A stretch of 60,585 nucleotides of DNA from Chiloscyllium plagiosum (Eukaryota). The stretch lies in the NCBI RefSeq assembly GCF_004010195.1, contig NC_057740.1, positions 10,341,709-10,402,293 on the forward strand. Reading direction: 5' to 3'. The notes beneath the pieces were generated by a model. The model did not search any database, had not been told where the DNA came from, and was given only the letters and a program-made list of their open reading frames with translations. Of the stretch, positions 1 to 60,585 are shown in pieces. Every line of letters starts with the position of its first letter. Within the stretch, counting starts at the first letter, position 1. The position numbers and the translations under genes were made by a program.

Positions 1-79
1 GGCTCCTCAGACAACAACCTTCTAAACTCAATGGTACCACCATTCAAAATGACAATAGGGCAGCAGATACATTAAAACA

Positions 80-437
80 AACAAGGTTCTGAGGGGGCTA
101 GCTATTAAAAAATATGTTTCCATTTGCACTTTAATCTCAAACTAGGTTTCATAATTACAGAATAAAGGGATTCTCATTTAAAACTGAGAAACAAAGGAAT
201 TTCTTTCTCAGAGATTTGTGAATATCTGGAATTTTCTAGCCCACAGAATTATGAAGGCTGGATCACTGAAAGTATTTAAGGAGGAGGTAAATGGATTTTA
301 GAAATATCCATGAATTGAGGGCTATAAGGATCTGGCATGACAAGGCCTAAGATATATCAATTATGTTCTTATGGAATGGTGGGACAGATTTGAGAGACCG
401 AATGGCCTACTGCTGCTTCAATTTCTTATGTTCTTGT
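80..437 (+). mobile_element. CR1-clade LINE 3' end (degenerate)
   Basis: Degenerate RT C-terminal region followed by the CR1-type tail atggcctactgctgcttcaatttcttatgttcttg; the same tail recurs near 48750 and 52500. Confidence 0.7.
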
Positions 438-1267
438 TCTATTATCAACCTTCAATATATTAATAACATATACTGTGACTCCTTTAGTTTTTTCGGTTTT
501 TTTATATTGGCTCAGATTGTCTGGTTGCCAGATCATTGAAGTCTGGTTGCAAGTTGCATATTGGGACCATACGGAAGATTTGACATACTGACTCAATGGA
601 GACAGCCAGAAATTTGAACTCCTGATAGGTAAATCCCCTACTCACTGGTCCTTCTGAAGAAGTCTCCAACTGTGAGTGAGAGTTTGAGACTTTAGATAAT
701 TCTGGCGTGCTTACTTGAATCGCTATCCTGGAAATGATAGAAAAATCCTAGTCTGCCTCCTGGGAAACCATACAACTGTCCCCTTACCATCCACATTCAT
801 TCATTCTTTTGAGATTCTACCACTTCCTCTTCACAGCTCACAACGCATCCAACTGCATATCAATTTTGAAGTTGTACAGTGTATACCAAGGCCTCTGTCA
901 CTAAAAGCAAGGGTGTGAAAACCAATCTTGAGAAACTCTACTACATACAAACTTTCCTCCTAGCCAAAACACATCCCATAACTACTACAGCCTGATTCCT
1001 AACACACAGTTAAGTAAATATCCATGTTGCTACTGTCCTTTTCATTTTGTAATCTTTAATTTCACACCTTGAGTGGCATTTTATCAAATGCCTTCTAAAA
1101 ATATATGTGCTGCACATCAGCAGCATTACCTCATTAAATCATCCGATTACCTGAGGATACTTAAAAAGTACTAGTTATTACAAAATGAAGGAGTTACTCC
1201 ACCATCGAGATTAAATTATAGTTTAACAACCGATTGTTGTTGGCCTAGTCTTTTACACCCATTTTAC

Positions 1268-1480
1268 AATCATCGAATCCCTACAGTGTGGAATCACAGC
1301 ATTTGGCCCATCGATCACACCAACCCTCCAAAGAGCATCCCACCCAGATCCACCCTTCTATAACCCTGTAACCCTGCATTTCCTATGGCCAATTCACCTA
1401 GCCTGCACATCTCTGGACATTATGGGTAATTTTGCATAGCCAATCCAGCTAACCTGCACATCTTGGGACAATGGCATGAC
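1268..1480 (-). mobile_element. HE1-type SINE, 3' portion
   Basis: Matches the reverse complement of the 3' half of the full copies at 14592 and 5497 (acctgcacatct..ggac, ccctacagtgtgga). Confidence 0.75.
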
Positions 1481-2999
1481 ATTTGCAATTCCCCTGTACT
1501 CTGGCACAATAATGAGATTAAGAAAGATGGGAATATTCTGGCCAGCATAATTTCTACTCTCATTTGGATAAGTGTTGGATACATTCCAACTAATTCTGTA
1601 GGCACATCCACTTTGTGTACAAACAACGAATCCTGACCTCCTCCTTATCAATTTCAACCCTTTCAAGTGTCTGAATTACATCATCTATCACCATGACCTG
1701 GGCAGCATTCTTCCTTGGTAAGGACAGATGCAAAGTGTTCAATTAATATCTCAGCTGTTCCATTTGTCTCCATGTGTAATTCCTCCCTTCAGTCTCTAAA
1801 CAGCCCATAGCTCAGTTCACCACCTTTATCCTACCTATACATCAACAGAAAACTTTAGAATTCCTCATTATACTTGCTGTTGATCTCCCCTCTAAACGTC
1901 CAAATAATCAGCCTGATTCTTTGCTACTTTATCCACCGGACGTCTTTGTAGAGTATGTTTTTTTTCATCTTTCTCATAATTTCTATCTCTTTTGCCATCC
2001 AAGGGATCTGGATTTATCCTTTCCACTTCCTGGAAATAGACTTTGTCTGACCAAACATTCTATTCTCTGAGACAGCTGACTGTTCAGTTCGTATTTTGCC
2101 GACCATCCTTTGATTCCAATTGATTTACCCAATACTCATTCTCACTCCACTGAGGCTGGAATTCTCCCAGTTAAATATTTTTACTCGGGATCATTCCTAG
2201 TAATTTTCATAACCTCTGTAATACAACAGTCATTGTCCCCTAAATATTCCCTTGCTAACATTTGATCTACTGACCACCCCCAACATTCCCAAGCACCGAG
2301 ACTAGCAGTTCATCTATTCTCACTGGATTGGAAAGATAGGGCACAATCTTCCAATATTTTGTATGAGAGCAAGGATGCTAAGTAGTGCACTATAATGTCA
2401 CCCATGCCACTAAGAAAATGACCTACTCGCACCAATCTTTAACAGCTAACCAACAGAGGATAGGCATACTTGTTGACCTATAACAGATGTATCAGATTAC
2501 CAGTAGCTACTACCAATGACTGCCAGTTGAGACCTAATCCTCAATGGATCCAACAGTGAGAAGGTAGGTAATGTTTATATCATTCTTATGGAATGTGGCT
2601 CTTAGGAAGTCATGGGGCCATTAATGACACAGCAAAGTCAGTCACCCTCTTTCCCCCAATTTGTGCTGCTGATTGCCTCCAGAATGTCCCTTTTGGAATG
2701 TCCTTGCTTGTTACTCTGGGTTTCTACTTGGGAAACCAGACACCTTTCTCTACCACCAAGAACACTGGTAATTGGGATGGTAGCAAATTGAGACCTTTAA
2801 AAACCATTAATTGGAACTTAAGGAATTTAATTGCCAGTGGATCAAGAAGGTTGCTTATCAACATTCTCGCAAGAAGTCAATTATGAGGTTGTGAAAAGGG
2901 GTGAGTATCTCAACAGACCCAACTTAACCAATTATTTCTCCTTCTTGCCACTTCTCTTGGCATCTTTAGTGAAATAACTTCACAGAGGTTGGCATCCCA

Positions 3000-3222
3000 T
3001 CATCAAGCCATTCATTATGTACACATGGACAGCCTTTGACACTGATCCAGTTCCCTCAGAGCCAGCTGTCAAGGTGAGCAGAACGTCTGACACTTCTCTT
3101 TTTATATGTCAGACTGGGCTCCCTGATTGGACCAGATTAACAGCCCCAATCAGGGAACTCACATTCTATGAAGTCCACTTGGCTGACATCATTAGGGAGT
3201 GGAAAATTTGACTCATACTACT
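3000..3222. repeat. LTR-like interspersed repeat, same family as 19316-20183
   Basis: Shares ccctgattggaccagattaacagccccaatca with ttcctgattggcccaggttaacaatcccaatca at ~20111-20143. Confidence 0.55.
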
Positions 3223-4440
3223 GTAGAAAATTCTCCTGTAAACATTACAGAAAGTTTTGCCTTGCTTACCCTCACTCACACTCCAACTATTCTAGTCTAT
3301 ATTCCAATAATTACAATTTCCCATTATAATAGCTCTCTAATTCTTGTATTTCCATGAAAATTCTTTGCAAATGTGCACATTATACCATTTTTGTTCCTTA
3401 TCTCTAGCCAACTGGATTTCATTCTTGACTTCTCTGAGACATCTTCTCTCACTAACACTGCTACGGTATTCTTAATCAATTCTGCCACCCCTCCCTCTTT
3501 CCTTCTTTTCCCCCCATAACAGAAATATTTAATGCCTAGGCTGGAATATATTGGATCAGATTGTCTTTATCTGATGCTTTTTGTATATTTTTTGATCTGC
3601 ATACTAAAATTCATTCTTTTCAATTGTGCTTTGATGTTCTATTGGGTGACTGAAAACTTGATACAAGTTGGAATAACTGATAGAAGGAAATTATTAATAC
3701 AGGAGTGATTGCTAGGACAGAGATATCCAAACCTTGCAAGAGGAAATTTTGAATTGTCAAAGTTCCTGGAACACTGGAAGCAAACATCATTTATGTTAAG
3801 CTACTGGCAGAAAAGATGGTAATAGGAAAACCCAAATCACTTTCACAATTATCAACTGAGAGGTTGCAAGAATGATTAATGTTCAGTTTGATATAAAGAA
3901 TTCAATCTGCATCCTATTGGAGTGCCAGAATGTTACCCTTCATGACATTGAGACTAATTCCAGAGTTTGCATATAACTTATACTCTCTGAGTGGTACAAC
4001 TTATCAAACAAAATCCAAATAAACACGTTGTCAGAAGATTATAAATTGTGGAGTTTTCTAACTGTGTTTGTTGGGATATTTCCAACACTGTAAGTAACAA
4101 AAGATGGACCTTTTGCATTATGTTATGTACAAATGAGCATCTCAAATCAATCAAATCAATCAGCTCTCCACAACAGAGTTCTGCACAGAAAACTATTGTA
4201 CAATTAAAGAAACATTATCTAATTATTTTTAAAGAACAGGTTAAGTTCAGAAGTTAAAGTACTTTTGTGTGATTTTGGGTCACCAATGTTTATTGATGTC
4301 AAACTCCATAAGACATATCCATTAAACCAATCTGATTAATGGGTGGATACAGAAGAAGATAATGAGGGGGCTTAAAACTCTGCCTATATTTGACAACACT
4401 TAGTACATAATTAGGAATTATTCTTTGGATTTTCGAAGAG

Positions 4441-4529
4441 TATATAATGCAACACCAAACTGTAGCTCCAATACAGAACAACTTAGTTTCCAGTGACTTT
4501 GTTGGTCCTACAACCAATACATTCACAAG
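4441..4529 (+). promoter_or_regulatory. TATA box and probable non-coding exon 1 of cathepsin gene A
   Basis: TATATAA at 4441-4447; strong donor caag|gtgagt after 4529; 22-nt block at 4466-4487 is 19/22 identical to the equivalent region of gene B. Confidence 0.6.
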
Positions 4530-5255
4530 GTGAGTTCAAGTTAGTTTTTGTCATTAAAAAGTAACAAAAGCCCATTGTGTGGACTGATATTTCATATAAA
4601 AGTTATAGGTAGTTATTTATATGTGATATATCTGTGTAAATGCAGAAAAATCCACAGCAAATTTTAGTCCATGAATGGGAATGTTTCCATTAAAATAATG
4701 GGCAAAAGTGACATGAAATGAACTCTGTGTTATTTACCAGATGACCACTTTTGGTGTCTTGTTGTATTTTCCACCTCTACAGTCTATAGTAAGGGGCATA
4801 TTTTGAGGTAGATTTGGCTGCTACCAAATCTCCCTTTGTCTTGGGTATATCTAATGATTAGTGGTTGAGTTAAGTATCCGTAAAAAAAACTTCTGCGGTG
4901 ACAAGTGCATTTATAGCATAATAGTCAAATGCATGACTACGTGTAATCAGGAACAAATATTCACACTTCAGAAAGCTGGTAAAGAGACATTTGACCCTCC
5001 AAAAACTTTGTTTTCTAATAATGGGAACCTTTCAGAGTTAATTCTGCCTTTACATATTCAGAAAAAGCCATCACCAGGTGATCGACAGTTCAGTTCAATA
5101 GAAACTAAGCTCACTTAGAATAGGTAAAACAAGGAATATTGATTCATTAAGAGACGATCTTAATAGTGTGCATAGGAACATGATATTTTGAACTTGAATT
5201 GTTTCCCCACGTTATTCTTATTTTGCTTTCTGTAGCTTTTGTTCGATACGACACC

Positions 5256-5318
5256 ATGGAGCTTTCCAGCTTTTTGATGTTCATTTTGGTTGCTGCCTGC
5301 AGAACTTCAGCTAACCTG
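5256..5318 (+). CDS. Gene A signal-peptide exon (MELSSFLMFILVAACRTSANL)
   Basis: Acceptor tgtag at 5235, Kozak-like accATGg, hydrophobic core, phase-0 donor ctg|gtaaga. Confidence 0.8.
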
Positions 5319-8300
5319 GTAAGACATGAAGTCTCGAAAAGTTGGATGGAGGTTATACGTATTCAGGTTCCAGGTTCATCTTCAAACATAAGATGTGCAC
5401 AAACAAATTCCAGAAAAATCAGCAATTGGGAGATGAGTTTTTGTTTCAATCCTTATAAGCTGGAATGCACTTCCAGAAAAGATGGAAGCAGATTCTTTAG
5501 TGGTTAGTACTGGTGCTGTGAGGCACCTGTGAGGACTCAGGTTCAATTCCAGCCTCAGGTGATTGTGTAGAGTTTGCACTTTCTCTTCGTGTCTGCATGG
5601 GTTTCCTCAGGTGTTCTGGCTTCCTCCCGTAGTCCAAAGATATGTAGGTTTGGTGCATTGGCCATGCTAAATTGCCCATAGCGTCCTGGGATGTGCAGGC
5701 GAGGTGGATTAGACATGGGAAATGCAAGGTTATAGGCAGGGTGGGTAGGTCTGGGTGGGATGTTCTTCAGAGGGTCATTGTGGTCTTCTACCACACTGTA
5801 GGGTATCAATGATTCTAGGCGAAAGTGAGGACTGCACATGCTGGAAATCAGAGTCAAGATTAGAGTGGTGCTGGAAAAGCACAGCAGGCTAGTCAGCAAC
5901 TGAGGAGCAGGAAAATCGACATTTCGGGCAATTGTTTTGCCTAAAACATCGATTTTCCTGCTCCTCGGATGCTGCCTGACCTGCTGTGCTTTTCCAGCAC
6001 CACTCTATCTATGATTCTATGATACTTTTCAAACTGGAATTGGAAATAGGAACAGTTGGAAAGTGATGGGGATTAATTAAATAATCCTTTCAGAGGCTGT
6101 TGAAGGAATAAAAGGGCCTGCATCAAGACTGTCAATTTTTAATGTTCAATAATTAGGGTTTCAACACCATTTCAAAACCATCTTTCCAATTTTAAGGGAA
6201 ATGTGGATCTAAGCCAGTTAACTTTCATCATAGACAGAGTTTATTAATTAATCAAGTCACCCTTTTATGTTCACTCAATCAATTATTTAATCAGTGTTCC
6301 CTAATTACCTGCTTAACTACATGTTTATTGACAAAAAGGTCCAATGATCTTCTTCCCATTGCTGAAAATGAGCAATTTTACTGCAAATTTACACTTTATA
6401 AGCAATCTCTTTTAATAAATGAATGAATAGATGGTAAACAAATTACTGATTACTATCCAACATAAAGCAGGAACGTATACATTTAAACTGGTCTTTGATC
6501 AATCTACACAAGTGGTGAATGAGACAATTGTAAGTGGCTGGTTCTCTGTTTTAATGGAAAGGAATTCTAGATCAGTTGGCCAATCATTCTGTAACAATTG
6601 CAATATTCACAGTCATTAATTTATCAAAGGACATTAATTGTCCGCTCAACTGGTTTAATGTGAGAAAAGGACTTCCATGAGCTTTAGTAGGATTGATTTT
6701 GGTTCTTTGAACAGAATTGTTTCCTGATATTTTGTGGTATTTTCCACCTCTACCAGTCTGAGTAAGGGGTATGTTTTGAGGTAGTTCACTGCTGCTAACT
6801 CTCCTTTGTCTTTGCTTTGTCTGGGACCTATCTAGTGATTAGTGGTTGAATTAAGTATCTACAGAAAAGGAACTGTTCTGAGATAACAAGAAATTACTTT
6901 AATTGTGAATCACTTTTCCCTCAGGTATTCCAGGAAACCAACCAATTAATGAGAGAGAAAGTGGGAGACAAAATGTCAAAACTGGCAGATCTCAGTTTAG
7001 AGGAATTGAGTTCTCTTCCAGAGCAGAAGGATTGGCGTGATGATAATTATGTTACAGCCGTGAAGGACCAGGTACCCATTAATTTTCATCATGTCATTTG
7101 TAACCTCACTATACAAACAACCTGTTCAATGACTTTAAATCCTACTAACTGACATGAAATAAAGCAGAATCAGTCTGTTTCACTGGTGGTACCATCCAGT
7201 TGGATGTGATTTTCATTGCTGAGAAGAAATGCAAATGTTAGCATTTTCTTTCTCTCTCCAGGAAATGCTGCCAGTCTCACAGCAGCCTCCAAAATTTTGT
7301 GTCAGTGAAACAATATGTGAAACCTTATTGTTGCCCTTTCAAATTTATTTCTTTGATGGATGTTAGGGCCAAATTGGGAGTTGGTTTAACTCACTTGGCT
7401 CAACAGTTGGTTTGCAAAGCAGTGTAATAACGACAGTTGTGGGCTCAATTCCCAGCAAAGGCTGAGGTTATCATGAAAGACTCTCCTTCTCAATCATGCC
7501 CCTTGCCTGAGGCATGGTGGCCCTCAGGCTAAATCTCCACCAATCATGTTTCTCTAATGAGAGAGCAGCCCCATTACCGAGTCAGACTATGGCAGCTTGA
7601 GGGTCAAATTTGAACCTATGATTTTCTGAAGTGTGTCCTAACACTGGCCGAGAACCTGACTGATTTTTCTCCCTTCCATTATGTCCTATTAATGTGCTGA
7701 TTAGCTCTGTACAGCCAAATCATACGAGAAGCTCTTAAACTGTATGGTCAAATGTTTTGTGTCAGCAGTGTATTTGCTACTCAGCCATTGAAAGCAGAGT
7801 ATTACATAAACATCACAGGCATGTCTTTTGGTGTCTCGCAATAATTCAGTTGCAGAATGAATTGTCCACACTTTGCAATCTTTGGCAACTTCTCCCTGTT
7901 CCACGACCTCTTTTGCCAACAAGGAAAGTAATTCCCAGTATTACAGGAAATCGACCACATCCCACGATCAATGCCATCCTGACATAATTGCCATTTCTTC
8001 CTCACCAGTGAGTAAAAATTGCAGAATACTCAACATCGCCAGGGCTGCACCATCACTAATATGACACCAACAGGTCAAGTAAATCCACAAAACTTACAGA
8101 GGGAATGAAGGAATGAATTTGTCCTTGATAGCATCATTGTCGTATAATTATGTTAATAGTCATAAAATTATGTGATGGGAGAATTTTTACAGCAAATAAG
8201 TATTACAATGAAAAAAATGTTCATATTACATTTGAGACTTCTAATCAAGATATACAGGCAGAAAGAGTAGCTCTGAAGTAAGCAATTTGAGAAACAGACT

Positions 8301-11300
8301 ATACAGAATTGCTTTTTAACATTCAGATATTTAAATAATGACATCCACAAGTAGATAATCCACATTTCATATTCTCATGCTATTAGTTTTCATTGGAAGT
8401 GATGAATGATCAAGAGAAAGAGTTTTGTTATATTCATATCTGTTTTGTGATCAGGGCCAGTGTGCATCGTGCTGGGCCTTTTCTGCAGCTGCAACGATGG
8501 AAGGACAACTGTCCAATACAACCAACGACCTCCTCTCACTCAGTGAGCAAAACCTTGTGGATTGTGCAAAAAGCTATCAGAATCAAGGATGCAATGCTGG
8601 ATGGGTGCATCGTGCTTTGGAGTACATTCGTGACAATGGAATTGAAACTCGTGGAACATACCCCTACGTAGCAAAGGTACATTTGTTGCTTTACTATTCT
8701 CATTTTCACACAGTGATTCTCTATGTTCAGTTCAGCAACAGTTTGAAGTTTAACTTTCATTTTACACTTACAGGAAGTGACCACATCTTTATGCACAGCA
8801 CATGTTTTACATTCTAACTTGCATCAGTGCAGTGAATTTCCTATTATGCTTCCTCAAAACATCCTATCTTGAGTTAGAACTGTAATCTGTTCTATTAATA
8901 ATTATTGATTGTTGCTAGATCTTTACATTCTTTCCCTTGGAATTTAGTGAAAGGAAGGGTGGGATTGGGTTTGGGGTTGGAATTAAGGGTGAGAATGGAC
9001 TAGGTTTCATCAGTTACAAGAATCCCAATGGACATCAACCCAGAAACACACATTGAAGTTGTCTTGAGTGGAGTCTCTTTCATATATAGGAGAATGCTAC
9101 CACAAAGACAATGGACCAACTGGACAAGTCTCACCGTTCAGCTGGCCTTTCTTCCCAATGCAGAAGCGTTGACCCTGACTCCTATTGTACTCTTTGATAT
9201 TGGACAGCATCAACAATCAAACTTGACACAGTGTATGTCAGAGTGCAGAAGGGACTGCTTCCAAATTGTAGGGAGTCTATGATTCTATGATGATTGTTCC
9301 CCCTGCTTACAGGATGTAGTGAGATCAAGGTGGAGGATGATTGTTGAGACCAATAGTAGTGTTTCCTCAGCTACCCCTACTGAGACCAGCTAATTTCAGA
9401 AACAGTCAGGAACAATACTTGGGCCTTCTTAGGCCACATGCCTCAGCCTCTAACTGAGAATTGGATTGTATTGAATCCTGAATTGGCTGACACAATCAAT
9501 TTTAGATTCTTAGAAGCTTGTAAAGAATTCAGTAACAGAATTCTGGAAATAATGATCTGACTTTTTGATTTGAAAAAATGATATTTTTCTCTTCCAATTT
9601 CAGAAGCAAGCTTGCACATTTGATTCAGCAAATTCTGTTGGAACACTGTCCCGTTACGTTGATATTAAGAATCTGGAAGAGACAGAAATAATGGAGATAG
9701 TGGCAAAACACGGACCAGTGGCTGTACATGTTTACATGAGTGATGCATTCTTGAATTATAAAGATGACAGTAAGCTAATTATCACTCACCCCTTTATTCT
9801 CTCTATTTCACATCCTATCATGCAATTTACTGTACTGTGCATCCATTTAACAAACTCCACTAAAACTACACAAATAATTTCACATAAATTGAGGCAAAAA
9901 GACAACTAAACCTTTTGTACATTACACTAAAACTTGTGAAGACATTGAGAAAATTCCCTCTACACTATCCCTTCTGACATATGCATGTATAATGTTTACC
10001 ACTAAAGGTTAGTTAGACTGAGTCCAGGCCTATTCTCTTCTACTCAGTGTTGTTACAACTCATAGATCACAATGCTCCAACATCACTGATTACTTGTTTC
10101 CCATTGTTATTTACATATACATATGTATCCATCCAGTCAAGTGGTGGCCCAATTATCCCTTAACTAACTTATAACCATCACATGTTACCGATTTCCATTT
10201 GGTCTCAGGCAATTGCCAGATCCTACTAAATGATAGTAAAATGGAAAAAAGATTTTGTTTTGTGGTTTTTAATGTAAAGTTAAATTTTAAAACTACAAGT
10301 AAATTGCTACATGACAACCTTTAAACTAAATGAATATACTATTTGAAAGGACTTCAGTGAAAGTCTACTTTGGTCAACACAATCACCCTTTTATATCTGA
10401 AATTTGACCTTGACATGATGTCTTCATATTGTGCTGTTTTATAGGCATTTTTGATGATACTAACTACAATGGTGAAATACCTAACCATGCTGTGACAATA
10501 GTGGGCTACGTGAATAAGGTTAATGAAAAATATTGGATCATTAAAAACAGGTAAGTGGTATGGATTGTGGAATAGGAGTTGAAATAGGTGGAGAATCCTT
10601 GAGATTTTAAGTGTTGAAGGACACACAAGAATTTGGGTGTCTTTCCTTTTGAAGAAAGCTAACTTGGAATGGTACTTTTACTCGAAGGAACATTCCACAT
10701 GCTTCAAAGGATGGATGATAAGCTGTTAAAATATTAGATAGGCATAGAAAACAATTGAAGAATCTTAGAATCATAAAATTAATGAACCCCCACCTTGCAG
10801 GTAGAGGCTATCCGGCCAATCGAGTCTGCACAGACCCTCCAAAGAGTATCCTGTCCAGCCCCATACCATGGCCTCGTACCAATAATTGCACATTACCCAT
10901 GGTTAATTCACCAAGCCTGCACACCCGTGAACACTGTTAGCACGACCAATCCACCTAACCTGCATATCTTTGGACTGTGGGAGGAAACCGGAGCACCCGG
11001 AGGAAACCCACGCAGACATGTGGAGAATGTGCAAACTCCACACAGACAGTCACCAAAGGTTGGAATCAAACCCAGATCCCTGGCCCTGTGCGGCAGAAAG
11101 AAACAAATGTTCTGACTGAGAAGAGGAAAGTCAAATCACAATGTTAAAGGGGAGATGCTGAAAGTGGGGATCAGAAATTATAGCTGTCATAAATAGAAAG
11201 GAGATACTTAGAAGATACTAATAGACAGACAGTGTGATGAGGGATCCATAGTGGAGAGATGTGTACAGGTAGATCTGAATTTAAATTTGACCAACTTTAG

Positions 11301-11508
11301 AAAGTATAGGCATAAGTGTGATTAAAACAAAACTGTGCAGGAAGTTTTACCTTCTTTGCTTTGGTATGACAAACCTATTTTGCATTTTAACAAAAATTCT
11401 TTCATTATTAGTTTTGGAACCAGCTGGGGTCACAATGGCTACATGAAGATGATTATGTTCAAGAACATGTTAAGAGTAACCGACAGAGTCTTCTATCCAA
11501 TAATCTAA
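5256..11508 (+). CDS. Cathepsin L-like papain-family (C1A) cysteine protease, gene A (spliced)
   Basis: Exons 5256-5318, (6431-6514 tentative), 6925-7071, 8455-8676, 9604-9769, 10445-10550, 11412-11508. All introns are GT-AG and phase-compatible, with no stops. Motifs: LPEQKDWR, QGQCASCWAF (catalytic Cys), SEQNLVDC, NHAV (His), WIIKNS (Asn), FYPII*. 266 aa, or 294 aa with the tentative exon. Confidence 0.92.
5497..5817 (+). mobile_element. HE1-type tRNA-derived SINE
   Basis: tRNA-like head (agtggttagtact..ggttcaattcc), conserved body tccaaagatatgtaggt..ggccatgctaaattg, tail gattcta. Confidence 0.85.
5819..6008. mobile_element. Fold-back Penelope-related short element inserted in the SINE tail
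   Basis: Inverted arms of ~65 bp (tagagtggtgctggaaaagcacagcagg / cctgctgtgcttttccagcaccactcta); same sequence family as the Penelope terminus at 44920-45000. Confidence 0.7.
6431..6514 (+). CDS. Gene A tentative degenerate prodomain exon (MVNKLLITIQHKAGTYTFKLVFDQSTQV)
   Basis: ag|ATG with weak pyrimidine tract, GTG|gtgaat donor, phase 0/0; resembles the NxxxI..H..GxxxFxL..N.F.DL end of the cathepsin L I29 exon. Confidence 0.5.
6925..7071 (+). CDS. Gene A exon: pro-linker and mature N-terminus
   Basis: ttccctcag|GTA..CAG|gtaccc; VFQETNQLMREKVGDKMSKLADLSLEELSSLPEQKDWRDDNYVTAVKDQ. Confidence 0.9.
7380..7598 (+). mobile_element. tRNA-derived SINE, second family
   Basis: tRNA-like head and body ggccctcaggctaaatctccaccaatcatgtttctctaatgagagagcagc; reverse copy at ~26620-26810. 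Confidence 0.6.
8455..8676 (+). CDS. Gene A catalytic Cys exon
   Basis: 222 nt, GQCASCWAFS..SEQNLVDC..GCNAGW..YPYVAK, ag|..|gtacat. Confidence 0.95.
9604..9769 (+). CDS. Gene A exon (KQACTF..GPVAVHVY..NYKDD)
   Basis: ttccaatttcag| acceptor, |gtaagc donor, 166 nt ending in phase 1. Confidence 0.9.
10445..10550 (+). CDS. Gene A catalytic His/Asn exon
   Basis: IFDDTNYNGEIPNHAVTIVGYVNKVNEKYWIIKNS, 106 nt, ttatag|..|gtaagt. Confidence 0.93.
10768..11095 (-). mobile_element. HE1-type SINE
   Basis: Reverse complement of the HE1 body (gcaaactccacacagacagtcacc, ggaggaaaccggagcacccgg). Confidence 0.85.
11412..11508 (+). CDS. Gene A last coding exon
   Basis: (S)FGTSWGHNGYMKMIMFKNMLRVTDRVFYPII*, TAA at 11506-11508; same 97-nt length as the last exon of gene B. 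Confidence 0.9.
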
Positions 11509-11675
11509 CAATATGTGCCTCAAAAAGATACAGTCAACGTGTTGAGGAAGCAGCTTCTGGAAAAACTCTAAGATTTTACTGTTTTGAGGGTAGTGCTTTA
11601 AGGGGTTGTGGAATAAATCTTTTCTGTAGCTAAGTATGATTTCCTGGTGACTCTGTACCATTGAAGTTGAAAAAC

Positions 11676-11686
11676 AATAAAATAAA
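11676..11686 (+). terminator. Polyadenylation signals of gene A (overlapping AATAAA pair)
   Basis: aataaaataaa ~170 nt after the stop, followed by GT-rich ttggtttgtttttgt. Confidence 0.6.
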
Positions 11687-11989
11687 TGAATTAACCTTTA
11701 CAACTTGGTTTGTTTTTGTATACAATTAATCAGACCCTCAAGAGTAGTGTAGGAGGCAGCAGAGGCTGGAGAACCAGGAAGGGGGTGTTTTGGACCTCAT
11801 TTTTTACAGTGGGGGTTTGGTTCTGTATTCTACAAATGATGGCAAATCTCTAACACAATATTGACTCCACAACACAATTGAAAGTTAATTCTGCTTATTC
11901 ACCAAGTGCTTTAGACTAATTTTCTGAAACTGAGTGCACTTGCATGCTGAGTTTGGGATGGGACACATAGATCCCAGATACCTGGCTGC

Positions 11990-12292
11990 TTACATTTTGC
12001 AAAGTTAAGACCAGGCTTTGGTTCTGCTTGTGGAAATCAGCCACACAAAGATTACGGATTGCTTTCACAATATAAAGACCTTCAGTTACATTGGGAAAGT
12101 TGGGAATGTTCTCCTTGGAGAATAGAAGTTGAGAGGCATTCATCATAATGGTGACTGTAAACAGAGTAGATAGCAAGAAACTGTTTTCATCGGTAGAGGA
12201 CTGAGAGCAAGAGAGCACAAATTAAAGGTGATTTACAAAGGAGGTAACAGAAACACGTCGAAAATGAATTTACAAAGTGAGTGATTAGGTTT
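11990..12292 (+). mobile_element. CR1 LINE 3' fragment (old)
   Basis: Degenerate LGMFSLE.RRLRG / TRGH-type RT C-terminal coding remnants. Confidence 0.55.
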
Positions 12293-12493
12293 CTAAATCA
12301 GAACATAGGAATAGCAATGGGATATTCAGCCTATTGAGCCTGCCTCCTTATTCAGTATGATCATGGTTGTTTGAACACCTCAGTGCCTTTACCCATCCAT
12401 CCCCAGGATTCCTGTATGCCATCGGGATTCAGAAATCTATCAATCTGTACCTTAAACATATTCAGAGATGGAGCTTTCACAGTTCACTGTGGA

Positions 12494-12580
12494 ATCAGCT
12501 GATGAAGGAGCAGTGCTCCAAAAGCGAGTGCTTCCAATTCAACCTGTTGGACTATAACCTGGTGTTGTGATTTTTTAACA
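12494..12580 (+). ncRNA. Minimal hammerhead ribozyme-like motif in a short Penelope-type repeat (mutated copy)
   Basis: CTGATGA 12499-12505, stem II GGAGC-agt-GCTCC, aAAA (G>A), then gcga; family copies on - at ~39108-39210 and ~52066-52160. Confidence 0.55.
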
Positions 12581-13598
12581 CAGTTCTCTGTGGTAGAGAA
12601 TTTCAAAGGCTCATAACCCTGTGAACAAAAACAGAAACTCAGACCTAAGTGGCATACTTTTAAATTGTGTCACCTGGTTCTAGATTTCTCCAGCCAGGGG
12701 AAACATCTAACTAGCATCTACCATACTCCCTTTAAAGTGAGATCAAGTCTCATTCTAGAGTTTTCACAAACTTTCTTCAAAGGACAGTCCCACCATCCTG
12801 GGAACAAGTCTGGTCATGTGTGTGGATCCTTCCACATGGAAAAGACTTAGTTCCTGAGAGAAGGAGACCAAAACTGCACACAATATTCTCTGTGCAGTCG
12901 AACCAAACGACTTCACTACTCCTGCATTTAAATACCTTTGCAATAAAGGCTGACAATCCATTAGACTTCCTAATAGGGCAAGTTAAACTTCAGTGACTTT
13001 TGACTCTTTATATCTGTTTCTCTAATTAAAGTGATTAAACTTACAGTTTTCCACATTATAGTCTATCTGTCATTTTCTTGTCCATTCAAAAAGCCTTTCC
13101 AAATCCTCCTAAAGCCACATTACATCTGCTTCACAACATACATTCTTATTTAGTTTTGCATCATTTGCAAATATGGAAATATTACATTTGGTATCCACTT
13201 CCAAATCTTTGAGATATGTTGGGAGCAGTTGCAACCCTAGCACTGATCCTGGCGGTATTGGATGGGTCACAGCCTCCCATCATGAGAGTGACTCATTTAT
13301 TCCTACCCTATTTTCTGTCTGCAAGCCAGTCATCATTCCATTCTAAATCATTGCCTCATATGCTATGAGTTTTAATTTTTCTAACCAGCCTCTTGTTGGT
13401 GCCTTTATCAGAAGCCTTCTGAAAATCTAAGTATGTTGCATCCATTGTATGCAGAATCTTCAAAAAAGCTCCAACAGGTTCATCACACACCATTTCCCAT
13501 TCACAAATCCATGCTGGCTAAGCCAGACCAGATCATTATGCATCAAGTGTTTATTTGTCCGATGCTTTTGAATGGATTCTAGAAATATCCCTAATACT

Positions 13599-14249
13599 TG
13601 TTAAAAACCAGGCCAGAGCCCCTCAAAACATTTCAAGAAAGTAGCCCGGGCCCTAACTTTGCTAGTTGTTTGAAGCAGGTGTAATGAGGATATTCCAGGA
13701 GGGATGCAATTGGTCTAACCACTTAGTTTTAAACAAAACAGAATTTATTTACAAGATTACCGAATGAAATACAAACAAAAGAGAACAGAATACTGAATAA
13801 CTTAACCTATCCGAAAACCCAGCAGATCATCCCAACTTATAGCTGCGGTTCCAAATACTTGCAACAATCCCCATAAACACACTTGGCCCAAAAGTTAAAA
13901 TCAAATACAGGGTCTTACAGGAGAGAAGTCAGAGAGAGGAAAGATCAGCATGGGCCTGCTTCTCTTGGGTCCAACAGCTTCAAAAACTGCCTGAATGCCT
14001 TCAATGGATAGCCAAAGAGCCAAACCAAACCAGAGAAAAGCTGGGCTTGGAGAACTGACCACTCCCCTTTCATTGTACAAGTGTTTCTTTCAAACTTAAA
14101 AGCCTTTTGTCTGAGGCAGTATCTGTTAGCTATAATCAAATTGGTTTGAAAACCTTTCAACTTAGACTTTTCGTAGTCTGCGTCTTTTATGACCTCTCTG
14201 AAAAAAAAACAAGGACACATAACCTTGTTAAAGGAATTACATCATCACA
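13599..14249 (-). mobile_element. Solo LTR (651 bp) inserted in a CR1 LINE
   Basis: TG..CA termini, near-perfect 4-bp TSD tact/gact, AATAAA on - at 13744-13749; CR1 sequence is continuous across the insertion. Confidence 0.75.
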
Positions 14250-14591
14250 GACTGATATAAGGTTGACAAGTCTGTAATTTCCTGTTTTTCTTCTCACTAC
14301 CTTCTTAAATATTGGAGTGACATTTGCTACCTTGCAATCCATAGGAATCATTCCAGAATCTATAGGATTCTGGTTGATAATCACCAGTGCATTGATTACC
14401 TCTGCAGCTACCTCCTTCAACACTCTTCAATGTAGACCAACAAGTCCTTGTGATTTGTTCACTTACAGCCCCATTAATTTCCCCAGTACAATCTTCTTGT
14501 AATTTCTTTCAACTTTCATTTTATTAGCTTCCTAGATCTAGCAGATTTCTTACACTGCCTGAGAGAACAGTGGAGGAAATTTTGATTATCA

Positions 14592-14908
14592 TGGCACAGT
14601 GGCTCAGTGGTTAGCACTGCTGCCTCATAGCGCCAGAGACCCGGGTTTGATTCCAGCCTCAGTCGACTGTCTGTGTGGAGTTTGCACATTCTCCCAGTGT
14701 CTATGTGGGTTTTCTCCGGGTGCTCCGATTTCCTCCGACAATCCAAAGATGTGCAGGTTAGGGTGGATTGGCCATGCTAAATTGCCCTGTAGTGTGCAGG
14801 GTAGGTGGGTTAACTGAAGTAAATGTGGGTTTACAGGGATAAGGTAGGAGGCTCTTCAGAGGGTCAGTGCAGACCTGATGGGTTGAATGGCTGTAGGGAT
14901 TCTATGAT
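14592..14908 (+). mobile_element. HE1-type SINE, near full length
   Basis: tggcacagtggctcagtggttagcactgctgcctc (A box), ggtttgattcc (B box), tail gggattctatga. Confidence 0.9.
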
Positions 14909-16349
14909 GTTCTGAAAAGGGAATTGGACAGATCAATTGAAATAACCAGTTTCCATGCTATAGTCAATTTATGATTGTTTGATTCTCGTGGAAGAGTGGG
15001 GCAGGGAACTCATTGGCAGGTGTTCGTAAAGATGCTATTGACCTTACAGGGACAATGGAAGCAAATTGCTGTGGTGGACTCTGAGCAAGTGATGCAAAAG
15101 AAAGCAGCAAAGGCAGAAGGTTTATTCCAAAGGCAATGCATGAGAGAGGGAGAGGCCAATGACTATGGGATTCATACACCCAGTCTTTGTGAACCCCAAT
15201 GCCAAGAAGGAGCATTGCAAATGGATGGTGAATCAGGCACCAGAGGGACCACTGCAGCTTCAGTAGCTGTTCCATTTGTGGCTTTCAAGGGTAACATTAG
15301 TGTGGGCATGTTAAGAACAGTCCCATCACCTGTTTTTGCATTGGCTTCCATCAAGATCAGCTCCTCATGACTGAACCATGGCTCTGTTACAAACAGTCTC
15401 TTAGCAAGATTCCCTGATTTTATTCAAGTTTCATATGGGATTGCCCCTAAATTTTCAAAGCTAATTGCTAAGGTGGACGGACTTGCTCGCTTTTAGCCAT
15501 TTATCCATTCCCTCCATTGGTCATATCAAGGTTAATTAAAGAAAGATCTTATCCCTTCTGGATGTCTTTCTCCCAGAGCAATTGAACGAGTTTAGTAGTT
15601 ATGAAACATGAGAAGACCCGTTAATGCAAAGCATAGATCAGAGATAAGACATGAGGTCAAGAAGGATAAATATATGGATCAGTCTCTGAGTTCTGTGATG
15701 AATAGACAATGGGACATTGCAGCTGTTACAGTGGGTGATACTATGTAGATAGGCAAGAGCTTGATTTTGAAATGCTTGATTTCGTAAGTCTTGAAAAGCA
15801 TTTGTCTTGTTTCCTTCGGATTGTGATTTCACTTCCTTTCTGGCTTCAGCAAATAGGGATTAACTTATCTCCTTATCACATACAATGTTTCAACATTTTC
15901 TGTGCGCTACATCACACTATGTTCTTCCTCCGAGAATTGGTCAATTCAAAGTGATCATTTCTGAATGATAACATCGTTTGCTCTATGATGCATCAAACAG
16001 CTATAAACCATTAACCAAGAAACGTTAACCTGTTGAAGACATCCATCAATTATGATTAATCTTGGTTATGTGCGACCTCCAAGTCACAGCAAGCATCACC
16101 TTTGAATTTGATACTCTGAATCTAGGAATTACATGAGAAAGATACACAAAGTACTGATCAACCTCAAATTCGTTCCAATATTGGCAAAATTCATTCCCAT
16201 GTACAAATCCTCTTGTGACTTCTCTAGAATTTTACACAACACTCCTATACAGGTTTGTCTGAAACTTGCACAAATTTCCACCACATAAACCCATGCAGCT
16301 TATAGCCCCCGTAATATAAACCACACTAAAATTTGTCTGAAACCCAATT

Positions 16350-16643
16350 AGGGTGGCACAGTGGTTGGCGCTATTGCCTCACAGCATCAAGGACAGGCAT
16401 TCAATTTCCAGCCTTTGGGTGATTGTCTGTGTGGAGTTTGTACGTTCTCTCCGAGTGTGCATTGAATTCCTTCAGGTGCTCTGGTTTCCTCCCACAGTCC
16501 AAAGATGTGCAGGGTTAGATGGACCAGCCATGGTAAATGTGAGCTTATGGGCATGGGGTGGATCAAGATGGGATGGTCTATGGAAGTTTGGTGCAGACTC
16601 AAAGGGCCAAATGGCCTCTTTCTGCACTGTAGGGCTTCTATGA
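16350..16643 (+). mobile_element. HE1-type SINE
   Basis: Same head, body and tail as the 14592 copy. Confidence 0.85.
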
Positions 16644-16730
16644 TAATCAACTCCGTGATTCGTTATCAGTGTTGTTTACAGACTTGGATATAGAGAAGAC
16701 AAGCCTGGATGTCTTTAATTATGTTTCCAA

Positions 16731-16875
16731 TGTAACTCCTTACAACAGTGACAGTCCCCTGACTCCAGGATTGATGGATGCATGAATGTTTCTTCTGTAA
16801 CATTGTTTGAATAAAGTCTCTTTTGGTGGTTTAATGAGCCAGAGTTTGACTGTCTCTCTCTTCTGTAAGGTTACA
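16731..16875. repeat. Short TG..CA element with inverted termini (mini-LTR or MITE-like)
   Basis: tgtaactccttaca ... tgtaaggttaca, internal AATAAA at 16810; no clear TSD. Confidence 0.4.
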
Positions 16876-17060
16876 ATGAACTCTATATCATTCCTGTATA
16901 ACTCATCTATTTCGTTTTGAGGTTTTCCTATTCACAGCTTGCAATTGAAAATCATGGCTTTAGTTTTTTTTTACATCTTATAATTTTACAGTCCTGGGAA
17001 ATCAAGTCCTTCATATGCCATTCTCTCAATCAAAGTAGACCAAGTCAGATAATTTCAATT

Positions 17061-17066
17061 TTTATT
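17061..17066 (-). terminator. Candidate polyadenylation signal of gene B
   Basis: tttatt (AATAAA on -) ~255 nt downstream of the stop. Confidence 0.45.
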
Positions 17067-17320
17067 TTGCTGATTATGAAAAGTACCATAGAAACAAAGC
17101 AGCACCAAAAAGTAAACACAAATCATTGCAAACAAAATTTTCAAACTGCAATTGAAGACAAATGTAGCTCCCTCTGGAGTAAATAATCTTAATTATATGT
17201 TTGGTCAAGAAATAGCTCAATTACAGTATCATTCACACAAACTTGTTGCTAAATACATGATGTTATCTAAAATAATTTCTCCAGGAATGATTTTGCTCTT
17301 GTTGCAGTAGTTGAAAGTCT

Positions 17321-17417
17321 TCAGATTATGGGATAAGAAGCACTATAGTTAATTCTACACATGTTCTTGCCTTTAATCATGCGCATGTATCCTTTCTCAC
17401 CCCAAGATGTTCCCCAG
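17321..17417 (-). CDS. Gene B last coding exon
   Basis: (S)WGTSWGEKGYMRMIKGKNMCRINYSASYPII*, acceptor ttccttttctag. Confidence 0.93.
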
Positions 17418-20400
17418 CTAGAAAAGGAAAAATATTTGTTAATATCCAAAACCCAATCTAATCATATCCAAAATTCAGACAGTGAGGATTTTTGTATGCT
17501 TGGTTCTGTAATATTTTTAATTTCTTCATTCGGATTGAATGCATTTTGGTTTTAATTTTAGTAGTGTTATCAGCAGGACATTAGGTTCATTTTAGAAAGA
17601 ATTTACTTCTGGAGATTTACAATTCCATCGAGACAAATTATTAGAATAATTGCAGCAAATGGGAGAGACAACATATAGAATCATTATGCATGGAAGCAGG
17701 TCATTCAGCCCATTGAGTTCACACTGACCCTCCAAAGAACATCCCACCTAGACCCAACCTTATTTCTATAACCCTGCATAGTCCATGGCCAACATAACTT
17801 GCACATCTTTAGACTGTGGGAGGAAACCAGAGTACCCAAAGGAAACCCACACAAATATAGAGAGAATGTGCTAACTCCACACAGGCCATCACCCAAGGCT
17901 GGAATTGAACCCAGGTCCTTGGTGCTAACCACTGAGCCACCATGCTGCCCCCTGAAAACTCATGAGATGGCCTCCAGTTCCAAGAGTAGCTTCCCTTCCA
18001 GATTGATTATTGAATGAAAAGTCTATCAGCTGCCATAGTGGCATTTGAGACCATTCCCCAAAACCATTAGCCCAGAGGCCTGGGTTATTAGTCTAGAAAG
18101 ATTCCCACTATGCCACCTTGTCCCTTGTATACTCTTACACAAAAGGTTAGTTTTGAGACAATGAGGAGTTATTACGTGCAGTGCATAGCAGTTTGTAACT
18201 ATCATGCAAGGATGAGTTTCAAAGTGTACAGCAGATGATCTGAAAAATAGATTTCTTTATTAATTCATTCACAGGATGTGGGTGTCAGTGACTAGGCCAG
18301 CATTTATTGCTAATTTCCCACTGTGCAGAAGACTGTTGAGAGTCAACCACACTGCTGTTCATCTGGATTCAGATGTAAGTCAATCCAGGCAAGAACTGCA
18401 GTTTCCTTCCTTAACATCAGGGATTACAATGGCATTTTCACCAAGCAATCAGTTTCTTGATCATCATTAGACTTTTAATTCCAGACTTTGTTGAATTCAA
18501 ATCCCAACATCTGCCACGGTGAAATTTAAACCTGGCTTCCTAGAATATTATCTGTGTCTCTGGATTAATAGTCTAGCAGTAACACTACTTGGCCATCATC
18601 TGCCTTTTGGATCCTGTGAAGTGGGATAGTATGTTCAGGCAAGGTGGAAACAATGATTGACAGCTGGGACAGAGCAGTTCTCCATAATCAGTGTAAGGGA
18701 AAGGATCAAAGATCAGCTTTGTCTCTAATCTTTAAATCAACTTAAGGTAGCCAGGGAAACAGAGGTTTCACTTACTACTCGGCAAAAATGAGATAGAGTG
18801 GTTGCAGCTGAAGGAATAAGCTTTTACAATTATTATACTCTCACAAACTATAAGTGCCAGGCAGTTGACTTGACTGCTATATAATCAAAGAGATTTAGCT
18901 ATCCCACATTTATCCATAAGGTGGCGACAGGAAGTAAATGAATCACTTTGAAAGAATTGTGTTGTATTCAATTACATCTTGATATAACGAGCTTCACTTA
19001 CATAATCGTAAATGCTTTAGGAGGTTCTGCTTATGTGTTCGCTTCTTAATGCTTCCTTTTTCCATTTGATAATTAAATAATGTCTGTGCCAGCATCAGTA
19101 TCAATACTTCATAGGGTAACAAAGATTTCCATCCTGCCTGCTTTTCTTAAATTCTTAATTTGTAGATATAGTTACCTGTTTTTAATGATCCAGTAGCTGC
19201 TTGAAGGTGCATCCACATATCCTATCAAGACCACGGCATGATCAACTCTCTTATTATTGCAGTCAGCATCATCAAAGATACCTGTAAAATGGAGGATAGC
19301 TGAAATAAACGCATAGACGCCAGTAATCTGTCACCAAGTCACCCTTTATTTACATGTGCACAGTACACTGGCTATAGCCAGCCAGTTTGGAGTCAGTCTC
19401 TTGAACTAAAGAGATCTGGTTATTTTTTTTTTCTTTTTTCTCCTTATCCCCACACTACCGCCTAACTGCGATAGTGCTTATAGGTTTTCCCAGCATCCAT
19501 GTTGTGTGAGAGTGAAGGTGTGAGACACAGTGAAAGACAACAGGTATACAAATCTTTATTCAATTTCCACTACCAGGAAGAAAGGAAACACCAGGGTGGT
19601 CAGTGACAAGCAGTGCCCTTCTCAGAGGGTATTGCTGCCGAATCAAACAGTGAAGGGGTTAAATCAAAGTAGAGTTGGAGAGGGAAATAAAGCACTCCAC
19701 TCCACTCCCTGCGGTGCTACCTCTCCCTGAGCAGCTCGAGGGTGTTGGTGAACACCGCATGCCCCTTCTCCAGAGACACTCAGGCTCGGACGTAGCCGGG
19801 GAAAAGGGGCAGGCAATCGGCCCTAACGACCCCCTCCACGGCCCGCTGCCTGGACCTATTTATGGCCAGGTTGGCCAGGCTCAGGAGCAGACCCACGAAG
19901 TGATTCCCCTGGTTTTTTGGTCAGCCAGGGCTTTCCTGATTGGAGGAGAAAGTGAGGGCTGCAGATGCTGGAGATCCGAGCTGAAAATGTGTCACTGGAA
20001 AAGCGCAGCAGGCCAGGCAGCATCCAAGGAACAGGAGAATCGACCGTTTCGGGCATTAGCCCTTCCTGAAGAAGGGCTTATGCCCGAAACGTTGATTCTC
20101 CTGTTCCTCTTTCCTGATTGGCCCAGGTTAACAATCCCAATCAATGACTTTTTATAGTCAACCGCCTGGTTCCAATCACTCCAGTAGCATTGTAAATGAA
20201 AACAATTTCGAACTATAGTTCTGCCTTCCTATTCTTGGATAATAACAAGCAAGCAAGGTTTGAAAGGCAGACCTACAAGATTTTGCATTCTCATAGCATC
20301 TTTCACCAAGCAACTTGTCCCAGAACCATTAAACAAAAAGCATTTGCAAAAGGTGACTAGACTGATCAAAAGAGAAAATTTGATTTTAAAAAAATTACTT

Positions 20401-23400
20401 CAAAAGACAGACGTATCAAAGTGAAAATATTCAAGAATTCAATTACAAGGTGTTGTGTCTGCAAATTGTGCATGAAGGTGATGTAATATCCAATTGTTCC
20501 CCATCTTGCACAGTGAGATTGAGAGATTAATTCTGAACCATGGTGAATTTTCTTTAATAAAGCAAACAGAAATTGCTGGAGAAACTCAGCAGGTCTCATA
20601 GCATCTTGGAGAAAGAAACAGAGTTAATGTTTCAGCTCTTCTTCAGATCTGAAGAAAGGTGACTGGGCTCGTAACATTGACTCTGCTTTCTCTCCAAAGA
20701 TGCTGCCAGACCTCCAGTAATTTCTGTTTTTGTTTCAGATTTACAGCATCAACAGTTCTTCATTCCACTTTAGAATTTTCTTTACCTGACTTGTAAAATC
20801 TCCAGGAATTAAGTGACGAATAAACAAGTACAGAAATTGGTCCAACACGTGCCACTAATGCAGCTAATCTTTTCTCATCAATATGCTTATACCTTTGGAA
20901 TCCTTTAATTGTGACGACGCTTTTAGCGCTACTGAAAGAGCACTGATCATTTCGCTGTAATTAAAATGAGAATCTGTTTAGCAACTTGGCAGACAAGAAT
21001 TGTCAATAAATGTCAACATCATATCACATACAAAATCCCACATATCTATGAGCTCCCAGCATCACTGTCCTCCAATACCTCTGAACACGTTCTCCATCAC
21101 TCAGTGCTGGTATGTCCCTGTGCCCTTTTCACCCAGCATGTACTGGCAGACTCATCTGGCCCAACCCCTCTACTTTCGCTTTCTAAATTTCTTTGCTTTG
21201 CTACATTCCTCCAACTTCAGAAACCACATTAAGACCCACCTTTCCATTAGCTCATTACATCCAAAATCACAAATCACATTCCAATTCAGACGTGACTCCA
21301 AACTGCTGAATTGTTTGAAATTTTTATTCATTGAACATCTCTGTGGTGCATGACAGAGAGCCACAGGCTAATCTCTGTTTCTTTATTTCTCTTTTCTCTT
21401 ATCCAGCAGTGGTCTCACAAATAACTGAGCGACTTTCCCACCACCAAAATCATCATGACTTTTATTTTTCACTGACAGGCTAATTTCTACTCTGCATTAA
21501 GTTAATTAGTCTCAGCTAGGATAGTATTTGAAAGTGCTGCAGATGCCCAGTAGAAATTTAGTCAATGCTTCCAACCCTGGTCATTATTGACAATCCCTAC
21601 TAGATGGTTTTCTATTGATATTGAATAAGGGAAGTATCAAGCTCAAATATAACACTGGCATTGAGGTCCCAATTAATTAACACTAAACATGATTGATGGA
21701 TGTCTTCAACGGGTTAGCATTTCCCAGTTGATGATTTACATATATTTGGTGGAAGGATCATTCAAATGTGATATAATTCAAAAATAGGGATAGACCAGCA
21801 GCATGGACAAGGAAAGATTTAGTCCAATGATACACTTGAATGAAGGACATTCTTTCTGCTAATAATCAAAATGACATTTGCTTGGCACTACGCATGAAAA
21901 TACTCAGATTCAGGTGACTTCTGTGTTTGCAAAGGTTCAATGAAATTGTTCCTTAAACCAGAATATCTTTCAGAACTCATAATTGACAGTCAAGTTATAT
22001 TGTATGAAATAGAGAGAATATCAGGCAGAAGATGTACCTTTGCTTGGTAGGGGTACGATTGATCAGATTCAATGCCGTATTTTTTAATGTATTTAAAGGC
22101 ACGATATGGTAAACCTCCATCGCACCCATAATTCTTAAATTCATCGGAACAGTCAATGATGTTTTGCGTGCTCAGATCCACATACTGTTTCTTTTGCTTG
22201 GCCAACTGACCTTCCACAGCTCCAACTGCAGCAAACGCATAACAGGACAAACATGAACCCTGCAGACAGAGCAGATAAATCGCCAAATGTGAAAAACACT
22301 TACAGATGTTTATTCATGATCCTCTTCACTTTGATTGAAAGAGAATCCAAATAGTTAACCAGACCTTTGCCTTGACTGTAATTGCCAACAGATGTGAACA
22401 GGCCTGGAATGTATTCATGCAAAATATTCAGTTCGAGATCAACCACTGCCACAACCTTACCCCTTCCACTTTTGGATGCCTAAATGGCACAGCATCATAT
22501 TTCAGTCCCTCACAATGTCATTTCAAGATGGCAGCATAGCTTAAGAATCAAAAACTTGATGAATTAGAGTATGCAGTGAGAAAGAGGAAGGGGGATAATC
22601 ATGAGCAGCTGGTGAGAATTGGCAGTAAAACATACACAACCTCAGGATTTGTTAATAGTGGAGTAGGGTCTATGAGCAGGCAAGTTTTACTGAACGTGTA
22701 CTGAACATAGACCTCTACTGGAGCACAATTTTGGGCACTACACTTTAGGAAGGGTGACACTGTTGCGTCATAGCACCAAGAACCTAGGCTCGATACCAAT
22801 CCTGGGTGACTGTATGGAGTTTGCTTGTTCTTCCTGTTCTGTGTGGGTTTCCACTGGGTGCTCTGGCTTCTTCCCACAGTCCAAAGATGTGCAAGTTTAT
22901 GTGGATTAGCCATGCTAAATTGGCCATAATGTCTGGGCGTGTGCAAAATAGGTGGATTAGCCATGGTAAGTGTGGGTATAGGGTTGGGGAGGATGTTCTT
23001 CGGCAGGTCAGTGCAGACTCAATGGGCTGAGTGGCCTGTATCTTCACTCAAGGGATTCTATGAATGCAAATATGTTGGAGGAAGTACAGAAGGAGTTTAC
23101 ATGAAATACGCCCACTGCCTTCTCTGCCCCCACTGACCCTCTCCTTGCAACCCAAGCTTCTAGCCCTTCTCCCTTGGTGCCCAGTCATTCCCTACCCAAG
23201 AAACCCTAGACTCAGCTTGTCCAGCAAAAAAATGCTCCTTGGTGGTCCTCCTTCCATTTCCAGCCCTATGCAATCTGATTGGCTGGCAGTTCTCAAGGAC
23301 AGGATTTCCTCTCAGTGGGGGCTGCCTCAATAAGCACATTGGTGCTGCAGGCCAGCATCGGAGTCATGGCATTGTTCCCATTTAGGGCCCTCTTGTAGCA

Positions 23401-26400
23401 CAGTAGTAATGTTCTTATCCTTGGATGTCCAGGTTCAAATCCCACCTGTTCCACAAGTGTGTAAGAGCAATTCTGAACAGATTGATTAGTAAAATTGTTA
23501 AATTTTTTTAAAAAAATTAAAAATAAAAGGATTCTTTCTTCTGATAGGTCCCTTCACCTCACTATAAGAATGTCCATAAAAGAACACCTTATCAATGGTA
23601 TTGAAGCAAGTGACTTCATGACTTTGTAAGCATTAGAAGTCTACTTGTAAGCTGGTTTTGTGCATTTTAATTTCCCCTCCGGACCCTGGGGCATATTTTT
23701 AAGGTGAGAGGAGAAAGATTTGAAAAAGATAGAGGGGCAATTTATTTTTACGCAGAGTGGTTCGTGTGTGTTACAACGTTTAAAAGACATTTAGAGAAGT
23801 ACAAGAATAGGAAATGTTTGGCGGGATATGGGCCAAACATGGGCAAGTGGGACTAGGTTAGTTTGGGATTATGGTCAGCATGGACTGGTTGGACTGAAGG
23901 GTCTTCTTCTGTGCTGTATGACTGTATGACGCTAATCTGCCAGGCACTCAAAGTGTTAGATCAGGACCCTGAATATATATATGTGCTTTTGTTAAAGATG
24001 AAAAATCGAACATGAAAATGAGTTTATCAGAAAGGAAATCTTTTTAAACAACCTGTCTGAACATGATGTGTCACATCTCCAAGACCATCCCTGACTTGAA
24101 TCCAAACCTTTTAGCCCTGAGGTAAGGACCCTGTCACTGCACCAACATGTTTCTGTGCATAACATTATTTTTAATCAACCTGTTCAGATATGTCATGCCA
24201 ATTCTGAAGTAGGTGAGATTTAAATGTGGACCTACTGGCCCTGAGGTGAGGCACTACCAGTGCACCGCAAGACTCTAAAGTTATTTGTAAACTACCTGTT
24301 TGGACATGTTGTAGCACATTTGCACGGCAGGTGAGACTTTAACCTGGACTTTCTAGGCTAGAATTACGGGCACTACCACTTTACTGCAAATCCCCTTTAG
24401 CATTTGTCTGTACGTCCATGTTGTCTGTCTGAATCGGACACATTATCCCCAATTGTTTGCTTCTGTTCTTAGTGCCTCCACCTACTGGCAGTTAAAAAAA
24501 CCACTAACTCTATAAGTTGTTCCTCCTGCTGCCTATTTAATACTGCTCTAACGTTTCTCAAACATAAGGTGGTTGAAAATTGTAAAAAATATTGAAGTAT
24601 GCAATGGTCATTCATGAGCATTCCTTAGAGTTAAAATATTAAAGAAGCATCATTCAACAAAATCAAAATCAAGCAACAACCTTCCTGCACAGAGTGAACA
24701 GACAGCATGAGAAGGTTATAGGTACCTGGTTCTTTACACCTCTAACATAACCCATTTGACGCCAGTCCACTTCTTTGGGCATACGCCTGACTTCCTCCAC
24801 TTCTTCCAGTTCTTCTAGTTCAATATCTGAGAATGCTTCATCTGTGTAATTTGCCATTTCATACATTGTTGCATCAGTATACAACTGTACAAACTCTGCT
24901 GGTGTCTGGAAGATAGAGTTGCATGATACCTCCAATGACACTATATCAGCAAACTATGCAAAGTCAAAATTGATTTGTTCACAAACAATTTCAATTCCAC
25001 GTGTCTCAATTATGTTTGCAATTTGCATCCAAGTTTGGCGATAATAGTGATAGAGCTCTCGAGCTCATCTTGTTACACAAAACGTGGAAGTCTTGGAGAG
25101 GGAGACAAGAGACATGAGCAGAAAGAAGCAAACTCCTGGTGTCTGTTGTAGATCAACAGGTCAGAGCAGGAGATTAAATCAAGAAACTTGAAGTCAAAGA
25201 AGCATATAGAGAAATGGGGATAATTGTCATGGATAATTTACTTCAATTTCTAGGAATAGATCAAGAATCTTTGCAAGTGCTTTCAGAATGAAACCATGTT
25301 TTGAGTAAACTGGAGAGGGTTCAGAAGAGACTTACCAGGCTGTTGCTGGGTATAGAAGGTTTGAATTATAAAAAAGGCTGGATAGGCTGGGACACTTTCA
25401 CTGGAGTACAGGAGGTTGAGAGGCGACCTTGTAGAAGTTCACAAAATAATGAGAGATATAGATAGAGTTAATGGCAGCAGTCTTTCCCCTAGAATGGGGC
25501 ATTTCAAGACTGAGGGCACATTTTTAAGTTGAGTGGAAAGAGATTTAATTGATATGAGAAGTAAATATGTTACACAGAGGGTGGTTTACATGTGGAATGA
25601 GCTTCCTGAGGAAGTGATGGATGTGGGTACAATTGCAACATTTAAAAGACATTTGGATGGATACATGAATAGGAAAGGTTTGGAGGGATATGAGCCAGGA
25701 GCAGGCGAGTGGAACTAGTTTAGTTTTGGGTTGTGTTCAGCATGGACTGGTTGGACCGAAGGGTCTGTTTCTGTGCTGTATGACTCTCTGACTCATTGAC
25801 AGTTAACTAACAAATTCCTATAATCAGAGGCACTGTTGTATTGGATCTTCAAACATAATGGAGGTCACAGTATAGGCAATCCTTCATTATGAAAGCATTT
25901 ATCTGAAAATGCACCAATACTAAAGAGACAAGTAATTGGGCTGTGAACAAAGTTTGTAACTTGACCATATTAAATGTAGCCAAATGTTATTTTTCTGGAA
26001 TTAGTGGGATTTTTTTAAACTCGAAAATAAACCAGTTGCTAGCTGAAACAAACTTAATACAACGCAGACACAATGGATGGATGTCACAAACATGTTAACC
26101 AAGAAACAGTTGGTGCAATTAGTCTACACAATGGTACTTGTTTGTCCAGGTTTAAATGACACTCTTTGCTATTGACCCAAGTTAACAGCACTTAAAAATA
26201 ACAACTGCTGTTCCATTGCATTATCGCACACACCCCATGAAAATGTTAACACCAATATAGTTACAACAAGTAAAACACATTTGCTGACCTAACAATGAAG
26301 GCAAGCCCAGAACTTTACATGTGAAATTGCCTTTGTAAGTCATGAACACAGGATGTGTGCTTGACACAATATTAAGATGTTGCAGTCTCAAGTGTCATTG

Positions 26401-29400
26401 TCCTGGGTGTGCATCTTGGACTATATATAATGGGAACAGAAGGAGCAACTTGTAAGAATAGCTGCAAGAGGAAGTAATCACCCAAACAAATGGAATAGAC
26501 TTCCTGGAGTGATTGACGGGGCAATATCTTTGAAACTACGAATGATTAATGGGACTAGCAACTCGAATTAATGGGAGCAACATGCAGATGCTTGAATGTA
26601 TGCGGTCATCCCCATAGATGCAGAGGACCATGGAGCTGCTCTCCCATTAGAGAGAGATTACTGGTGGTGAGGTTAACCTGAGGGTCACCCTGTCTCAAGC
26701 AAGGAGCGAAGTGAGGAAAGCAGGCCCTCAGTGGTCATTTTAGTCAGAATGGGAATTGAACCCACGTGATTGGCATCACTCTTCATCGCAAACCAGCCAG
26801 CCAAGCTAACAGACTTCCATGTAGGAGCAAATTACTGCAGATGCTGGAATCGGTACTGAAAACAACAAATGCTGGACATCACAGTAGGTCAGACAGCATC
26901 CATGGAGAGAGGGCAAGCTAATGTTTCAAGTCTAGATGACTCTTCATCTGAGCTTCACACAGACCTCCGTGTGTGTGTGTGTGTGTTGGGGTGGGGCGGT
27001 ACAAAAAGACTGCTAAAAGATTACTGAGTCGTCCTGAATTGTGAGCCTTGCCCTACAACAGCTGAAGAACGCTGTGGCAAAAGTGACTGTATTCTGGTAT
27101 AGTTTAAGATTATGCCTAGGACTGAAGGTCAACTGAATACAGTTGAAACACCTATCCTCAGACAGACGCATTGTGAGAAGTGGGATCAGGAAACTGAGCT
27201 GGACTGTAAGATTCAATGGAAGCAGAAAATGGTTCAAATAGCATGCACAGGGAAGACCAGTATCAAAAGCAAAACTGGATGAAAGACAGAGTCTAGGAAA
27301 TGTGGAGACTGGGGTAAAATGAGAATGGATATAAGATAACGATGTATATCAAGATCTAACAGTGATGTTAGCAGTCATGTGCAAGAGACTGTGAAGAAGG
27401 GATGGAATAGTCTGTGCTAATGTGAAATGTGCTTACAGAGAACAGTATTATCCACAATGGTGTCAATAAAACTTTGCAGAAACCTCAAATCAGACAACAG
27501 TCATTCATATGTAAGGGGAGACAGTTATAGGTTCCAAGCTACTAGAGGAGACAAGGTCAGCACTTAATACACAGAGCCACAAGACTCATGGAATCAAACC
27601 ATAGATCATGGGCAAAATATGAGCTGTTATTAAGGGCAATTAAGAATGAATGTCAAATGCTGGCCATGTTGGTGACTTCTACATCCCATGAAAGAAAAGT
27701 AAAGTTCTGCTGGACAACATGAGTCATAGTTAAAAACAAGATAATGGCAACAGGAAAACTGTTCAGAAGGGCTGAAATAGGAAATAGGAAATAGGATTTG
27801 GATAGCAGGAACTATTGCAAAAACAAATCCACTATTTGAAGCAGAAAGATGAGATAAGTAACATTAAAGCCACTGAAATGTATCATAAAAGTCTCATCAT
27901 GGCACAATTTCAAATGATCAAGGAGTGGAAAATATTACAAACTGTTTCTTTCTTGGTTTAAAAATAAAAGGAAGTATTTGATAAGGCAGTGATCAAAAAG
28001 CTGAAAGTGTTAATGGAATAGATGGGGTGCCTGATGGATGAATGCCAAGAACGAGCTCTTTTTTATTTAAATAAAGAAACGCAAGTGCTTCCTGGGGATC
28101 TTGAACATTGTTGGCAGAACATTTATTTTTCCAAAAAGCATATAGGGGCAACCCAAAAATTACAAGCCCGAGAATATAATATCTGTTTTAGATAAAGTAT
28201 TAAATGACATACTGACTGAGGAGATCATGAAAGAATTGTATCATAATGATGAAGGAGCTAGTGGACAATTCATGGCACAACATCCTTGATTATTAAAATT
28301 TGTGGAGATTTTAATGGAAGTGAATATATATTCAGTGAAAGTGAACTATTTTTGGTGCTTAGCAAGATTTTTGATAGCAGGCCACACAAAATAAAAATTA
28401 TAATACAAGACAAGCTACTGAGGTGAATTGGCAATTTGCTAAATTGAAAATCCATTGATTAAAAATGGAGATATGTTGAGATATACAATTCTGGGTGCAA
28501 TATTGCAGTAAGAGAAACAAGGCATTGAAAACTGCAGAAAGTGGAAGACAAACAATTCAGTACATTCAAATGTTAAAGCTCTCAGATCAAAGAACAAAGA
28601 AAATTACAGCACAGGAACAGGCCCTTCGGCCTTCCAAGCCTGCATCGATCCAGATCCTCCATCTAAACCTGTCGCCTAGTTTCCAAGGATCTATATCTGT
28701 CAGCTCCCTGCCCATTCATGTATCTGTCTAGAAACATCTTAAATGATGCTATAGTGCCCGCCTCTACCACCTCCATTGGCAATGTATTCCAGACATCCAC
28801 CACCCTCTGCATAAAAAACTTTCCACGCATACTCCCTTAAACTTTTACCTCTCATCTTGAACTCGTGATTTCCAGTAATTGAGTCCCCCACTCTGGGAAA
28901 AATCTTCTTGTCATCCACCTTGTCTATACCTCTCATGATTTTGTAGATGTCAAACAGGTCCCCTCTCAATTCCATCTCTCTAATGAAAATAATCCAAATC
29001 CACTCAACCTCTCTTTATAGCTAATGCCCTCCATATCAGGCAACATCCTGGTGAACCTCCTCAGCACCCTCTCCAAAGCATCCACATCCTTTTGGTAATG
29101 TGGTGGCAAGAACTGTATGCAGTATTCCAAATGTGGCCGAACCAAAGTATTATACAACTGTAACATGGCCTGCCAACTCTTGTACTCAATATCCCGTCTG
29201 ATGAAGAAAGCATGCCATATGCCTTCTTGACCACACTATTGACTGCCTTCAGGGTACAATGGACCTGAACACCCAGATCTCTCTGTCCATCAATTTTCCA
29301 CAGGGCTTTTCCATTCACCGTATAGTTCACTCTAGGATTGGATCTTCCAAAATGTATCACCTTACATTTGCCCATATTGAATTCCAGCTGCCATTTCTCT

Positions 29401-32400
29401 GCCCAACTCTCCTGTCTATCTATATTCTGCTGCATTCTCTGACAGCCCCCTTCACTATCTGCTACTCCACCAATCTTAGTATCCTCTGAAAACTTGCTAA
29501 TCAAACCACCTATGCCATCCTCCAGATCATTTACGTATATCACAAACAACAGTGATCCCAGCACTGATCTCCATTTTGAGAAACTCCTGTCTACAACAAC
29601 TGTCTGTCTCCTGCTGCCCAGCCAGTTCTCTATCTATCTAGCTAATACATTCTGGCCCCCAGTGTAGCAAAGAAGTGAGCAAGTTATGTGGAGGACAGAA
29701 GTATCATTGAGGATATTATTTAAAGATTTAAAATCCTAAAGAAAGATAAATTGAAACCAATCATACTTGAAATTGTCACAGATTTCGGAACCAAAAGACC
29801 TGGGCTTAAATAGGAAGTCAAAAACAGTTTAACTTATTTCACACAGAGGGGATTAATGTATGGTGTAGATTGCCCATTAAGTCAGTAGAGAAATGAATAC
29901 AGCAATTTGTAAAAGACAATTAGGTAGATGATTGAAAGGGTGGCTAATTGAGATATATTACATTTTCAAACTTGCCAAATAGTCTACAAAGCGTTTTCTG
30001 ATTCTTCCGTATTCCCATTTCCCTTCTCCAAAGTTTATTTTAGATTGAGATTGTGATTTTGATTTAGATTTACATTCGCATTTTATTATCACGTGCCCTC
30101 AAGCACAGCAGCACAGGAATACAGTGAAAAGTGTATAATGTCGCCAATCACAGCTACATCTTAGGTACAAAGGTACCAAGGTATAAAAAAAACTCAGGTA
30201 CAAAGTAGTAAGAGAAATGAGAGTTAAAAAGTTAAGCATTAGAGTCATAGAGGCCTACAGCACAGAGACAGGCCCTTTGGTCCAAACTGGTCCATGCCGA
30301 CCAAAATGTCCATCCACACTAACCCCATTTCCCTGCACTTGGCCATATCCTTCTAATCTTTTCCTATCCATGTATTTGTCCAAATGCCTTTTAAATGTCG
30401 TGAATGTACACACCTCAACCACTTTTGCTGCCGGCTCATTCCACATGCGTACCATCCTCTGTATAAAAAAGTTACCCCTCAGGTTCCCTTTTATTCTTTC
30501 CCTTTTAAATTTAAACTGATGCCCTCTTGTCCTCAATTCCTCAACCCTGAGAAAAAAACTGAGTGCATTCACCCTATCCATGCTTCTCATGATCTTATAC
30601 ACTTCTATAAGATTCACCCCTCAGTCTCCTACACTGTAAAGAAAAATGTCCTAGCTCTCCCTACAACCTAGACCCTTGAGTCCTGGCAACATCCTTGTAA
30701 AATTCTACTGCATTCTTTCCAGTTTAATAACATCCCTCCGATAGTGATCAAAACTGAGCACTCCAAGTGCAGCCTTACCAATATCCTGTACAACTACAAT
30801 ATAACTTCCCAACTTCTATACTCAATGCTCTGACTGATGAAGGCCAGTGTGCCAAAAACCTTCTTCCCTGCCCTGTCTCCCTGTGACTCTACTTTCAGAG
30901 AACCATGTACCTGAACTCCAAGGTACCTCTGTTCCACTACACTCCTTAAGGGCCTACCATACAACATGAAACTCCTATTTTGATTTGACTTTCCAAAATG
31001 CAAGACCTCACACTTATTTACATTAAACTCCAGTTGCAATTTCTCAGCTCACTTCCCCAGCTGATCAAGGTCCTGCTGCAATTTCTGACAACCTTCCCCA
31101 ATGTCCACGATACCGCCTATTTCAGTGTCATCTGCAAATGTACTAATAATGCCTTGTACGTTCTCATCCAAATCATTGATATCGATAACAAATGCAAATG
31201 GGCTCAGCACCGACCCCTGAGGTACACCACTAGTTACCAGCCTCCAGTCCATTTCTGACAACCTTCCCCACTGTCCACGATACCGCCTATTTCAGTGTCA
31301 TCTGCAAACGTGCTAATAATGCCTTGTACATTCTCATCCAAATCATTGATATCGATAACAAATGCAAATGGGCTCAGCACCGACCCCTGAGGTACACCAC
31401 TAGTTACCAGCCTCCAGTCCAAAAGCGTCCTTCCACTATTACCCTCTGCTTCCTACCATCAAGCCAATTGTGTATTCAATTTGCCAGCTCCCCCTGGATT
31501 CCATGCAATCTAACCTTCCACAGCAGCCTATCATGTGGAACCTTATCAAAGGCCTTACTGAAATCCATATAGACTACATCTACCACCCTGCCCTCATCAA
31601 CCTTCCTGGTCACTTCATCAAAGAACTCTAACAAATTTGTGAGGCATGATCTCCCATGCACAAACCCATGCTGACTACTCCTAGTCAAACCCTCCTAAAT
31701 GGATGTATTCCCTCAGAATCTTCTCAAGTAACCTACAAACCACAGATGTTAAGCTTACTGGTCTAGGGTTCCCAGGTTTTTCTTTGCAGCCTATCTTGTA
31801 TAAGGGCACAACACTCACTACCTTCACATTACTTCACAGAATAAGTAGAAAAAATTAAAAAAGGTAATAGTTAAGATTAAATTCCTTCTTAACATAAACT
31901 GGAAAAATAAAGGAACAAAATAATAGCTAACATTAAAGTCATTTTTAAATTTCAACTAGAAAATGAAGGAATTAGGTTAAAGTTCAATTTGGTTATGCAG
32001 GACATTGGTGAGGCCTCTTCTGGAATACTGCATTCATTTCTGGTCTTCCAGTTATAGGAGGATACTATTAAGCTGGAGAGGGTTCAGAAGAGATTTATCA
32101 GGATGTTGCCAGGTATGGAAGGTTTGAGTTATAAAGAAAGGTTGGATAGGCTGGGAATTTTTTCACTGGAGCATAGAAGATTCAGGGGAGTCCTAATACA
32201 AGTTTATAAAATCATGTGAGATATAGAAAGGGTTAATAATAGGTGTATTTTCCCTAGGATGGGTGATTTCAAGACAAGGGAGCACATTTTTAAGGTGAAA
32301 GGAGAGAGATTTTAGAAAACAAGAGGGGCAAAAGTTTTACACGGTGAATGATTTATATGTGGAATGAACTTCCTGAGGAAGTAGTGGATCTGGTTACAAT

Positions 32401-34542
32401 TACAACATTGAAATGACATTTGGATAAGTACAGAATAGGAAAGACTTGGAGGGATATGAGCCAGGAGCAAACAGGTGGGACTAGTTTAGTTTGGGATGAT
32501 GTTTGGCATGGACTGGTTAATCTAAATGGTCCGTTTCCATGTTATATGACTCTATGACTTTATTTTCAGAACATGAACATTGCTGACGAGACCATATTAA
32601 TTACCTAGTCTTTGTTATTCTGATGGGCTTTCTTACTGAACCTGTATGTAGTGATACTGGAATCATGGCAATGTTTTGCTCAAAATAAGTTAGAGTTGAA
32701 GACAACAGCTGGCCCAATGGAGATAGCAACATTTCCAGCTGATATATTTTTGTCCCAGGAAAATAGGTTCACTTAATTGGGCTCAAGTGATTCTCCATCA
32801 CTCACAGTGCCAAAGAAGCAAGTATGGCACTCTATCATTGCTATCACTCACCAAGTCTCCAAATTCATTCATGGCCATTTCATACATGGAATTTCCTTGA
32901 TGATATCGAGCATTGTGAGCTGCGATCTTCTCCAAGTTTTCCAGCCAAATTTCTCTCCTGACTAGATCTTCCTCCTACAAAAATATTGAGTTACTGCAAT
33001 ATAATGGTCATAGCATCAATTGCCCAATGAAATTAGTGAAGTTACAAATGGAGTGTTTCTTCAAATGAGTGAAGGCAGTTGAATGTTCGAGTAGGAGATG
33101 ACAGTATTTACTGTCAGCTACAGTAGAAAAAACTGGCATCAAAACTATCAGGTACAAAGAAGGGGAAACCAAATAAGTTTTAGGCCATGATTTTGGAAAA
33201 AGATTACATACAGCACACAGGGCAGCAAGACAACGGGCCTGGCTCATTTCAATCTGAGATTTACATTATGAGCAAAGAAGTCAAAAAAGTTAGGGTGGCA
33301 TGGTGGCTAGTACTGCTGCTTCTCAGCACCAGAAATCTGGGTTTGATTCTAGTCTCAGGCAACTGTCTATGGGGAGTTTGTACATTCTTCCTGTGTTTGC
33401 ATGAGTTTCCTCCAGATGCTTTGTTTTTTTTCCCACAGTCCAAAAGAAGGCAGATGAGTTGGCATGGCCATGCTAAATGCAGGGGTCATAGGGTGGGGGT
33501 GAGATGCTCTTCAGAGGGTCAGTTTGGGCTTGATGGGCCAAATGGTCTGTTTCCACACTGTAGGGGTTCTATGAGTTGGATAATAGGCACCATGAATGCA
33601 CTCTAGCGGAGTGAGAGCTTACCACGCACCCAACTGAGTTCTGTTTATCTTTAAGCTACAGACATAAAACAAAGGTGTTTCCAAAATCCCCATTCCTGCC
33701 ACTCTGCTGTAGATTACACTTCCATTTTCCTCAACCTACTTGGTAAAGTCCAAATATAGGTTTTTTAAAAAGTGGAAAGGCAGCCTAATTTGTTATATCA
33801 TAATTACTGCTTCTCACCAATACAACAAGCAATGACTTGTGTTCATATGGTCAGTTTAACAATATATATTATCACAAGGTGAAACACAGGAGTGTTGTAA
33901 ATAATCTTTGACAGTGAGAAACATTCAATGATATTGGGACACAAGTCAGGTGAAAGGGGTATAGAAGGTAGCATTTTTCTGACTGAAATCATGATGAGAT
34001 ATATGATCAGAAGCTGATCCAGCGGGTAAATATTTCTCCACAGGTACAAGCACTCCAGTTCAGCCTCACACAGTTCGGAAGGTGATGCTGTTGGTAACTA
34101 GAGAACAGGCTTTTCAATATGGAACTAAAGCTAACTGGTTTGACCGTCCCAATATTTCCTTGGAGGAAATTAGAGAAACATGTCATTATTCGCGTTTTAC
34201 AAATTTGGAAGAAATGTCCAATAGTTGCCAAGTTATTGGCTGGTATTAAGTATCTGAATCGCCACAGAAGGACATTTTGTGGAAACTTTGCTTTTTGGTT
34301 CTGACTAATCAGCATTAACAAACAGGTGGGGATTAGAGTTCAAGCTGACTTCTTCAAAACAATGTCATGGTCTCACAATCCTCTGCTCAGCCCAGATTTC
34401 TTACCACACTAAGGTAGCTTTTTCCATATGCCTGCTTCCAAGTTTCCCATTGCTCATCCACGATTGGGTTTGACAAGGCCATGGGTATAACAGTCAGGGT
34501 CCACACCATAAAGAGGGAAAATATCATGACGAAGTATTGCAT
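17321..34542 (-). CDS. Cathepsin L-like papain-family (C1A) cysteine protease, gene B (spliced, 344 aa)
   Basis: Exons 34542-34405, 32974-32852, 24905-24726, 22259-22038, 20954-20786, 19281-19176, 17417-17321 total 1035 nt in an open frame, all GT-AG. Signal peptide, I29 prodomain (WETWK, ERFNIN-like EDLVRREIWLENLEKIAAHN, MNEFGDL), MPKEVDWR, QGSCLSCYAF, DHAV, WIIKNSWG. Confidence 0.95.
17675..17950 (-). mobile_element. HE1-type SINE
   Basis: Reverse HE1 head ctaaccactgagccaccatgctgccc and body. Confidence 0.85.
18255..18605 (-). mobile_element. tRNA-derived SINE, third family
   Basis: Reverse complement of the family at 45027-45340; other copies at ~39440-39700 and ~56030-56770. Confidence 0.6.
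19176..19281 (-). CDS. Gene B catalytic His/Asn exon
   Basis: GIFDDADCNNKRVDHAVVLIGYVDAPSSSYWIIKNS, 106 nt, ttacag|..|gtaact. Confidence 0.93.
19422..19908 (-). mobile_element. Tx1/L1-clade non-LTR retrotransposon 3' end
   Basis: Minus-strand translation (with frameshift and stops) GLLLSLANLAINRSRQRAVEG..DCLPLFPGYVRA.VSLEK.HAV resembles Tx1-type ORF2 C-termini; AATAAA and A-rich tail; flanked by ctggtt duplicates. Confidence 0.7.
19944..20108. mobile_element. Fold-back Penelope-related short element with 13-bp TSD and hammerhead core
   Basis: TSD ctttcctgattgg (19931-19943 / 20109-20121); CTGAAGA-a-GGGC-ttat-GCCC-GAAAC at 20066-20090. Confidence 0.75.
20560..20760. mobile_element. Palindromic short element (inverted Penelope-type termini)
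   Basis: Centre tcttcagatctgaaga; arms cagaaattgctgga / tccagtaatttctg; degenerate hammerhead core at 20649-20680. Confidence 0.6.
20786..20954 (-). CDS. Gene B exon (RNDQCSF..GPISVLVY..FYKSG)
   Basis: 169 nt, aattacag|..G|gtaaag. Confidence 0.92.
22038..22259 (-). CDS. Gene B catalytic Cys exon
   Basis: 222 nt, GSCLSCYAFAAVGAVEGQ..STQNIIDC..GCDGG..YPYQAK. Confidence 0.95.
22755..23063 (+). mobile_element. HE1-type SINE
   Basis: HE1 body and tail gggattctatga. Confidence 0.8.
23685..23930 (+). mobile_element. HER1/CR1 LINE 3' end
   Basis: ggtgagaggagaaagattt..gggatatgggcc..ctgtatgactgtatgac tail. Confidence 0.75.
24045..24400 (-). repeat. Three degenerate tandem ~120-bp tRNA-head SINE-like units
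   Basis: acctgt(c/t)..ga(c/t)atg ... cac(c/t)..cactgcacc recurs at ~24050, ~24178 and ~24294; an opposite-strand copy lies at ~23388-23490. Confidence 0.55.
24726..24905 (-). CDS. Gene B exon: acidic pro-linker and mature N-terminus
   Basis: 180 nt, TPAEF..DIELEELEEVEEVRRMPKEVDWRQMGYVRGVKNQ, ttccag|..|gtacct. Confidence 0.93.
25308..25795 (+). mobile_element. HER1/CR1 LINE 3' end
   Basis: LERVQKR..TQRVVYMWNELPEEV..FKRHLD; tail ctgtatgactctctgactc. Confidence 0.85.
26620..26810 (-). mobile_element. tRNA-derived SINE, second family
   Basis: Reverse complement of the 7380-7598 family. Confidence 0.6.
26915..26955 (-). ncRNA. Minimal hammerhead-like motif at the end of a Penelope-type short element (26821-26955)
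   Basis: Minus strand: aagct-CaGATGA-a-GAGTC-atcta-GACTT-GAAA-catt-agctt; 5-bp stem I and stem II both pair. Confidence 0.55.
26969..26986. repeat. (GT)9 microsatellite
   Basis: Direct reading. Confidence 0.9.
28590..29660 (-). mobile_element. CR1 LINE RT fragment with 3' tail
   Basis: ORFs LFVIYVNDL..SKFSEDTKIGG, LYNTLVRPHLEYCIQF; tail ttctttgttct. Confidence 0.9.
30241..31815 (-). mobile_element. HER1/CR1 LINE RT fragment with internal 170-bp tandem duplication
   Basis: QHGF..SCLTNLLEFF, YMDFSKAFDKVPH, SGVPQGSVL, FADDT, RGHQFK; 31081-31250 is repeated at 31251-31420. Confidence 0.92.
31995..32560 (+). mobile_element. HER1/CR1 LINE 3' end
   Basis: Closely similar to 25308-25795; tail atgactctatgact. 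Confidence 0.85.
32852..32974 (-). CDS. Gene B I29 prodomain exon
   Basis: EEDLVRREIWLENLEKIAAHNARYHQGNSMYEMAMNEFGDL, 123 nt, ttgtag|..|gtgagt; not present in the ORF track. Confidence 0.93.
33292..33573 (+). mobile_element. HE1-type SINE
   Basis: HE1 head, body and tail. Confidence 0.8.
34405..34542 (-). CDS. Gene B signal-peptide exon
   Basis: MQYFVMIFSLFMVWTLTVIPMALSNPIVDEQWETWKQAYGKSYLSV|gtaaga; acceptor cccacag| with exon start at 34573. Confidence 0.92.
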
Positions 34543-35355
34543 ACGTCACTGGGCTAGTGTCTTCAGTGAAAAGCTGTGGGCAATACAATGAGAAAGACAT
34601 GGAGACATAATGCAAGTCCACAATCCCACAGTCCTACCCTAATTATTAAGATGATCGGCACAAGTACAGGTTGAATGGATACCTCATCGTGTACATTTTC
34701 TAAAGTTAGAAGAGCTGAGAGCAGACTAACTACTGCATGCCTACAAAATAAAAATAACAGAGCAGAAGAAAGGTGTTTGATTTAGCTTTAAATAATTTCA
34801 ATTATAATCGTTAAAAGAAAATTTGCCAACTAGTCTTCATTCAGACGTAGAGGGGGGTTGGGGGGGCATTCCTGATAGTGTTCAATTCCTGCATTCCCAA
34901 CAATTTTAATTACCCTGGAAACACAGTTGGCAGACATTGTAAAGTTTCCTGGCTGGTGTGGAATCTGAAGGTAGACATGGGTGACACAGCCAGATTTGGC
35001 TTCTGCTTTGCCTCATTAATACACGTAATATACTGATCACAGGAATCTCTGATTCTCACTGAATGTATCCTGATAAGACACTCATTTTAAAAAATACTGT
35101 GACTTTCCTCTGTCTGCTCGGCATCTAGAAGTGTTAACCCATCTGAATTACATTAAGTTCCAATGTTTCAGAGTTTTCAATCTAATTTCTTTCCCTACGT
35201 GGAATGTAATTACAATAATGTTGTTCTGCCAAGACATTCTGCTGAACTCTCTTTGAAATGCTACACTATTAAATTACACAATAGTTGATTCAATTTATTA
35301 ATTACACATTAGCATCAGGCCATTTATTATACTAGAAGAAATATATTTTACCCAC

Positions 35356-35441
35356 CTCACAAGGTCACCTCCGTTGCTTAACAATATGAACTACTTGGGA
35401 CCAAGTTGTACTGTACTGGAGTTTGAACTGGGGTTTATATA
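35356..35441 (-). promoter_or_regulatory. TATA box and probable non-coding exon 1 of gene B
   Basis: TATATAAA on - at 35441-35434; donor gag|gtgggt after 35356; shares a motif with the gene A promoter. Confidence 0.6.
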
Positions 35442-35967
35442 TTCTTAGAAGTTGCAAAGTGAACTAATTCCACCAATTAGTTCAAGGCCCTGAAGACCTA
35501 GTATTATCTTTATCCCTTTTGATCTAAACTATTTGTCCACCTGTTAGTTCCAACCATCAGTTACACAAACCTCAGGCAATGCACCACATGATCTTAATGA
35601 TAGAGTCTGAAAAGGTAATGAAATGTTGTGAATCTTATTTTCATGAGGCAGATTATTGATTTCTTTGCGGGAAATTAGATTTTCTATTGAGGATCCTTGG
35701 TAATGCATTTTTGTCATGGTGCCTTCTTGCCCCAGGAGTGCATCTGTGGCAATTGCCCAATTTCCACTCCCATCAGCAGATTAGATTTTTCAGCTAATAG
35801 TTGTGTATGGATGATGCAATCATTGACAACCCATAATGACACATGCACCAGAAACATCTTCACACCAGGACTGCATCATCAGCTCATTACTTGTGGACCA
35901 GCACCAGGGTTACCCAGCTCGCTGTATTCCTGGTGCATAGCATCTTCTTTCACAACATTGTTCTCGT

Positions 35968-36100
35968 CATTCCTGAAGAAGGGCTTATGCCCGAAACGTC
36001 GATTCTCCTGTTCCCTGGATGCTGCCTGACCTGCTGCGTTTTTCCAGCAACACATTTTCAGCTCTGATCTCCAGCATCTGCAGACCTCACTTTCTCCTCA
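35968..36100 (+). ncRNA. Penelope-type short element beginning with an intact minimal hammerhead core
   Basis: CTGAAGA (35973-35979), a, GGGC-ttat-GCCC, GAAA, CGTC (palindromic ACGT stem III; predicted cleavage after C36000); stem I is weak. Confidence 0.6.
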
Positions 36101-36542
36101 AAGATGGATACAATCTTCGCCAACCCTGTGTCCTGATGAAGCTACGAAACTGCTTTCTTCTCACAGATGCTGCCAGACTTGATATCTCCAGCAGTTTCTG
36201 TTTTTGTTTCAGATCTCCAGCGTCTACAGTTCTTTGCTTGACTTCCATGTTGTGAGAACGCGGGCAAATCTCAGCTCAGAGGTGTATATATTTCAGGGTC
36301 TCTCCAGCTCTGGATGTTTCTGTGTTTTTCCATCTGGAGACATAAGCACACAAGAAAAAATAAAATGCTGCAATGGTGGTAGCATTGTCTATTTGATCAA
36401 ATATTAAACCATGGCCTCATTTGTCTTCCCATGGCACTATTTTGAAAAATGCATGAGCACAATTACAGGGGACACATGTGAAACACACTAAACTGGCTGC
36501 ATTTAATCTACCATTTCATTCAAAAACTATAAAACCAGATAT

Positions 36543-36706
36543 AGAGTCATAGAATCATACAGTATGGAAACAGACCCTTCGATCCGACCACTCCATGTTC
36601 CTAAACTAAACTAGTTTCACCTGCCTGCTCCTGGCCCATATCCCTCCAAGCCCTTCCTATTCATGAACTTATCTATATATCTTTTAAACGTTGTAACTGT
36701 ACCTGC
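36543..36706 (-). mobile_element. HER1/CR1 LINE 3' tail
   Basis: agagtcatagaatcatacag..cagacccttc..cccatatccctcc. Confidence 0.75.
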
Positions 36707-37066
36707 TGTCGGCATCATGAACTTTGCATCTTGTTTAATTCACACTTGAATTATAAGTTCACATAATGGGAGATAAAAGGGTGTCTTGGAGTATTCAGCT
36801 TGGAAAGAGAGTGGAGCTGGGTTTGGAAATATATGGATGAACCGTATTTCACCAGTTTGCTTGGCAGAGCAGACAGAAAGGATTGCAGATTCATAAGAAG
36901 ACAACCTTAAAGTCTTACCCTCTGTCCCTAATAGTCTATTCCTAATGTAAAAGCAATGTGGGAAAATATTCCTCGCTATGTTGAAGGTTGATCCAATGAT
37001 CTCTCATGACATAACTGCATCCTCACTTTTAGCAATCAACTTGGGAAAGGGTCAGCAGGTAGAGGC

Positions 37067-37338
37067 AGGGCAGCTGGCTTGGTGGTTAGCACTGCTGCCT
37101 TACAGCACCAGGGTGCCAGGTTTGATTCCAGCCTTGGGTGACAGCCTTTATGGAGTTTGCAGATTCTCCCTGTGTCTGTGTGGGTTTCCTCCCAAATTCC
37201 AAAGATGTGCAAGGCAAATTGGCCATGCTAAATTGTCTGTAGTTGTTAGGTGTATTAGTCAGAGAGGACTAGGTTATTCTTTGGAGGGTCAGTGTGGACT
37301 TGAAGGGCCTGTTTCCACACTGTAGGGAATCTAATCTA
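37067..37338 (+). mobile_element. HE1-type SINE
   Basis: HE1 head and body; tail gggaatctaatcta. Confidence 0.8.
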
Positions 37339-37404
37339 AAACAATTTTTTATTATCCATTTCATCTGAAATTCCACTTTAGCTGAGGAAACAGATAACAG
37401 CTAA

Positions 37405-38080
37405 ATAGAGTCATATAGCACAGAAATAGACCCTTCAGTCCAACTCATTTCCTCAACTAAACTTGTCTTATCTGTCTGTGCTAGACCCAAATCCCTTTAA
37501 ACCTTTCCGATTCATGTAGCTGTCCAGATGTCTCTTAAAAGTTTTAACTGTGCCTGCACTTCCTCTGGCAATTTATTCCATATACAAACCATTCCCTGTG
37601 TGAAAACATTGCCCCTCAGGTCACTTTTAAATCTTTCCCCTGTCACCTTAAAATTATGTCCTCTAGTTTTGAACTTGCCTAATCTAGGTAAAAGATCTTT
37701 GTTATTTATCTTATCCATTCCCTCATGATTTTATAAACCTCTATAAGCTCACCCCAAAACGTCCTATGCGCCAGGAAAAAAGTCCCAGCCTATCCAGCCT
37801 CTCCTTATAATTGAAACCCTCCAGTCTCAGTAACATCTTTGTAAATCTTTTCTGCACCATTTCCAATATAATAATATCCTTCCAGTAATAGGGTGACCAG
37901 AACTGTACACAGTATTTCAAAAGTGGTCTCACCAACATCCCGTACAGCCACAACATGACATCCCAACTCCTATACTCGATGTTCTGACCAATGAAGGTAA
38001 GCGTGCCAAACGCCTTCTTCACCACCCTATCTAGCTGTACTGTCACTTTGAAGACACTATGCACCTGAAGGCACGTCTAT
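37405..38080 (-). mobile_element. HER1/CR1 LINE 3' fragment
   Basis: ORFs VVKKAFGTLTFI..LVRPLLKYCVQFWSP, TRGHNFKV. Confidence 0.88.
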
Positions 38081-41000
38081 CTGTTCAACACCCTCTCAGG
38101 GCTCAACCATTAGCTGTTATTAATCATTCTGGTCTCAAGTTTTACTCTTGCAATAAATGCCTTCCCCCTTCTTTTAAATGTATTACCTATGTTTGAGTGC
38201 GTGTTTGATACTGTGTTTCATTATTCTTTCTTGAGATTGGTAGACAACAACATTCCTATTCTTTTCATTCACAAAACATTGGGTTGTTTTTCTTTGATTG
38301 GATCTAGTTAACTGAGTTTTAATAGAAATGTAATAGCTGCATGTTTAAAAAATAAAAAACATGCTTGTTCAAACTTACAAAATGGGAGTGGAAAAGAGAG
38401 GAACTGATTGTTCCTCCTAACCTGTTCATAACATCAAATATTGCAAAGGCCCATACTCTGGTGCTCATTGAAGACAATGTTTGACTGGAATCTCTTGGAT
38501 TCTATTGGTATAACTACAGCATGAGGACAAAATCACACTGTCAAGGAATTTTAGACATAATTGTAAAGATTCCATGTTTAATTTTGTGTTTTTAAAATCT
38601 GTGGACTGAAATTAGCAAGCTTTATTTTTAAAAAGTGTTTAAAAGGGTGGCCATATGATTTGAAAGCCAGTAACTAATAGTCATCATGTCAAGCATCATG
38701 TACGCAACTGTTTGAACAAGCAATAATTGAAGTTTCAGTTGCATATGATTTAAAGCCAAGTGGGTACAGTATATACATGTAGCTTTTGCTGGTAACAAGA
38801 AGTTCATTGGTCTGTATGCTAGTGATCCCCAGTCATCAATGACAGAGACATTGTTTGCCTGGCAAACTGATTGATGCTCAGGTAACTGACAGCTTGGAGC
38901 TGGGAAGTTACAGAGACAGAGAGGTGTTCATTTCTCACCAGCTCTGGAACAGTCTCTCTCTGTCACTGTGGACATGAAGTAAACCAATTTATCTTTCCTG
39001 CAAAAGTTGTTGGAAGCAATGAGTTTAATAACTAAGTCAAAGACTTCTTAAAAAGGAACCAGCCATCTTGTGTATTTTACCAACCAGTGGACACATCTGG
39101 AGAAATATGATGTGGAGGAGTCAGGGTTGGACTGAGGTGGACAAATTTAAAACTCACACAACATCAGGTTATAGTTCAACAAGTTTATTTGGAAGCACCA
39201 TCTTTCGGAAAGTTGGACTGAAGGATCTGTTTCATGCTGTACATCTCGATGACTCTATAACTGTTTGCCTGTAGTGGCAGTCTAATTATTATTATTATTA
39301 GTATGGAAACCTGGTCTACCTAAAAGTCTGGTAAATTGAACAATTTCGCATAAATTTTAAGATCTTTAACTTCAGTGACAATTCGGGAAGAGTATCACTT
39401 GACTTCTAGTGCCTTACCCCTGTAAGTCATGTCAAAACTGATTTTAAAAAATATGGTGCTCAAAGCTAGACTCAGTAGTGATAACTATCACACTATTATT
39501 GATTGCTGCAAAATCTCAACTGGTTCTTTAATTCCTTGTAAAGAAGGAAATTGTCCTTCATTTTCTGATCTGGCCGATATGTGACTCCACAACAATGTGG
39601 TTTATTATTAACTGCACTCTGAAATGGTCCAGCAAGCCACTCAGGTCAAGGACAATAAGGATAGGCAACAAATGCCTATGATACCCACCTCCCATGAAAA
39701 AGGCTTTAACAAGAATTGTAACCAATAGCCCAAATTACAAACTTTGTTGAATGAGTTTGAGTTCTTGAACCAGCTGCAATTTGTTCTGACATCGTATTTT
39801 TAATTTTGTAAAAGCAAAATCCGTCACCCTATCATACCAAAAGAGAAACTGGATGATATGTAAAACTGTAGGAAAAAAAAATCAATGATTAGTACCTTTT
39901 ATATAACCTGCAGCATTTAGCAACATTCAATAATTACAATGAAATTAGACTTTGCTAATTAATACGTATAGAATATTGGTGTAGGAGTTATGTCCATCAT
40001 CCAATGATGGAATGTCAAACATAGCACAGGATTACAAAAGTTATGTAATGCAAATGGAGGCCATTCAGCCCATCATCTCTGCACCAACTCTCCAAATGAC
40101 TAATTCACATTCATTCTCCTGCTTCTCCCTGTAACTCTACATGTTGTTCCTTTTTTGGGTAATGGCCCAATTGCATTTTGCCTGCAGAATTTTCCAGTTA
40201 CTGCCTACTCCAACATTTCTCCCATCCACTCAATGGTTCCAACACTAATTTTCTATTCAATTAATCTCTTAAAATTCATTTCACTTGGTGTCTAACAATC
40301 TCTGATTGAAAATGAGCCCATAGTGCTCCTTGGTCTGCTCTGCATCTGCAATAATCTCTACAAATCCTCAGCTTTAAATGCCCAAATCTATGATCTTGTA
40401 CAAAAACAGTAGTGCAGGACAAACTCAACAGGTCTGGCATCATCTGTAAGCGAAAATCAAAGTTGATGTTTCGAGTCCAGTGACCCATTGTCGGAACACT
40501 ACAATCTTGCCTTTCTTATCCACATCTGAGAGTTCAATCACCATTTTAGGCATCAACCCCACTTCAATCTAAATAACTGTAACACAATTTACTGCATCAT
40601 CTCAATGTGTTTGAGTATTTGGATCTTGACTTAGCAGTGTTCAAACCTCCGAAGAAAAATGATTGGAAATGAACAACAGATTGATTGGGGAAGAAGGAAT
40701 TGGTTAACTCTTCATGATGCTAATCTAGTTAGCCTACGTGCTTACCATAGCATCGAATAATTGACACAGGATACCCTTGATCCCTTAGGTTAAAATATCC
40801 ATAACTAATGCAATTTGCATGCCTAATTTCACTGGTTATCTGCCAATAGGGATCATAGGCAAGTCTGGCAATAAGAATGATGTGTGTTTCATAAATTTAA
40901 CTTGGCATTCCACAGTTCTTTGAGAAATTGGAGCAATACTTTAATACACATTTCTTTCATCCTGGGCATTGGAATTATGTAAACCATTTTATACCAAGTC

Positions 41001-41522
41001 TGTGGTTGAGTTATTCTGTCCTTATCTTCAGGAAGATGTCTGCAATTAAATATCTCTGCTCTGTGTGTTAATCCTCTGATCATTCACAGCTGAGGTGCAT
41101 CATTTCTATAATTCCCATTTTTGTTTCTTTATCCTGTTTTCAGATCAGGTGAACTGGTTCATGTTTACAATGTTGCTTCATTGCTCTTCATTTGGTTTGA
41201 TTCACAAATCTATCAGTCCTGCATGATGATATTCAAGTGTAGCTTTGGCCTTTATGTTAATGGAACATTTGTTTCGATGAAGGAGTGATAGAGGTGCAGT
41301 TAGTTTCTGATTTAAATAGAAAGATGGAACAACAAATCCAATCCTTTGGTGACTGACTAATCATGTAAAGGAATGATATAATATAACATAGGACTCGATA
41401 TTAATTAAACTGTCAATATACATTTTTATTGAGAATAGAGCTCCTAGTTGTAAAAATCACTCTCGTGCTAAACCATTCATCAGAGTGAAGTTAACCCAGA
41501 TTTCCTCAAAGGGCAACACATA

Positions 41523-42212
41523 AAACGGAAACAGAAATTGCTGGAAAAACACAACAGAGAGAGCGCAGGGTTAACATTTTGAGTCCAGTGATCGTTCTTC
41601 AGAACAGACTGTAGGGAGGAAAAGTTTGGTACATGTGCTGAAGGCGGAGTAAGAGGTGGGAGAAGGAATAAATGACGAGCGTAAATGGAGCCCAGATAGA
41701 GAGAAAATTACTGGGCAGACAAAGGAATAGGTAAAGGCTAGTCTGGGAGAATGGGTAGCTGCTAACAGGGATTATTAGTAGCTGACAATAGGTCATTTGA
41801 GGTAGCAGCTCATGTGATGACAAGGCCTGGTGTGTGGGATATGGGGTAAAGGAGATGGGAAAAGATGTGCAGGCTCTAAAACTTTTGAACTCAAAATTGA
41901 GTCCAGAAGGTTCCCAAGTGAAAAATGAGATGCTGTTCTTCCATTGTCAGCTACTAATTGCCCCCATGACCAGCTATTCATTCCTTGGGCTGTCCAACTG
42001 TTTTTTCCCTCTCTCTGGGCTCCTTTTCCTGCCATTGTTTGTTCCTTCACCTTTACTCCCACCCTTCTTTTGCATAAAAAAAATCCTTAGCCTGGCTACA
42101 ATCAGTTCTGAAGAAGGGTTGATGGACCTGAAACATTAACTCTCCTTTCTGTTCACCAATGCCATTACACATGAGGTGTTTTCCAGCAATTTCTGCTCTT
42201 GGTTCTGTTTTC
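41523..42212. mobile_element. Non-autonomous Penelope-type element with inverted termini, each carrying a hammerhead-like motif
   Basis: Arms acagaaattgctggaaaaaca / tgttttccagcaatttctg; + motif agtt-CTGAAGA..GAAA-catt-aact at 42104-42141; - motif at ~41570-41604. Confidence 0.65.
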
Positions 42213-42807
42213 AAGCTCTTTGTTTTTTTGGGGGGGGGAACACTGAAAACACGTATATGCAGCCTACCAAATTTGAAGGAGGGTGCGGATGAAGGTTAAT
42301 GCTCCAGTGTAATACTCAGGCTGTCCTCCAATGTCAGAGTAAGGTCTCTAGGCCACCAGGTTAAACTGACACCCTGTCCACTCTCTAAGATGGTTACTAT
42401 TTCAAAGCAGAGTAGCAGAGTTATCAGGTTAGTATTTGTCCTTAATCAACATCAGAAATACACATCATTATCATATTGCTTTTTATGGGAGTTGGTTCCA
42501 CACAGAGTGGTTGTCATGTCTGACATGGACAATCAGAACCCTGAAATGTTATGGAAGTTTTTATCCTTTGGTAACCATGAGCTGCTTTTTTATGAAAGGA
42601 GGGAACTGCATATTTCAGAGGTGAGACTTTAACTGGGTCTTCCTTGGAAAGGCGGATGGTAATCATGTTCTGACAGCTCTTTAACTGGTGCACAACTTTC
42701 AGTGGAAAGTAAGCCATGGCCCTTTTCCCACAGCAGTCATTTGCCATATTCAGAAACATGAAGACCCTGACAGTAACTTTGACAGCTGCTGTCAAACTAT
42801 AAGTTTG

Positions 42808-43130
42808 GTGTGGCACTTTGCCTCAGTGGTTAGCAGTGCTGCCTCACAGTGCCACGATCCCAGGTTCGATTCCAGCCTCGGCAACTGCCTGTGTGGAGTT
42901 TGCACAATCTCCCTATGTGAGCGGGGGTTTCCTCCAGGTGCTCCAGTTTCCTCCCACAATCCAAAGATGTGCAGGTCAGGTAAATTGGACATGCTAAATT
43001 GTCCATAGAGTTCAGGGATGTGTAGGTTAGATGCATTAATCATGAGTAAATGTGGAGTAATCGGCTAGGGGAATGGGTCTAGGTAAGTTATTCTTTGGAG
43101 CGTCAGTGTGGACTTGTTGGGTCGAAGAGT
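42808..43130 (+). mobile_element. HE1-type SINE
   Basis: HE1 head cagtggttagcagtgctgcctcacag..ggttcgattcc and body. Confidence 0.85.
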
Positions 43131-44174
43131 TTCTGTGAAGTATAGATGGGTAGGAGGGTTAGGGTGCCAGTTAAGTAGTATACCAGCTATATGGTTATAA
43201 GGTTTAAAGAAGGGATAGAGAAAACAGCAGTAGGAATGGAGTAGAATTACTGATTAGAAACAGAATCACTTCTATGTTGAGGAAGGATGCAATGAGGGGC
43301 AAGCAACCCAGTGCCCACCTTATAAAACCACAATAGCTGTGTGGGAAATCATGAATCACTAGACTTGATTTAGTTTTCTGAAGAAGTGACAAAGTAGATT
43401 GACGGACATTGTCTATATAGACTTTGGCAAGGTGTTCAACAAGGTTCTACATGGTAGACTGGTTAACAAAGTTAGATCACATGGAATCCAAGGAGAACTT
43501 GCCATTTGGATACAAAATTGGCTTAAAGATAGGAAACAAAGGGTGGTGGCTGAGGGTTGTTTTTCAAACTGGAGGCCTGTGAGCAACAGTGTGCCACCAG
43601 CATTGGTGCTGGTGTCCACAGCTTAGTGTCAGTTATATAAATGGTTTGGATGTGATGTAGGAGGTATAGTTAGTAAGTTTGCAGATGACACCAAAATTAG
43701 TGTTGTAGTGGACAGCAAAGAAGGTTATCTGAGTGCAATGGGACCCTGATCAGATGGGCCGATAGACCAAGGAGTGGCAGATGGTGTTTAATTTAGATAG
43801 TGTGAGGTGCCGCATTTTTGGTAAAGCAAATCAGGGCAGCACATAAACAGTTAATGGTATGGTCCTAGAGAGTGCGGCCAAACAAAGAGACTTTGGGGTG
43901 CAGGATCATAGTTCCCTGAAAGTGGAGTCACAGGTAGACAGGATAGTGAAGAAGACGTTTGGTATGCTTGCCTTTCTTGGTCAGTGCATTGAATATAGGA
44001 GTTGGGATGTCATGTTGCAGCTATACATGACATTGGTTAGGCCACTTTTGGAAAACTGCGTGCAATTCTGGTCTCCCTGCTATGGGAAAGATGTAGTTAA
44101 ACGTCAAAGGGCTCAGAAAAGATTTACAAGGATGTTGTCAGGGTTGGACGGTTTCAGCTAGAGGGAGAGGCTGA

Positions 44175-45000
44175 TGTGGATACATTTCCCTCCCCACCCT
44201 TTTCCGCCTTCCGCAAAGACCGTTCCCTCCGTGACTACCTGGTCAGGTCCACGCCCCCCTACAACCCACCCTCCCGTCCTGGCACCTTCCCCTGCCACCG
44301 CAGGAATTGCAAAACCTGCGCCCACACCTCCTCTCACACCTCCATCCAAAGCCCTGAAGGAGCCTTCCACATCCATCAAAGTTTTACTTGCACATCTACT
44401 AATATCATTTATTGTATCTATTGCTCCCGATGTGGTCTCCTCTACATTGGGGAGACTGGATGCCTCCTACCAGAGCGCTTTAGGGAACATCTCTGGGACA
44501 CCCGCACTAATCAACCACACCACCCTGTGGCCCAACATTTCAACTCCCCCTCCCACTCTGCCGAGGACATGGAGGTCCTGGGCCTCCTTCACCGCCGCTC
44601 CCTCACCACCAGATGCCTGGAGGAAGACCGCCTCATCTTCCGCCTCGGAACACTTCAACTCCAGGGTATCAATGTGGACTTCACCAGTTTCCTCATTTCC
44701 CCTTCCCCCACCTCATCCTAGTTTCAAACTTCCAGCTCAGCACTGCCCCCATGACTTGTCCTCCCTGCCGATCTTCTTTTCCACCTATCCACTCCACCTT
44801 CCTCCCTGACCTATCACCTTCCTCCCCTCCCCCACTCACCTATTGTACTCTCTGCTACTTTCTCCCCACCCCCACCTTCCTCTCATTTATCTCTCCACCC
44901 TTCAGGCTCTCTACCTGTATTCCTGATGAAGGGCTTTTGCCCGAAACTGCTCCTCAGATGCTGCCTGAACTGCCGTGCTTTTCCAGCACCACTAATCCAG
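44175..45000 (+). mobile_element. Penelope-like element 3' fragment: GIY-YIG endonuclease ORF remnant plus pseudo-LTR with hammerhead core
   Basis: ORF 44176-44721 C..C..C..FTCTSTNIIYCIYCSRCGLLYIGET..ERFREH..VAQHFN..LGTL..GIN; CTGATGA-a-GGGC-tttt-GCCC-GAAAC at 44923-44947. Confidence 0.9.
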
Positions 45001-45026
45001 AAAGAAGCCTAAAAACCTATGGTGAA

Positions 45027-45340
45027 GATGATGGTCTGGTGGTATGATCACTGGACTGATATTCTAGAAACCCAGGTAATGTTCTGGGGAATGGAGTTTG
45101 ACTCCCACTGTGATAGATGGTAGAATTTGAATCCAATTTAAAAATCTGGAATCTAGCATCTAACTATGACCATGAATCCATTGTTGATTGTCATTTGGTT
45201 TACTAACGCCCTTTAGGGACAGAAATTGCCATCCTTACCTGGTCTGACCTATATGTGACTCCAGAACCACATGTTATTGACTATTAACTGCCCTCTGGGC
45301 AATTAGGAATGGGCAACACATTCACACCAAGCTAACAAAG
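45027..45340 (+). mobile_element. tRNA-derived SINE, third family
   Basis: tRNA-like head tggtctggtggtatgatcactggact..gagtttgactccc; body shared with 18255-18605. Confidence 0.6.
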
Positions 45341-45504
45341 CCCTAATTCTGCTAAAGAATAAAAGGTATCACGAGGGTCATGGATAGGATGAATAGTCAA
45401 GGTCTTTTCCCCAGGGTAGGGAAGTCCAATACTCAAAGGCATAAGTTTAAGGTGAGAGGGGAAAGATTTAAAAGGGATCTAAGGAGCAACTTTATCACGC
45501 AGAG

Positions 45505-45962
45505 CTGGAAGAACACAGCAAGCCCAGGCAGTGTTAGAAGGCGGAGTAGTCAACATTTCAGGTGTAATCTGTCTTCAGGAGTAGGGGTGGGTGTAAGGGG
45601 AGCTGCAGATAAAGGAGAGAGGGGCAGTACAGTGAGGTGGGGATAGGTTCACACAGATGGAGGGTACGAATTGGTTGGTCGACAGGAGGACAGAATCTGG
45701 TTGATGGAACTGAATTCATCCTTCCCATCGACAAATCAAGTTGAATCCTCTACCTGTGTCCAGCTATTCCCACCTCACCATCCTCCACCCCCTCCCCCAT
45801 CCTCCTTTATCTGCAGCTCCCCTTGCACCCACCCCTAGTCCTGAAGACGGGTTACACCCAAAACGTTGACTTCTCCACCTCCTGATGCTCCCTGGCTTGC
45901 TGTGTTCTTCCAGTCTCCTGCTTGTCTACCTTGGATTCCAGCATCTGCAGTTTTTGTTTGCT
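45505..45962. mobile_element. Non-autonomous Penelope-type element with inverted hammerhead-bearing termini
   Basis: ctggaagaacacagcaagcc / ggcttgctgtgttcttccag; + motif agtc-CTGAAGA-c-GGGT-tac-ACCC-aAAA-cgtt-gact at 45837-45871; - copy at ~45546-45582. Confidence 0.7.
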
Positions 45963-46154
45963 GCTAGAGGAAGTGGTGGAGGCTGGGACAATTACAACAT
46001 TTAAAAGGTATCTGGGTGGGTATGAAAATTGGAAGGGTTTGTAAGGAAATAGGCCAAATGATGGCAAATGGGATTAGATTAATTTAGGATACCTGGTCAG
46101 AATGGATGAGTTGGACCGAAGTTTTCTGTGTTGTTCATCCCTATGACTCTGTAT

Positions 46155-48757
46155 AGACCACCTGGTAGCAGCTCAGGAGAACTAGCTTGTATAAATGCTG
46201 AAACTGGGCAACCAAGTAACAAAGACAGAGTAATGCTAATGTGGGATTTTAATCTTAATATAGACAGGAGGAGACAAAAAACACTTGCCAGAAAGATTGC
46301 AAATTTCTAGAGTGTGTCCAGGATAGTTTCCTATATCAATATGTCTTGGATGATACAAGAGGACAAGCAATATTGGAGCTAGTAATGAATCTTAGAGAAT
46401 TCAACACTTACAATCCTTACAGTGTAGAAACAGGCCATTCAGCCCAAGAAGTCTACACTAACCCTCTGAACATCATCTCACCCACACTCAACCCTCCCAC
46501 GTTCCCTATCCATGTAACCCCATATTTCCCATGGCTAATGCACCTAACTACACATCCCTGAACACTATGGCTAAGTTAGTATGGCCAATCCAGATAACTT
46601 GCACATCTTTGGACTAATGAGCAATGACCCTGATTTAATTGGTGAACTAGTTGTTCATGAGAATTTATTAAATAGTGATCATAACATGATTGAGTTTCAT
46701 ATACTGCTTATAAAAGATAAACAACAATTAGATACCAGAATTTTGAATTTATATAAGCCAAAATTTAACAGGAGCTCTGTTAATGGATAAAACAAGCAAG
46801 AAACAATGGATGGTTTTGAATGAATGAAAAGCTCCACCTCACAAAAAAAAGGTCATGGGCATCTAAGGAGGTATGGGTCAGCATAAAGTTAAATGAAAGG
46901 GCTTATAAAAATGCAAAGAACCATACAGATCTCACAGAATGGGACAAATATAAAAAACAACAAAAGAACACAAAGCTGCTTATAGGAGCAGCGGATAAGG
47001 ATTATGAAAGGAAACTTGCAAAGGACAATTAGAAGAAACTCTACAGTTATATCAAGGAAAAACAGCTGGTTAAGAATACAATTAGCCCGCTGAACGCTGA
47101 GGGTGGAGATATTGTCAATGACCCATGCGGGAAATGGCAAACATGCTAAACAATTATTTTTCTTGAGTATTCACAGCAGAAAAGGAGGATAGCTTTGCCA
47201 AAAGTCCCAAAACAATTAACAGAGAATCATGGACAAGGACTAAATAAAATTAGCTAAAGTAAAACACCAATAATGGGGAAATTAATGGAACTAAAGAGTG
47301 ATAAATCCCCTGGACCTGATGGTTTCCATCTATGGGTATTAAAGGAGGTTGGAGAGCACATTGCTGATACCCTAGCCATAATCTTTCAAAGTTCCCTGGA
47401 TTCAGGAATTGCACCTCGGGATTAGAAATTGTCACACCACTTTTAAAGAAAGGTGATAGGAGAAACGCAGGGAATTCCAGACTAGTTAGCCTAACATCTG
47501 TGGTGGAGAAATTGTTGGAACTATAATTAGGGATAGAAAAACTGATCATCTCAAAGAATTTCAATTAATCAGGAAGACTGCAAATCCTGGAGATCAGAGT
47601 CGAAAAATGTGGTGCTGGCAAAGCACAACTGGTCAGGCAGCATCCGAGGAGCAGGAGAGTCAATGTTTCGAGCATAAGCTCTTCAACAGGAATGTTTTGT
47701 GGCCAGCTGTGCTTTGCCAGCGCCACATCCTTCAATAATGGGTAAGTACTCAAATGGGCAGGACGTAGCTAGTGGTGTCCCGCAGTGATCTGTGTTGAGA
47801 CCTCATGTACTCACAATACTCACAAACAACTTGGATTAACAAGTCCAATACCCAAATTACTCAAAATTGGAACCATTGTATATACTGTTGACGACAGTAT
47901 AAAATTGCAGCAGGATGTTAATAGGTTAGGTGAATGGGAAAAGCAGTAGCAGATGGATTTTAATATATGCCAGTGAGAGATGGTCCTTTTCATACTGGAA
48001 AAGCATAGATCAGGATATTTTTTTAAAACAATGTTAATTACAGTGAATGTCCAATGGGATTTGGGTGTTCAGGTGCATAGCTCTTTAACATGCCTTGAAC
48101 AGTTGCAGAAGATAGTCAAGGCAACTAATAAAATGCTGACTCTCATATCTAAAGGGCTGCAGTGTGAGGATGCAGACATTATGCTGCAGTTACACAAAAC
48201 CCTAGTTAGACCCCACTGGGAGTGCTGTGAGCAGATCTGGGCACCATATCTTAGGAAGGATGTTTTGACCCTGGAGGCAGTTCACCAAGATTTACAAAGA
48301 TGATACTTGCACTGCCGGGGTTAGGTTATTAGAGAGATTACAAGAATTTGGCCTTTATTCTCTAGAATTTGGAAAGTTAAGGGGTGATTTAATCAAGGTT
48401 TACAAGTTACTAGCAGGGAAAGACAGAATAGATTAAGCTAAACTTCACTGATTGAAATTTTCAGAAACTGGGGAAGAGTCTAAGAATTAAGGCCAGGCCA
48501 TTCAGGAGCGATGTTAGAAAGCATTTCTACACTGAAAGAACATTGGAGGTTTAAAACTCTCTTCCTCAAGCAGCAGGCAATGCTAATTCAATTGTAAAGC
48601 ATAAATCTAAGATAGACAAACTTTTATTAGACAATGGAATCAAGGGATATGGGCCCAAGGCAGGCATATGGAGGTGCCACAGGTCAGTCATGATCGTATC
48701 AAATGGCACAGCAGGTTCAAGGGGCTAAATGGCCTACTCATGTTCCTATATTCCTAA
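46155..48757 (+). mobile_element. Old CR1 LINE (endonuclease, linker and RT to 3' tail) with nested HE1 (~46400-46615) and Penelope-type (~47570-47730) insertions
   Basis: YRPP, DFN, NSDHNMIEF, KSPGPDG, LVRPHWECC; tail cctactcatgttcctatattccta. Confidence 0.8.
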
Positions 48758-48759
48758 GC

Positions 48760-49340
48760 TGGGTACAGTACTAACAGTTGCCAGGGTTAGGAAATCAGAT
48801 GGATAGGGGATAGAGTGCCATTTAAGTATGGTGACTGTTGGATAGGGTGCCAGGTGGTAGAATACCAGGTGAGTACTGTTTAGGATGCCAGATATATGGG
48901 GTACCAGATGGCTAGTCTGTCAGGGCATCTGGTAAGTGGGATGCCACCTGGATAAGCAATGAGTGTCAACGGTAGGATGGCTAGGTATCAGGGTATCAGG
49001 TCAGTAGAGTGCTGAGTAGGAAGGCGCCAATGTGCCAAGTAAGTATGGTGTCATCTGGCTAGGATGCTAGGGGCTAGGATGTGAAATAGGTAGGGGTGGG
49101 GGACCAGGTAAGTAGGGTACCATGTGGGTAGAGCAGCAGAAAGCTGAGTAAGTTGGGTGCCAGTTAAACAAGATGCCATTTGGGGAAGTTGCCAGTTAAT
49201 TAGGCAGCCACTTGGGGAAGTTGCCATGTAAGGAAGGTGTCACATGGGTAGGGTGTCAGTTGAGTAGGGTGCCATCCGGTAAGAGTGCCAAGCAGGAAGG
49301 GAGTAGGGAGCCAGGGTGCGTGGTGGCAAGACAGCAAAAT
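48760..49340. repeat. Degenerate ~20-bp G-rich minisatellite (agggtgcca.gt.(a/g)gt unit)
   Basis: gggtgcca/ggatgcca/gggtacca recur at about 20-nt spacing. Confidence 0.65.
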
Positions 49341-49869
49341 AAGTGATGCAGTGCTTAGGTTAGAGAGAGGGAATAGGGAGAGAAATGGGGTTCCACAAGG
49401 AGTGAAGCCGGATGTCAGGTGAAGGGGTGGAGGAGGTGGCCATGGTAAGTGGAGTTAGGTGCAGAAGGGAGGACTGTGTCCAGTTGTGGACAAAAGGGTG
49501 GGTTGAGCGTGGAGCAAAGAAGGCAGAACAGGTACAGAGAGGAGGAAGGGGGCACTGAGTGCATCGTGGGATAGGAGGTGTCGGGTCTCTGGGGTAAAAT
49601 TGGAATCTTCTATATGTTATTAGCCTGGCAAAGGTACAGGTGGGTGGGTGCGTGTGAGCTATGTGTTGGATCAATCAAGCTCTTGATCTTAAACAGAATT
49701 AGATTCATCGTGTGAGAGAGAGAAAGAGACAAGCTTCACATTAGATGTCCACACAATTTAGAAAAAAATGTGAAAAGTATTAATTTCCTGCCATATTCAT
49801 GGATTCATCAGCAGTGACACCAAAATGGAGGATAGAATGGCAGCACTTTTCCATTGTTCAATTATTGGA

Positions 49870-51900
49870 CCCAAATTTACAAACTAAACAAAATCCACAA
49901 ATAAGAGGACTGAGAATAGGAACCCTTTTGGCAGCTTTGTGAGGTGTCAGAATTTGAGCAATTATTGAAGAAAGATGTATTCCAGTAGTGACCAAGAGCC
50001 AGTTAATAGATGCTTTAGATGTGATTCAAACGTTTTAATTTGTTAAATTGCCCAAAAAGAAATAACAGGATTTCTAAAGGAAGGAGAGGAAGGATGATAC
50101 TGACTTACCAGAAAGAATCATATAGCTCACCAGAAGCTTCAGTCTAGTAATAAACATCATTGTCATGGATTTACTTAATTGCACAGTCCAAGATAGTAAA
50201 TTTCTGTCCACAATACATTCAGTAGGCAGGTTAAAACATTAAATGGATTTCTTAAGGAAGAAAGACCTATCCAACACCAAAGAGTATGACAATTCTACTT
50301 TGAATTTGCTGACGATAATGTCTTGAAATCACTAATTCCATGTAAAATAGCAGGAATAAATTGCTTTATAAATACTGATAGACAATTCAGTGAAATACTT
50401 TCACTGTTAGCTAAGCCTTTATTATGATAGTTTTGAAGCATGATAAAGCAATTGTCTTTATGAGATCTGTTGCTTTGCAACTTACACAGTCAGGACATCA
50501 TTCTGCTCCCTGAACAAGACCGATCATCCCAAAGCAGAATGTTTAAGAGGTGTTACTGGCGCCTGGGGACTGCGATTTTTAAAAAGAATAAAACAGGTTA
50601 TTTCAAAACTACGTTACTGCTTGCACATTCATCTTGTCATGATTCGTATGTGGAATGAACTGGGAGAGTAAGTGGCAGATGCAGGTACAACTACAACATA
50701 TAAAAGATATTTGGATAGGTACAAGAATAGGAAAGGTTTAGAAGGATATGGGCCAAACACAGGCAAGTAGGACTAGTCTAGTTTGGCATGGACAAGTTGG
50801 ACCAAAGGGTCTGTATGACTCTATAAATTGAAGATTCTGCTCCAGAATGCTAGAGTACGTAATGAGGAATACACTAAACTTAGAGGATGTGAATGAAAAA
50901 TGTAATATTTGTGAAAGAAAGCTATCATGACCCATAGCAAGTCTGTTATTGGCAAGAATCTTCAATGCATTCATTATGATTTTGGCAAAGTACGAAAATA
51001 ATTTTACAAACATAGCGATTACATTTAGTCTGTCTCATAATTTTTAGTAAAGAAAATAAAGTCCTTATTAAGATCATGGCAAGATCGAAAGGAAAATGGG
51101 GTTAGGAGCATCAGCTAAATTCCTAACAGAAATGGATGAAAATGTGCCAGTGAGGTTTTCAGGAATTTACATGAGGATCTGCATGTCACAGCAATGTTCT
51201 CAGTAGCAGTAAAATCCTGTCAACAAAGGAATTTTTGAGAGAAATTATGTCATGACTGATTAAATGCTTTGAAAGTTTTTAGCCAACCAGCCAAACTGTA
51301 AATTGACAACTGCTTTCGCTTGAGCAGTGAATGCTAAAAACACACTTGGAATGGTTGGAGGCTATAGACCATATCAATTAGTTTATAGTAGAAATCCAAA
51401 ATCCCTTCAATAATATCAGATTATCCCCTCACTCCAAATAGTTCAGGCAGGGCCTACAATTAGTTTAATTTTCACAGCCCATTTGAATGCCTTACATATA
51501 GGTAGAAAAGCAATAATTAAGATGTACATTACGGAAAATATCAAGAGAGCTTGGAGGGATCATACCAGGTCGTCAGAATTTTTTTTTAATCGTGGTGACA
51601 TGATGTTTTTTTAAGGGGGAAGAGTAAAAGAAATGGAGAGGCCCAGGAAAACTCATAAACACTGACAGCAAAATGATAAATTTACAATATGCACACAGTT
51701 TCCTGGCACTGATCACACAATACTTGAACCTGATTTTGGAAATGGAAGCAACACCATAACTGGATAAGCACTTAATCATAAAGACCCACTTTCCAAATTC
51801 AGCATTTATTCCAGAAAGAGGCAACTGAGTGGAGGGAAGCCACAATTGTAGAAAAGGCCGCATAGTAATACAAAACTGGCTAAATGTGTAGTTGACTAAG
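49870..51900 (+). mobile_element. Very old LINE relic (possibly RTE-like), interrupted by a HER1 tail at 50645-50825
   Basis: Faint RT-like remnants (KKD.S..Y..I, F..G....IF); highly degenerate. Confidence 0.3.
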
Positions 51901-52784
51901 GGCAGAATATCAGGTCAACAGATTGGAATAAGGAAGAAAATATAGTGTAAGCTGAGAGTATTGCTGAAGCAGTGGACCTCATGCTGATCTTGGTGCAGGA
52001 ACAGATTGAAAACTTGTGAAAGGAAACCCAGTCACAGAAGGGACAGGTTGAGTACTATGGACAGTCATGATTTGGAGGTGCTGGGGTTGGACTGGGGTGT
52101 ACAAAGTTAAAAATGACACAACACCAGGTTATCGTCTAACAGGTGTATTTGGAAACCTAGAAGGCAACATTAAGGGCCAAAGAACAGGTAAGGCCCATCA
52201 CAAGAAATAGGAGCCCTTATGATAGTGAAGCTTCAGTTGCAACCAGCAAGTTAGATGTTAAATTGGTAAAAAAAACACATTTTTATAAAAATATAAAATA
52301 AAGCCAGTATAAGAAGGATGAGGTCCTTTCCAAATGTATGTAAAAAGGTAAGGCCAGACCGGTATCTCAGGGCTTAAGGAAAAACTGGGTGATCAGGAAT
52401 TGATGGGCAAAGATGTCCATGAAAAGATCAGCCATGATCTTATTGAATGGCGGAGCAGGCTCGAAGGGCCAGATGGCTCACTCCTGCTCCTAGTTCTTAT
52501 GTTCTTATGAGAGTTGACTCCCCAACAGTGGAAAACATAAGCTTGAGAATTTTCCCAAGACTTTCATAACATACACATGGGAAGCAGCAGGGAACAATTT
52601 CAAAGAGAAATATTTGCGAAGCCTCCAAACGAAGCTAAAGATACGCAAGGGAAATTATGAGGTTAAATAAGAGTGTATACAAGCTAAACAATGCAGCAGG
52701 TTGTGGTATTGTTCAGCTACATATATCCTGCTAAAAGCCGGTTGGCATTTAGCTAAAAGCAGCTCCACCAATGCTTAATTGAAA

Positions 52785-53090
52785 TCATTGAATTCTTAAA
52801 GTGTGGAAGGAGGACATTTGGCCCATTAAGTCCACTCCAGCCCTCTAAACAGCCTCCCCTACACTATCCCTGCAAACCTGCATTTCCTATAGCTAACCCC
52901 CATCGAGCCTGCACAACTTAACATGGCCAAACCACCTAACCTGCAAATCGCTGAACTGTGGGAGGAAACCCACTCAGGCACAGGGAGAACATGCAAACTC
53001 CACACAGGCAGTCACCTAAGACTGGAATTGACGCCAGGCCCCTGGTGCTGTAAGGCAGCAGTACTAACCACTGAGCCGCCATGCTGCCCC
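52785..53090 (-). mobile_element. HE1-type SINE
   Basis: Reverse head ctaaccactgagccgccatgctgcccc. Confidence 0.85.
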
Positions 53091-53591
53091 TGCCTGGTTG
53101 GTCAAGGTACAATTCAATGTGAAGTGTGAAGAAAAGCTAGAATACATTTCTTAATGCATGGAATCTATTTCCAGCGTAGAGGACCTGAGGAATTTTAAAA
53201 AAAGGATAATACATAAATTGCAAAGGAATTCAAATTTGGAAGTTGGATGTCAGCAGCTTTGAAATATATGAAGGGTTGTTCATGAGACTGACTAAGTGGG
53301 AATAACGCTGAATCAACAGAATGTTAATAGGACCCCAATAAATCAAGCTAGATCCTCACAAAATGAAGATTGTATAGGATAATGCAGACCAGTCGAAAAA
53401 ATGAATTGGGGAATTAAATTAGTTATATACACAACTGAGACCGCTTTAGCCCTGGTGCCAACCTCTGGCAAGGTCTGATATCATTGCCTACACTGCTGAA
53501 CCCTGGGGGAAAGAGGAATTCATGCATGTGCTCCACCCAGTCTACTAGGACCTCCAGGACACTGTCCATAAAGCAAGGTACCAACTTCAAG

Positions 53592-55195
53592 GGCCCTTGA
53601 AGACAGAATCAGGGGAATATATTATGGGGAACAAAGAAATGGCAGAAGAATTGAATTGGTACTTCAGATCTGTGTTCACTGGGGAAGACACAAGCAATCT
53701 CCCAGAGGTAACAGTGGCTGAAGGACCTGAACTTAAGGGAATTTATATTTGTCAGGAATTGGTGTTGGAGAGACTGTTAGATCTGAAGGTTGATAAGTCC
53801 CCGGGGCCTGATGGGTCTACATCCCAGGGTACTGAAGGAGGTGGCGCGAGAAATCGTGGATGCATTGGTGATTATTTTCCAGAGTTCGATAGATCCAGGA
53901 TCAGTTCCTGCGGATTGGAGGGTGGCTAATGTTATACCACTTTTTAAGAAANNNNNNNNNNNNNNNNNNNNNNNNNNNNNNNNNNNNNNNNNNNNNNNNN
54001 NNNNNNNNNNNNNNNNNNNNNNNNNNNNNNNNNNNNNNNNNNNNNNNNNNNNNNNNNNNNNNNNNNNNNNNNNNNNNNNNNNNNNNNNNNNNNNNNNNNN
54101 NNNNNNNNNNNNNNNNNNNNNNNNNNNNNNNNNNNNNNNNNNNNNNNNNNNNNNNNNNNNNNNNNNNNNNNNNNNNNNNNNNNNNNNNNNNNNNNNNNNN
54201 NNNNNNNNNNNNNNNNNNNNNNNNNNNNNNNNNNNNNNNNNNNNNNNNNNNNNNNNNNNNNNNNNNNNNNNNNNNNNNNNNNNNNNNNNNNNNNNNNNNN
54301 NNNNNNNNNNNNNNNNNNNNNNNNNNNNNNNNNNNNNNNNNNNNNNNNNNNNNNNNNNNNNNNNNNNNNNNNNNNNNNNNNNNNNNNNNNNNNNNNNNNN
54401 NNNNNNNNNNNNNNNNNNNNNNNNNNNNNNNNNNNNNNNNNNNNNNNNNNNNNNNNNNNNNNNNNNNNNNNNNNNNNNNNNNNNNNNNNNNNNNNNNNNN
54501 NNNNNNNNNNNNNNNNNNNNNNNNNNNNNNNNNNNNNNNNNNNNNNNNNNNNNNNNNNNNNNNNNNNNNNNNNNNNNNNNNNNNNNNNNNNNNNNNNNNN
54601 NNNNNNNNNNNNNNNNNNNNNNNNNNNNNNNNNNNNNNNNNNNNNNNNNNNNNNNNNNNNNNNNNNNNNNNNNNNNNNNNNNNNNNNNNNNNNNNNNNNN
54701 NNNNNNNNNNNNNNNNNNNNNNNNNNNNNNNNNNNNNNNNNNNNNNNNNNNNNNNNNNNNNNNNNNNNNNNNNNNNNNNNNNNNNNNNNNNNNNNNNNNN
54801 NNNNNNNNNNNNNNNNNNNNNNNNNNNNNNNNNNNNNNNNNNNNGGATTGGACATTCTGGAGGCAGGAAACATGTTTCCGCTGATGGGTGAGTACCGAAC
54901 CTGAGGACACAGCTTAAAAATACGGGGTAGATCATTTAGGACAGAGATGAGGAGAAACTTGTTCACCCAGAGAGTGGTGGCTGTGTGGAATGCTCTGCCC
55001 CAGAGGGCAGTGGAGGCCCAGTCTCTGGATTCATTTAAGATAGAGTTGGATAGAGCTCTCAAGGATAGTGGAATCAAGGGTTATGGAGATAAGGCAGGAA
55101 CAAGATACTGATTAAGGATAATCAGCCATGATCATATTGAATGGTGGTGCAGGCTCGAAGGGCAGAATGGCCTACTCCTGCACCTATTGTCTATT
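53592..55195 (+). mobile_element. Relatively young CR1 LINE spanning the assembly gap
   Basis: MAEELNWYF..KSPGPDG..HPRVLKEVA..WRVANVIPLFKK before the gap; RT C-terminus and tail cctattgtctatt after it. Confidence 0.85.
53952..54844. other. Assembly gap (893 N)
   Basis: Run of n; ORFs crossing it are artefacts. Confidence 0.99.
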
Positions 55196-56086
55196 CCCTG
55201 CTTACCATGTCCAAAGCATAGAACATGGAACAGAAGAGCACAGTACAGACCCATCGGCCCTCAATGTTGTGCCAACCTTTTATCCTACTTTAAGATCAAA
55301 AGAACTTAAATACCCCTCATTTTACTATCATCTATGTGTCTATCCAAGAGTCGCTAAAATGTCCCGAAAGTCACTTAAAAGCAAACGACAGCTAACCTTG
55401 CAGCAGGCATGAAAGATGCCATGGCAGCAGGATAAGTCATTCATCAGGGAGAAAGTGAGGACTGCAGATGCTGGGGATCAGAGCTTAAAAATATTTTGCT
55501 GGAAAAGCGCAGCAGGTCAGGCAGCATCAAAGGAGAAGGAGAATCGACATTTCAGGCATAAGCCCAGGTTTGATAGGATACAGCATGAAAACCTGAAAGT
55601 TAACAGATTTGGGCACCATCCACAAAAAGCTGACACAACTCATACTTAAGCGAAAAAGATAAGATTCAGCCCTAGGACTCTATTTAATATTTGAATCAAG
55701 CCTCAGGACAGAAGCAGCAGAGTAGGGAAGCTGGCCAGTGAAGACCAATTGGGATTTGTGAAGGTAGAGGACTGAGACTGGAGTAGACAAAGGAACCCAT
55801 CGTGGCTGAAGGGGGTTAAGAGAAAAGAGAAATGGAAGAAAAGGAAGAAAAAAAGATGTAATGGGCTCAGGTTCAGAGCAACAGCTAAAACACACATAAA
55901 TTGATTGACACTGCAGACTCAGTCACATAGACAGCAATGGTATATGCCAGAACAAGATGGCTGTGCTACATGATTGAGTAGAGACGTGGGAGAAACAGAG
56001 TTCCAGATAGGAAAGCTGGGTTTTTCTTTTCTATTCTTCCACTTGTTGGGATGTAAGTGTCACTGGCAAGAGTGACATGTGTTGCT

Positions 56087-56654
56087 TGTGAGAGGTAATT
56101 TCGGTTTAAACTTTAAGATGTGCCTGGACCACAGACTGATCTATAATAAAAGACAAAACTTTTGTTTCTTTTCTAACAACCATTTTATATACTCAAAAGT
56201 AGAGTAGTTTAAATTGTGCAGAATGCTGACAATTTGTGAGCGATAGTAAAAACAAGCAGGCTCTTGATTAATGAAGCCATTCACACAGCAGGGAAGGATG
56301 AGTCCTTGACTGATAAGACTCCAGGATGGGGGAACGACTTGAGACATCTGTTTCAGATTAAAGCCTTTGACTGATAAGACTACAGGGTGAGAAAAACAAC
56401 AAACTTTGGAGACTCTGGAGCCTTTTGTTGCAGACTTTGTGATAAAAATAATGATGTTTTTAAGAATGTGAACCTTATGGCTTGTTGGAGCCAAGGAGAG
56501 GAGGGACTTGTGCTATATATAATGGAGACTTCGTAAGCCTCAGCGCGCCTTTTCTTTAAGGGTGCCCGACTCTGCAGACTTGACTTGTTAATAAAACTTT
56601 GTTTTCCTGAATTTGTCTAGAGCGATTATTGAGAAGCGATTTTCGTTTCTAACA
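56087..56654 (+). mobile_element. Solo LTR (568 bp) with perfect 5-bp TSD
   Basis: TG..CA termini, TSD ttgct at 56082-56086 and 56655-56659, TATA tatatataa at ~56514, AATAAA at 56590; inserted in a SINE. Confidence 0.85.
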
Positions 56655-57894
56655 TTGCTCATCTTGCTTGGCTGACTAGGCCATTTCAGAGGGGAGTTAA
56701 GAGTCAACCACATTGATGTCAATCCGGAGTCACATTTAGGCCAGACCAGGTAAGAATGGCAGATTCTTTCCGTTCATTTTTATTTGCAAAAATATACTTG
56801 ATTCATTAAAAAAAAAACTTTATGTACATACGCAAGACACTAAAGTATTTCTGTACAGGTCTGAGTAGGATGCTTTTTGGAGGGTTGGTGTGAACTCGAA
56901 AGACCAAGTGGCCTGCTTCCATACTTCAGGGAATCTATGATTCTACTACTGGTCAGTTTCTCCATGAGAAATGTTAATTTAGTTTTAGAACTGATTAAAA
57001 TTGAGTTAATATACTTTTCCCTCATGGTCCCTCATGCTTTAGTTCACAGTTTTCTTGCCACTTCGGTGAGATCAGGCCATTAACAGCTCATTCAGAGTTT
57101 TTTTTTCAAAACTTATTTTATTCATAAAATTTGCAAAAGTACAGTACAAAACATTTCCACTGAAAATTACAGAAAGAGCAATAAAATTCAACTTGTCTCC
57201 ACAGAACAGGTTTCACAACTGTAATATTCTTAATATGTGCAATAAACATTCCACATCTGACATTAAGCCTGAGAGGGAAACATGGATGAAAATGCAATAA
57301 CAAAAACTTTTCTCCATTTGTCATGTTCCAGTCTTAGTTATCCCAATACAGTTTCATTATTCTTGATGTTCACAATGGACATTCCTTGTCAGGCACACAA
57401 CCTAATGTTTTCTACAGCCTCCAGATTCTCAGTGTACTCTAGCTCAAGGTGTTAAACAGTGACTTTTCTGCATTTCACCTCTGCAGTGGCTGTCTGAAGC
57501 TTTAGCACATCCCCCAGCCTGTAATCCTGGACTTTGGAATGTGAAAGTCTGTAACGCCCAATCAAGGACAACTCTTTGCACTGGAAGACCAATAAAGTAC
57601 AAAATGGCCAAATTATCGCCTTCTGCACCATGAGATTTCTGTGATTCCATGATTTGGGCAAGTCTATCAGTCACAGTTATTGAGGGCAAACTAGCAAAAA
57701 ATATAGAAACTGATAATAACATCTTGTTTAAATAGATAAAAAAAGAAGAGAATGGTCAAAGTGAACATAGGTCCATTATAAAATACATCTAGGGGTACAG
57801 TTATGGGGAACAAGGAAATGGCAGAAGAGTTAATCAAATATTTAGCATCAGTCTTTACAGTGGAACATCCCATTAATGCAGGAATATAGGGAGA

Positions 57895-58823
57895 ACTCCT
57901 CTACTTTTTGTCATTTACATAAATGATTTGGATGCGAGCATAAGAGGTACATTTAGTAAGTTTGCAGATGACACCAAAATTGGAGGTGTAGTGGACAGCG
58001 AAGTGGGTTACCTCAGATTACAACAGGATCTTGACCAGATGGGCCAATGGGCTGAGCAGGACTTAGCAGGACTTATACACTCAATAGTAAGGTCCTAGAG
58101 AGTGTTGCTGAACAAAGAGACCTTGGAGTGCAGGTTCATAGCTCCTTGAAAGTGGAGTCGCAGGTAGATAGGTTAGTGAAGAACGCATTTGGTATGCTTC
58201 CCTTTATTGGTCAAAGTACTGAGTACAGGAGTTGGGAGGTCATGTTGCGGCTGTAAAGGACATCATTTAGGCCACTGTTGGAATATTGCATGCAATTCTG
58301 ATCTCCTCCCTATTGGAAAAAATGTTGTGAAACTTGAAAGGGTTCAGAAAAGATTTACAAGGATGTTGACAGGGTTGGAGGATTTGAGCTATGGGGAGAA
58401 GCTGAACAGGCTGGGGCTGTTTTCCCTGGAGCATCGGAGGCTGAGGGATGACCTTATAGAGGTTTTCAAAATTATGAGGGGCATGGATAGGATAAATAGA
58501 CAAAGTCTTTTCCTTGGGGTCGGGGAGTCCAGAACTAGAGGGCATAGGTTTAGGGTGAGAGGGGAAAGATATAAAAGAGACCTAAGGGGCAACGTTTTCA
58601 CACAGAGGGTGGTACATGTATGGAATGAGCTGCCAGAGGAAGTGGTGGAGGCTGGTACAATTGCAACATTTAAGAAGCATTTGGAAGGTTATATGAATAG
58701 GAAGGGTTTGGAGGGATATGGGCCAGGTGCTGGCAGGTGGAACTAAATTGGGTTGGGATATCTGGTCAGCATGGATGGGTTGGACCAAAGGGTCTGTTTC
58801 CATGCTGTACATCTCTATGACTC
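57895..58823 (+). mobile_element. HER1/CR1 LINE 3' fragment nested in an older CR1 (~57740-59360)
   Basis: FADDTKIGG, LERVQKRFTRML, TRGHRFRV; tail ctctatgactcta; flanks show MAEELIKYF and QHGFMRGK. Confidence 0.9.
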
Positions 58824-60176
58824 TAAGTCTTCTTAGGCAAACTAAAGGTGCTGAAGTCAGATAAATCCACTGGCCCTTTGGTATACATTCGAGGATCAAT
58901 TGTGGCTTTATTGGTTATACTTTTCCAAACGTCCTTGGATTTTGGAGAAATACCAGAGGATTGGAAAACTGCCAATCTTGCTCAAAAAGAGAGGGAAGCA
59001 AAAAGTATAGGCCGATTATCCTCACATAGAAAAGTATTGATATCAATTATTAAGGGAGTGATGGCAGCATATTTGGAAAATCATAATTTACTTAAGCACA
59101 ATCAGCATGGCTTCATGAGAGGGAAATTATGCCTGATTAATTATTAGAACTTTTGAAGGATATTTCAACTAGAGTGGATAGAGGGGAACCAGTCGATGTG
59201 TTGTATTCAGACTTTCAGAAGGTGTTTGACAAGGTACCTCACAAAAGGTTAAGTCATAAGAGCCAAAGTGATGGAGGAAACATATATGGGCAGGAAACGG
59301 CGAGTAAGGAAAAGGAGTTCACTTTTAAGGTTGGTGATTTGTAAATGCTGGGGTTCCACAAGAATCAGTGCGAGGACGGGGAATGAAGTAAAGCCAAATC
59401 TGCAGACCATAAAAACATAAATGGAAAGGCAGGTTGACAGTAAAACATTTGGCACATTCTGAAGTTGTCAATTTCACTAATAAGTGCAAAAAATATTTTC
59501 TTTTTTCTAAAATCTATCTCTAAGGTCACGACCTCTGGGATCGGAAGAAAACAACTCCAAACAGATTTCACCTCCCTGATCACTATCCAGCCTCCACTGG
59601 TGAGACAGATGCTCATGTGGAGATGACTTGACATTACAATGCCTACTGCAGTCAAATAGCCCACTGTAGCTTGCCGTCTGGACTGGCACATTTGGGATAG
59701 GGCTTTGTCTGTTGGCACCAGGACTGTAGTCAAGGAGGACCAAATCTGTTGGAGGCTGACGGAGAAAGTGGAGGTAAAACATGAGAACATATTTCTGCAT
59801 TTGTGATTCTACAAATGAATACATGGTTCAGAACTAGGAGTAACTGGTCTCTGTGTATTTAAAATGATGGCGTTCCTTCTTCCAAAGTATGGAAATTATA
59901 CAATATATTCTGAGGTCATTCCATTAAATAAACTGGCATCAAATGGTTCAATATTGAACTATATTGAATAGAGGCTTAATGGATTTGTCAGGTGGAGAAT
60001 ATAGTTGAAAAATAAATGGAAAGGCAAATCGTGAGATGGATTTTACAGAGTTTACAGGCAGGTTCAGACTGGATCAGTAGGTGGATGATCAACTGAAATA
60101 TACAAGGTAATGTGGGAAAATGGGATGTTATAAAAATTGGTGTTGGAGACCGGAACTAGAAAACCGGGTCTTGGTC

Positions 60177-60315
60177 TTCCCGCCGGAGCTCGGACAGAGC
60201 GGCTTCCGGTTTCCCCGCCGGAGCTTAGACAGAGCGGTTTCCGGTTTCCAAGCCGGAGCTTGGACAGAGCGGCTTCCGGTTTCCCCGCCGGAGCTCAGAG
60301 AGAGCGGCTTCCGGT
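60177..60315. repeat. 35-bp GC/CpG-rich tandem repeat (~4 copies) with ETS-type CCGGAA motifs
   Basis: gccggagct at 60182, 60217, 60252 and 60287; cttccggt (ACCGGAAG on -) at 60203, 60273 and 60308. Confidence 0.9.
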
Positions 60316-60335
60316 CGCCGATGAGTGACCGATGT

Positions 60336-60421
60336 GTTAGCCAATGGGAGCGGGAAAGGGCCGTAACGTGAACCAATAGGGGCGGAGGAAGGACGGGGCT
60401 TAGTTCAACAGCTTCTGAAAG
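60336..60421 (+). promoter_or_regulatory. TATA-less promoter: two CCAAT boxes and a GC box upstream of the YJU2 start
   Basis: CCAAT at 60341 and 60373 (32 nt apart), GGGGCGGAG at 60379; repeated 124 nt downstream. Confidence 0.75.
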
Positions 60422-60445
60422 ATGTCGGAGAGAAAAGTATTGAAT
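60422..60445 (+). CDS. YJU2: First coding exon of splicing factor YJU2/CCDC94 (copy 1)
   Basis: ATG TCG GAG AGA AAA GTA TTG AAT = MSERKVLN, the conserved YJU2/Cwc16 N-terminus, then donor gtgagt; housekeeping-type promoter context. Confidence 0.75.
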
Positions 60446-60545
60446 GTGAGTGAGAGGGGGTTAGCCAATGGGAGCGGGAAAGGGCCGTAACGTGAACCAA
60501 TAGGGGCGGAGGAAGGACGGGGCTTAGTTCAACAGCTTCTGAAAG

Positions 60546-60569
60546 ATGTCGGAGAGAAAAGTATTGAAT
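60546..60569 (+). CDS. YJU2: First coding exon of YJU2/CCDC94 (copy 2, tandem duplicate); gene presumably continues beyond the window
   Basis: Identical MSERKVLN|gtgagt, 124 nt after copy 1. Confidence 0.75.
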
Positions 60570-60585
60570 GTGAGTGAGAGGGGGT

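Follow-up and report, generated by a model that had tools for sequence, protein, structure and literature searches.

In cathepsin L-type enzymes, the propeptide acts both as a folding catalyst and as an inhibitor, according to the accessible parts of PMC4924875 and PMC9712828. Cathepsin X/Z, a vertebrate C1A protease of another subfamily, has a very short proregion that is devoid of the ERFNIN and GNFD motifs (excerpts of PMC9712828) and is joined by a disulfide to the catalytic Cys. As for the cathepsin L clades themselves, the available portion of PMC13095802 (Nayak et al. 2026) distinguishes three, ctsl.1, cts12 and ctsla, aligns them with 1R/2R and describes an expansion of cts12 in chondrichthyans. 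In chicken, the gene LOC420160, termed a CTSL paralogue in the relevant section of PMC8469556, lies beside MYDGF on GGA28, together with PLIN3, DPP9, FEM1A, TICAM1, UHRF1, KDM4B and PTPRS.

Here, we describe a pair of C1A genes from the shark Chiloscyllium plagiosum (GCF_004010195.1, NC_057740.1, 10,341,709-10,402,293, forward strand). The pair probably belongs, as judged from the trees below, to the old and already published cts12 lineage. What is new is that one of the two, gene A, appears to have lost its I29 inhibitor prodomain while its catalytic domain is conserved, which an earlier note on this DNA had missed; no description of such a prodomain-less gene was found in the open-licence literature.

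Gene models were built from six-frame motif scans and splice-site reading of the window, that is, the whole analysed stretch of 60,585 nt. Gene A lies on the forward strand and codes from 5256 to 11508 for 266 residues (coding exons 5256-5318, 6925-7071, 8455-8676, 9604-9769, 10445-10550 and 11412-11508). Gene B lies on the reverse strand and codes from 34527 to 17321 for 339 residues (34527-34405, 32974-32852, 24905-24726, 22259-22038, 20954-20786, 19281-19176 and 17417-17321). All introns are of the GT-AG type, and the Peptidase_C1 domain (PF00112) is found with E=6e-66 in A and 1e-72 in B. The earlier note spoke of two intact, tail-to-tail C1A genes with identical exon sizes in the mature region. 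The gene models bear out the orientation (the stops are 5812 nt, or ~5.8 kb, apart), the open frames and the shared exons of 222, 106 and 97 nt, but gene A is without a working I29 exon; the other exons after I29 differ in size (147 vs 180 and 166 vs 169 nt). No third cathepsin copy was found in the 60,585-nt window. The features are as follows:

4441..4529, forward: TATA-like box and putative non-coding exon 1 of gene A, start site unmapped; aligns with the gene B promoter and exon 1
5236..5318, forward: gene A exon 2, with a short 5' UTR, 21 signal-peptide codons (ATG at 5256) and an in-exon GTAAGA donor
5319..5378, forward: putative remnant of ancestral exon 2, 3' half (I29 start), intronic or at most partly used; from alignment to gene B exon 2
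6392..6514, forward: putative relic of ancestral exon 3 (the ERFNIN/GNFD exon), with three in-frame stops; from its match to gene B exon 3
6925..7071, forward: gene A exon 4 (147 nt), with a residual pro-segment of ~30 residues, the mature start and Gln19
8455..8676, forward: gene A exon 5 (222 nt), with Cys25, G23A, G65A and Trp67
9604..9769, forward: gene A exon 6 (166 nt), with His133 and an altered propeptide-binding-loop motif
10445..10550, forward: gene A exon 7 (106 nt), with His159 and Asn175; Cys153 lost
11412..11508, forward: gene A exon 8 (97 nt to the stop), with W177F and Arg205; Cys200 lost; 31/32 residues identical to zebra shark
11612 and 11676, forward: AATAAA signals of gene A
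17321..17417, reverse: gene B exon 8 (97 nt to the stop); AATAAA near 17066
19176..19281, reverse: gene B exon 7 (106 nt), with His159 and Asn175
20786..20954, reverse: gene B exon 6 (169 nt), with Leu133; propeptide-binding-loop motif kept
22038..22259, reverse: gene B exon 5 (222 nt), with Cys25, G23L, W26Y and Leu67-Pro68
24726..24905, reverse: gene B exon 4 (180 nt), with a longer acidic pro-linker, the mature start and Gln19
32852..32974, reverse: gene B exon 3 (123 nt), carrying the ERFNIN and NxFxD motifs of I29 (PF08246, E=1.2e-11)
34405..34573, reverse: gene B exon 2, with 5' UTR, signal peptide (ATG at 34527) and I29 start
35356..35441, reverse: TATA-like box and putative non-coding exon 1 of gene B, donor uncertain
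60422..60569, forward: YJU2-like gene, named from its N-terminal motif; first coding exon, with 8 codons and a GT donor

Both genes share the fold, the catalytic residues and the eight-exon plan with cathepsins L/V, K and S, and gene B also has their ERFNIN and GNFD-type motifs; mature-domain identity to the sampled CTSL and CTSK is 39-43%. Compared with these enzymes, A is without I29, Gly23, Gly65, Trp177 and one disulfide, whereas B carries Leu23 and Tyr26. Mature-domain identity to cts12 is just 41-44%, and ray-finned cts12 retains the full I29. The 'cathepsin L1-like' proteins of sarcopterygians, at 37-44% identity, likewise have a full prodomain and mostly the canonical GYG.

The absence of the prodomain from gene A is apparent in several ways. 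The Pfam I29 domain was found in 0/3 A proteins, as opposed to 5/5 comparators. A prodomain HMM of 18 proteins matched only exons 2 and 3 of gene B among 3180 six-frame segments, and it recognized every one of 116 new proteins from a search with a gecko query. In the definition of the cathepsin L-like subfamily given in the accessible part of PMC9712828, gene B has the propeptide that marks the subfamily and gene A does not; gene A descends from this subfamily but is without its defining propeptide. In the ESM Atlas, only generic C1A clusters were found, most of them without I29. The loss extends to the mature domain: an aromatic motif, at what we take to be the position of the propeptide-binding loop, is missing from all three A rows and present in 49 of the 51 others. 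The role of this loop is treated in the available section of PMC4924875.

As to how the remaining exons are joined, the zebra-shark RefSeq model of A connects the signal exon directly to exon 4, exactly as in our model, and 18 of the 21 residues of the signal exon are identical to that protein (P0005), with a hydrophobic core of 3.0 on the Kyte-Doolittle scale. The C. plagiosum RefSeq model (P0002, XP_043577533) has no signal exon and starts within the exon-3 relic; it is likely mis-annotated at its 5' end. The horn-shark model, which is without I29 too, has a different, non-hydrophobic N-terminus that looks mis-modelled. Since these two models differ, the junction of exons 2 and 4 is drawn from one annotation and from the splice signals; we consider it quite probable that the RNA of gene A skips the prodomain exon.

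The introns of gene A seem to retain traces of what was lost. The 60 bases following the donor at 5318 match the 3' half of gene B exon 2 at 24 positions in the register set by the signal peptide (p=0.018), with 18/30 in nt 7-36 (p=5e-5, for a window picked after seeing the alignment), as compared to 21/60 for the gene B intron (p=0.11). This better match to exon than to intron suggests that the donor is new. The alternative, in which exon 2 lost 60 nt internally and its original donor stayed in use, was also considered and is less supported (9/30, p=0.43, vs 18/30 for a new donor). Further downstream, the 3'-terminal 60 nt of gene B exon 3 match best at 6455 among 31,940 offsets, within the expected gene A intron; the full 123-nt exon also matches best within this intron, but this match is equalled or beaten at 37 of 31,877 offsets. 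Both relics lie in the expected place and order, and the loss of I29 may be recorded step by step in the introns of gene A. Although cathepsin X/Z resembles A in its short proregion, that of A would thus be secondary, and its residual pro-segment contains no cysteine with which to form the disulfide link seen in X/Z.

A segment of ~160 nt occurs twice in gene A, at 4759-4905 in intron 1 and at 6732-6890 in the intron before exon 4 (75% identity). It is absent elsewhere in the window and possibly arose by local duplication during the decay of the prodomain.

One could also read the relics as being in use, either by splicing in the piece 6431-6529 or by extending exon 2, so that a degenerate pro-region of ~60-80 residues would inhibit or chaperone the enzyme in a new way. 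The 99-nt piece keeps the reading frame, has no stop and lies between an AG and a strong GTAAGT donor, which the C. plagiosum RefSeq model in fact uses, and the exon-2 relic is open as well, with 60% identity to B over 30 nt. However, the zebra-shark model skips the piece, the pyrimidine tract at its acceptor is weak, and the encoded segment has neither the ERFNIN nor the GNFD motif, no Pfam match and a score of 0.8 bits on the prodomain HMM. We regard a functional remnant of this kind as unlikely.

Database matches show that both genes are conserved. Exon 5 of gene A is 100% identical to C. plagiosum XP_043577533, and among its 98 protein matches there are clear orthologues in zebra shark (XP_048415976, 73%) and horn shark (XP_067872005, 69%), bringing the total to three species; in this search, none was found in C. 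punctatum, whale shark or rays. Exon 5 of gene B is 100% identical to XP_043577534, and 9/9 of its matches come from sharks or skates. Its orthologues occur in horn shark, white shark, basking shark and skates, to which cluster look-ups add whale shark, two skates and devil ray; some of the models bear the name 'testin-2-like'. In each of three species, A and B appear to be located on one contig. In the mature domain, A shares 172 of 215 residues with its zebra-shark counterpart (80%) and B shares 178 of 215, whereas A and B share 95 of 215 with each other. This level of conservation, which is similar for both genes and reaches 31/32 residues in the last exon of A, together with the open frame and the presence of promoter and poly(A) signals, makes it very improbable that A is a decaying pseudogene, even though it has lost its prodomain and a disulfide and the exon 5 search gave no copy from C. 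punctatum, whale shark or rays. The prodomain-less form has possibly been conserved since the split from horn shark.

Among gene B orthologues, the models of white and basking shark (P0104-P0106, P0110, P0288) comprise several copies that end early or are without the last exon, reflecting either duplication with decay or annotation errors. Two further divergent cathepsins with very acidic pro-linkers are found in zebra shark (P0154) and catshark (P0157), the former grouping next to A and B. The apparent location of A, B and P0154 on one zebra-shark contig suggests a larger cluster.

On the level of the active site (papain numbering is used throughout), both genes retain Cys25, His159, Asn175 and the oxyanion residue Gln19. 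This holds across A proteins, with the first three present in 3/3 and Gln19 in the 2/2 that have a sound exon 4. The surroundings have changed. Gene A has Ala23, Ala65, Trp67, His133, Pro157, Phe177 and Arg205, with substitutions at Gly23, Gly65 and Trp177, in the S2 pocket and in the propeptide-binding-loop motif; Cys153 and Cys200 are gone from both carpet-shark proteins, while the horn-shark protein keeps them. Gene B has Leu23, Tyr26, Leu67-Pro68 and Leu133. The mature domains also differ in charge, with a pI of 5.4 for A and 9.3 for B. The predicted model of zebra-shark A nevertheless shows a papain fold (pLDDT 88.9, with a low-confidence pro-segment) that superimposes on cathepsin S with an rmsd of 1.3 A and a TM score of 0.94.

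In the accessible parts of PMC9712828, Gly65 is conserved across the human cathepsins and Gly23 in all but cathepsin W, the S2 pocket is built from positions 67, 68, 86, 133, 157, 160 and 205, and Trp177 forms the floor of S1'; an excerpt of PMC12442452 ties Trp177 to the formation of the Cys/His ion pair. The main rival to our interpretation, which we deem rather unlikely on balance, builds on these constraints: gene A could encode a conserved papain-fold protein with weak or no catalytic activity, serving in binding, as a structural element or as a decoy, and a protein that no longer cuts could lose its inhibitor. The changes at Gly23, Gly65 and Trp177 fit this view, as do an S2 pocket that is bulky and charged and, in the two carpet sharks, the missing Cys153-Cys200 pair. 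The conservation of the catalytic residues in all A proteins argues against it. Inactive testins have replaced their catalytic cysteine, whereas Cys25 is present in all A and B rows. As the propeptide normally catalyses folding, activity of A is not assured, yet we consider retained activity slightly more likely than not.

With regard to specificity, Trp67 at the S2/S3 border is shared with Fasciola hepatica cathepsin L3. For the fluke enzyme, the relevant sections of PMC3708847 report that this residue favours Pro at P2 and Gly at P3 and is needed for collagen digestion, and that in a reverse mutant Trp67 alone conferred only slight acceptance of Pro. The fluke protease belongs to an unrelated lineage with a full prodomain. 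As the comparison of its S2 pocket with that of A covers Trp67, collagenolysis is no more than a lead, and Gly/Pro-rich matrix as the type of substrate for A is doubtful.

To place the two genes, we used maximum-likelihood trees of the mature domain (42 rows: out of 54 domain rows, 18 that were incomplete, almost redundant or wrongly modelled were removed, and six invertebrates were added) and of the pro-plus-mature, or full-length, sequence (31 rows). Both contain one cathepsin K and one S and are without ctsl.1, CTSH, chimaera sequences and shark CTSL/K/S. The earlier note had proposed that A and B are sister duplicates, and this is well founded: they group with supports of 99/95 (mature) and 96/89 (full-length), and their TATA/exon-1 regions align better than all of 2000 shuffles. 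The duplication covered the whole gene. The further arguments made for it hold in part. Similar donor-side intron starts beat shuffles in two of five introns (p=0.003 and 0.005), are borderline in one (p=0.056) and absent in two. The proposed derived features GYV, IFDD, M.MI..KNM and YPII do occur in both genes, but neither YPII nor GYV is confined to them. A teleost cathepsin L (P0018) has YPII at its end as well, and the B proteins of zebra shark and skate do not have it. GYV recurs in 3 of the 116 new proteins from the gecko search and in the query itself (P0156), showing that it can arise convergently. With GYG in 77/116, and the gecko with GYV nested inside squamate duplicates, we ruled out that GYV connects sauropsids to the shark pair. 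As A falls outside all shark and skate B sequences, the A/B split would predate the divergence of sharks and rays.

Squamates have several cathepsin L1-like duplicates of their own, including a fast-evolving set with GYV or GYI and, in the gecko, a lost Cys153, in parallel to the shark genes.

Beyond the pair, the placement receives moderate support in both trees, in which A and B join the two acidic-propeptide shark cathepsins (92/77 mature, 86/70 full-length) and then ray-finned cts12 with bichir and gar genes (86/63 and 88/84); support is weak for the deep branches, and those leading to A and B are long. The earlier note's idea of a separate cathepsin lineage stands as far as CTSL is concerned in the full-length data, where a 99/97 branch sets CTSL apart and the AU test rejects a grouping with it (p=0.031); in the mature domain this grouping is not rejected (p=0.069), and neither is one with K/S. 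The gecko protein, which came from a representative search, falls into a clade (100/99) of 'cathepsin L1-like' proteins from coelacanth, caecilians, reptiles and birds that includes chicken NP_001268417, by its name inferred to be LOC420160; among the best 120 of 5914 matches to this query, there were two mammal rows, both named cathepsin L. The free trees leave cts12 and this chicken-type clade unjoined. A clade of A/B, acidic shark cathepsins, cts12 and the sarcopterygian genes is nevertheless 1.96 lnL above the free search in the full-length data (p=0.60; A and B with sarcopterygians alone, p=0.27), and 4.2 lnL below it in the mature domain, where the AU test rejects nothing (combined clade p=0.143, or 0.14 after rounding; cts12 only 0.322; sarcopterygian only 0.203).

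It has also to be considered whether the pair is of cathepsin K/S or ctsl.1 descent and reached its place beside YJU2 by relocation, its closeness to cts12 being due to long-branch attraction. A K/S grouping is not rejected (p=0.198 mature, 0.086 full-length), and the trees are without ctsl.1. Among PDB sequences, A comes closest to cathepsin S and B to procathepsin K, in both cases narrowly, and exon 7 has 106 nt, a size that we take to be CTSK-like. Against this, neither free tree contains such a grouping, both placing A and B next to cts12 and additional paralogues from sharks; one more paralogue apparently lies on the same zebra-shark contig; and the matching chicken block holds a cathepsin L-like gene (excerpt of PMC8469556). 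An origin from K/S or ctsl.1 thus seems improbable, and orthology of A and B to cts12 and the 19p13.3 block reasonably likely. Trp67 is common to A and cts12 proper. Residues are shared on the other side, too: alligator gar P0178/P0420 and Aldrovandia P0240 form a divergent sister group of cts12, and gar P0178 has Tyr26 and Leu67-Pro68 as in gene B, which may reflect either an old tandem pair or parallel change.

The link to 19p13.3 depends on the neighbourhood. The earlier note placed the cathepsin pair next to YJU2, and a YJU2-like exon is indeed found at the end of the window, head to head with gene B; it comprises only eight codons, lies ~25 kb from the gene B TATA box and presumably represents YJU2, judging by what we take to be its N-terminus. 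We further assume that the genes of the chicken MYDGF block and YJU2 are together on human 19p13.3. With a chicken cathepsin beside MYDGF and this human gene order, it probably does not hold that no other gnathostome has a cathepsin near YJU2. We found no report of cathepsin-YJU2 synteny in the open-licence literature, and the available excerpts of PMC9409823 and PMC8015242 contain no cts12 or YJU2 synteny. What has to be given up is retention in sharks specifically, since the relatives of the pair are ray-finned cts12 and probably the sarcopterygian L1-like genes, and the lineage has apparently been published as cts12. The ohnolog idea is therefore plausible and likely right in outline, but, with the cts12 clade and the chicken GGA28 gene in print, it is largely known.

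Taken together, we propose the following course of events, to which we assign a probability of roughly 0.6 as a whole. The ancestor would have been a cathepsin L-type gene of cts12 descent, residing in a block that matches human 19p13.3 and chicken chromosome 28, and would have been duplicated whole and inverted in early elasmobranchs. Gene B would have remained a conventional zymogen with a signal peptide, an ERFNIN/GNFD prodomain, a long acidic linker, a basic mature enzyme and an altered S1/S2 cleft; its acidic linker may pair with the basic enzyme. In gene A, a new in-frame donor would have arisen just after the signal peptide and exon 3 would have decayed, so that the signal peptide came to be followed by a pro-segment of only ~30 residues and then by the acidic mature domain, while the loop for prodomain binding drifted as well. 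The protein would then enter the secretory path and most likely be secreted without the usual latency, with tissue-restricted expression from its TATA promoter limiting the damage. Its cleft, shaped by G23A, G65A, Trp67, His133, Arg205 and W177F, would be narrow and of low turnover, which would add to this protection, and the enzyme would act on a specific extracellular substrate, possibly Gly/Pro-rich matrix.

A more far-reaching version is tentative: that A is an active, secreted protease that folds without I29, is controlled in a new way (be it by narrow specificity, by the 30 residues that remain of the pro-segment or by a partner, for instance the acidic propeptide of B) and has been conserved since at least the carpet-shark radiation, within a mammal-lost ohnolog lineage of the 19p13.3 block that most jawed vertebrates kept. 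If true, a conserved prodomain-less vertebrate gene would provide a natural test of whether the chaperone is dispensable and of what replaces latency. The locus would also link shark, ray-finned (cts12) and bird (GGA28) genes in one ohnolog hypothesis, for a clade that is already in print.

The window holds some further features outside the coding exons of the pair. Intron 3 of gene B is filled by LINE-like fragments with a weak reverse-transcriptase match (28700-32560) and contains a near-perfect tandem duplication of 171 bp at 31081-31421. An open frame at 44101-44718 with a weak GIY-YIG match (E=0.002, below the cut-off) is probably a fragment of a Penelope-like retroelement. Between gene B and YJU2, there is an assembly gap at 53952-54844 (893 N), which could hide sequence. 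Finally, 60330-60585 contains two tandem copies of the YJU2-like promoter and first exon, with a period of 124 bp and 127/131 matching positions; this represents a recent duplication or an assembly artefact, and short GC-rich repeats are located just upstream, at 60160-60310.

Follow-up and report, generated by a model that had tools for sequence, protein, structure and literature searches.

A cathepsin-L-derived gene of sharks and skates whose predicted product has lost most of the I29 prodomain

Two convergent cathepsin-L-type genes, A and B, lie in the stretch of 60,585 nucleotides from Chiloscyllium plagiosum that we analysed as a whole (the window; Table 1). We found that the product of gene A, as spliced on paper, is a papain-fold protein that has Gln, Cys, His and Asn but no I29 domain, and that its orthologs from 10 other sharks and skates lack this domain as well, whereas the sister gene B keeps it. 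Since the absence is shared by these species, gene A represents an old and conserved lineage, not the broken gene of one species. In our reading, to which we give a probability of about 0.65, gene A is a conserved cathepsin-L-derived gene of sharks and skates that would encode a cysteine protease of the secretory pathway with a propeptide of about 32 residues, able to fold by itself and at most weakly self-inhibited, with its control probably left to expression, pH and free inhibitors.

Table 1. Genes A and B and the relics in intron 1 of gene A, in window positions.
Feature	Position	Strand	Remark
Gene A	5256-11508	+	cathepsin-L-type; convergent with gene B
Gene A exon 1	5256-5318	+	21 aa: predicted signal peptide plus 2 residues
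Putative relic of the first I29 helix, most likely intronised	5319-5351	+	in-frame VRHEVSKSWME; similarity seems to extend to about 5375 once the frame is shifted by 1 nt
Relic of the 3' half of the ERFNIN/GNFD exon	6431-6520	+	ends at 6514; former donor at 6515 (GTGAAT); acceptor at 6430 is weak
Gene A exon 3	6925-7071	+	residual 30-aa propeptide, after which the mature domain begins (DWR, oxyanion Gln)
Gene A exon 4	8455-8676	+	catalytic Cys (8470-8472) in CASCW
Gene A exon 5	9604-9769	+	most of the remodelled prodomain-binding loop
Gene A exon 6	10445-10550	+	catalytic His (10486-10488) and Asn (10546-10548)
Gene A exon 7	11412-11508	+	to the stop codon; Phe replaces the usual Trp177
Gene B	17324-34527	-	sister paralog of gene A, convergent, full I29
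Gene B exons (approximate)	34527-34405, 32974-32852, 24905-24726, 22259-22038, 20954-20784, 19279-19178, 17419-17324	-	

Joined in order, the six exons of gene A encode 266 aa; all introns are GT-AG, no internal stop occurs, and AATAAA is found 3' of the gene at 11612 and 11676. Exon 1 ends in CTG, followed by GTAAGA, an internal donor that most likely arose inside the former coding exon. With a frequency matrix, this donor scores 9.3 and is the best of 10 GT sites in 5300-5480, the others reaching 2.8 at most. Applying the -3/-1 rule by hand, we predicted signal cleavage near Ala19, which leaves about 32 residues before the mature domain. The original prediction had set the 21 aa of exon 1 against 46 aa in gene B. 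The first figure is right, but the second counts from an upstream Met, and the like-for-like length is 41 aa from the Met at 34527, which aligns with the ATG of gene A and with the ortholog starts. All 21 residues of exon 1 are identical in C. punctatum, and 18/21 in the models of Stegostoma and Rhincodon. The models of C. punctatum and Stegostoma join the same two exons, 1 and 3, as our skip model of gene A, which is identical to them at 215/267 and 210/266 positions, respectively. The junction of exon 1 with exon 3 is a prediction backed by ortholog models. Exon 4 is 100% identical to the public protein P0002 of C. plagiosum, a model that begins in the relic exon, using 6431-6529, and lacks the signal exon. 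Among the 40 genome matches listed for exon 4, the next-best is at most 57% identical, and thus no close prodomain-bearing copy of gene A was seen.

It had been remarked that gene A stays in frame despite the loss. The 266 codons are indeed open, but this is not notable: the exon that was lost has 123 nt and is of phase 0-0 in the paralogs, and its neighbours fit, exon 1 closing and exon 3 opening in phase 0, so that the frame was kept through the loss. This is expected from the exon phases and needs no special cause. An assembly gap or error hiding an exon was ruled out, since the sole N run in the window is 53952-54844 and none lies in gene A. A contig of DNA run X1, which is perhaps not independent of the assembly, matches 5284-5562 without any difference. 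One X1 contig (depth 5.3) carries a 1-base insertion at 9632 in exon 5, which is either an assembly error or a frameshift allele. Intron 1 contains high-copy repeats at 5540-6020, including an 82-nt inverted pair at 5850-6018, and two copies of a dispersed repeat family, at 4750-4890 and 6725-6870, flank exon 1 and the relic exon. We rejected this repeat of about 130 bp as a trace of a local duplication behind the exon loss, because the family is dispersed, with at least 40 matches on many contigs.

That gene A has lost most of I29 was borne out by every profile used. A genome-wide search with PF08246 matched the second exon of gene B (44 bits) and, among 41 scored candidates, nothing in gene A. 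With a profile built from 140 prodomains, six B proteins reached 75-89 bits, and every A protein or model stayed below 0 bits, including the model that takes in the relic exon. By direct Pfam scan, PF08246 was detected in 0/12 lineage-A sequences from 11 species and in 4/4 gene B proteins; the short-prodomain enzyme that had been proposed would thus be elasmobranch-wide, and its poor self-inhibition is plausible. The roughly 100-residue propeptide bearing ERFNIN/GNFD, the criterion of the L-like subfamily, was found in none of the models from the 11 species. The protease domain itself is recognised throughout by PF00112, with 223 bits for P0002 (cut-off 20.7) and 199-245 bits for all orthologs. 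Exon 3 opens with VFQETNQLM where gene B has TPAEFVQLY, which agrees with the described lack of the T..EF motif. No free I29 partner was found adjoining gene A.

Remnants of the prodomain are readable in intron 1. We built a matrix from 13 paralog exons (14 were extracted from 20 loci tried and one near-duplicate was dropped; gene B was included). When the last 45 nt and the donor were scored with this matrix at 121,070 positions of the two strands, 6431-6514 took rank 2, surpassed by the true exon of gene B alone, in line with the view that the ERFNIN/GNFD exon is at best a relic. The rank stays 2 for scoring lengths of 45 and 60 nt with or without the donor, and is 2-30 for longer ones. An nhmmer search placed the relic in register, at a non-significant E=10; no Pfam match was found in it, and no significant match was found for the 5' (ERFNIN) half of the lost exon. 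A second donor beside the relic, at 6530, is the one used by P0002.

The W..WK segment had been described as missing as well. It is missing from the spliced product, but it is still present in the DNA, in frame in the intron, where VRHEVSKSWME, following the exon 1 donor, aligns gap-free to IVDEQWETWKQ of gene B. With a matrix from 9-10 paralog first exons, this register ranks 7-74 of about 121,100 window positions and 2-4 within intron 1, a modest result taken alone, but the register had been fixed beforehand. At the same position, the Heptranchias ortholog has VRYE, reading ANPVRYEENFHE, and the Pristiophorus ortholog has TRQGDQETWQKTYGKGH, reading ADPTRQGDQETWQKTYGKGHSRM. As the helix can be aligned in the intron of gene A and is read in these two models, it was most likely intronised and not deleted, and the donor GTAAGA most likely represents the old Val-Arg codon pair.

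Using the Stegostoma protein as query, we found ten elasmobranch clusters on top, none with PF08246. From the members of these clusters, lineage A gained Amblyraja and another annotation of C. punctatum, and a search of 50% representatives returned no further close relative. All lineage-A orthologs are automated gene models. Those of 9 other species run from the signal exon to exon 3, skipping the ERFNIN exon; P0002 and the Heterodontus model, whose N-terminus is unrelated, begin differently and are uninformative on this junction. The part before the mature domain, signal peptide included, measures 123 residues in B; in lineage A it has 76 (Pristiophorus), 65 (Heptranchias), 56-57 (catsharks), 51 (Stegostoma, C. 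punctatum) or 33 (skates), the models of Pristiophorus and Heptranchias having longer first exons. The residual propeptide keeps a degenerate third helix ([IV][FI]Q[ED]..QL) in 8/10 lineage-A rows, and the conserved acidic D..LEEL segment, located in exon 3 of gene A, has a similar counterpart in the skates and in gene B.

In a midpoint-rooted tree of 38 rows, A (11 rows), B (7 rows) and A+B were each recovered at 100/99, and the branch to gene A of C. plagiosum was short (0.045). A tree of exon sequences (72 columns, 13/30 loci parsed) kept A together and did not recover A+B. The orthologs of A and B lie on contigs of equal length in five species, in keeping with linkage, and have consecutive gene numbers in C. 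punctatum. The pair should therefore predate the shark-skate split, roughly 300 million years ago. The sister relationship to gene B and the relics in the intron both point to descent of gene A from an ERFNIN-bearing gene. A 955-nt Logan contig encodes 177 contiguous residues of a skate ortholog across four exons, covering the C-terminal part only, which implies a spliced transcript.

We found no description of gene A in open-access papers; subscription journals lay outside the scope of this search. A divergent catshark 'ctsl2' is highly expressed in yolk-sac haematopoietic cells (excerpt of PMC8923501). An N-glycosylation sequon, NTT, is encoded in exon 4 of gene A at about 8505-8516 (mature position 40); it is present in 10/11 lineage-A models and absent there in B, and could carry a lysosomal targeting glycan.

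In the mature domain, Gln19, Cys25, His and Asn are invariant in 10/10 lineage-A rows. Both cysteines of the C-terminal disulfide are missing in 4/10 (the four carpet sharks) and both are kept in 6/10, which fits selection on a folded protein. A first structure model, from a 10-sequence alignment, had a pLDDT of 49 and was discarded. From an alignment of 150 rows, AlphaFold gave a pLDDT of 91 and a pTM of 0.88, with about 95 or more for the mature domain. Structure prediction, one of the checks proposed originally, thus yielded a confident papain fold for the mature domain; the leader was predicted with low confidence (pLDDT below 50 for residues 1-24 of the stretch that was folded), and on its binding the model is silent. 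The model has target-normalised TM scores of 0.93-0.95 to cathepsins S and L and a Foldseek E of 7e-30 to cathepsin S. Whether searched by structure with Foldseek or by sequence, the matches are cathepsins S, L, V and K. We regard the gene A product as having, in this model, the C1A papain fold.

The surface on which a prodomain docks has changed. We located the docking loop by motif, with numbering that we take to be that of cathepsin L. This loop and a nearby Trp are altered in lineage A only and are canonical in lineage B. The linker of the loop has 4 residues in 9/11 A proteins, compared with 3 in 6/6 B and in 95/95 outgroup proteins parsed (of 135), and its terminal Gly is kept in 5/11 A compared with 6/6 B and 94/95 outgroup proteins. 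The third-position Phe of F.FY occurs in 0/11 A, compared with 6/6 B and 60/107 parsed outgroup proteins. Trp177, present in 135/135 outgroup proteins, is kept in 4/11 A and is Phe in 7/11. Hence the L-like combination of the canonical prodomain-binding loop (F.FY..G[IV]Y) and Trp177 is not found in lineage A. An apparent loss of Phe143/Tyr146 in the deep alignment was a register artefact, as F..[YF] is kept. In L-like zymogens, the propeptide clamps on the propeptide-binding loop and then crosses the active site (excerpt of PMC7720491), and Trp177 belongs to the S1' floor (excerpt of PMC9712828). Gly23 is replaced by Ala in 10/10 lineage-A rows and Gly65 by Ala in 4/10; the changes Trp177 to Phe and Gly23 to Ala could lower activity.

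These observations bear on whether gene A relies on a prodomain in trans, as had also been suggested. It has been reported that falcipain-2 can be helped to fold in trans (excerpt of PMC3317066) and that propeptides are able to inhibit non-cognate cathepsins (excerpt of PMC7720491), and the linkage of A and B as sister genes in five species would fit such a partnership. However, the linkage is accounted for by local duplication, and the linker, terminal Gly, third-position Phe and Trp177 are changed in A only, whereas continued docking should preserve this surface. We therefore consider it unlikely that the product needs an I29 prodomain from gene B, or from another cathepsin, to fold or to stay inactive. 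It also seems improbable that real transcripts encode a longer, partly functional propeptide by taking in the relic exon, which starts at 6431, or by extending exon 1. Including 6431-6514 or 6431-6529 preserves the frame (294 or 299 aa), P0002 uses the latter, and longer first exons exist in the Pristiophorus and Heptranchias models. Against this, the relic acceptor at 6430 is poor (45% pyrimidine, compared with 60-85% in four used acceptors, scored at or up to 2 nt from the site), the relic exon is in no ortholog model, and the gene A model that includes it still has no I29 signal. Differences between the relic and gene B at codon positions 1/2/3 are 11/9/6, without the third-position excess of the intact exon 4 (32/19/39), a comparison of small numbers that weighs little.

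The same replacements at Trp177, Gly23 and Gly65 would suit a folded and conserved protein with little or no protease activity, serving as a binding protein or an inhibitor decoy, and the loss of a safety domain may be easier to tolerate in a weak enzyme. Such a role appears very improbable to us, as the catalytic Cys, His and Asn and the oxyanion Gln are invariant in 10/10 rows and the four orthologs that have kept Trp177 lack I29 too. That gene A is silent or dying in C. plagiosum is, in our judgement, highly unlikely. RNA runs X5, X6 and X7 gave reads over 4800-10900 on intronic repeats only and on no gene A exon, but this is not a valid test, given that the reads covered about 2% of one poly(A) single-cell run and about 6% of another and that the last exon and the 3' UTR lay outside the interval. 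P0002 lacks the signal exon, and the insertion in one X1 contig would shift the frame. On the other hand, each of the six exons has an open frame, the introns are GT-AG, AATAAA signals are present, the branch to C. plagiosum is short, and lineage A is intact in 10 other species.

For the preferred reading, a conserved protease with a short propeptide, we propose the following history. A duplication before the shark-skate split would have given rise to genes A and B. Gene A may then have stopped using the phase 0-0 ERFNIN/GNFD exon, and later a donor inside exon 1 (Val-Arg codons GTA AGA) would have cut off the W..WK helix, which had been left without a partner. The mature-domain surface that held the prodomain might then have drifted in lineage A. 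The acidic D..LEEL segment next to the mature N-terminus may act as a short folding aid like the N-terminal extension of falcipain-2, in which a segment of 12-15 residues, not the prodomain, can drive papain-family folding (excerpt of PMC3317066); for gene A we infer this role by analogy. Falcipains keep the inhibitory ERFNIN/GNFD prodomain, whereas gene A does not. A leader without a globular anchor would bind weakly, and control would lie in the site of expression, in pH and in free inhibitors, not in a zymogen clamp. More tentatively, the product may be an elasmobranch protease of the L lineage essentially without a zymogen stage, which would fold with a leader of 14-32 residues and be active on leaving the ER. 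The orthologs from sawshark, sevengill, catsharks, carpet sharks and skates might then stand for successive degrees of prodomain loss, the parts of the exons that were discarded being readable in the intron.

Human procathepsins L, K, S and V, the cathepsins that are also the best PDB matches of gene A, have in common with it the papain fold, the catalytic residues, the exon layout and the signal peptide. They differ in the propeptide, which has about 100 residues in L-like zymogens and about 32 in gene A (about 14 in the skate models), where ERFNIN, GNFD and PF08246 are lacking and the docking loop is remodelled. By every testable feature, gene A would be a C1A protease, L-like by descent, that lacks the propeptide defining this subfamily. 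A short propeptide is also known from cathepsin X, where it has 38 residues. Cathepsin X/Z is likewise a papain-family protease of vertebrates whose propeptide is very short and has no ERFNIN motif, and this propeptide is latched by a disulfide to the active-site Cys (excerpt of PMC4842899). In lineage A, no row has a Cys in the interval from the predicted signal peptide to the mature domain, which, together with the L-like descent, argues for an origin independent of cathepsin X. CTLA-2, crammer and salarin are free I29 proteins, illustrating that the I29 domain and the catalytic domain need not be encoded together; these proteins consist of the inhibitor half only, and gene A is the reverse case.

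The I29 prodomain is regarded as essential for the folding, trafficking and inhibition of L-like cathepsins (excerpts of PMC7720491 and PMC9712828), and gene A is likely a natural test of its dispensability. A lineage without I29 since before the shark-skate split, next to a sister that keeps it, offers a ready-made pair for testing what changes in the mature domain allow it to do without the chaperone and by what means a protease that lacks the clamp is held in check. Gene A also appears to be a clean example of in-frame domain loss via exon decay and intronisation.

Gene B has peculiarities of its own, which are conserved from carpet sharks through skates. Its active-site motif is CLSCY, with Gly23 changed to Leu and Trp26 to Tyr in all B rows, and its third exon encodes 60 very acidic aa, the mature domain being basic (pI about 8.7-9.5). 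On the minus strand at 35200-35249, about 700 nt upstream of its first coding exon, the DNA weakly resembles the 5' half of the ERFNIN exon (nhmmer E=0.011), either by chance or as another relic. Elsewhere in the genome, a cathepsin-L-like paralog (L071/L072, G000:C31:5936800-5956670) has matches to exons 3 and 4, but about 16 kb of DNA upstream of exon 3 contained no I29 exon. This paralog may be another copy that lacks the prodomain, a mere fragment, or a gene whose intron is longer. Another copy, L073, on an unplaced contig (G000:C101200:37740-47000), is interrupted by an in-frame stop behind the DWR motif, shows no I29 exon over the stretch examined, and is likely a pseudogene. Large cathepsin-L-like clusters lie at 4.6-6.2 Mb of G000:C31, with at least 9 exon-4 matches besides A and B, and at 43-49 Mb of G000:C8, with at least 5, and many more matches are found on unplaced contigs.

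Follow-up and report, generated by a model that had tools for sequence, protein, structure and literature searches.

Minimal hammerhead ribozymes have been described in the pseudo-LTRs (pLTRs) of metazoan Penelope-like elements (PLEs), where they are of type I with a short stem I, an extra base before stem II, a G10.1-C11.1 pair and palindromic positions 15.2/16.2; several families occur per genome, mostly as single motifs of truncated PLEs with some opposite-strand pairs (Cervera and de la Pena, 2014, PMC4209133). Neptune-type endonuclease-bearing (EN+) PLEs combine a reverse transcriptase (RT), a zinc-finger-like linker and a C-terminal two-cysteine GIY-YIG endonuclease, and display 5' truncation, partial tandems, inverted 5' copies and, on one side only, a tail of 30-40 bp (Craig et al., 2021, PMC8557442); in the same report the start site of Penelope and Chlamys lies within the pLTR. 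For the Poseidon PLE of Anolis carolinensis, target-primed reverse transcription was demonstrated in vitro to begin inside the RNA, at two starts behind the hammerhead that give an optional tail; uncleaved RNA was the substrate, and no RNA reads ended at the cut (Frangieh et al., 2024, PMC11167929). Non-LTR retrozymes, which are non-coding, hammerhead-bearing and derived from PLE pLTRs, form head-to-tail tandem arrays and occur in a cartilaginous fish (Li et al., 2026, bioRxiv 10.64898/2026.07.22.740005). The role of the hammerhead in PLEs is described as open (PMC8557442, PMC11167929). These accounts, and the comparisons below, are limited to the accessible parts of the four sources.

The DNA analysed here, referred to as the window, is a stretch of 60,585 nucleotides from Chiloscyllium plagiosum. 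Its repeats share the listed features of the minimal hammerheads and of the Neptune-type elements, the two internal starts with optional tail of Poseidon, and the non-coding, pLTR-derived character of the retrozymes; unlike the retrozyme arrays, they are dispersed solo units and head-to-head pairs, with one two-unit tandem pair (118-nt period) at another locus, L035. None of the six tandem repeats in the window was a head-to-tail hammerhead array. A tail-based inventory yielded 19 arms. Positions within elements are counted from C3 of the hammerhead (0), the predicted cut lying at +27/28, and the features of the window are as follows.

5828..6007, both strands: family A2 head-to-head pair, minus arm +14..+117 and plus arm +12..+84, joined within stem II, without the CUGANGA core
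12493..12575, plus: family P stub spanning -6..+78, whose hammerhead (12499) has stem II GGAGC/GCTCC, G12 to A and a damaged stem III (family majority AGCT)
19944..20108, both strands: family B head-to-head pair, minus arm to +125 and plus arm to +42, joined at the hammerhead core; plus-arm motif at 20066; 13-bp target duplication
20564..20735, both strands: family C head-to-head pair, core at 20649 decayed
26816..26955, minus: family C3 stub beginning at -5, with its hammerhead at 26950, stem II GAGTC/GACTT, 5-bp stem I aagct/agctt, U4 to A
35964..36098, plus: family B solo stub (-9..+125) with the best hammerhead in the window (core 35973-35979, stem II 35981-35992, GAAA 35993-35996, palindrome ACGT 35996-35999, C17 36000)
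36154..36209, plus: family C tail fragment (+38..+97), without hammerhead
39109..39209, minus: family P stub (+18..+118), without core
40388..40497, minus: decayed family C stub (-3..+107)
41975..42195, plus: family C copy that retains 3' UTR sequence (-133..+88); its hammerhead at 42108 has stem I agtt/aact and a broken palindrome (ACAT)
44179..44721, plus: family A PLE ORF, 3' end only (RT thumb end, CxxxxCxxC linker, GIY-YIG endonuclease), 5'-truncated, within a CR1/L2-like repeat
44722..45002, plus: family A 3' UTR and pLTR, hammerhead at 44923 with stem III and the stem I 3' strand deleted, tail end at +90
45505..45965, both strands: family D inverted pair, minus arm 45505-45663 separated by 77 nt from plus arm 45741-45965, with the motif at 45841, stem I agtc/gact, stem II GGGT/ACCC, G12 to A
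47573..47694, minus: B-like stub (-5..+115), motif at 47689, stem II GAGC/GCTC, A6 to T, 84% to the B reference
52069..52154, minus: family P tail (+33..+118), without hammerhead
55448..55565, minus: family B stub (+8..+124), starting at stem II, beyond the range of an earlier sequence-only reading of this DNA

That sequence-only reading had proposed several PLE pLTR families with minimal type I hammerheads and covarying stems, and this was borne out. Motifs were recovered at all the places it cited, with stem II GGGC/GCCC at 20066, 35973 and 44923 and its other stem I and stem II variants as listed above; the repeat it placed at 5819, by contrast, is the coreless A2 pair. The hammerhead descriptor matched 63 times in 571,261 random genome bases and 3, 5 and 2 times in three block shuffles. 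Extrapolation from 24 intact-looking motifs in 631 kb gives ~10^5 genome-wide, against at most ~9,000 per genome in PMC4209133. Pairs were counted by script, as the MAFFT alignment had family P out of register. In the majority strands of eight families stem I paired at 29/32 positions (family-permutation p 0.0004) and stem II at 32/32 of the first four pairs, G10.1-C11.1 included (p 0.0003); the families share kinship, so that pairings are not independent events, and with six non-sister families p was 0.003 for each stem.

The expected core (CUGANGA ... GAAA ... UH) was present in the majority sequence of six of the eight families; the majority of family E has G12 to A (six copies, split) and that of C3 rests on two copies. 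Stem I has 4-5 bp in B2, C, C3, D and E and 3 bp in P, whereas in A and B, the two commonest families, it reads ATTC/GATT and its third pair is a U-U mismatch (2 bp, U-U, 1 bp), and their predicted minimum-energy fold differs from the hammerhead fold. This mismatch, and a stem II of 4-5 bp in most families, distinguish the present motifs from those of PMC4209133. GAGC/GCTC was found in two copies only (47689 and locus L071). The ACGT palindrome ascribed to stem III holds for six families, but P has AGCT and both C3 copies have ACAT. Position 36000, named earlier as the cut site, is indeed C17 of the best copy. Most copies are mutated, as had been noted: of 11 window copies aligned without gaps, only 35973 and 20066 keep the core, stem II, the palindrome and the first two stem I pairs. 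An Rfam scan of the window (E<=10) gave 11 matches, none of them a hammerhead, the minimal motifs being without the modelled stems; its plant miRNA matches were long palindromes only. Judged by sequence, the motifs are minimal type I hammerheads of PLE pLTRs, mostly decayed. From the literature, their cleavage would probably be only weak and occur in dimers paired through ACGU or AGCU, perhaps aided by protein.

A PLE endonuclease was located upstream of copies in seven of the eight families (A, B, B2, C, D, P and E; E-values 1e-53 to 0.008), and none was found among the C3 copies checked. Because of this linkage the short copies, on sequence grounds, are 5'-truncated ends of autonomous PLEs of at least seven families, in a known arrangement. 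The GIY-YIG domain of the window ORF scored below the Pfam cut-off (E 0.0014; 19.8 against 22.6) and Pfam named no RT; this endonuclease had 148,119 first-look candidates genome-wide, of which 150 were scored. The earlier claim of a ribozyme directly after this ORF holds as far as the motif at 44923 lies downstream, but it begins 201 nt past the end of the frame and is partly deleted. The CxxxxCxxC linker was present in A and P and partly in B, and absent from the aligned part of E. By this linker families A, B and P are of Neptune/Nematis type and only E looks Poseidon-like, the choice between Neptune and Nematis resting on the linker motif and on Neptune being the vertebrate clade. At locus L039 two hammerheads 3,383 nt apart flank an RT, CxxxxCxxC and GIY-YIG frame, with an assembly gap and a frame break inside. 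No intact full-length ORF was present among 10 long candidates, whose long 'open frames' proved to be assembly gaps. The element has the architecture pLTR-ORF-pLTR, in which the ~125 nt behind the hammerhead are also the ORF start. By extrapolation the insertions number ~0.9 million and make up ~4% of the genome; for Naiads a much lower 37,000 copies are quoted (PMC8557442).

The stubs are units of ~95 or ~130 bp, inserted solo or as head-to-head pairs, and their 3' ends cluster at +81..+97 and +118..+127. Of 65 pairs, 52 combined one long and one short arm, two were long-long and none short-short, which is the 'tail' pattern of PMC11167929. Target duplications of 7-18 bp surrounded 31/39 pairs, and in 23 pairs the two arms matched each other at 96.8% and other copies at 89%. 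The MITE-like look noted earlier is real in that head-to-head arms carry target duplications; the arms, however, are 3' ends of PLEs that differ in length and meet at variable junctions, and the 5' truncation, inverted 5' copy and optional 30-40 bp tail are those of EN+ PLEs. The short arm extended further 5' than the long arm in 30/55 pairs (13 the reverse, 12 ambiguous or equal), and is therefore not a plain copy of it. Loop flipping inside palindromes is another possible reason for which arm reaches further.

The sequence-only reading had taken these repeats for separate non-autonomous families. In that case short masters (about -4..+125) would themselves be transcribed and then copied in trans by the PLE enzyme, as SINEs are. 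Two young subfamilies are indeed mostly short (21/22 and 12/13 copies), stubs have target duplications, the L035 tandem pair exists and tandem non-autonomous PLE derivatives are described in the accessible part of bioRxiv 10.64898/2026.07.22.740005. A long form, however, exists for 10/10 tail variants tested (nine in one count, the tenth among endonuclease-selected loci), families that are unrelated share the same boundary, the stubs yielded no sequence specific to them, and the anole PLE template requires ORF sequence ~55-60 nt past the mapped starts (PMC11167929, in part), which the stubs lack. Such masters are considered unlikely, though conceivable for the two young subfamilies, and the label of separate non-autonomous families is not supported. 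The stubs are instead probably direct products of the PLE enzyme, the 3' ends of at least seven autonomous hammerhead-bearing PLE families.

The 5' ends of the stubs were mapped on arms at least 88% alike, with a target duplication or an inverted arm at the junction, which limits artefacts of subfamily divergence, although these may still inflate the counts for families C and D. Of 101 young B/B2 arms, 69 began at -10..+9, nine stopped at +10..+33 (five of them at +27..+33) and 13 lay beyond -11. The bin -10..+9 also held 18/36 B/B2 solo stubs, 27/56 P arms and 17/39 A arms; its stop rate was 0.072 per nt, against 0.0024 and 0.0076 on the flanking sides. Genome-wide counts, made by pattern, dropped steeply at the same place, from 69,159 exact matches at -3 to 53,979 at -4 and 39,018 at -5. 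The boundary is a cluster of 20 nt rather than a single base, with its peak at -3/-4. An intron acceptor was rejected as the boundary, because the ends span 20 nt and an upstream exon in common was not seen. A literature search (titles and abstracts, few subscription papers) returned nothing on an accumulation of 5' ends at the hammerhead of PLEs, or on PLEs copying the cap; supplements, which fell outside it, could already list shark motifs (Cervera 2014, Lunse). No 5'-end mapping was found in the accessible text of PMC4209133, nor a 5' boundary at the hammerhead in that of PMC11167929.

The usual start of a stub is the front edge of the hammerhead and not the cut site, so self-cleavage appears not to be what makes the stubs. 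Their 5' ends lie 20-35 nt upstream of the cut with the catalytic core kept, whereas +28 would be the first position in a copy of the cleaved 3' product; the stubs therefore do not look ribozyme-processed, contrary to what had been supposed. That they are reverse transcripts of cleaved RNA, either the linear 3' product or a circle monomer, is very improbable. A small bump near the cut (the five B arms, and 17/338 starts over all families) and the conservation of core and stems across families would fit such an origin, but in most stubs the core, which lies upstream of the cut, is still there, internal deletions account for some of the boundaries near the cut, and cleavage is dispensable for insertion in vitro (PMC11167929, in part). 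The RNA run likewise had no ends at the cut, though a polyA single-cell library is not expected to show them.

These data suggest with high probability that an element of pLTR-ORF-pLTR form, its ORF starting within the ~125 nt behind the hammerhead, is reverse transcribed by target priming inside the RNA, at ~+90 or ~+125 (seen as the two 3' ends), and that synthesis mostly ends at -10..+9 on an uncleaved template. The stop could reflect an RNA 5' end located at stem I's front edge, in the simplest case the capped pLTR start site, off which the enzyme would run; this is rated at somewhat short of an even chance. One such cDNA would give a solo stub, and two, one per start and per nicked strand, could be joined by microhomology into a head-to-head pair. 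Any role of the hammerhead would then lie in making long copies, by cutting or circularising tandem RNA, and not stubs.

With the same autonomous parents, the boundary might instead be a stall or fold-back point rather than an RNA end: the enzyme would pause once past a folded or protein-bound hammerhead, and the cDNA end would pair with its own near-palindromic core (TTC/GAA, CAGG/CCTG) and so prime itself. Self-priming has been proposed for PLE palindromes (PMC3846280), junctions recur identically, paired arms share private variants, C precedes 14/16 junctions at -3 (nearly all inverted pairs) and 4/20 G junctions are the same hairpin with a 3-nt loop. Solo stubs, however, cluster likewise, few stops occur at +10..+33, the stretch in which the stems are first encountered by the enzyme, and neither arm contains the other in 30/55 pairs. 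A stall of this kind is regarded as doubtful.

The bases at the junction bear on the run-off reading. G preceded -4 in 13,677 of 21,900 purine junctions (62%, against a background of 35-41%); at -5 there were 3,148 purine junctions, and G was again in excess (56 of the first 100 listed, by eye), so -4 is not singled out by the excess. Twenty junctions were read singly (G only): three were clearly untemplated, four came from the target, eight were readable from the inverted arm and five were ambiguous. Four of the five listed contig joints entering at -4..-10 carried one extra G matching neither reference side. The top-listed 5' loose end was -4 both in the RNA run (133 reads) and in the contig set (47 contigs). 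Against run-off, no RNA 5' end was seen: in the RNA reads (polyA single-cell library, ~2% sampled) 97% continued into unrelated sequence, both directions were present and no pile-up of molecule starts or ends was listed. A tentative reading, itself on the unlikely side, is that stubs are integrated run-off cDNAs of capped PLE RNA 5' ends, the target-primed counterpart of retroviral strong-stop DNA. Transcription would start at ~-4 in the stem I 5' strand, where A, B, C and D have a pyrimidine-A-pyrimidine initiator-like word; the enzyme would start 95-130 nt downstream and copy the cap as an extra G, and palindromes would arise from two such cDNAs of a dimer. Reading stem III as a downstream promoter element (motif from PMC2377424) gave 5/8 matching letters by eye and was dropped.

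The repeats described here, though they resemble SINEs or MITEs, are PLE ends, amounting to ~4% of sampled bases, and should be annotated with this in mind. The link between ribozyme and PLE was already known; the fresh clue is that stubs start at the front edge of the ribozyme. With ~1 million insertions whose junctions can be counted, the common product appears to come from uncleaved RNA and to stop at that edge, and the question of what the hammerhead does reduces to two, the position at which PLE RNA starts and the ability of the enzyme to read through the ribozyme. If the strong-stop-like origin were true, long copies would have to arise by tandem read-through, by a template jump or through a circle that the ribozyme makes, and some hundred thousand junctions would preserve, like fossils, the start sites of PLEs and would directly test the purpose of the hammerhead.

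All the hammerhead motifs cited in the sequence-only reading were found at their places in the window, and by every testable feature the motif is the minimal hammerhead of Penelope-like elements (PLEs) described by Cervera and de la Pena (PMC4209133), with cleavage assigned by analogy. No matching hammerhead model was found in Rfam for the window motifs. In families A and B, with C3 of the hammerhead core counted as 0, +27 and +28 would flank the predicted cut (36000/36001 in the copy at 35973). A relaxed descriptor gave 63 matches in 571,261 bases (60 tiles of ten kb, placed at round coordinates on large scaffolds), compared with 3, 5 and 2 in shuffled sequence, and clustering on the sequence 3' of the motif yielded eight groups: A, B, B2, C, C3, D, P and E.

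The claim that the stems covary was borne out, as the family majority strands paired in 32/32 cases for stem II and 29/32 for stem I, both sides changing. Permuting partners among families gave p 0.0003-0.003. With related families and seeds picked by eye, this shows the structure and does not count events. Stem II is GGGC/GCCC in A and B, with loops TTTT and TTAT respectively; the first stem I pair is C-G, T-A or A-T and the stem III palindrome ACGT or AGCT, depending on family. In both main families, A and B, the third pair of stem I is a U-U mismatch, and their minimum-energy fold differs from the hammerhead shape. Most copies are mutated, as had been noted, only 24 of 106 motif-aligned copies in the tiles and window retaining core, stem II, palindrome and two stem I pairs; extrapolation gives ~10^5 such intact-looking motifs genome-wide. 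The motif at 44923 does lie behind a GIY-YIG frame, but a deletion has removed its stem III, and the repeat at 5819 lacks the core altogether. Two old copies, at 47689 (-) and at L071:1521 (+) elsewhere in the genome, have a common stem II GAG../..CTC and GACT behind H17, and are perhaps, from their sequence, an older subfamily with paired stem I.

tRNA-like SINEs and CR1/L2-like pieces also abound in the window, and we take them to resemble cartilaginous-fish repeats. The features located were:

8450-8680 (+): papain-family cysteine protease exon (Pfam Peptidase_C1, E 7.6e-28)
14592, 33288, 37067, 42811 (+), and inverted near 10954, 17789, 52942: tRNA-like SINE family, several copies decayed
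29061-29633 (-), 30255-30620 (-), 53549-53929 (+), 58180-58746 (+): LINE reverse-transcriptase-end-like frames, presumably CR1/L2-type
31081-31421: 170-bp duplication
53952-54844: run of 893 N
60179-60585 (window end): GC-rich tandem repeats, periods 35/70 and 124 (two identical units)

Introns of the protease gene may contain some repeats. A family A PLE piece (44179-45002) lies within a CR1/L2-like repeat.

The GIY-YIG frame of the window gave 148,119 first-look candidates in the 3.56 Gb genome, of which the 150 scored were 85-100% identical, and in most of 30 loci fetched a family A hammerhead lay ~200 nt 3' of the frame. Endonuclease matches were also found upstream of copies of B, B2, C, D, P and E; a search upstream of C3 copies found none. 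At L039, a locus outside the window, the architecture is pseudo-LTR-ORF-pseudo-LTR, encoding reverse transcriptase, a CxxxxCxxC linker and GIY-YIG, with a gap and a frame break inside; the frame continues across hammerhead and tail. This linker places A, B and P, on sequence, with Neptune/Nematis as defined in PMC8557442; family E looks Poseidon-like. Exact tail words of 22-23 letters occurred 82,938 (B-type) and 47,819 (P) times, the reversed controls 0 times. The tiles held 174 arms (single PLE tails), or about 140 insertions and 4.2% of bases, extrapolating to about 0.9 million insertions genome-wide. In public DNA contigs, stubs (short copies) are joined to the element's own N-terminal ORF at L039:2018-2539, as would be expected if PLEs insert into themselves.

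The stubs had been read as non-autonomous; long copies, extending upstream of the hammerhead, exist for 10/10 tail variants tested, although two young variants are >90% short. The best reading of the stubs is therefore that they are ends of autonomous elements, an idea that PMC4209133 had already put forward for single motifs. Short master copies have some room as the source of the two young variants, in which 21/22 and 12/13 copies are short. The stubs are neither retrozyme arrays nor MITEs, and are not a shown SINE. At L035:2434-2552 (-), outside the window, a CA microsatellite adjoins a retrozyme-like dimer of family B hammerhead units, arranged head to tail and 118 nt apart.

The 5' starts were placed for 101 B/B2 arms that matched the reference at 88% or better, taken from tiles, window and loci chosen by tail patterns and excluding any that abutted a locus edge or gap. 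Of these, 69 fell at -10..+9, five at +27..+33 and 13 beyond -11. The tiles and window alone gave 24/31 in -10..+9, and the cluster recurred in P (27/56 arms) and A/A2 (17/39). The stop rate per base was 0.072 within it, 0.0024 downstream and 0.0076 upstream. Exact B words numbered 69,159 genome-wide from -3, 53,979 from -4 and 39,018 from -5, whereas purine junctions at -5 numbered only 3,148. The top-listed 5' loose end in public data aligned on L039 was at -4 (133 reads in an RNA run, 47 contigs in a contig set); these are copies set within other sequence and do not mark ends of RNA.

The stubs had further been called ribozyme-processed. cDNA of a cleaved 3' product would begin at +28 without the core, which most stubs retain, so the template RNA was uncleaved. 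This agrees with the anole PLE, whose catalytic mutants inserted normally (PMC11167929). For hammerhead dimers, published work alone attests cleavage (review PMC6765202), which is weak in vitro.

Target duplications of 7-18 bp surrounded 31/39 head-to-head pairs (two inverted arms), a few short ones possibly by chance, and also many solos, so that the short copies are insertion units, not deletion leftovers. The 3' ends formed two groups, at about +81..+97 and +118..+127. Among 65 pairs, 52 combined a long and a short arm, two were long-long, none short-short, and 11 had one arm in neither group; these groups and pairings match the two internal start sites and optional tail reported for the anole PLE in vitro (PMC11167929). 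In 23 pairs the two arms were 96.8% alike, compared with 89% between an arm and other copies, indicating that both came from one master. At L183 and L187, also outside the window, the stub is preceded by short stretches of the target or of the element's start that had been copied again, as if the polymerase had slipped several times.

The stub boundary is most likely the 5' end of the PLE RNA. Reverse transcription would run off at this end of the uncleaved, perhaps capped, RNA to give the stub start, and a copied cap would leave one extra G at the junction. Transcription of PLEs starts within the pseudo-LTR, according to PMC2377424 and PMC8557442. In families A, B, C and D a pyrimidine-A-pyrimidine word surrounds A-4, which is itself a stem I base. 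This word presumably resembles the initiator consensus. G preceded -4 at 13,677/21,900 purine junctions (62%, background 35-41%), and one extra G fitting neither side was present in 4/5 listed contig joints entering at -4..-10. Cap copying adds such a G in LINE-1. The excess is not confined to -4, since 56 of the first 100 junctions listed at -5 had G by eye count. Twenty G junctions (no A junctions) read singly comprised three clearly untemplated, four target-derived, eight readable from the inverted arm and five ambiguous. RNA reads aligned on L039 (polyA single-cell library, ~2% read) showed no site where many molecules start or stop.

The main rival has the enzyme stall and the cDNA fold back at the near-palindromic core, and this accounts for the recurrent -3 junctions. 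It fits less well with the solos, 18/36 of which start within the cluster, and with the short arm extending further 5' than the long arm in 30/55 pairs, an arrangement that loop flipping could also yield. Three results are added here: the step at -3/-4 across the genome, the excess of G and the pairing of long with short arms. Together they point to run-off at the 5' end of RNA that was uncleaved and perhaps capped.
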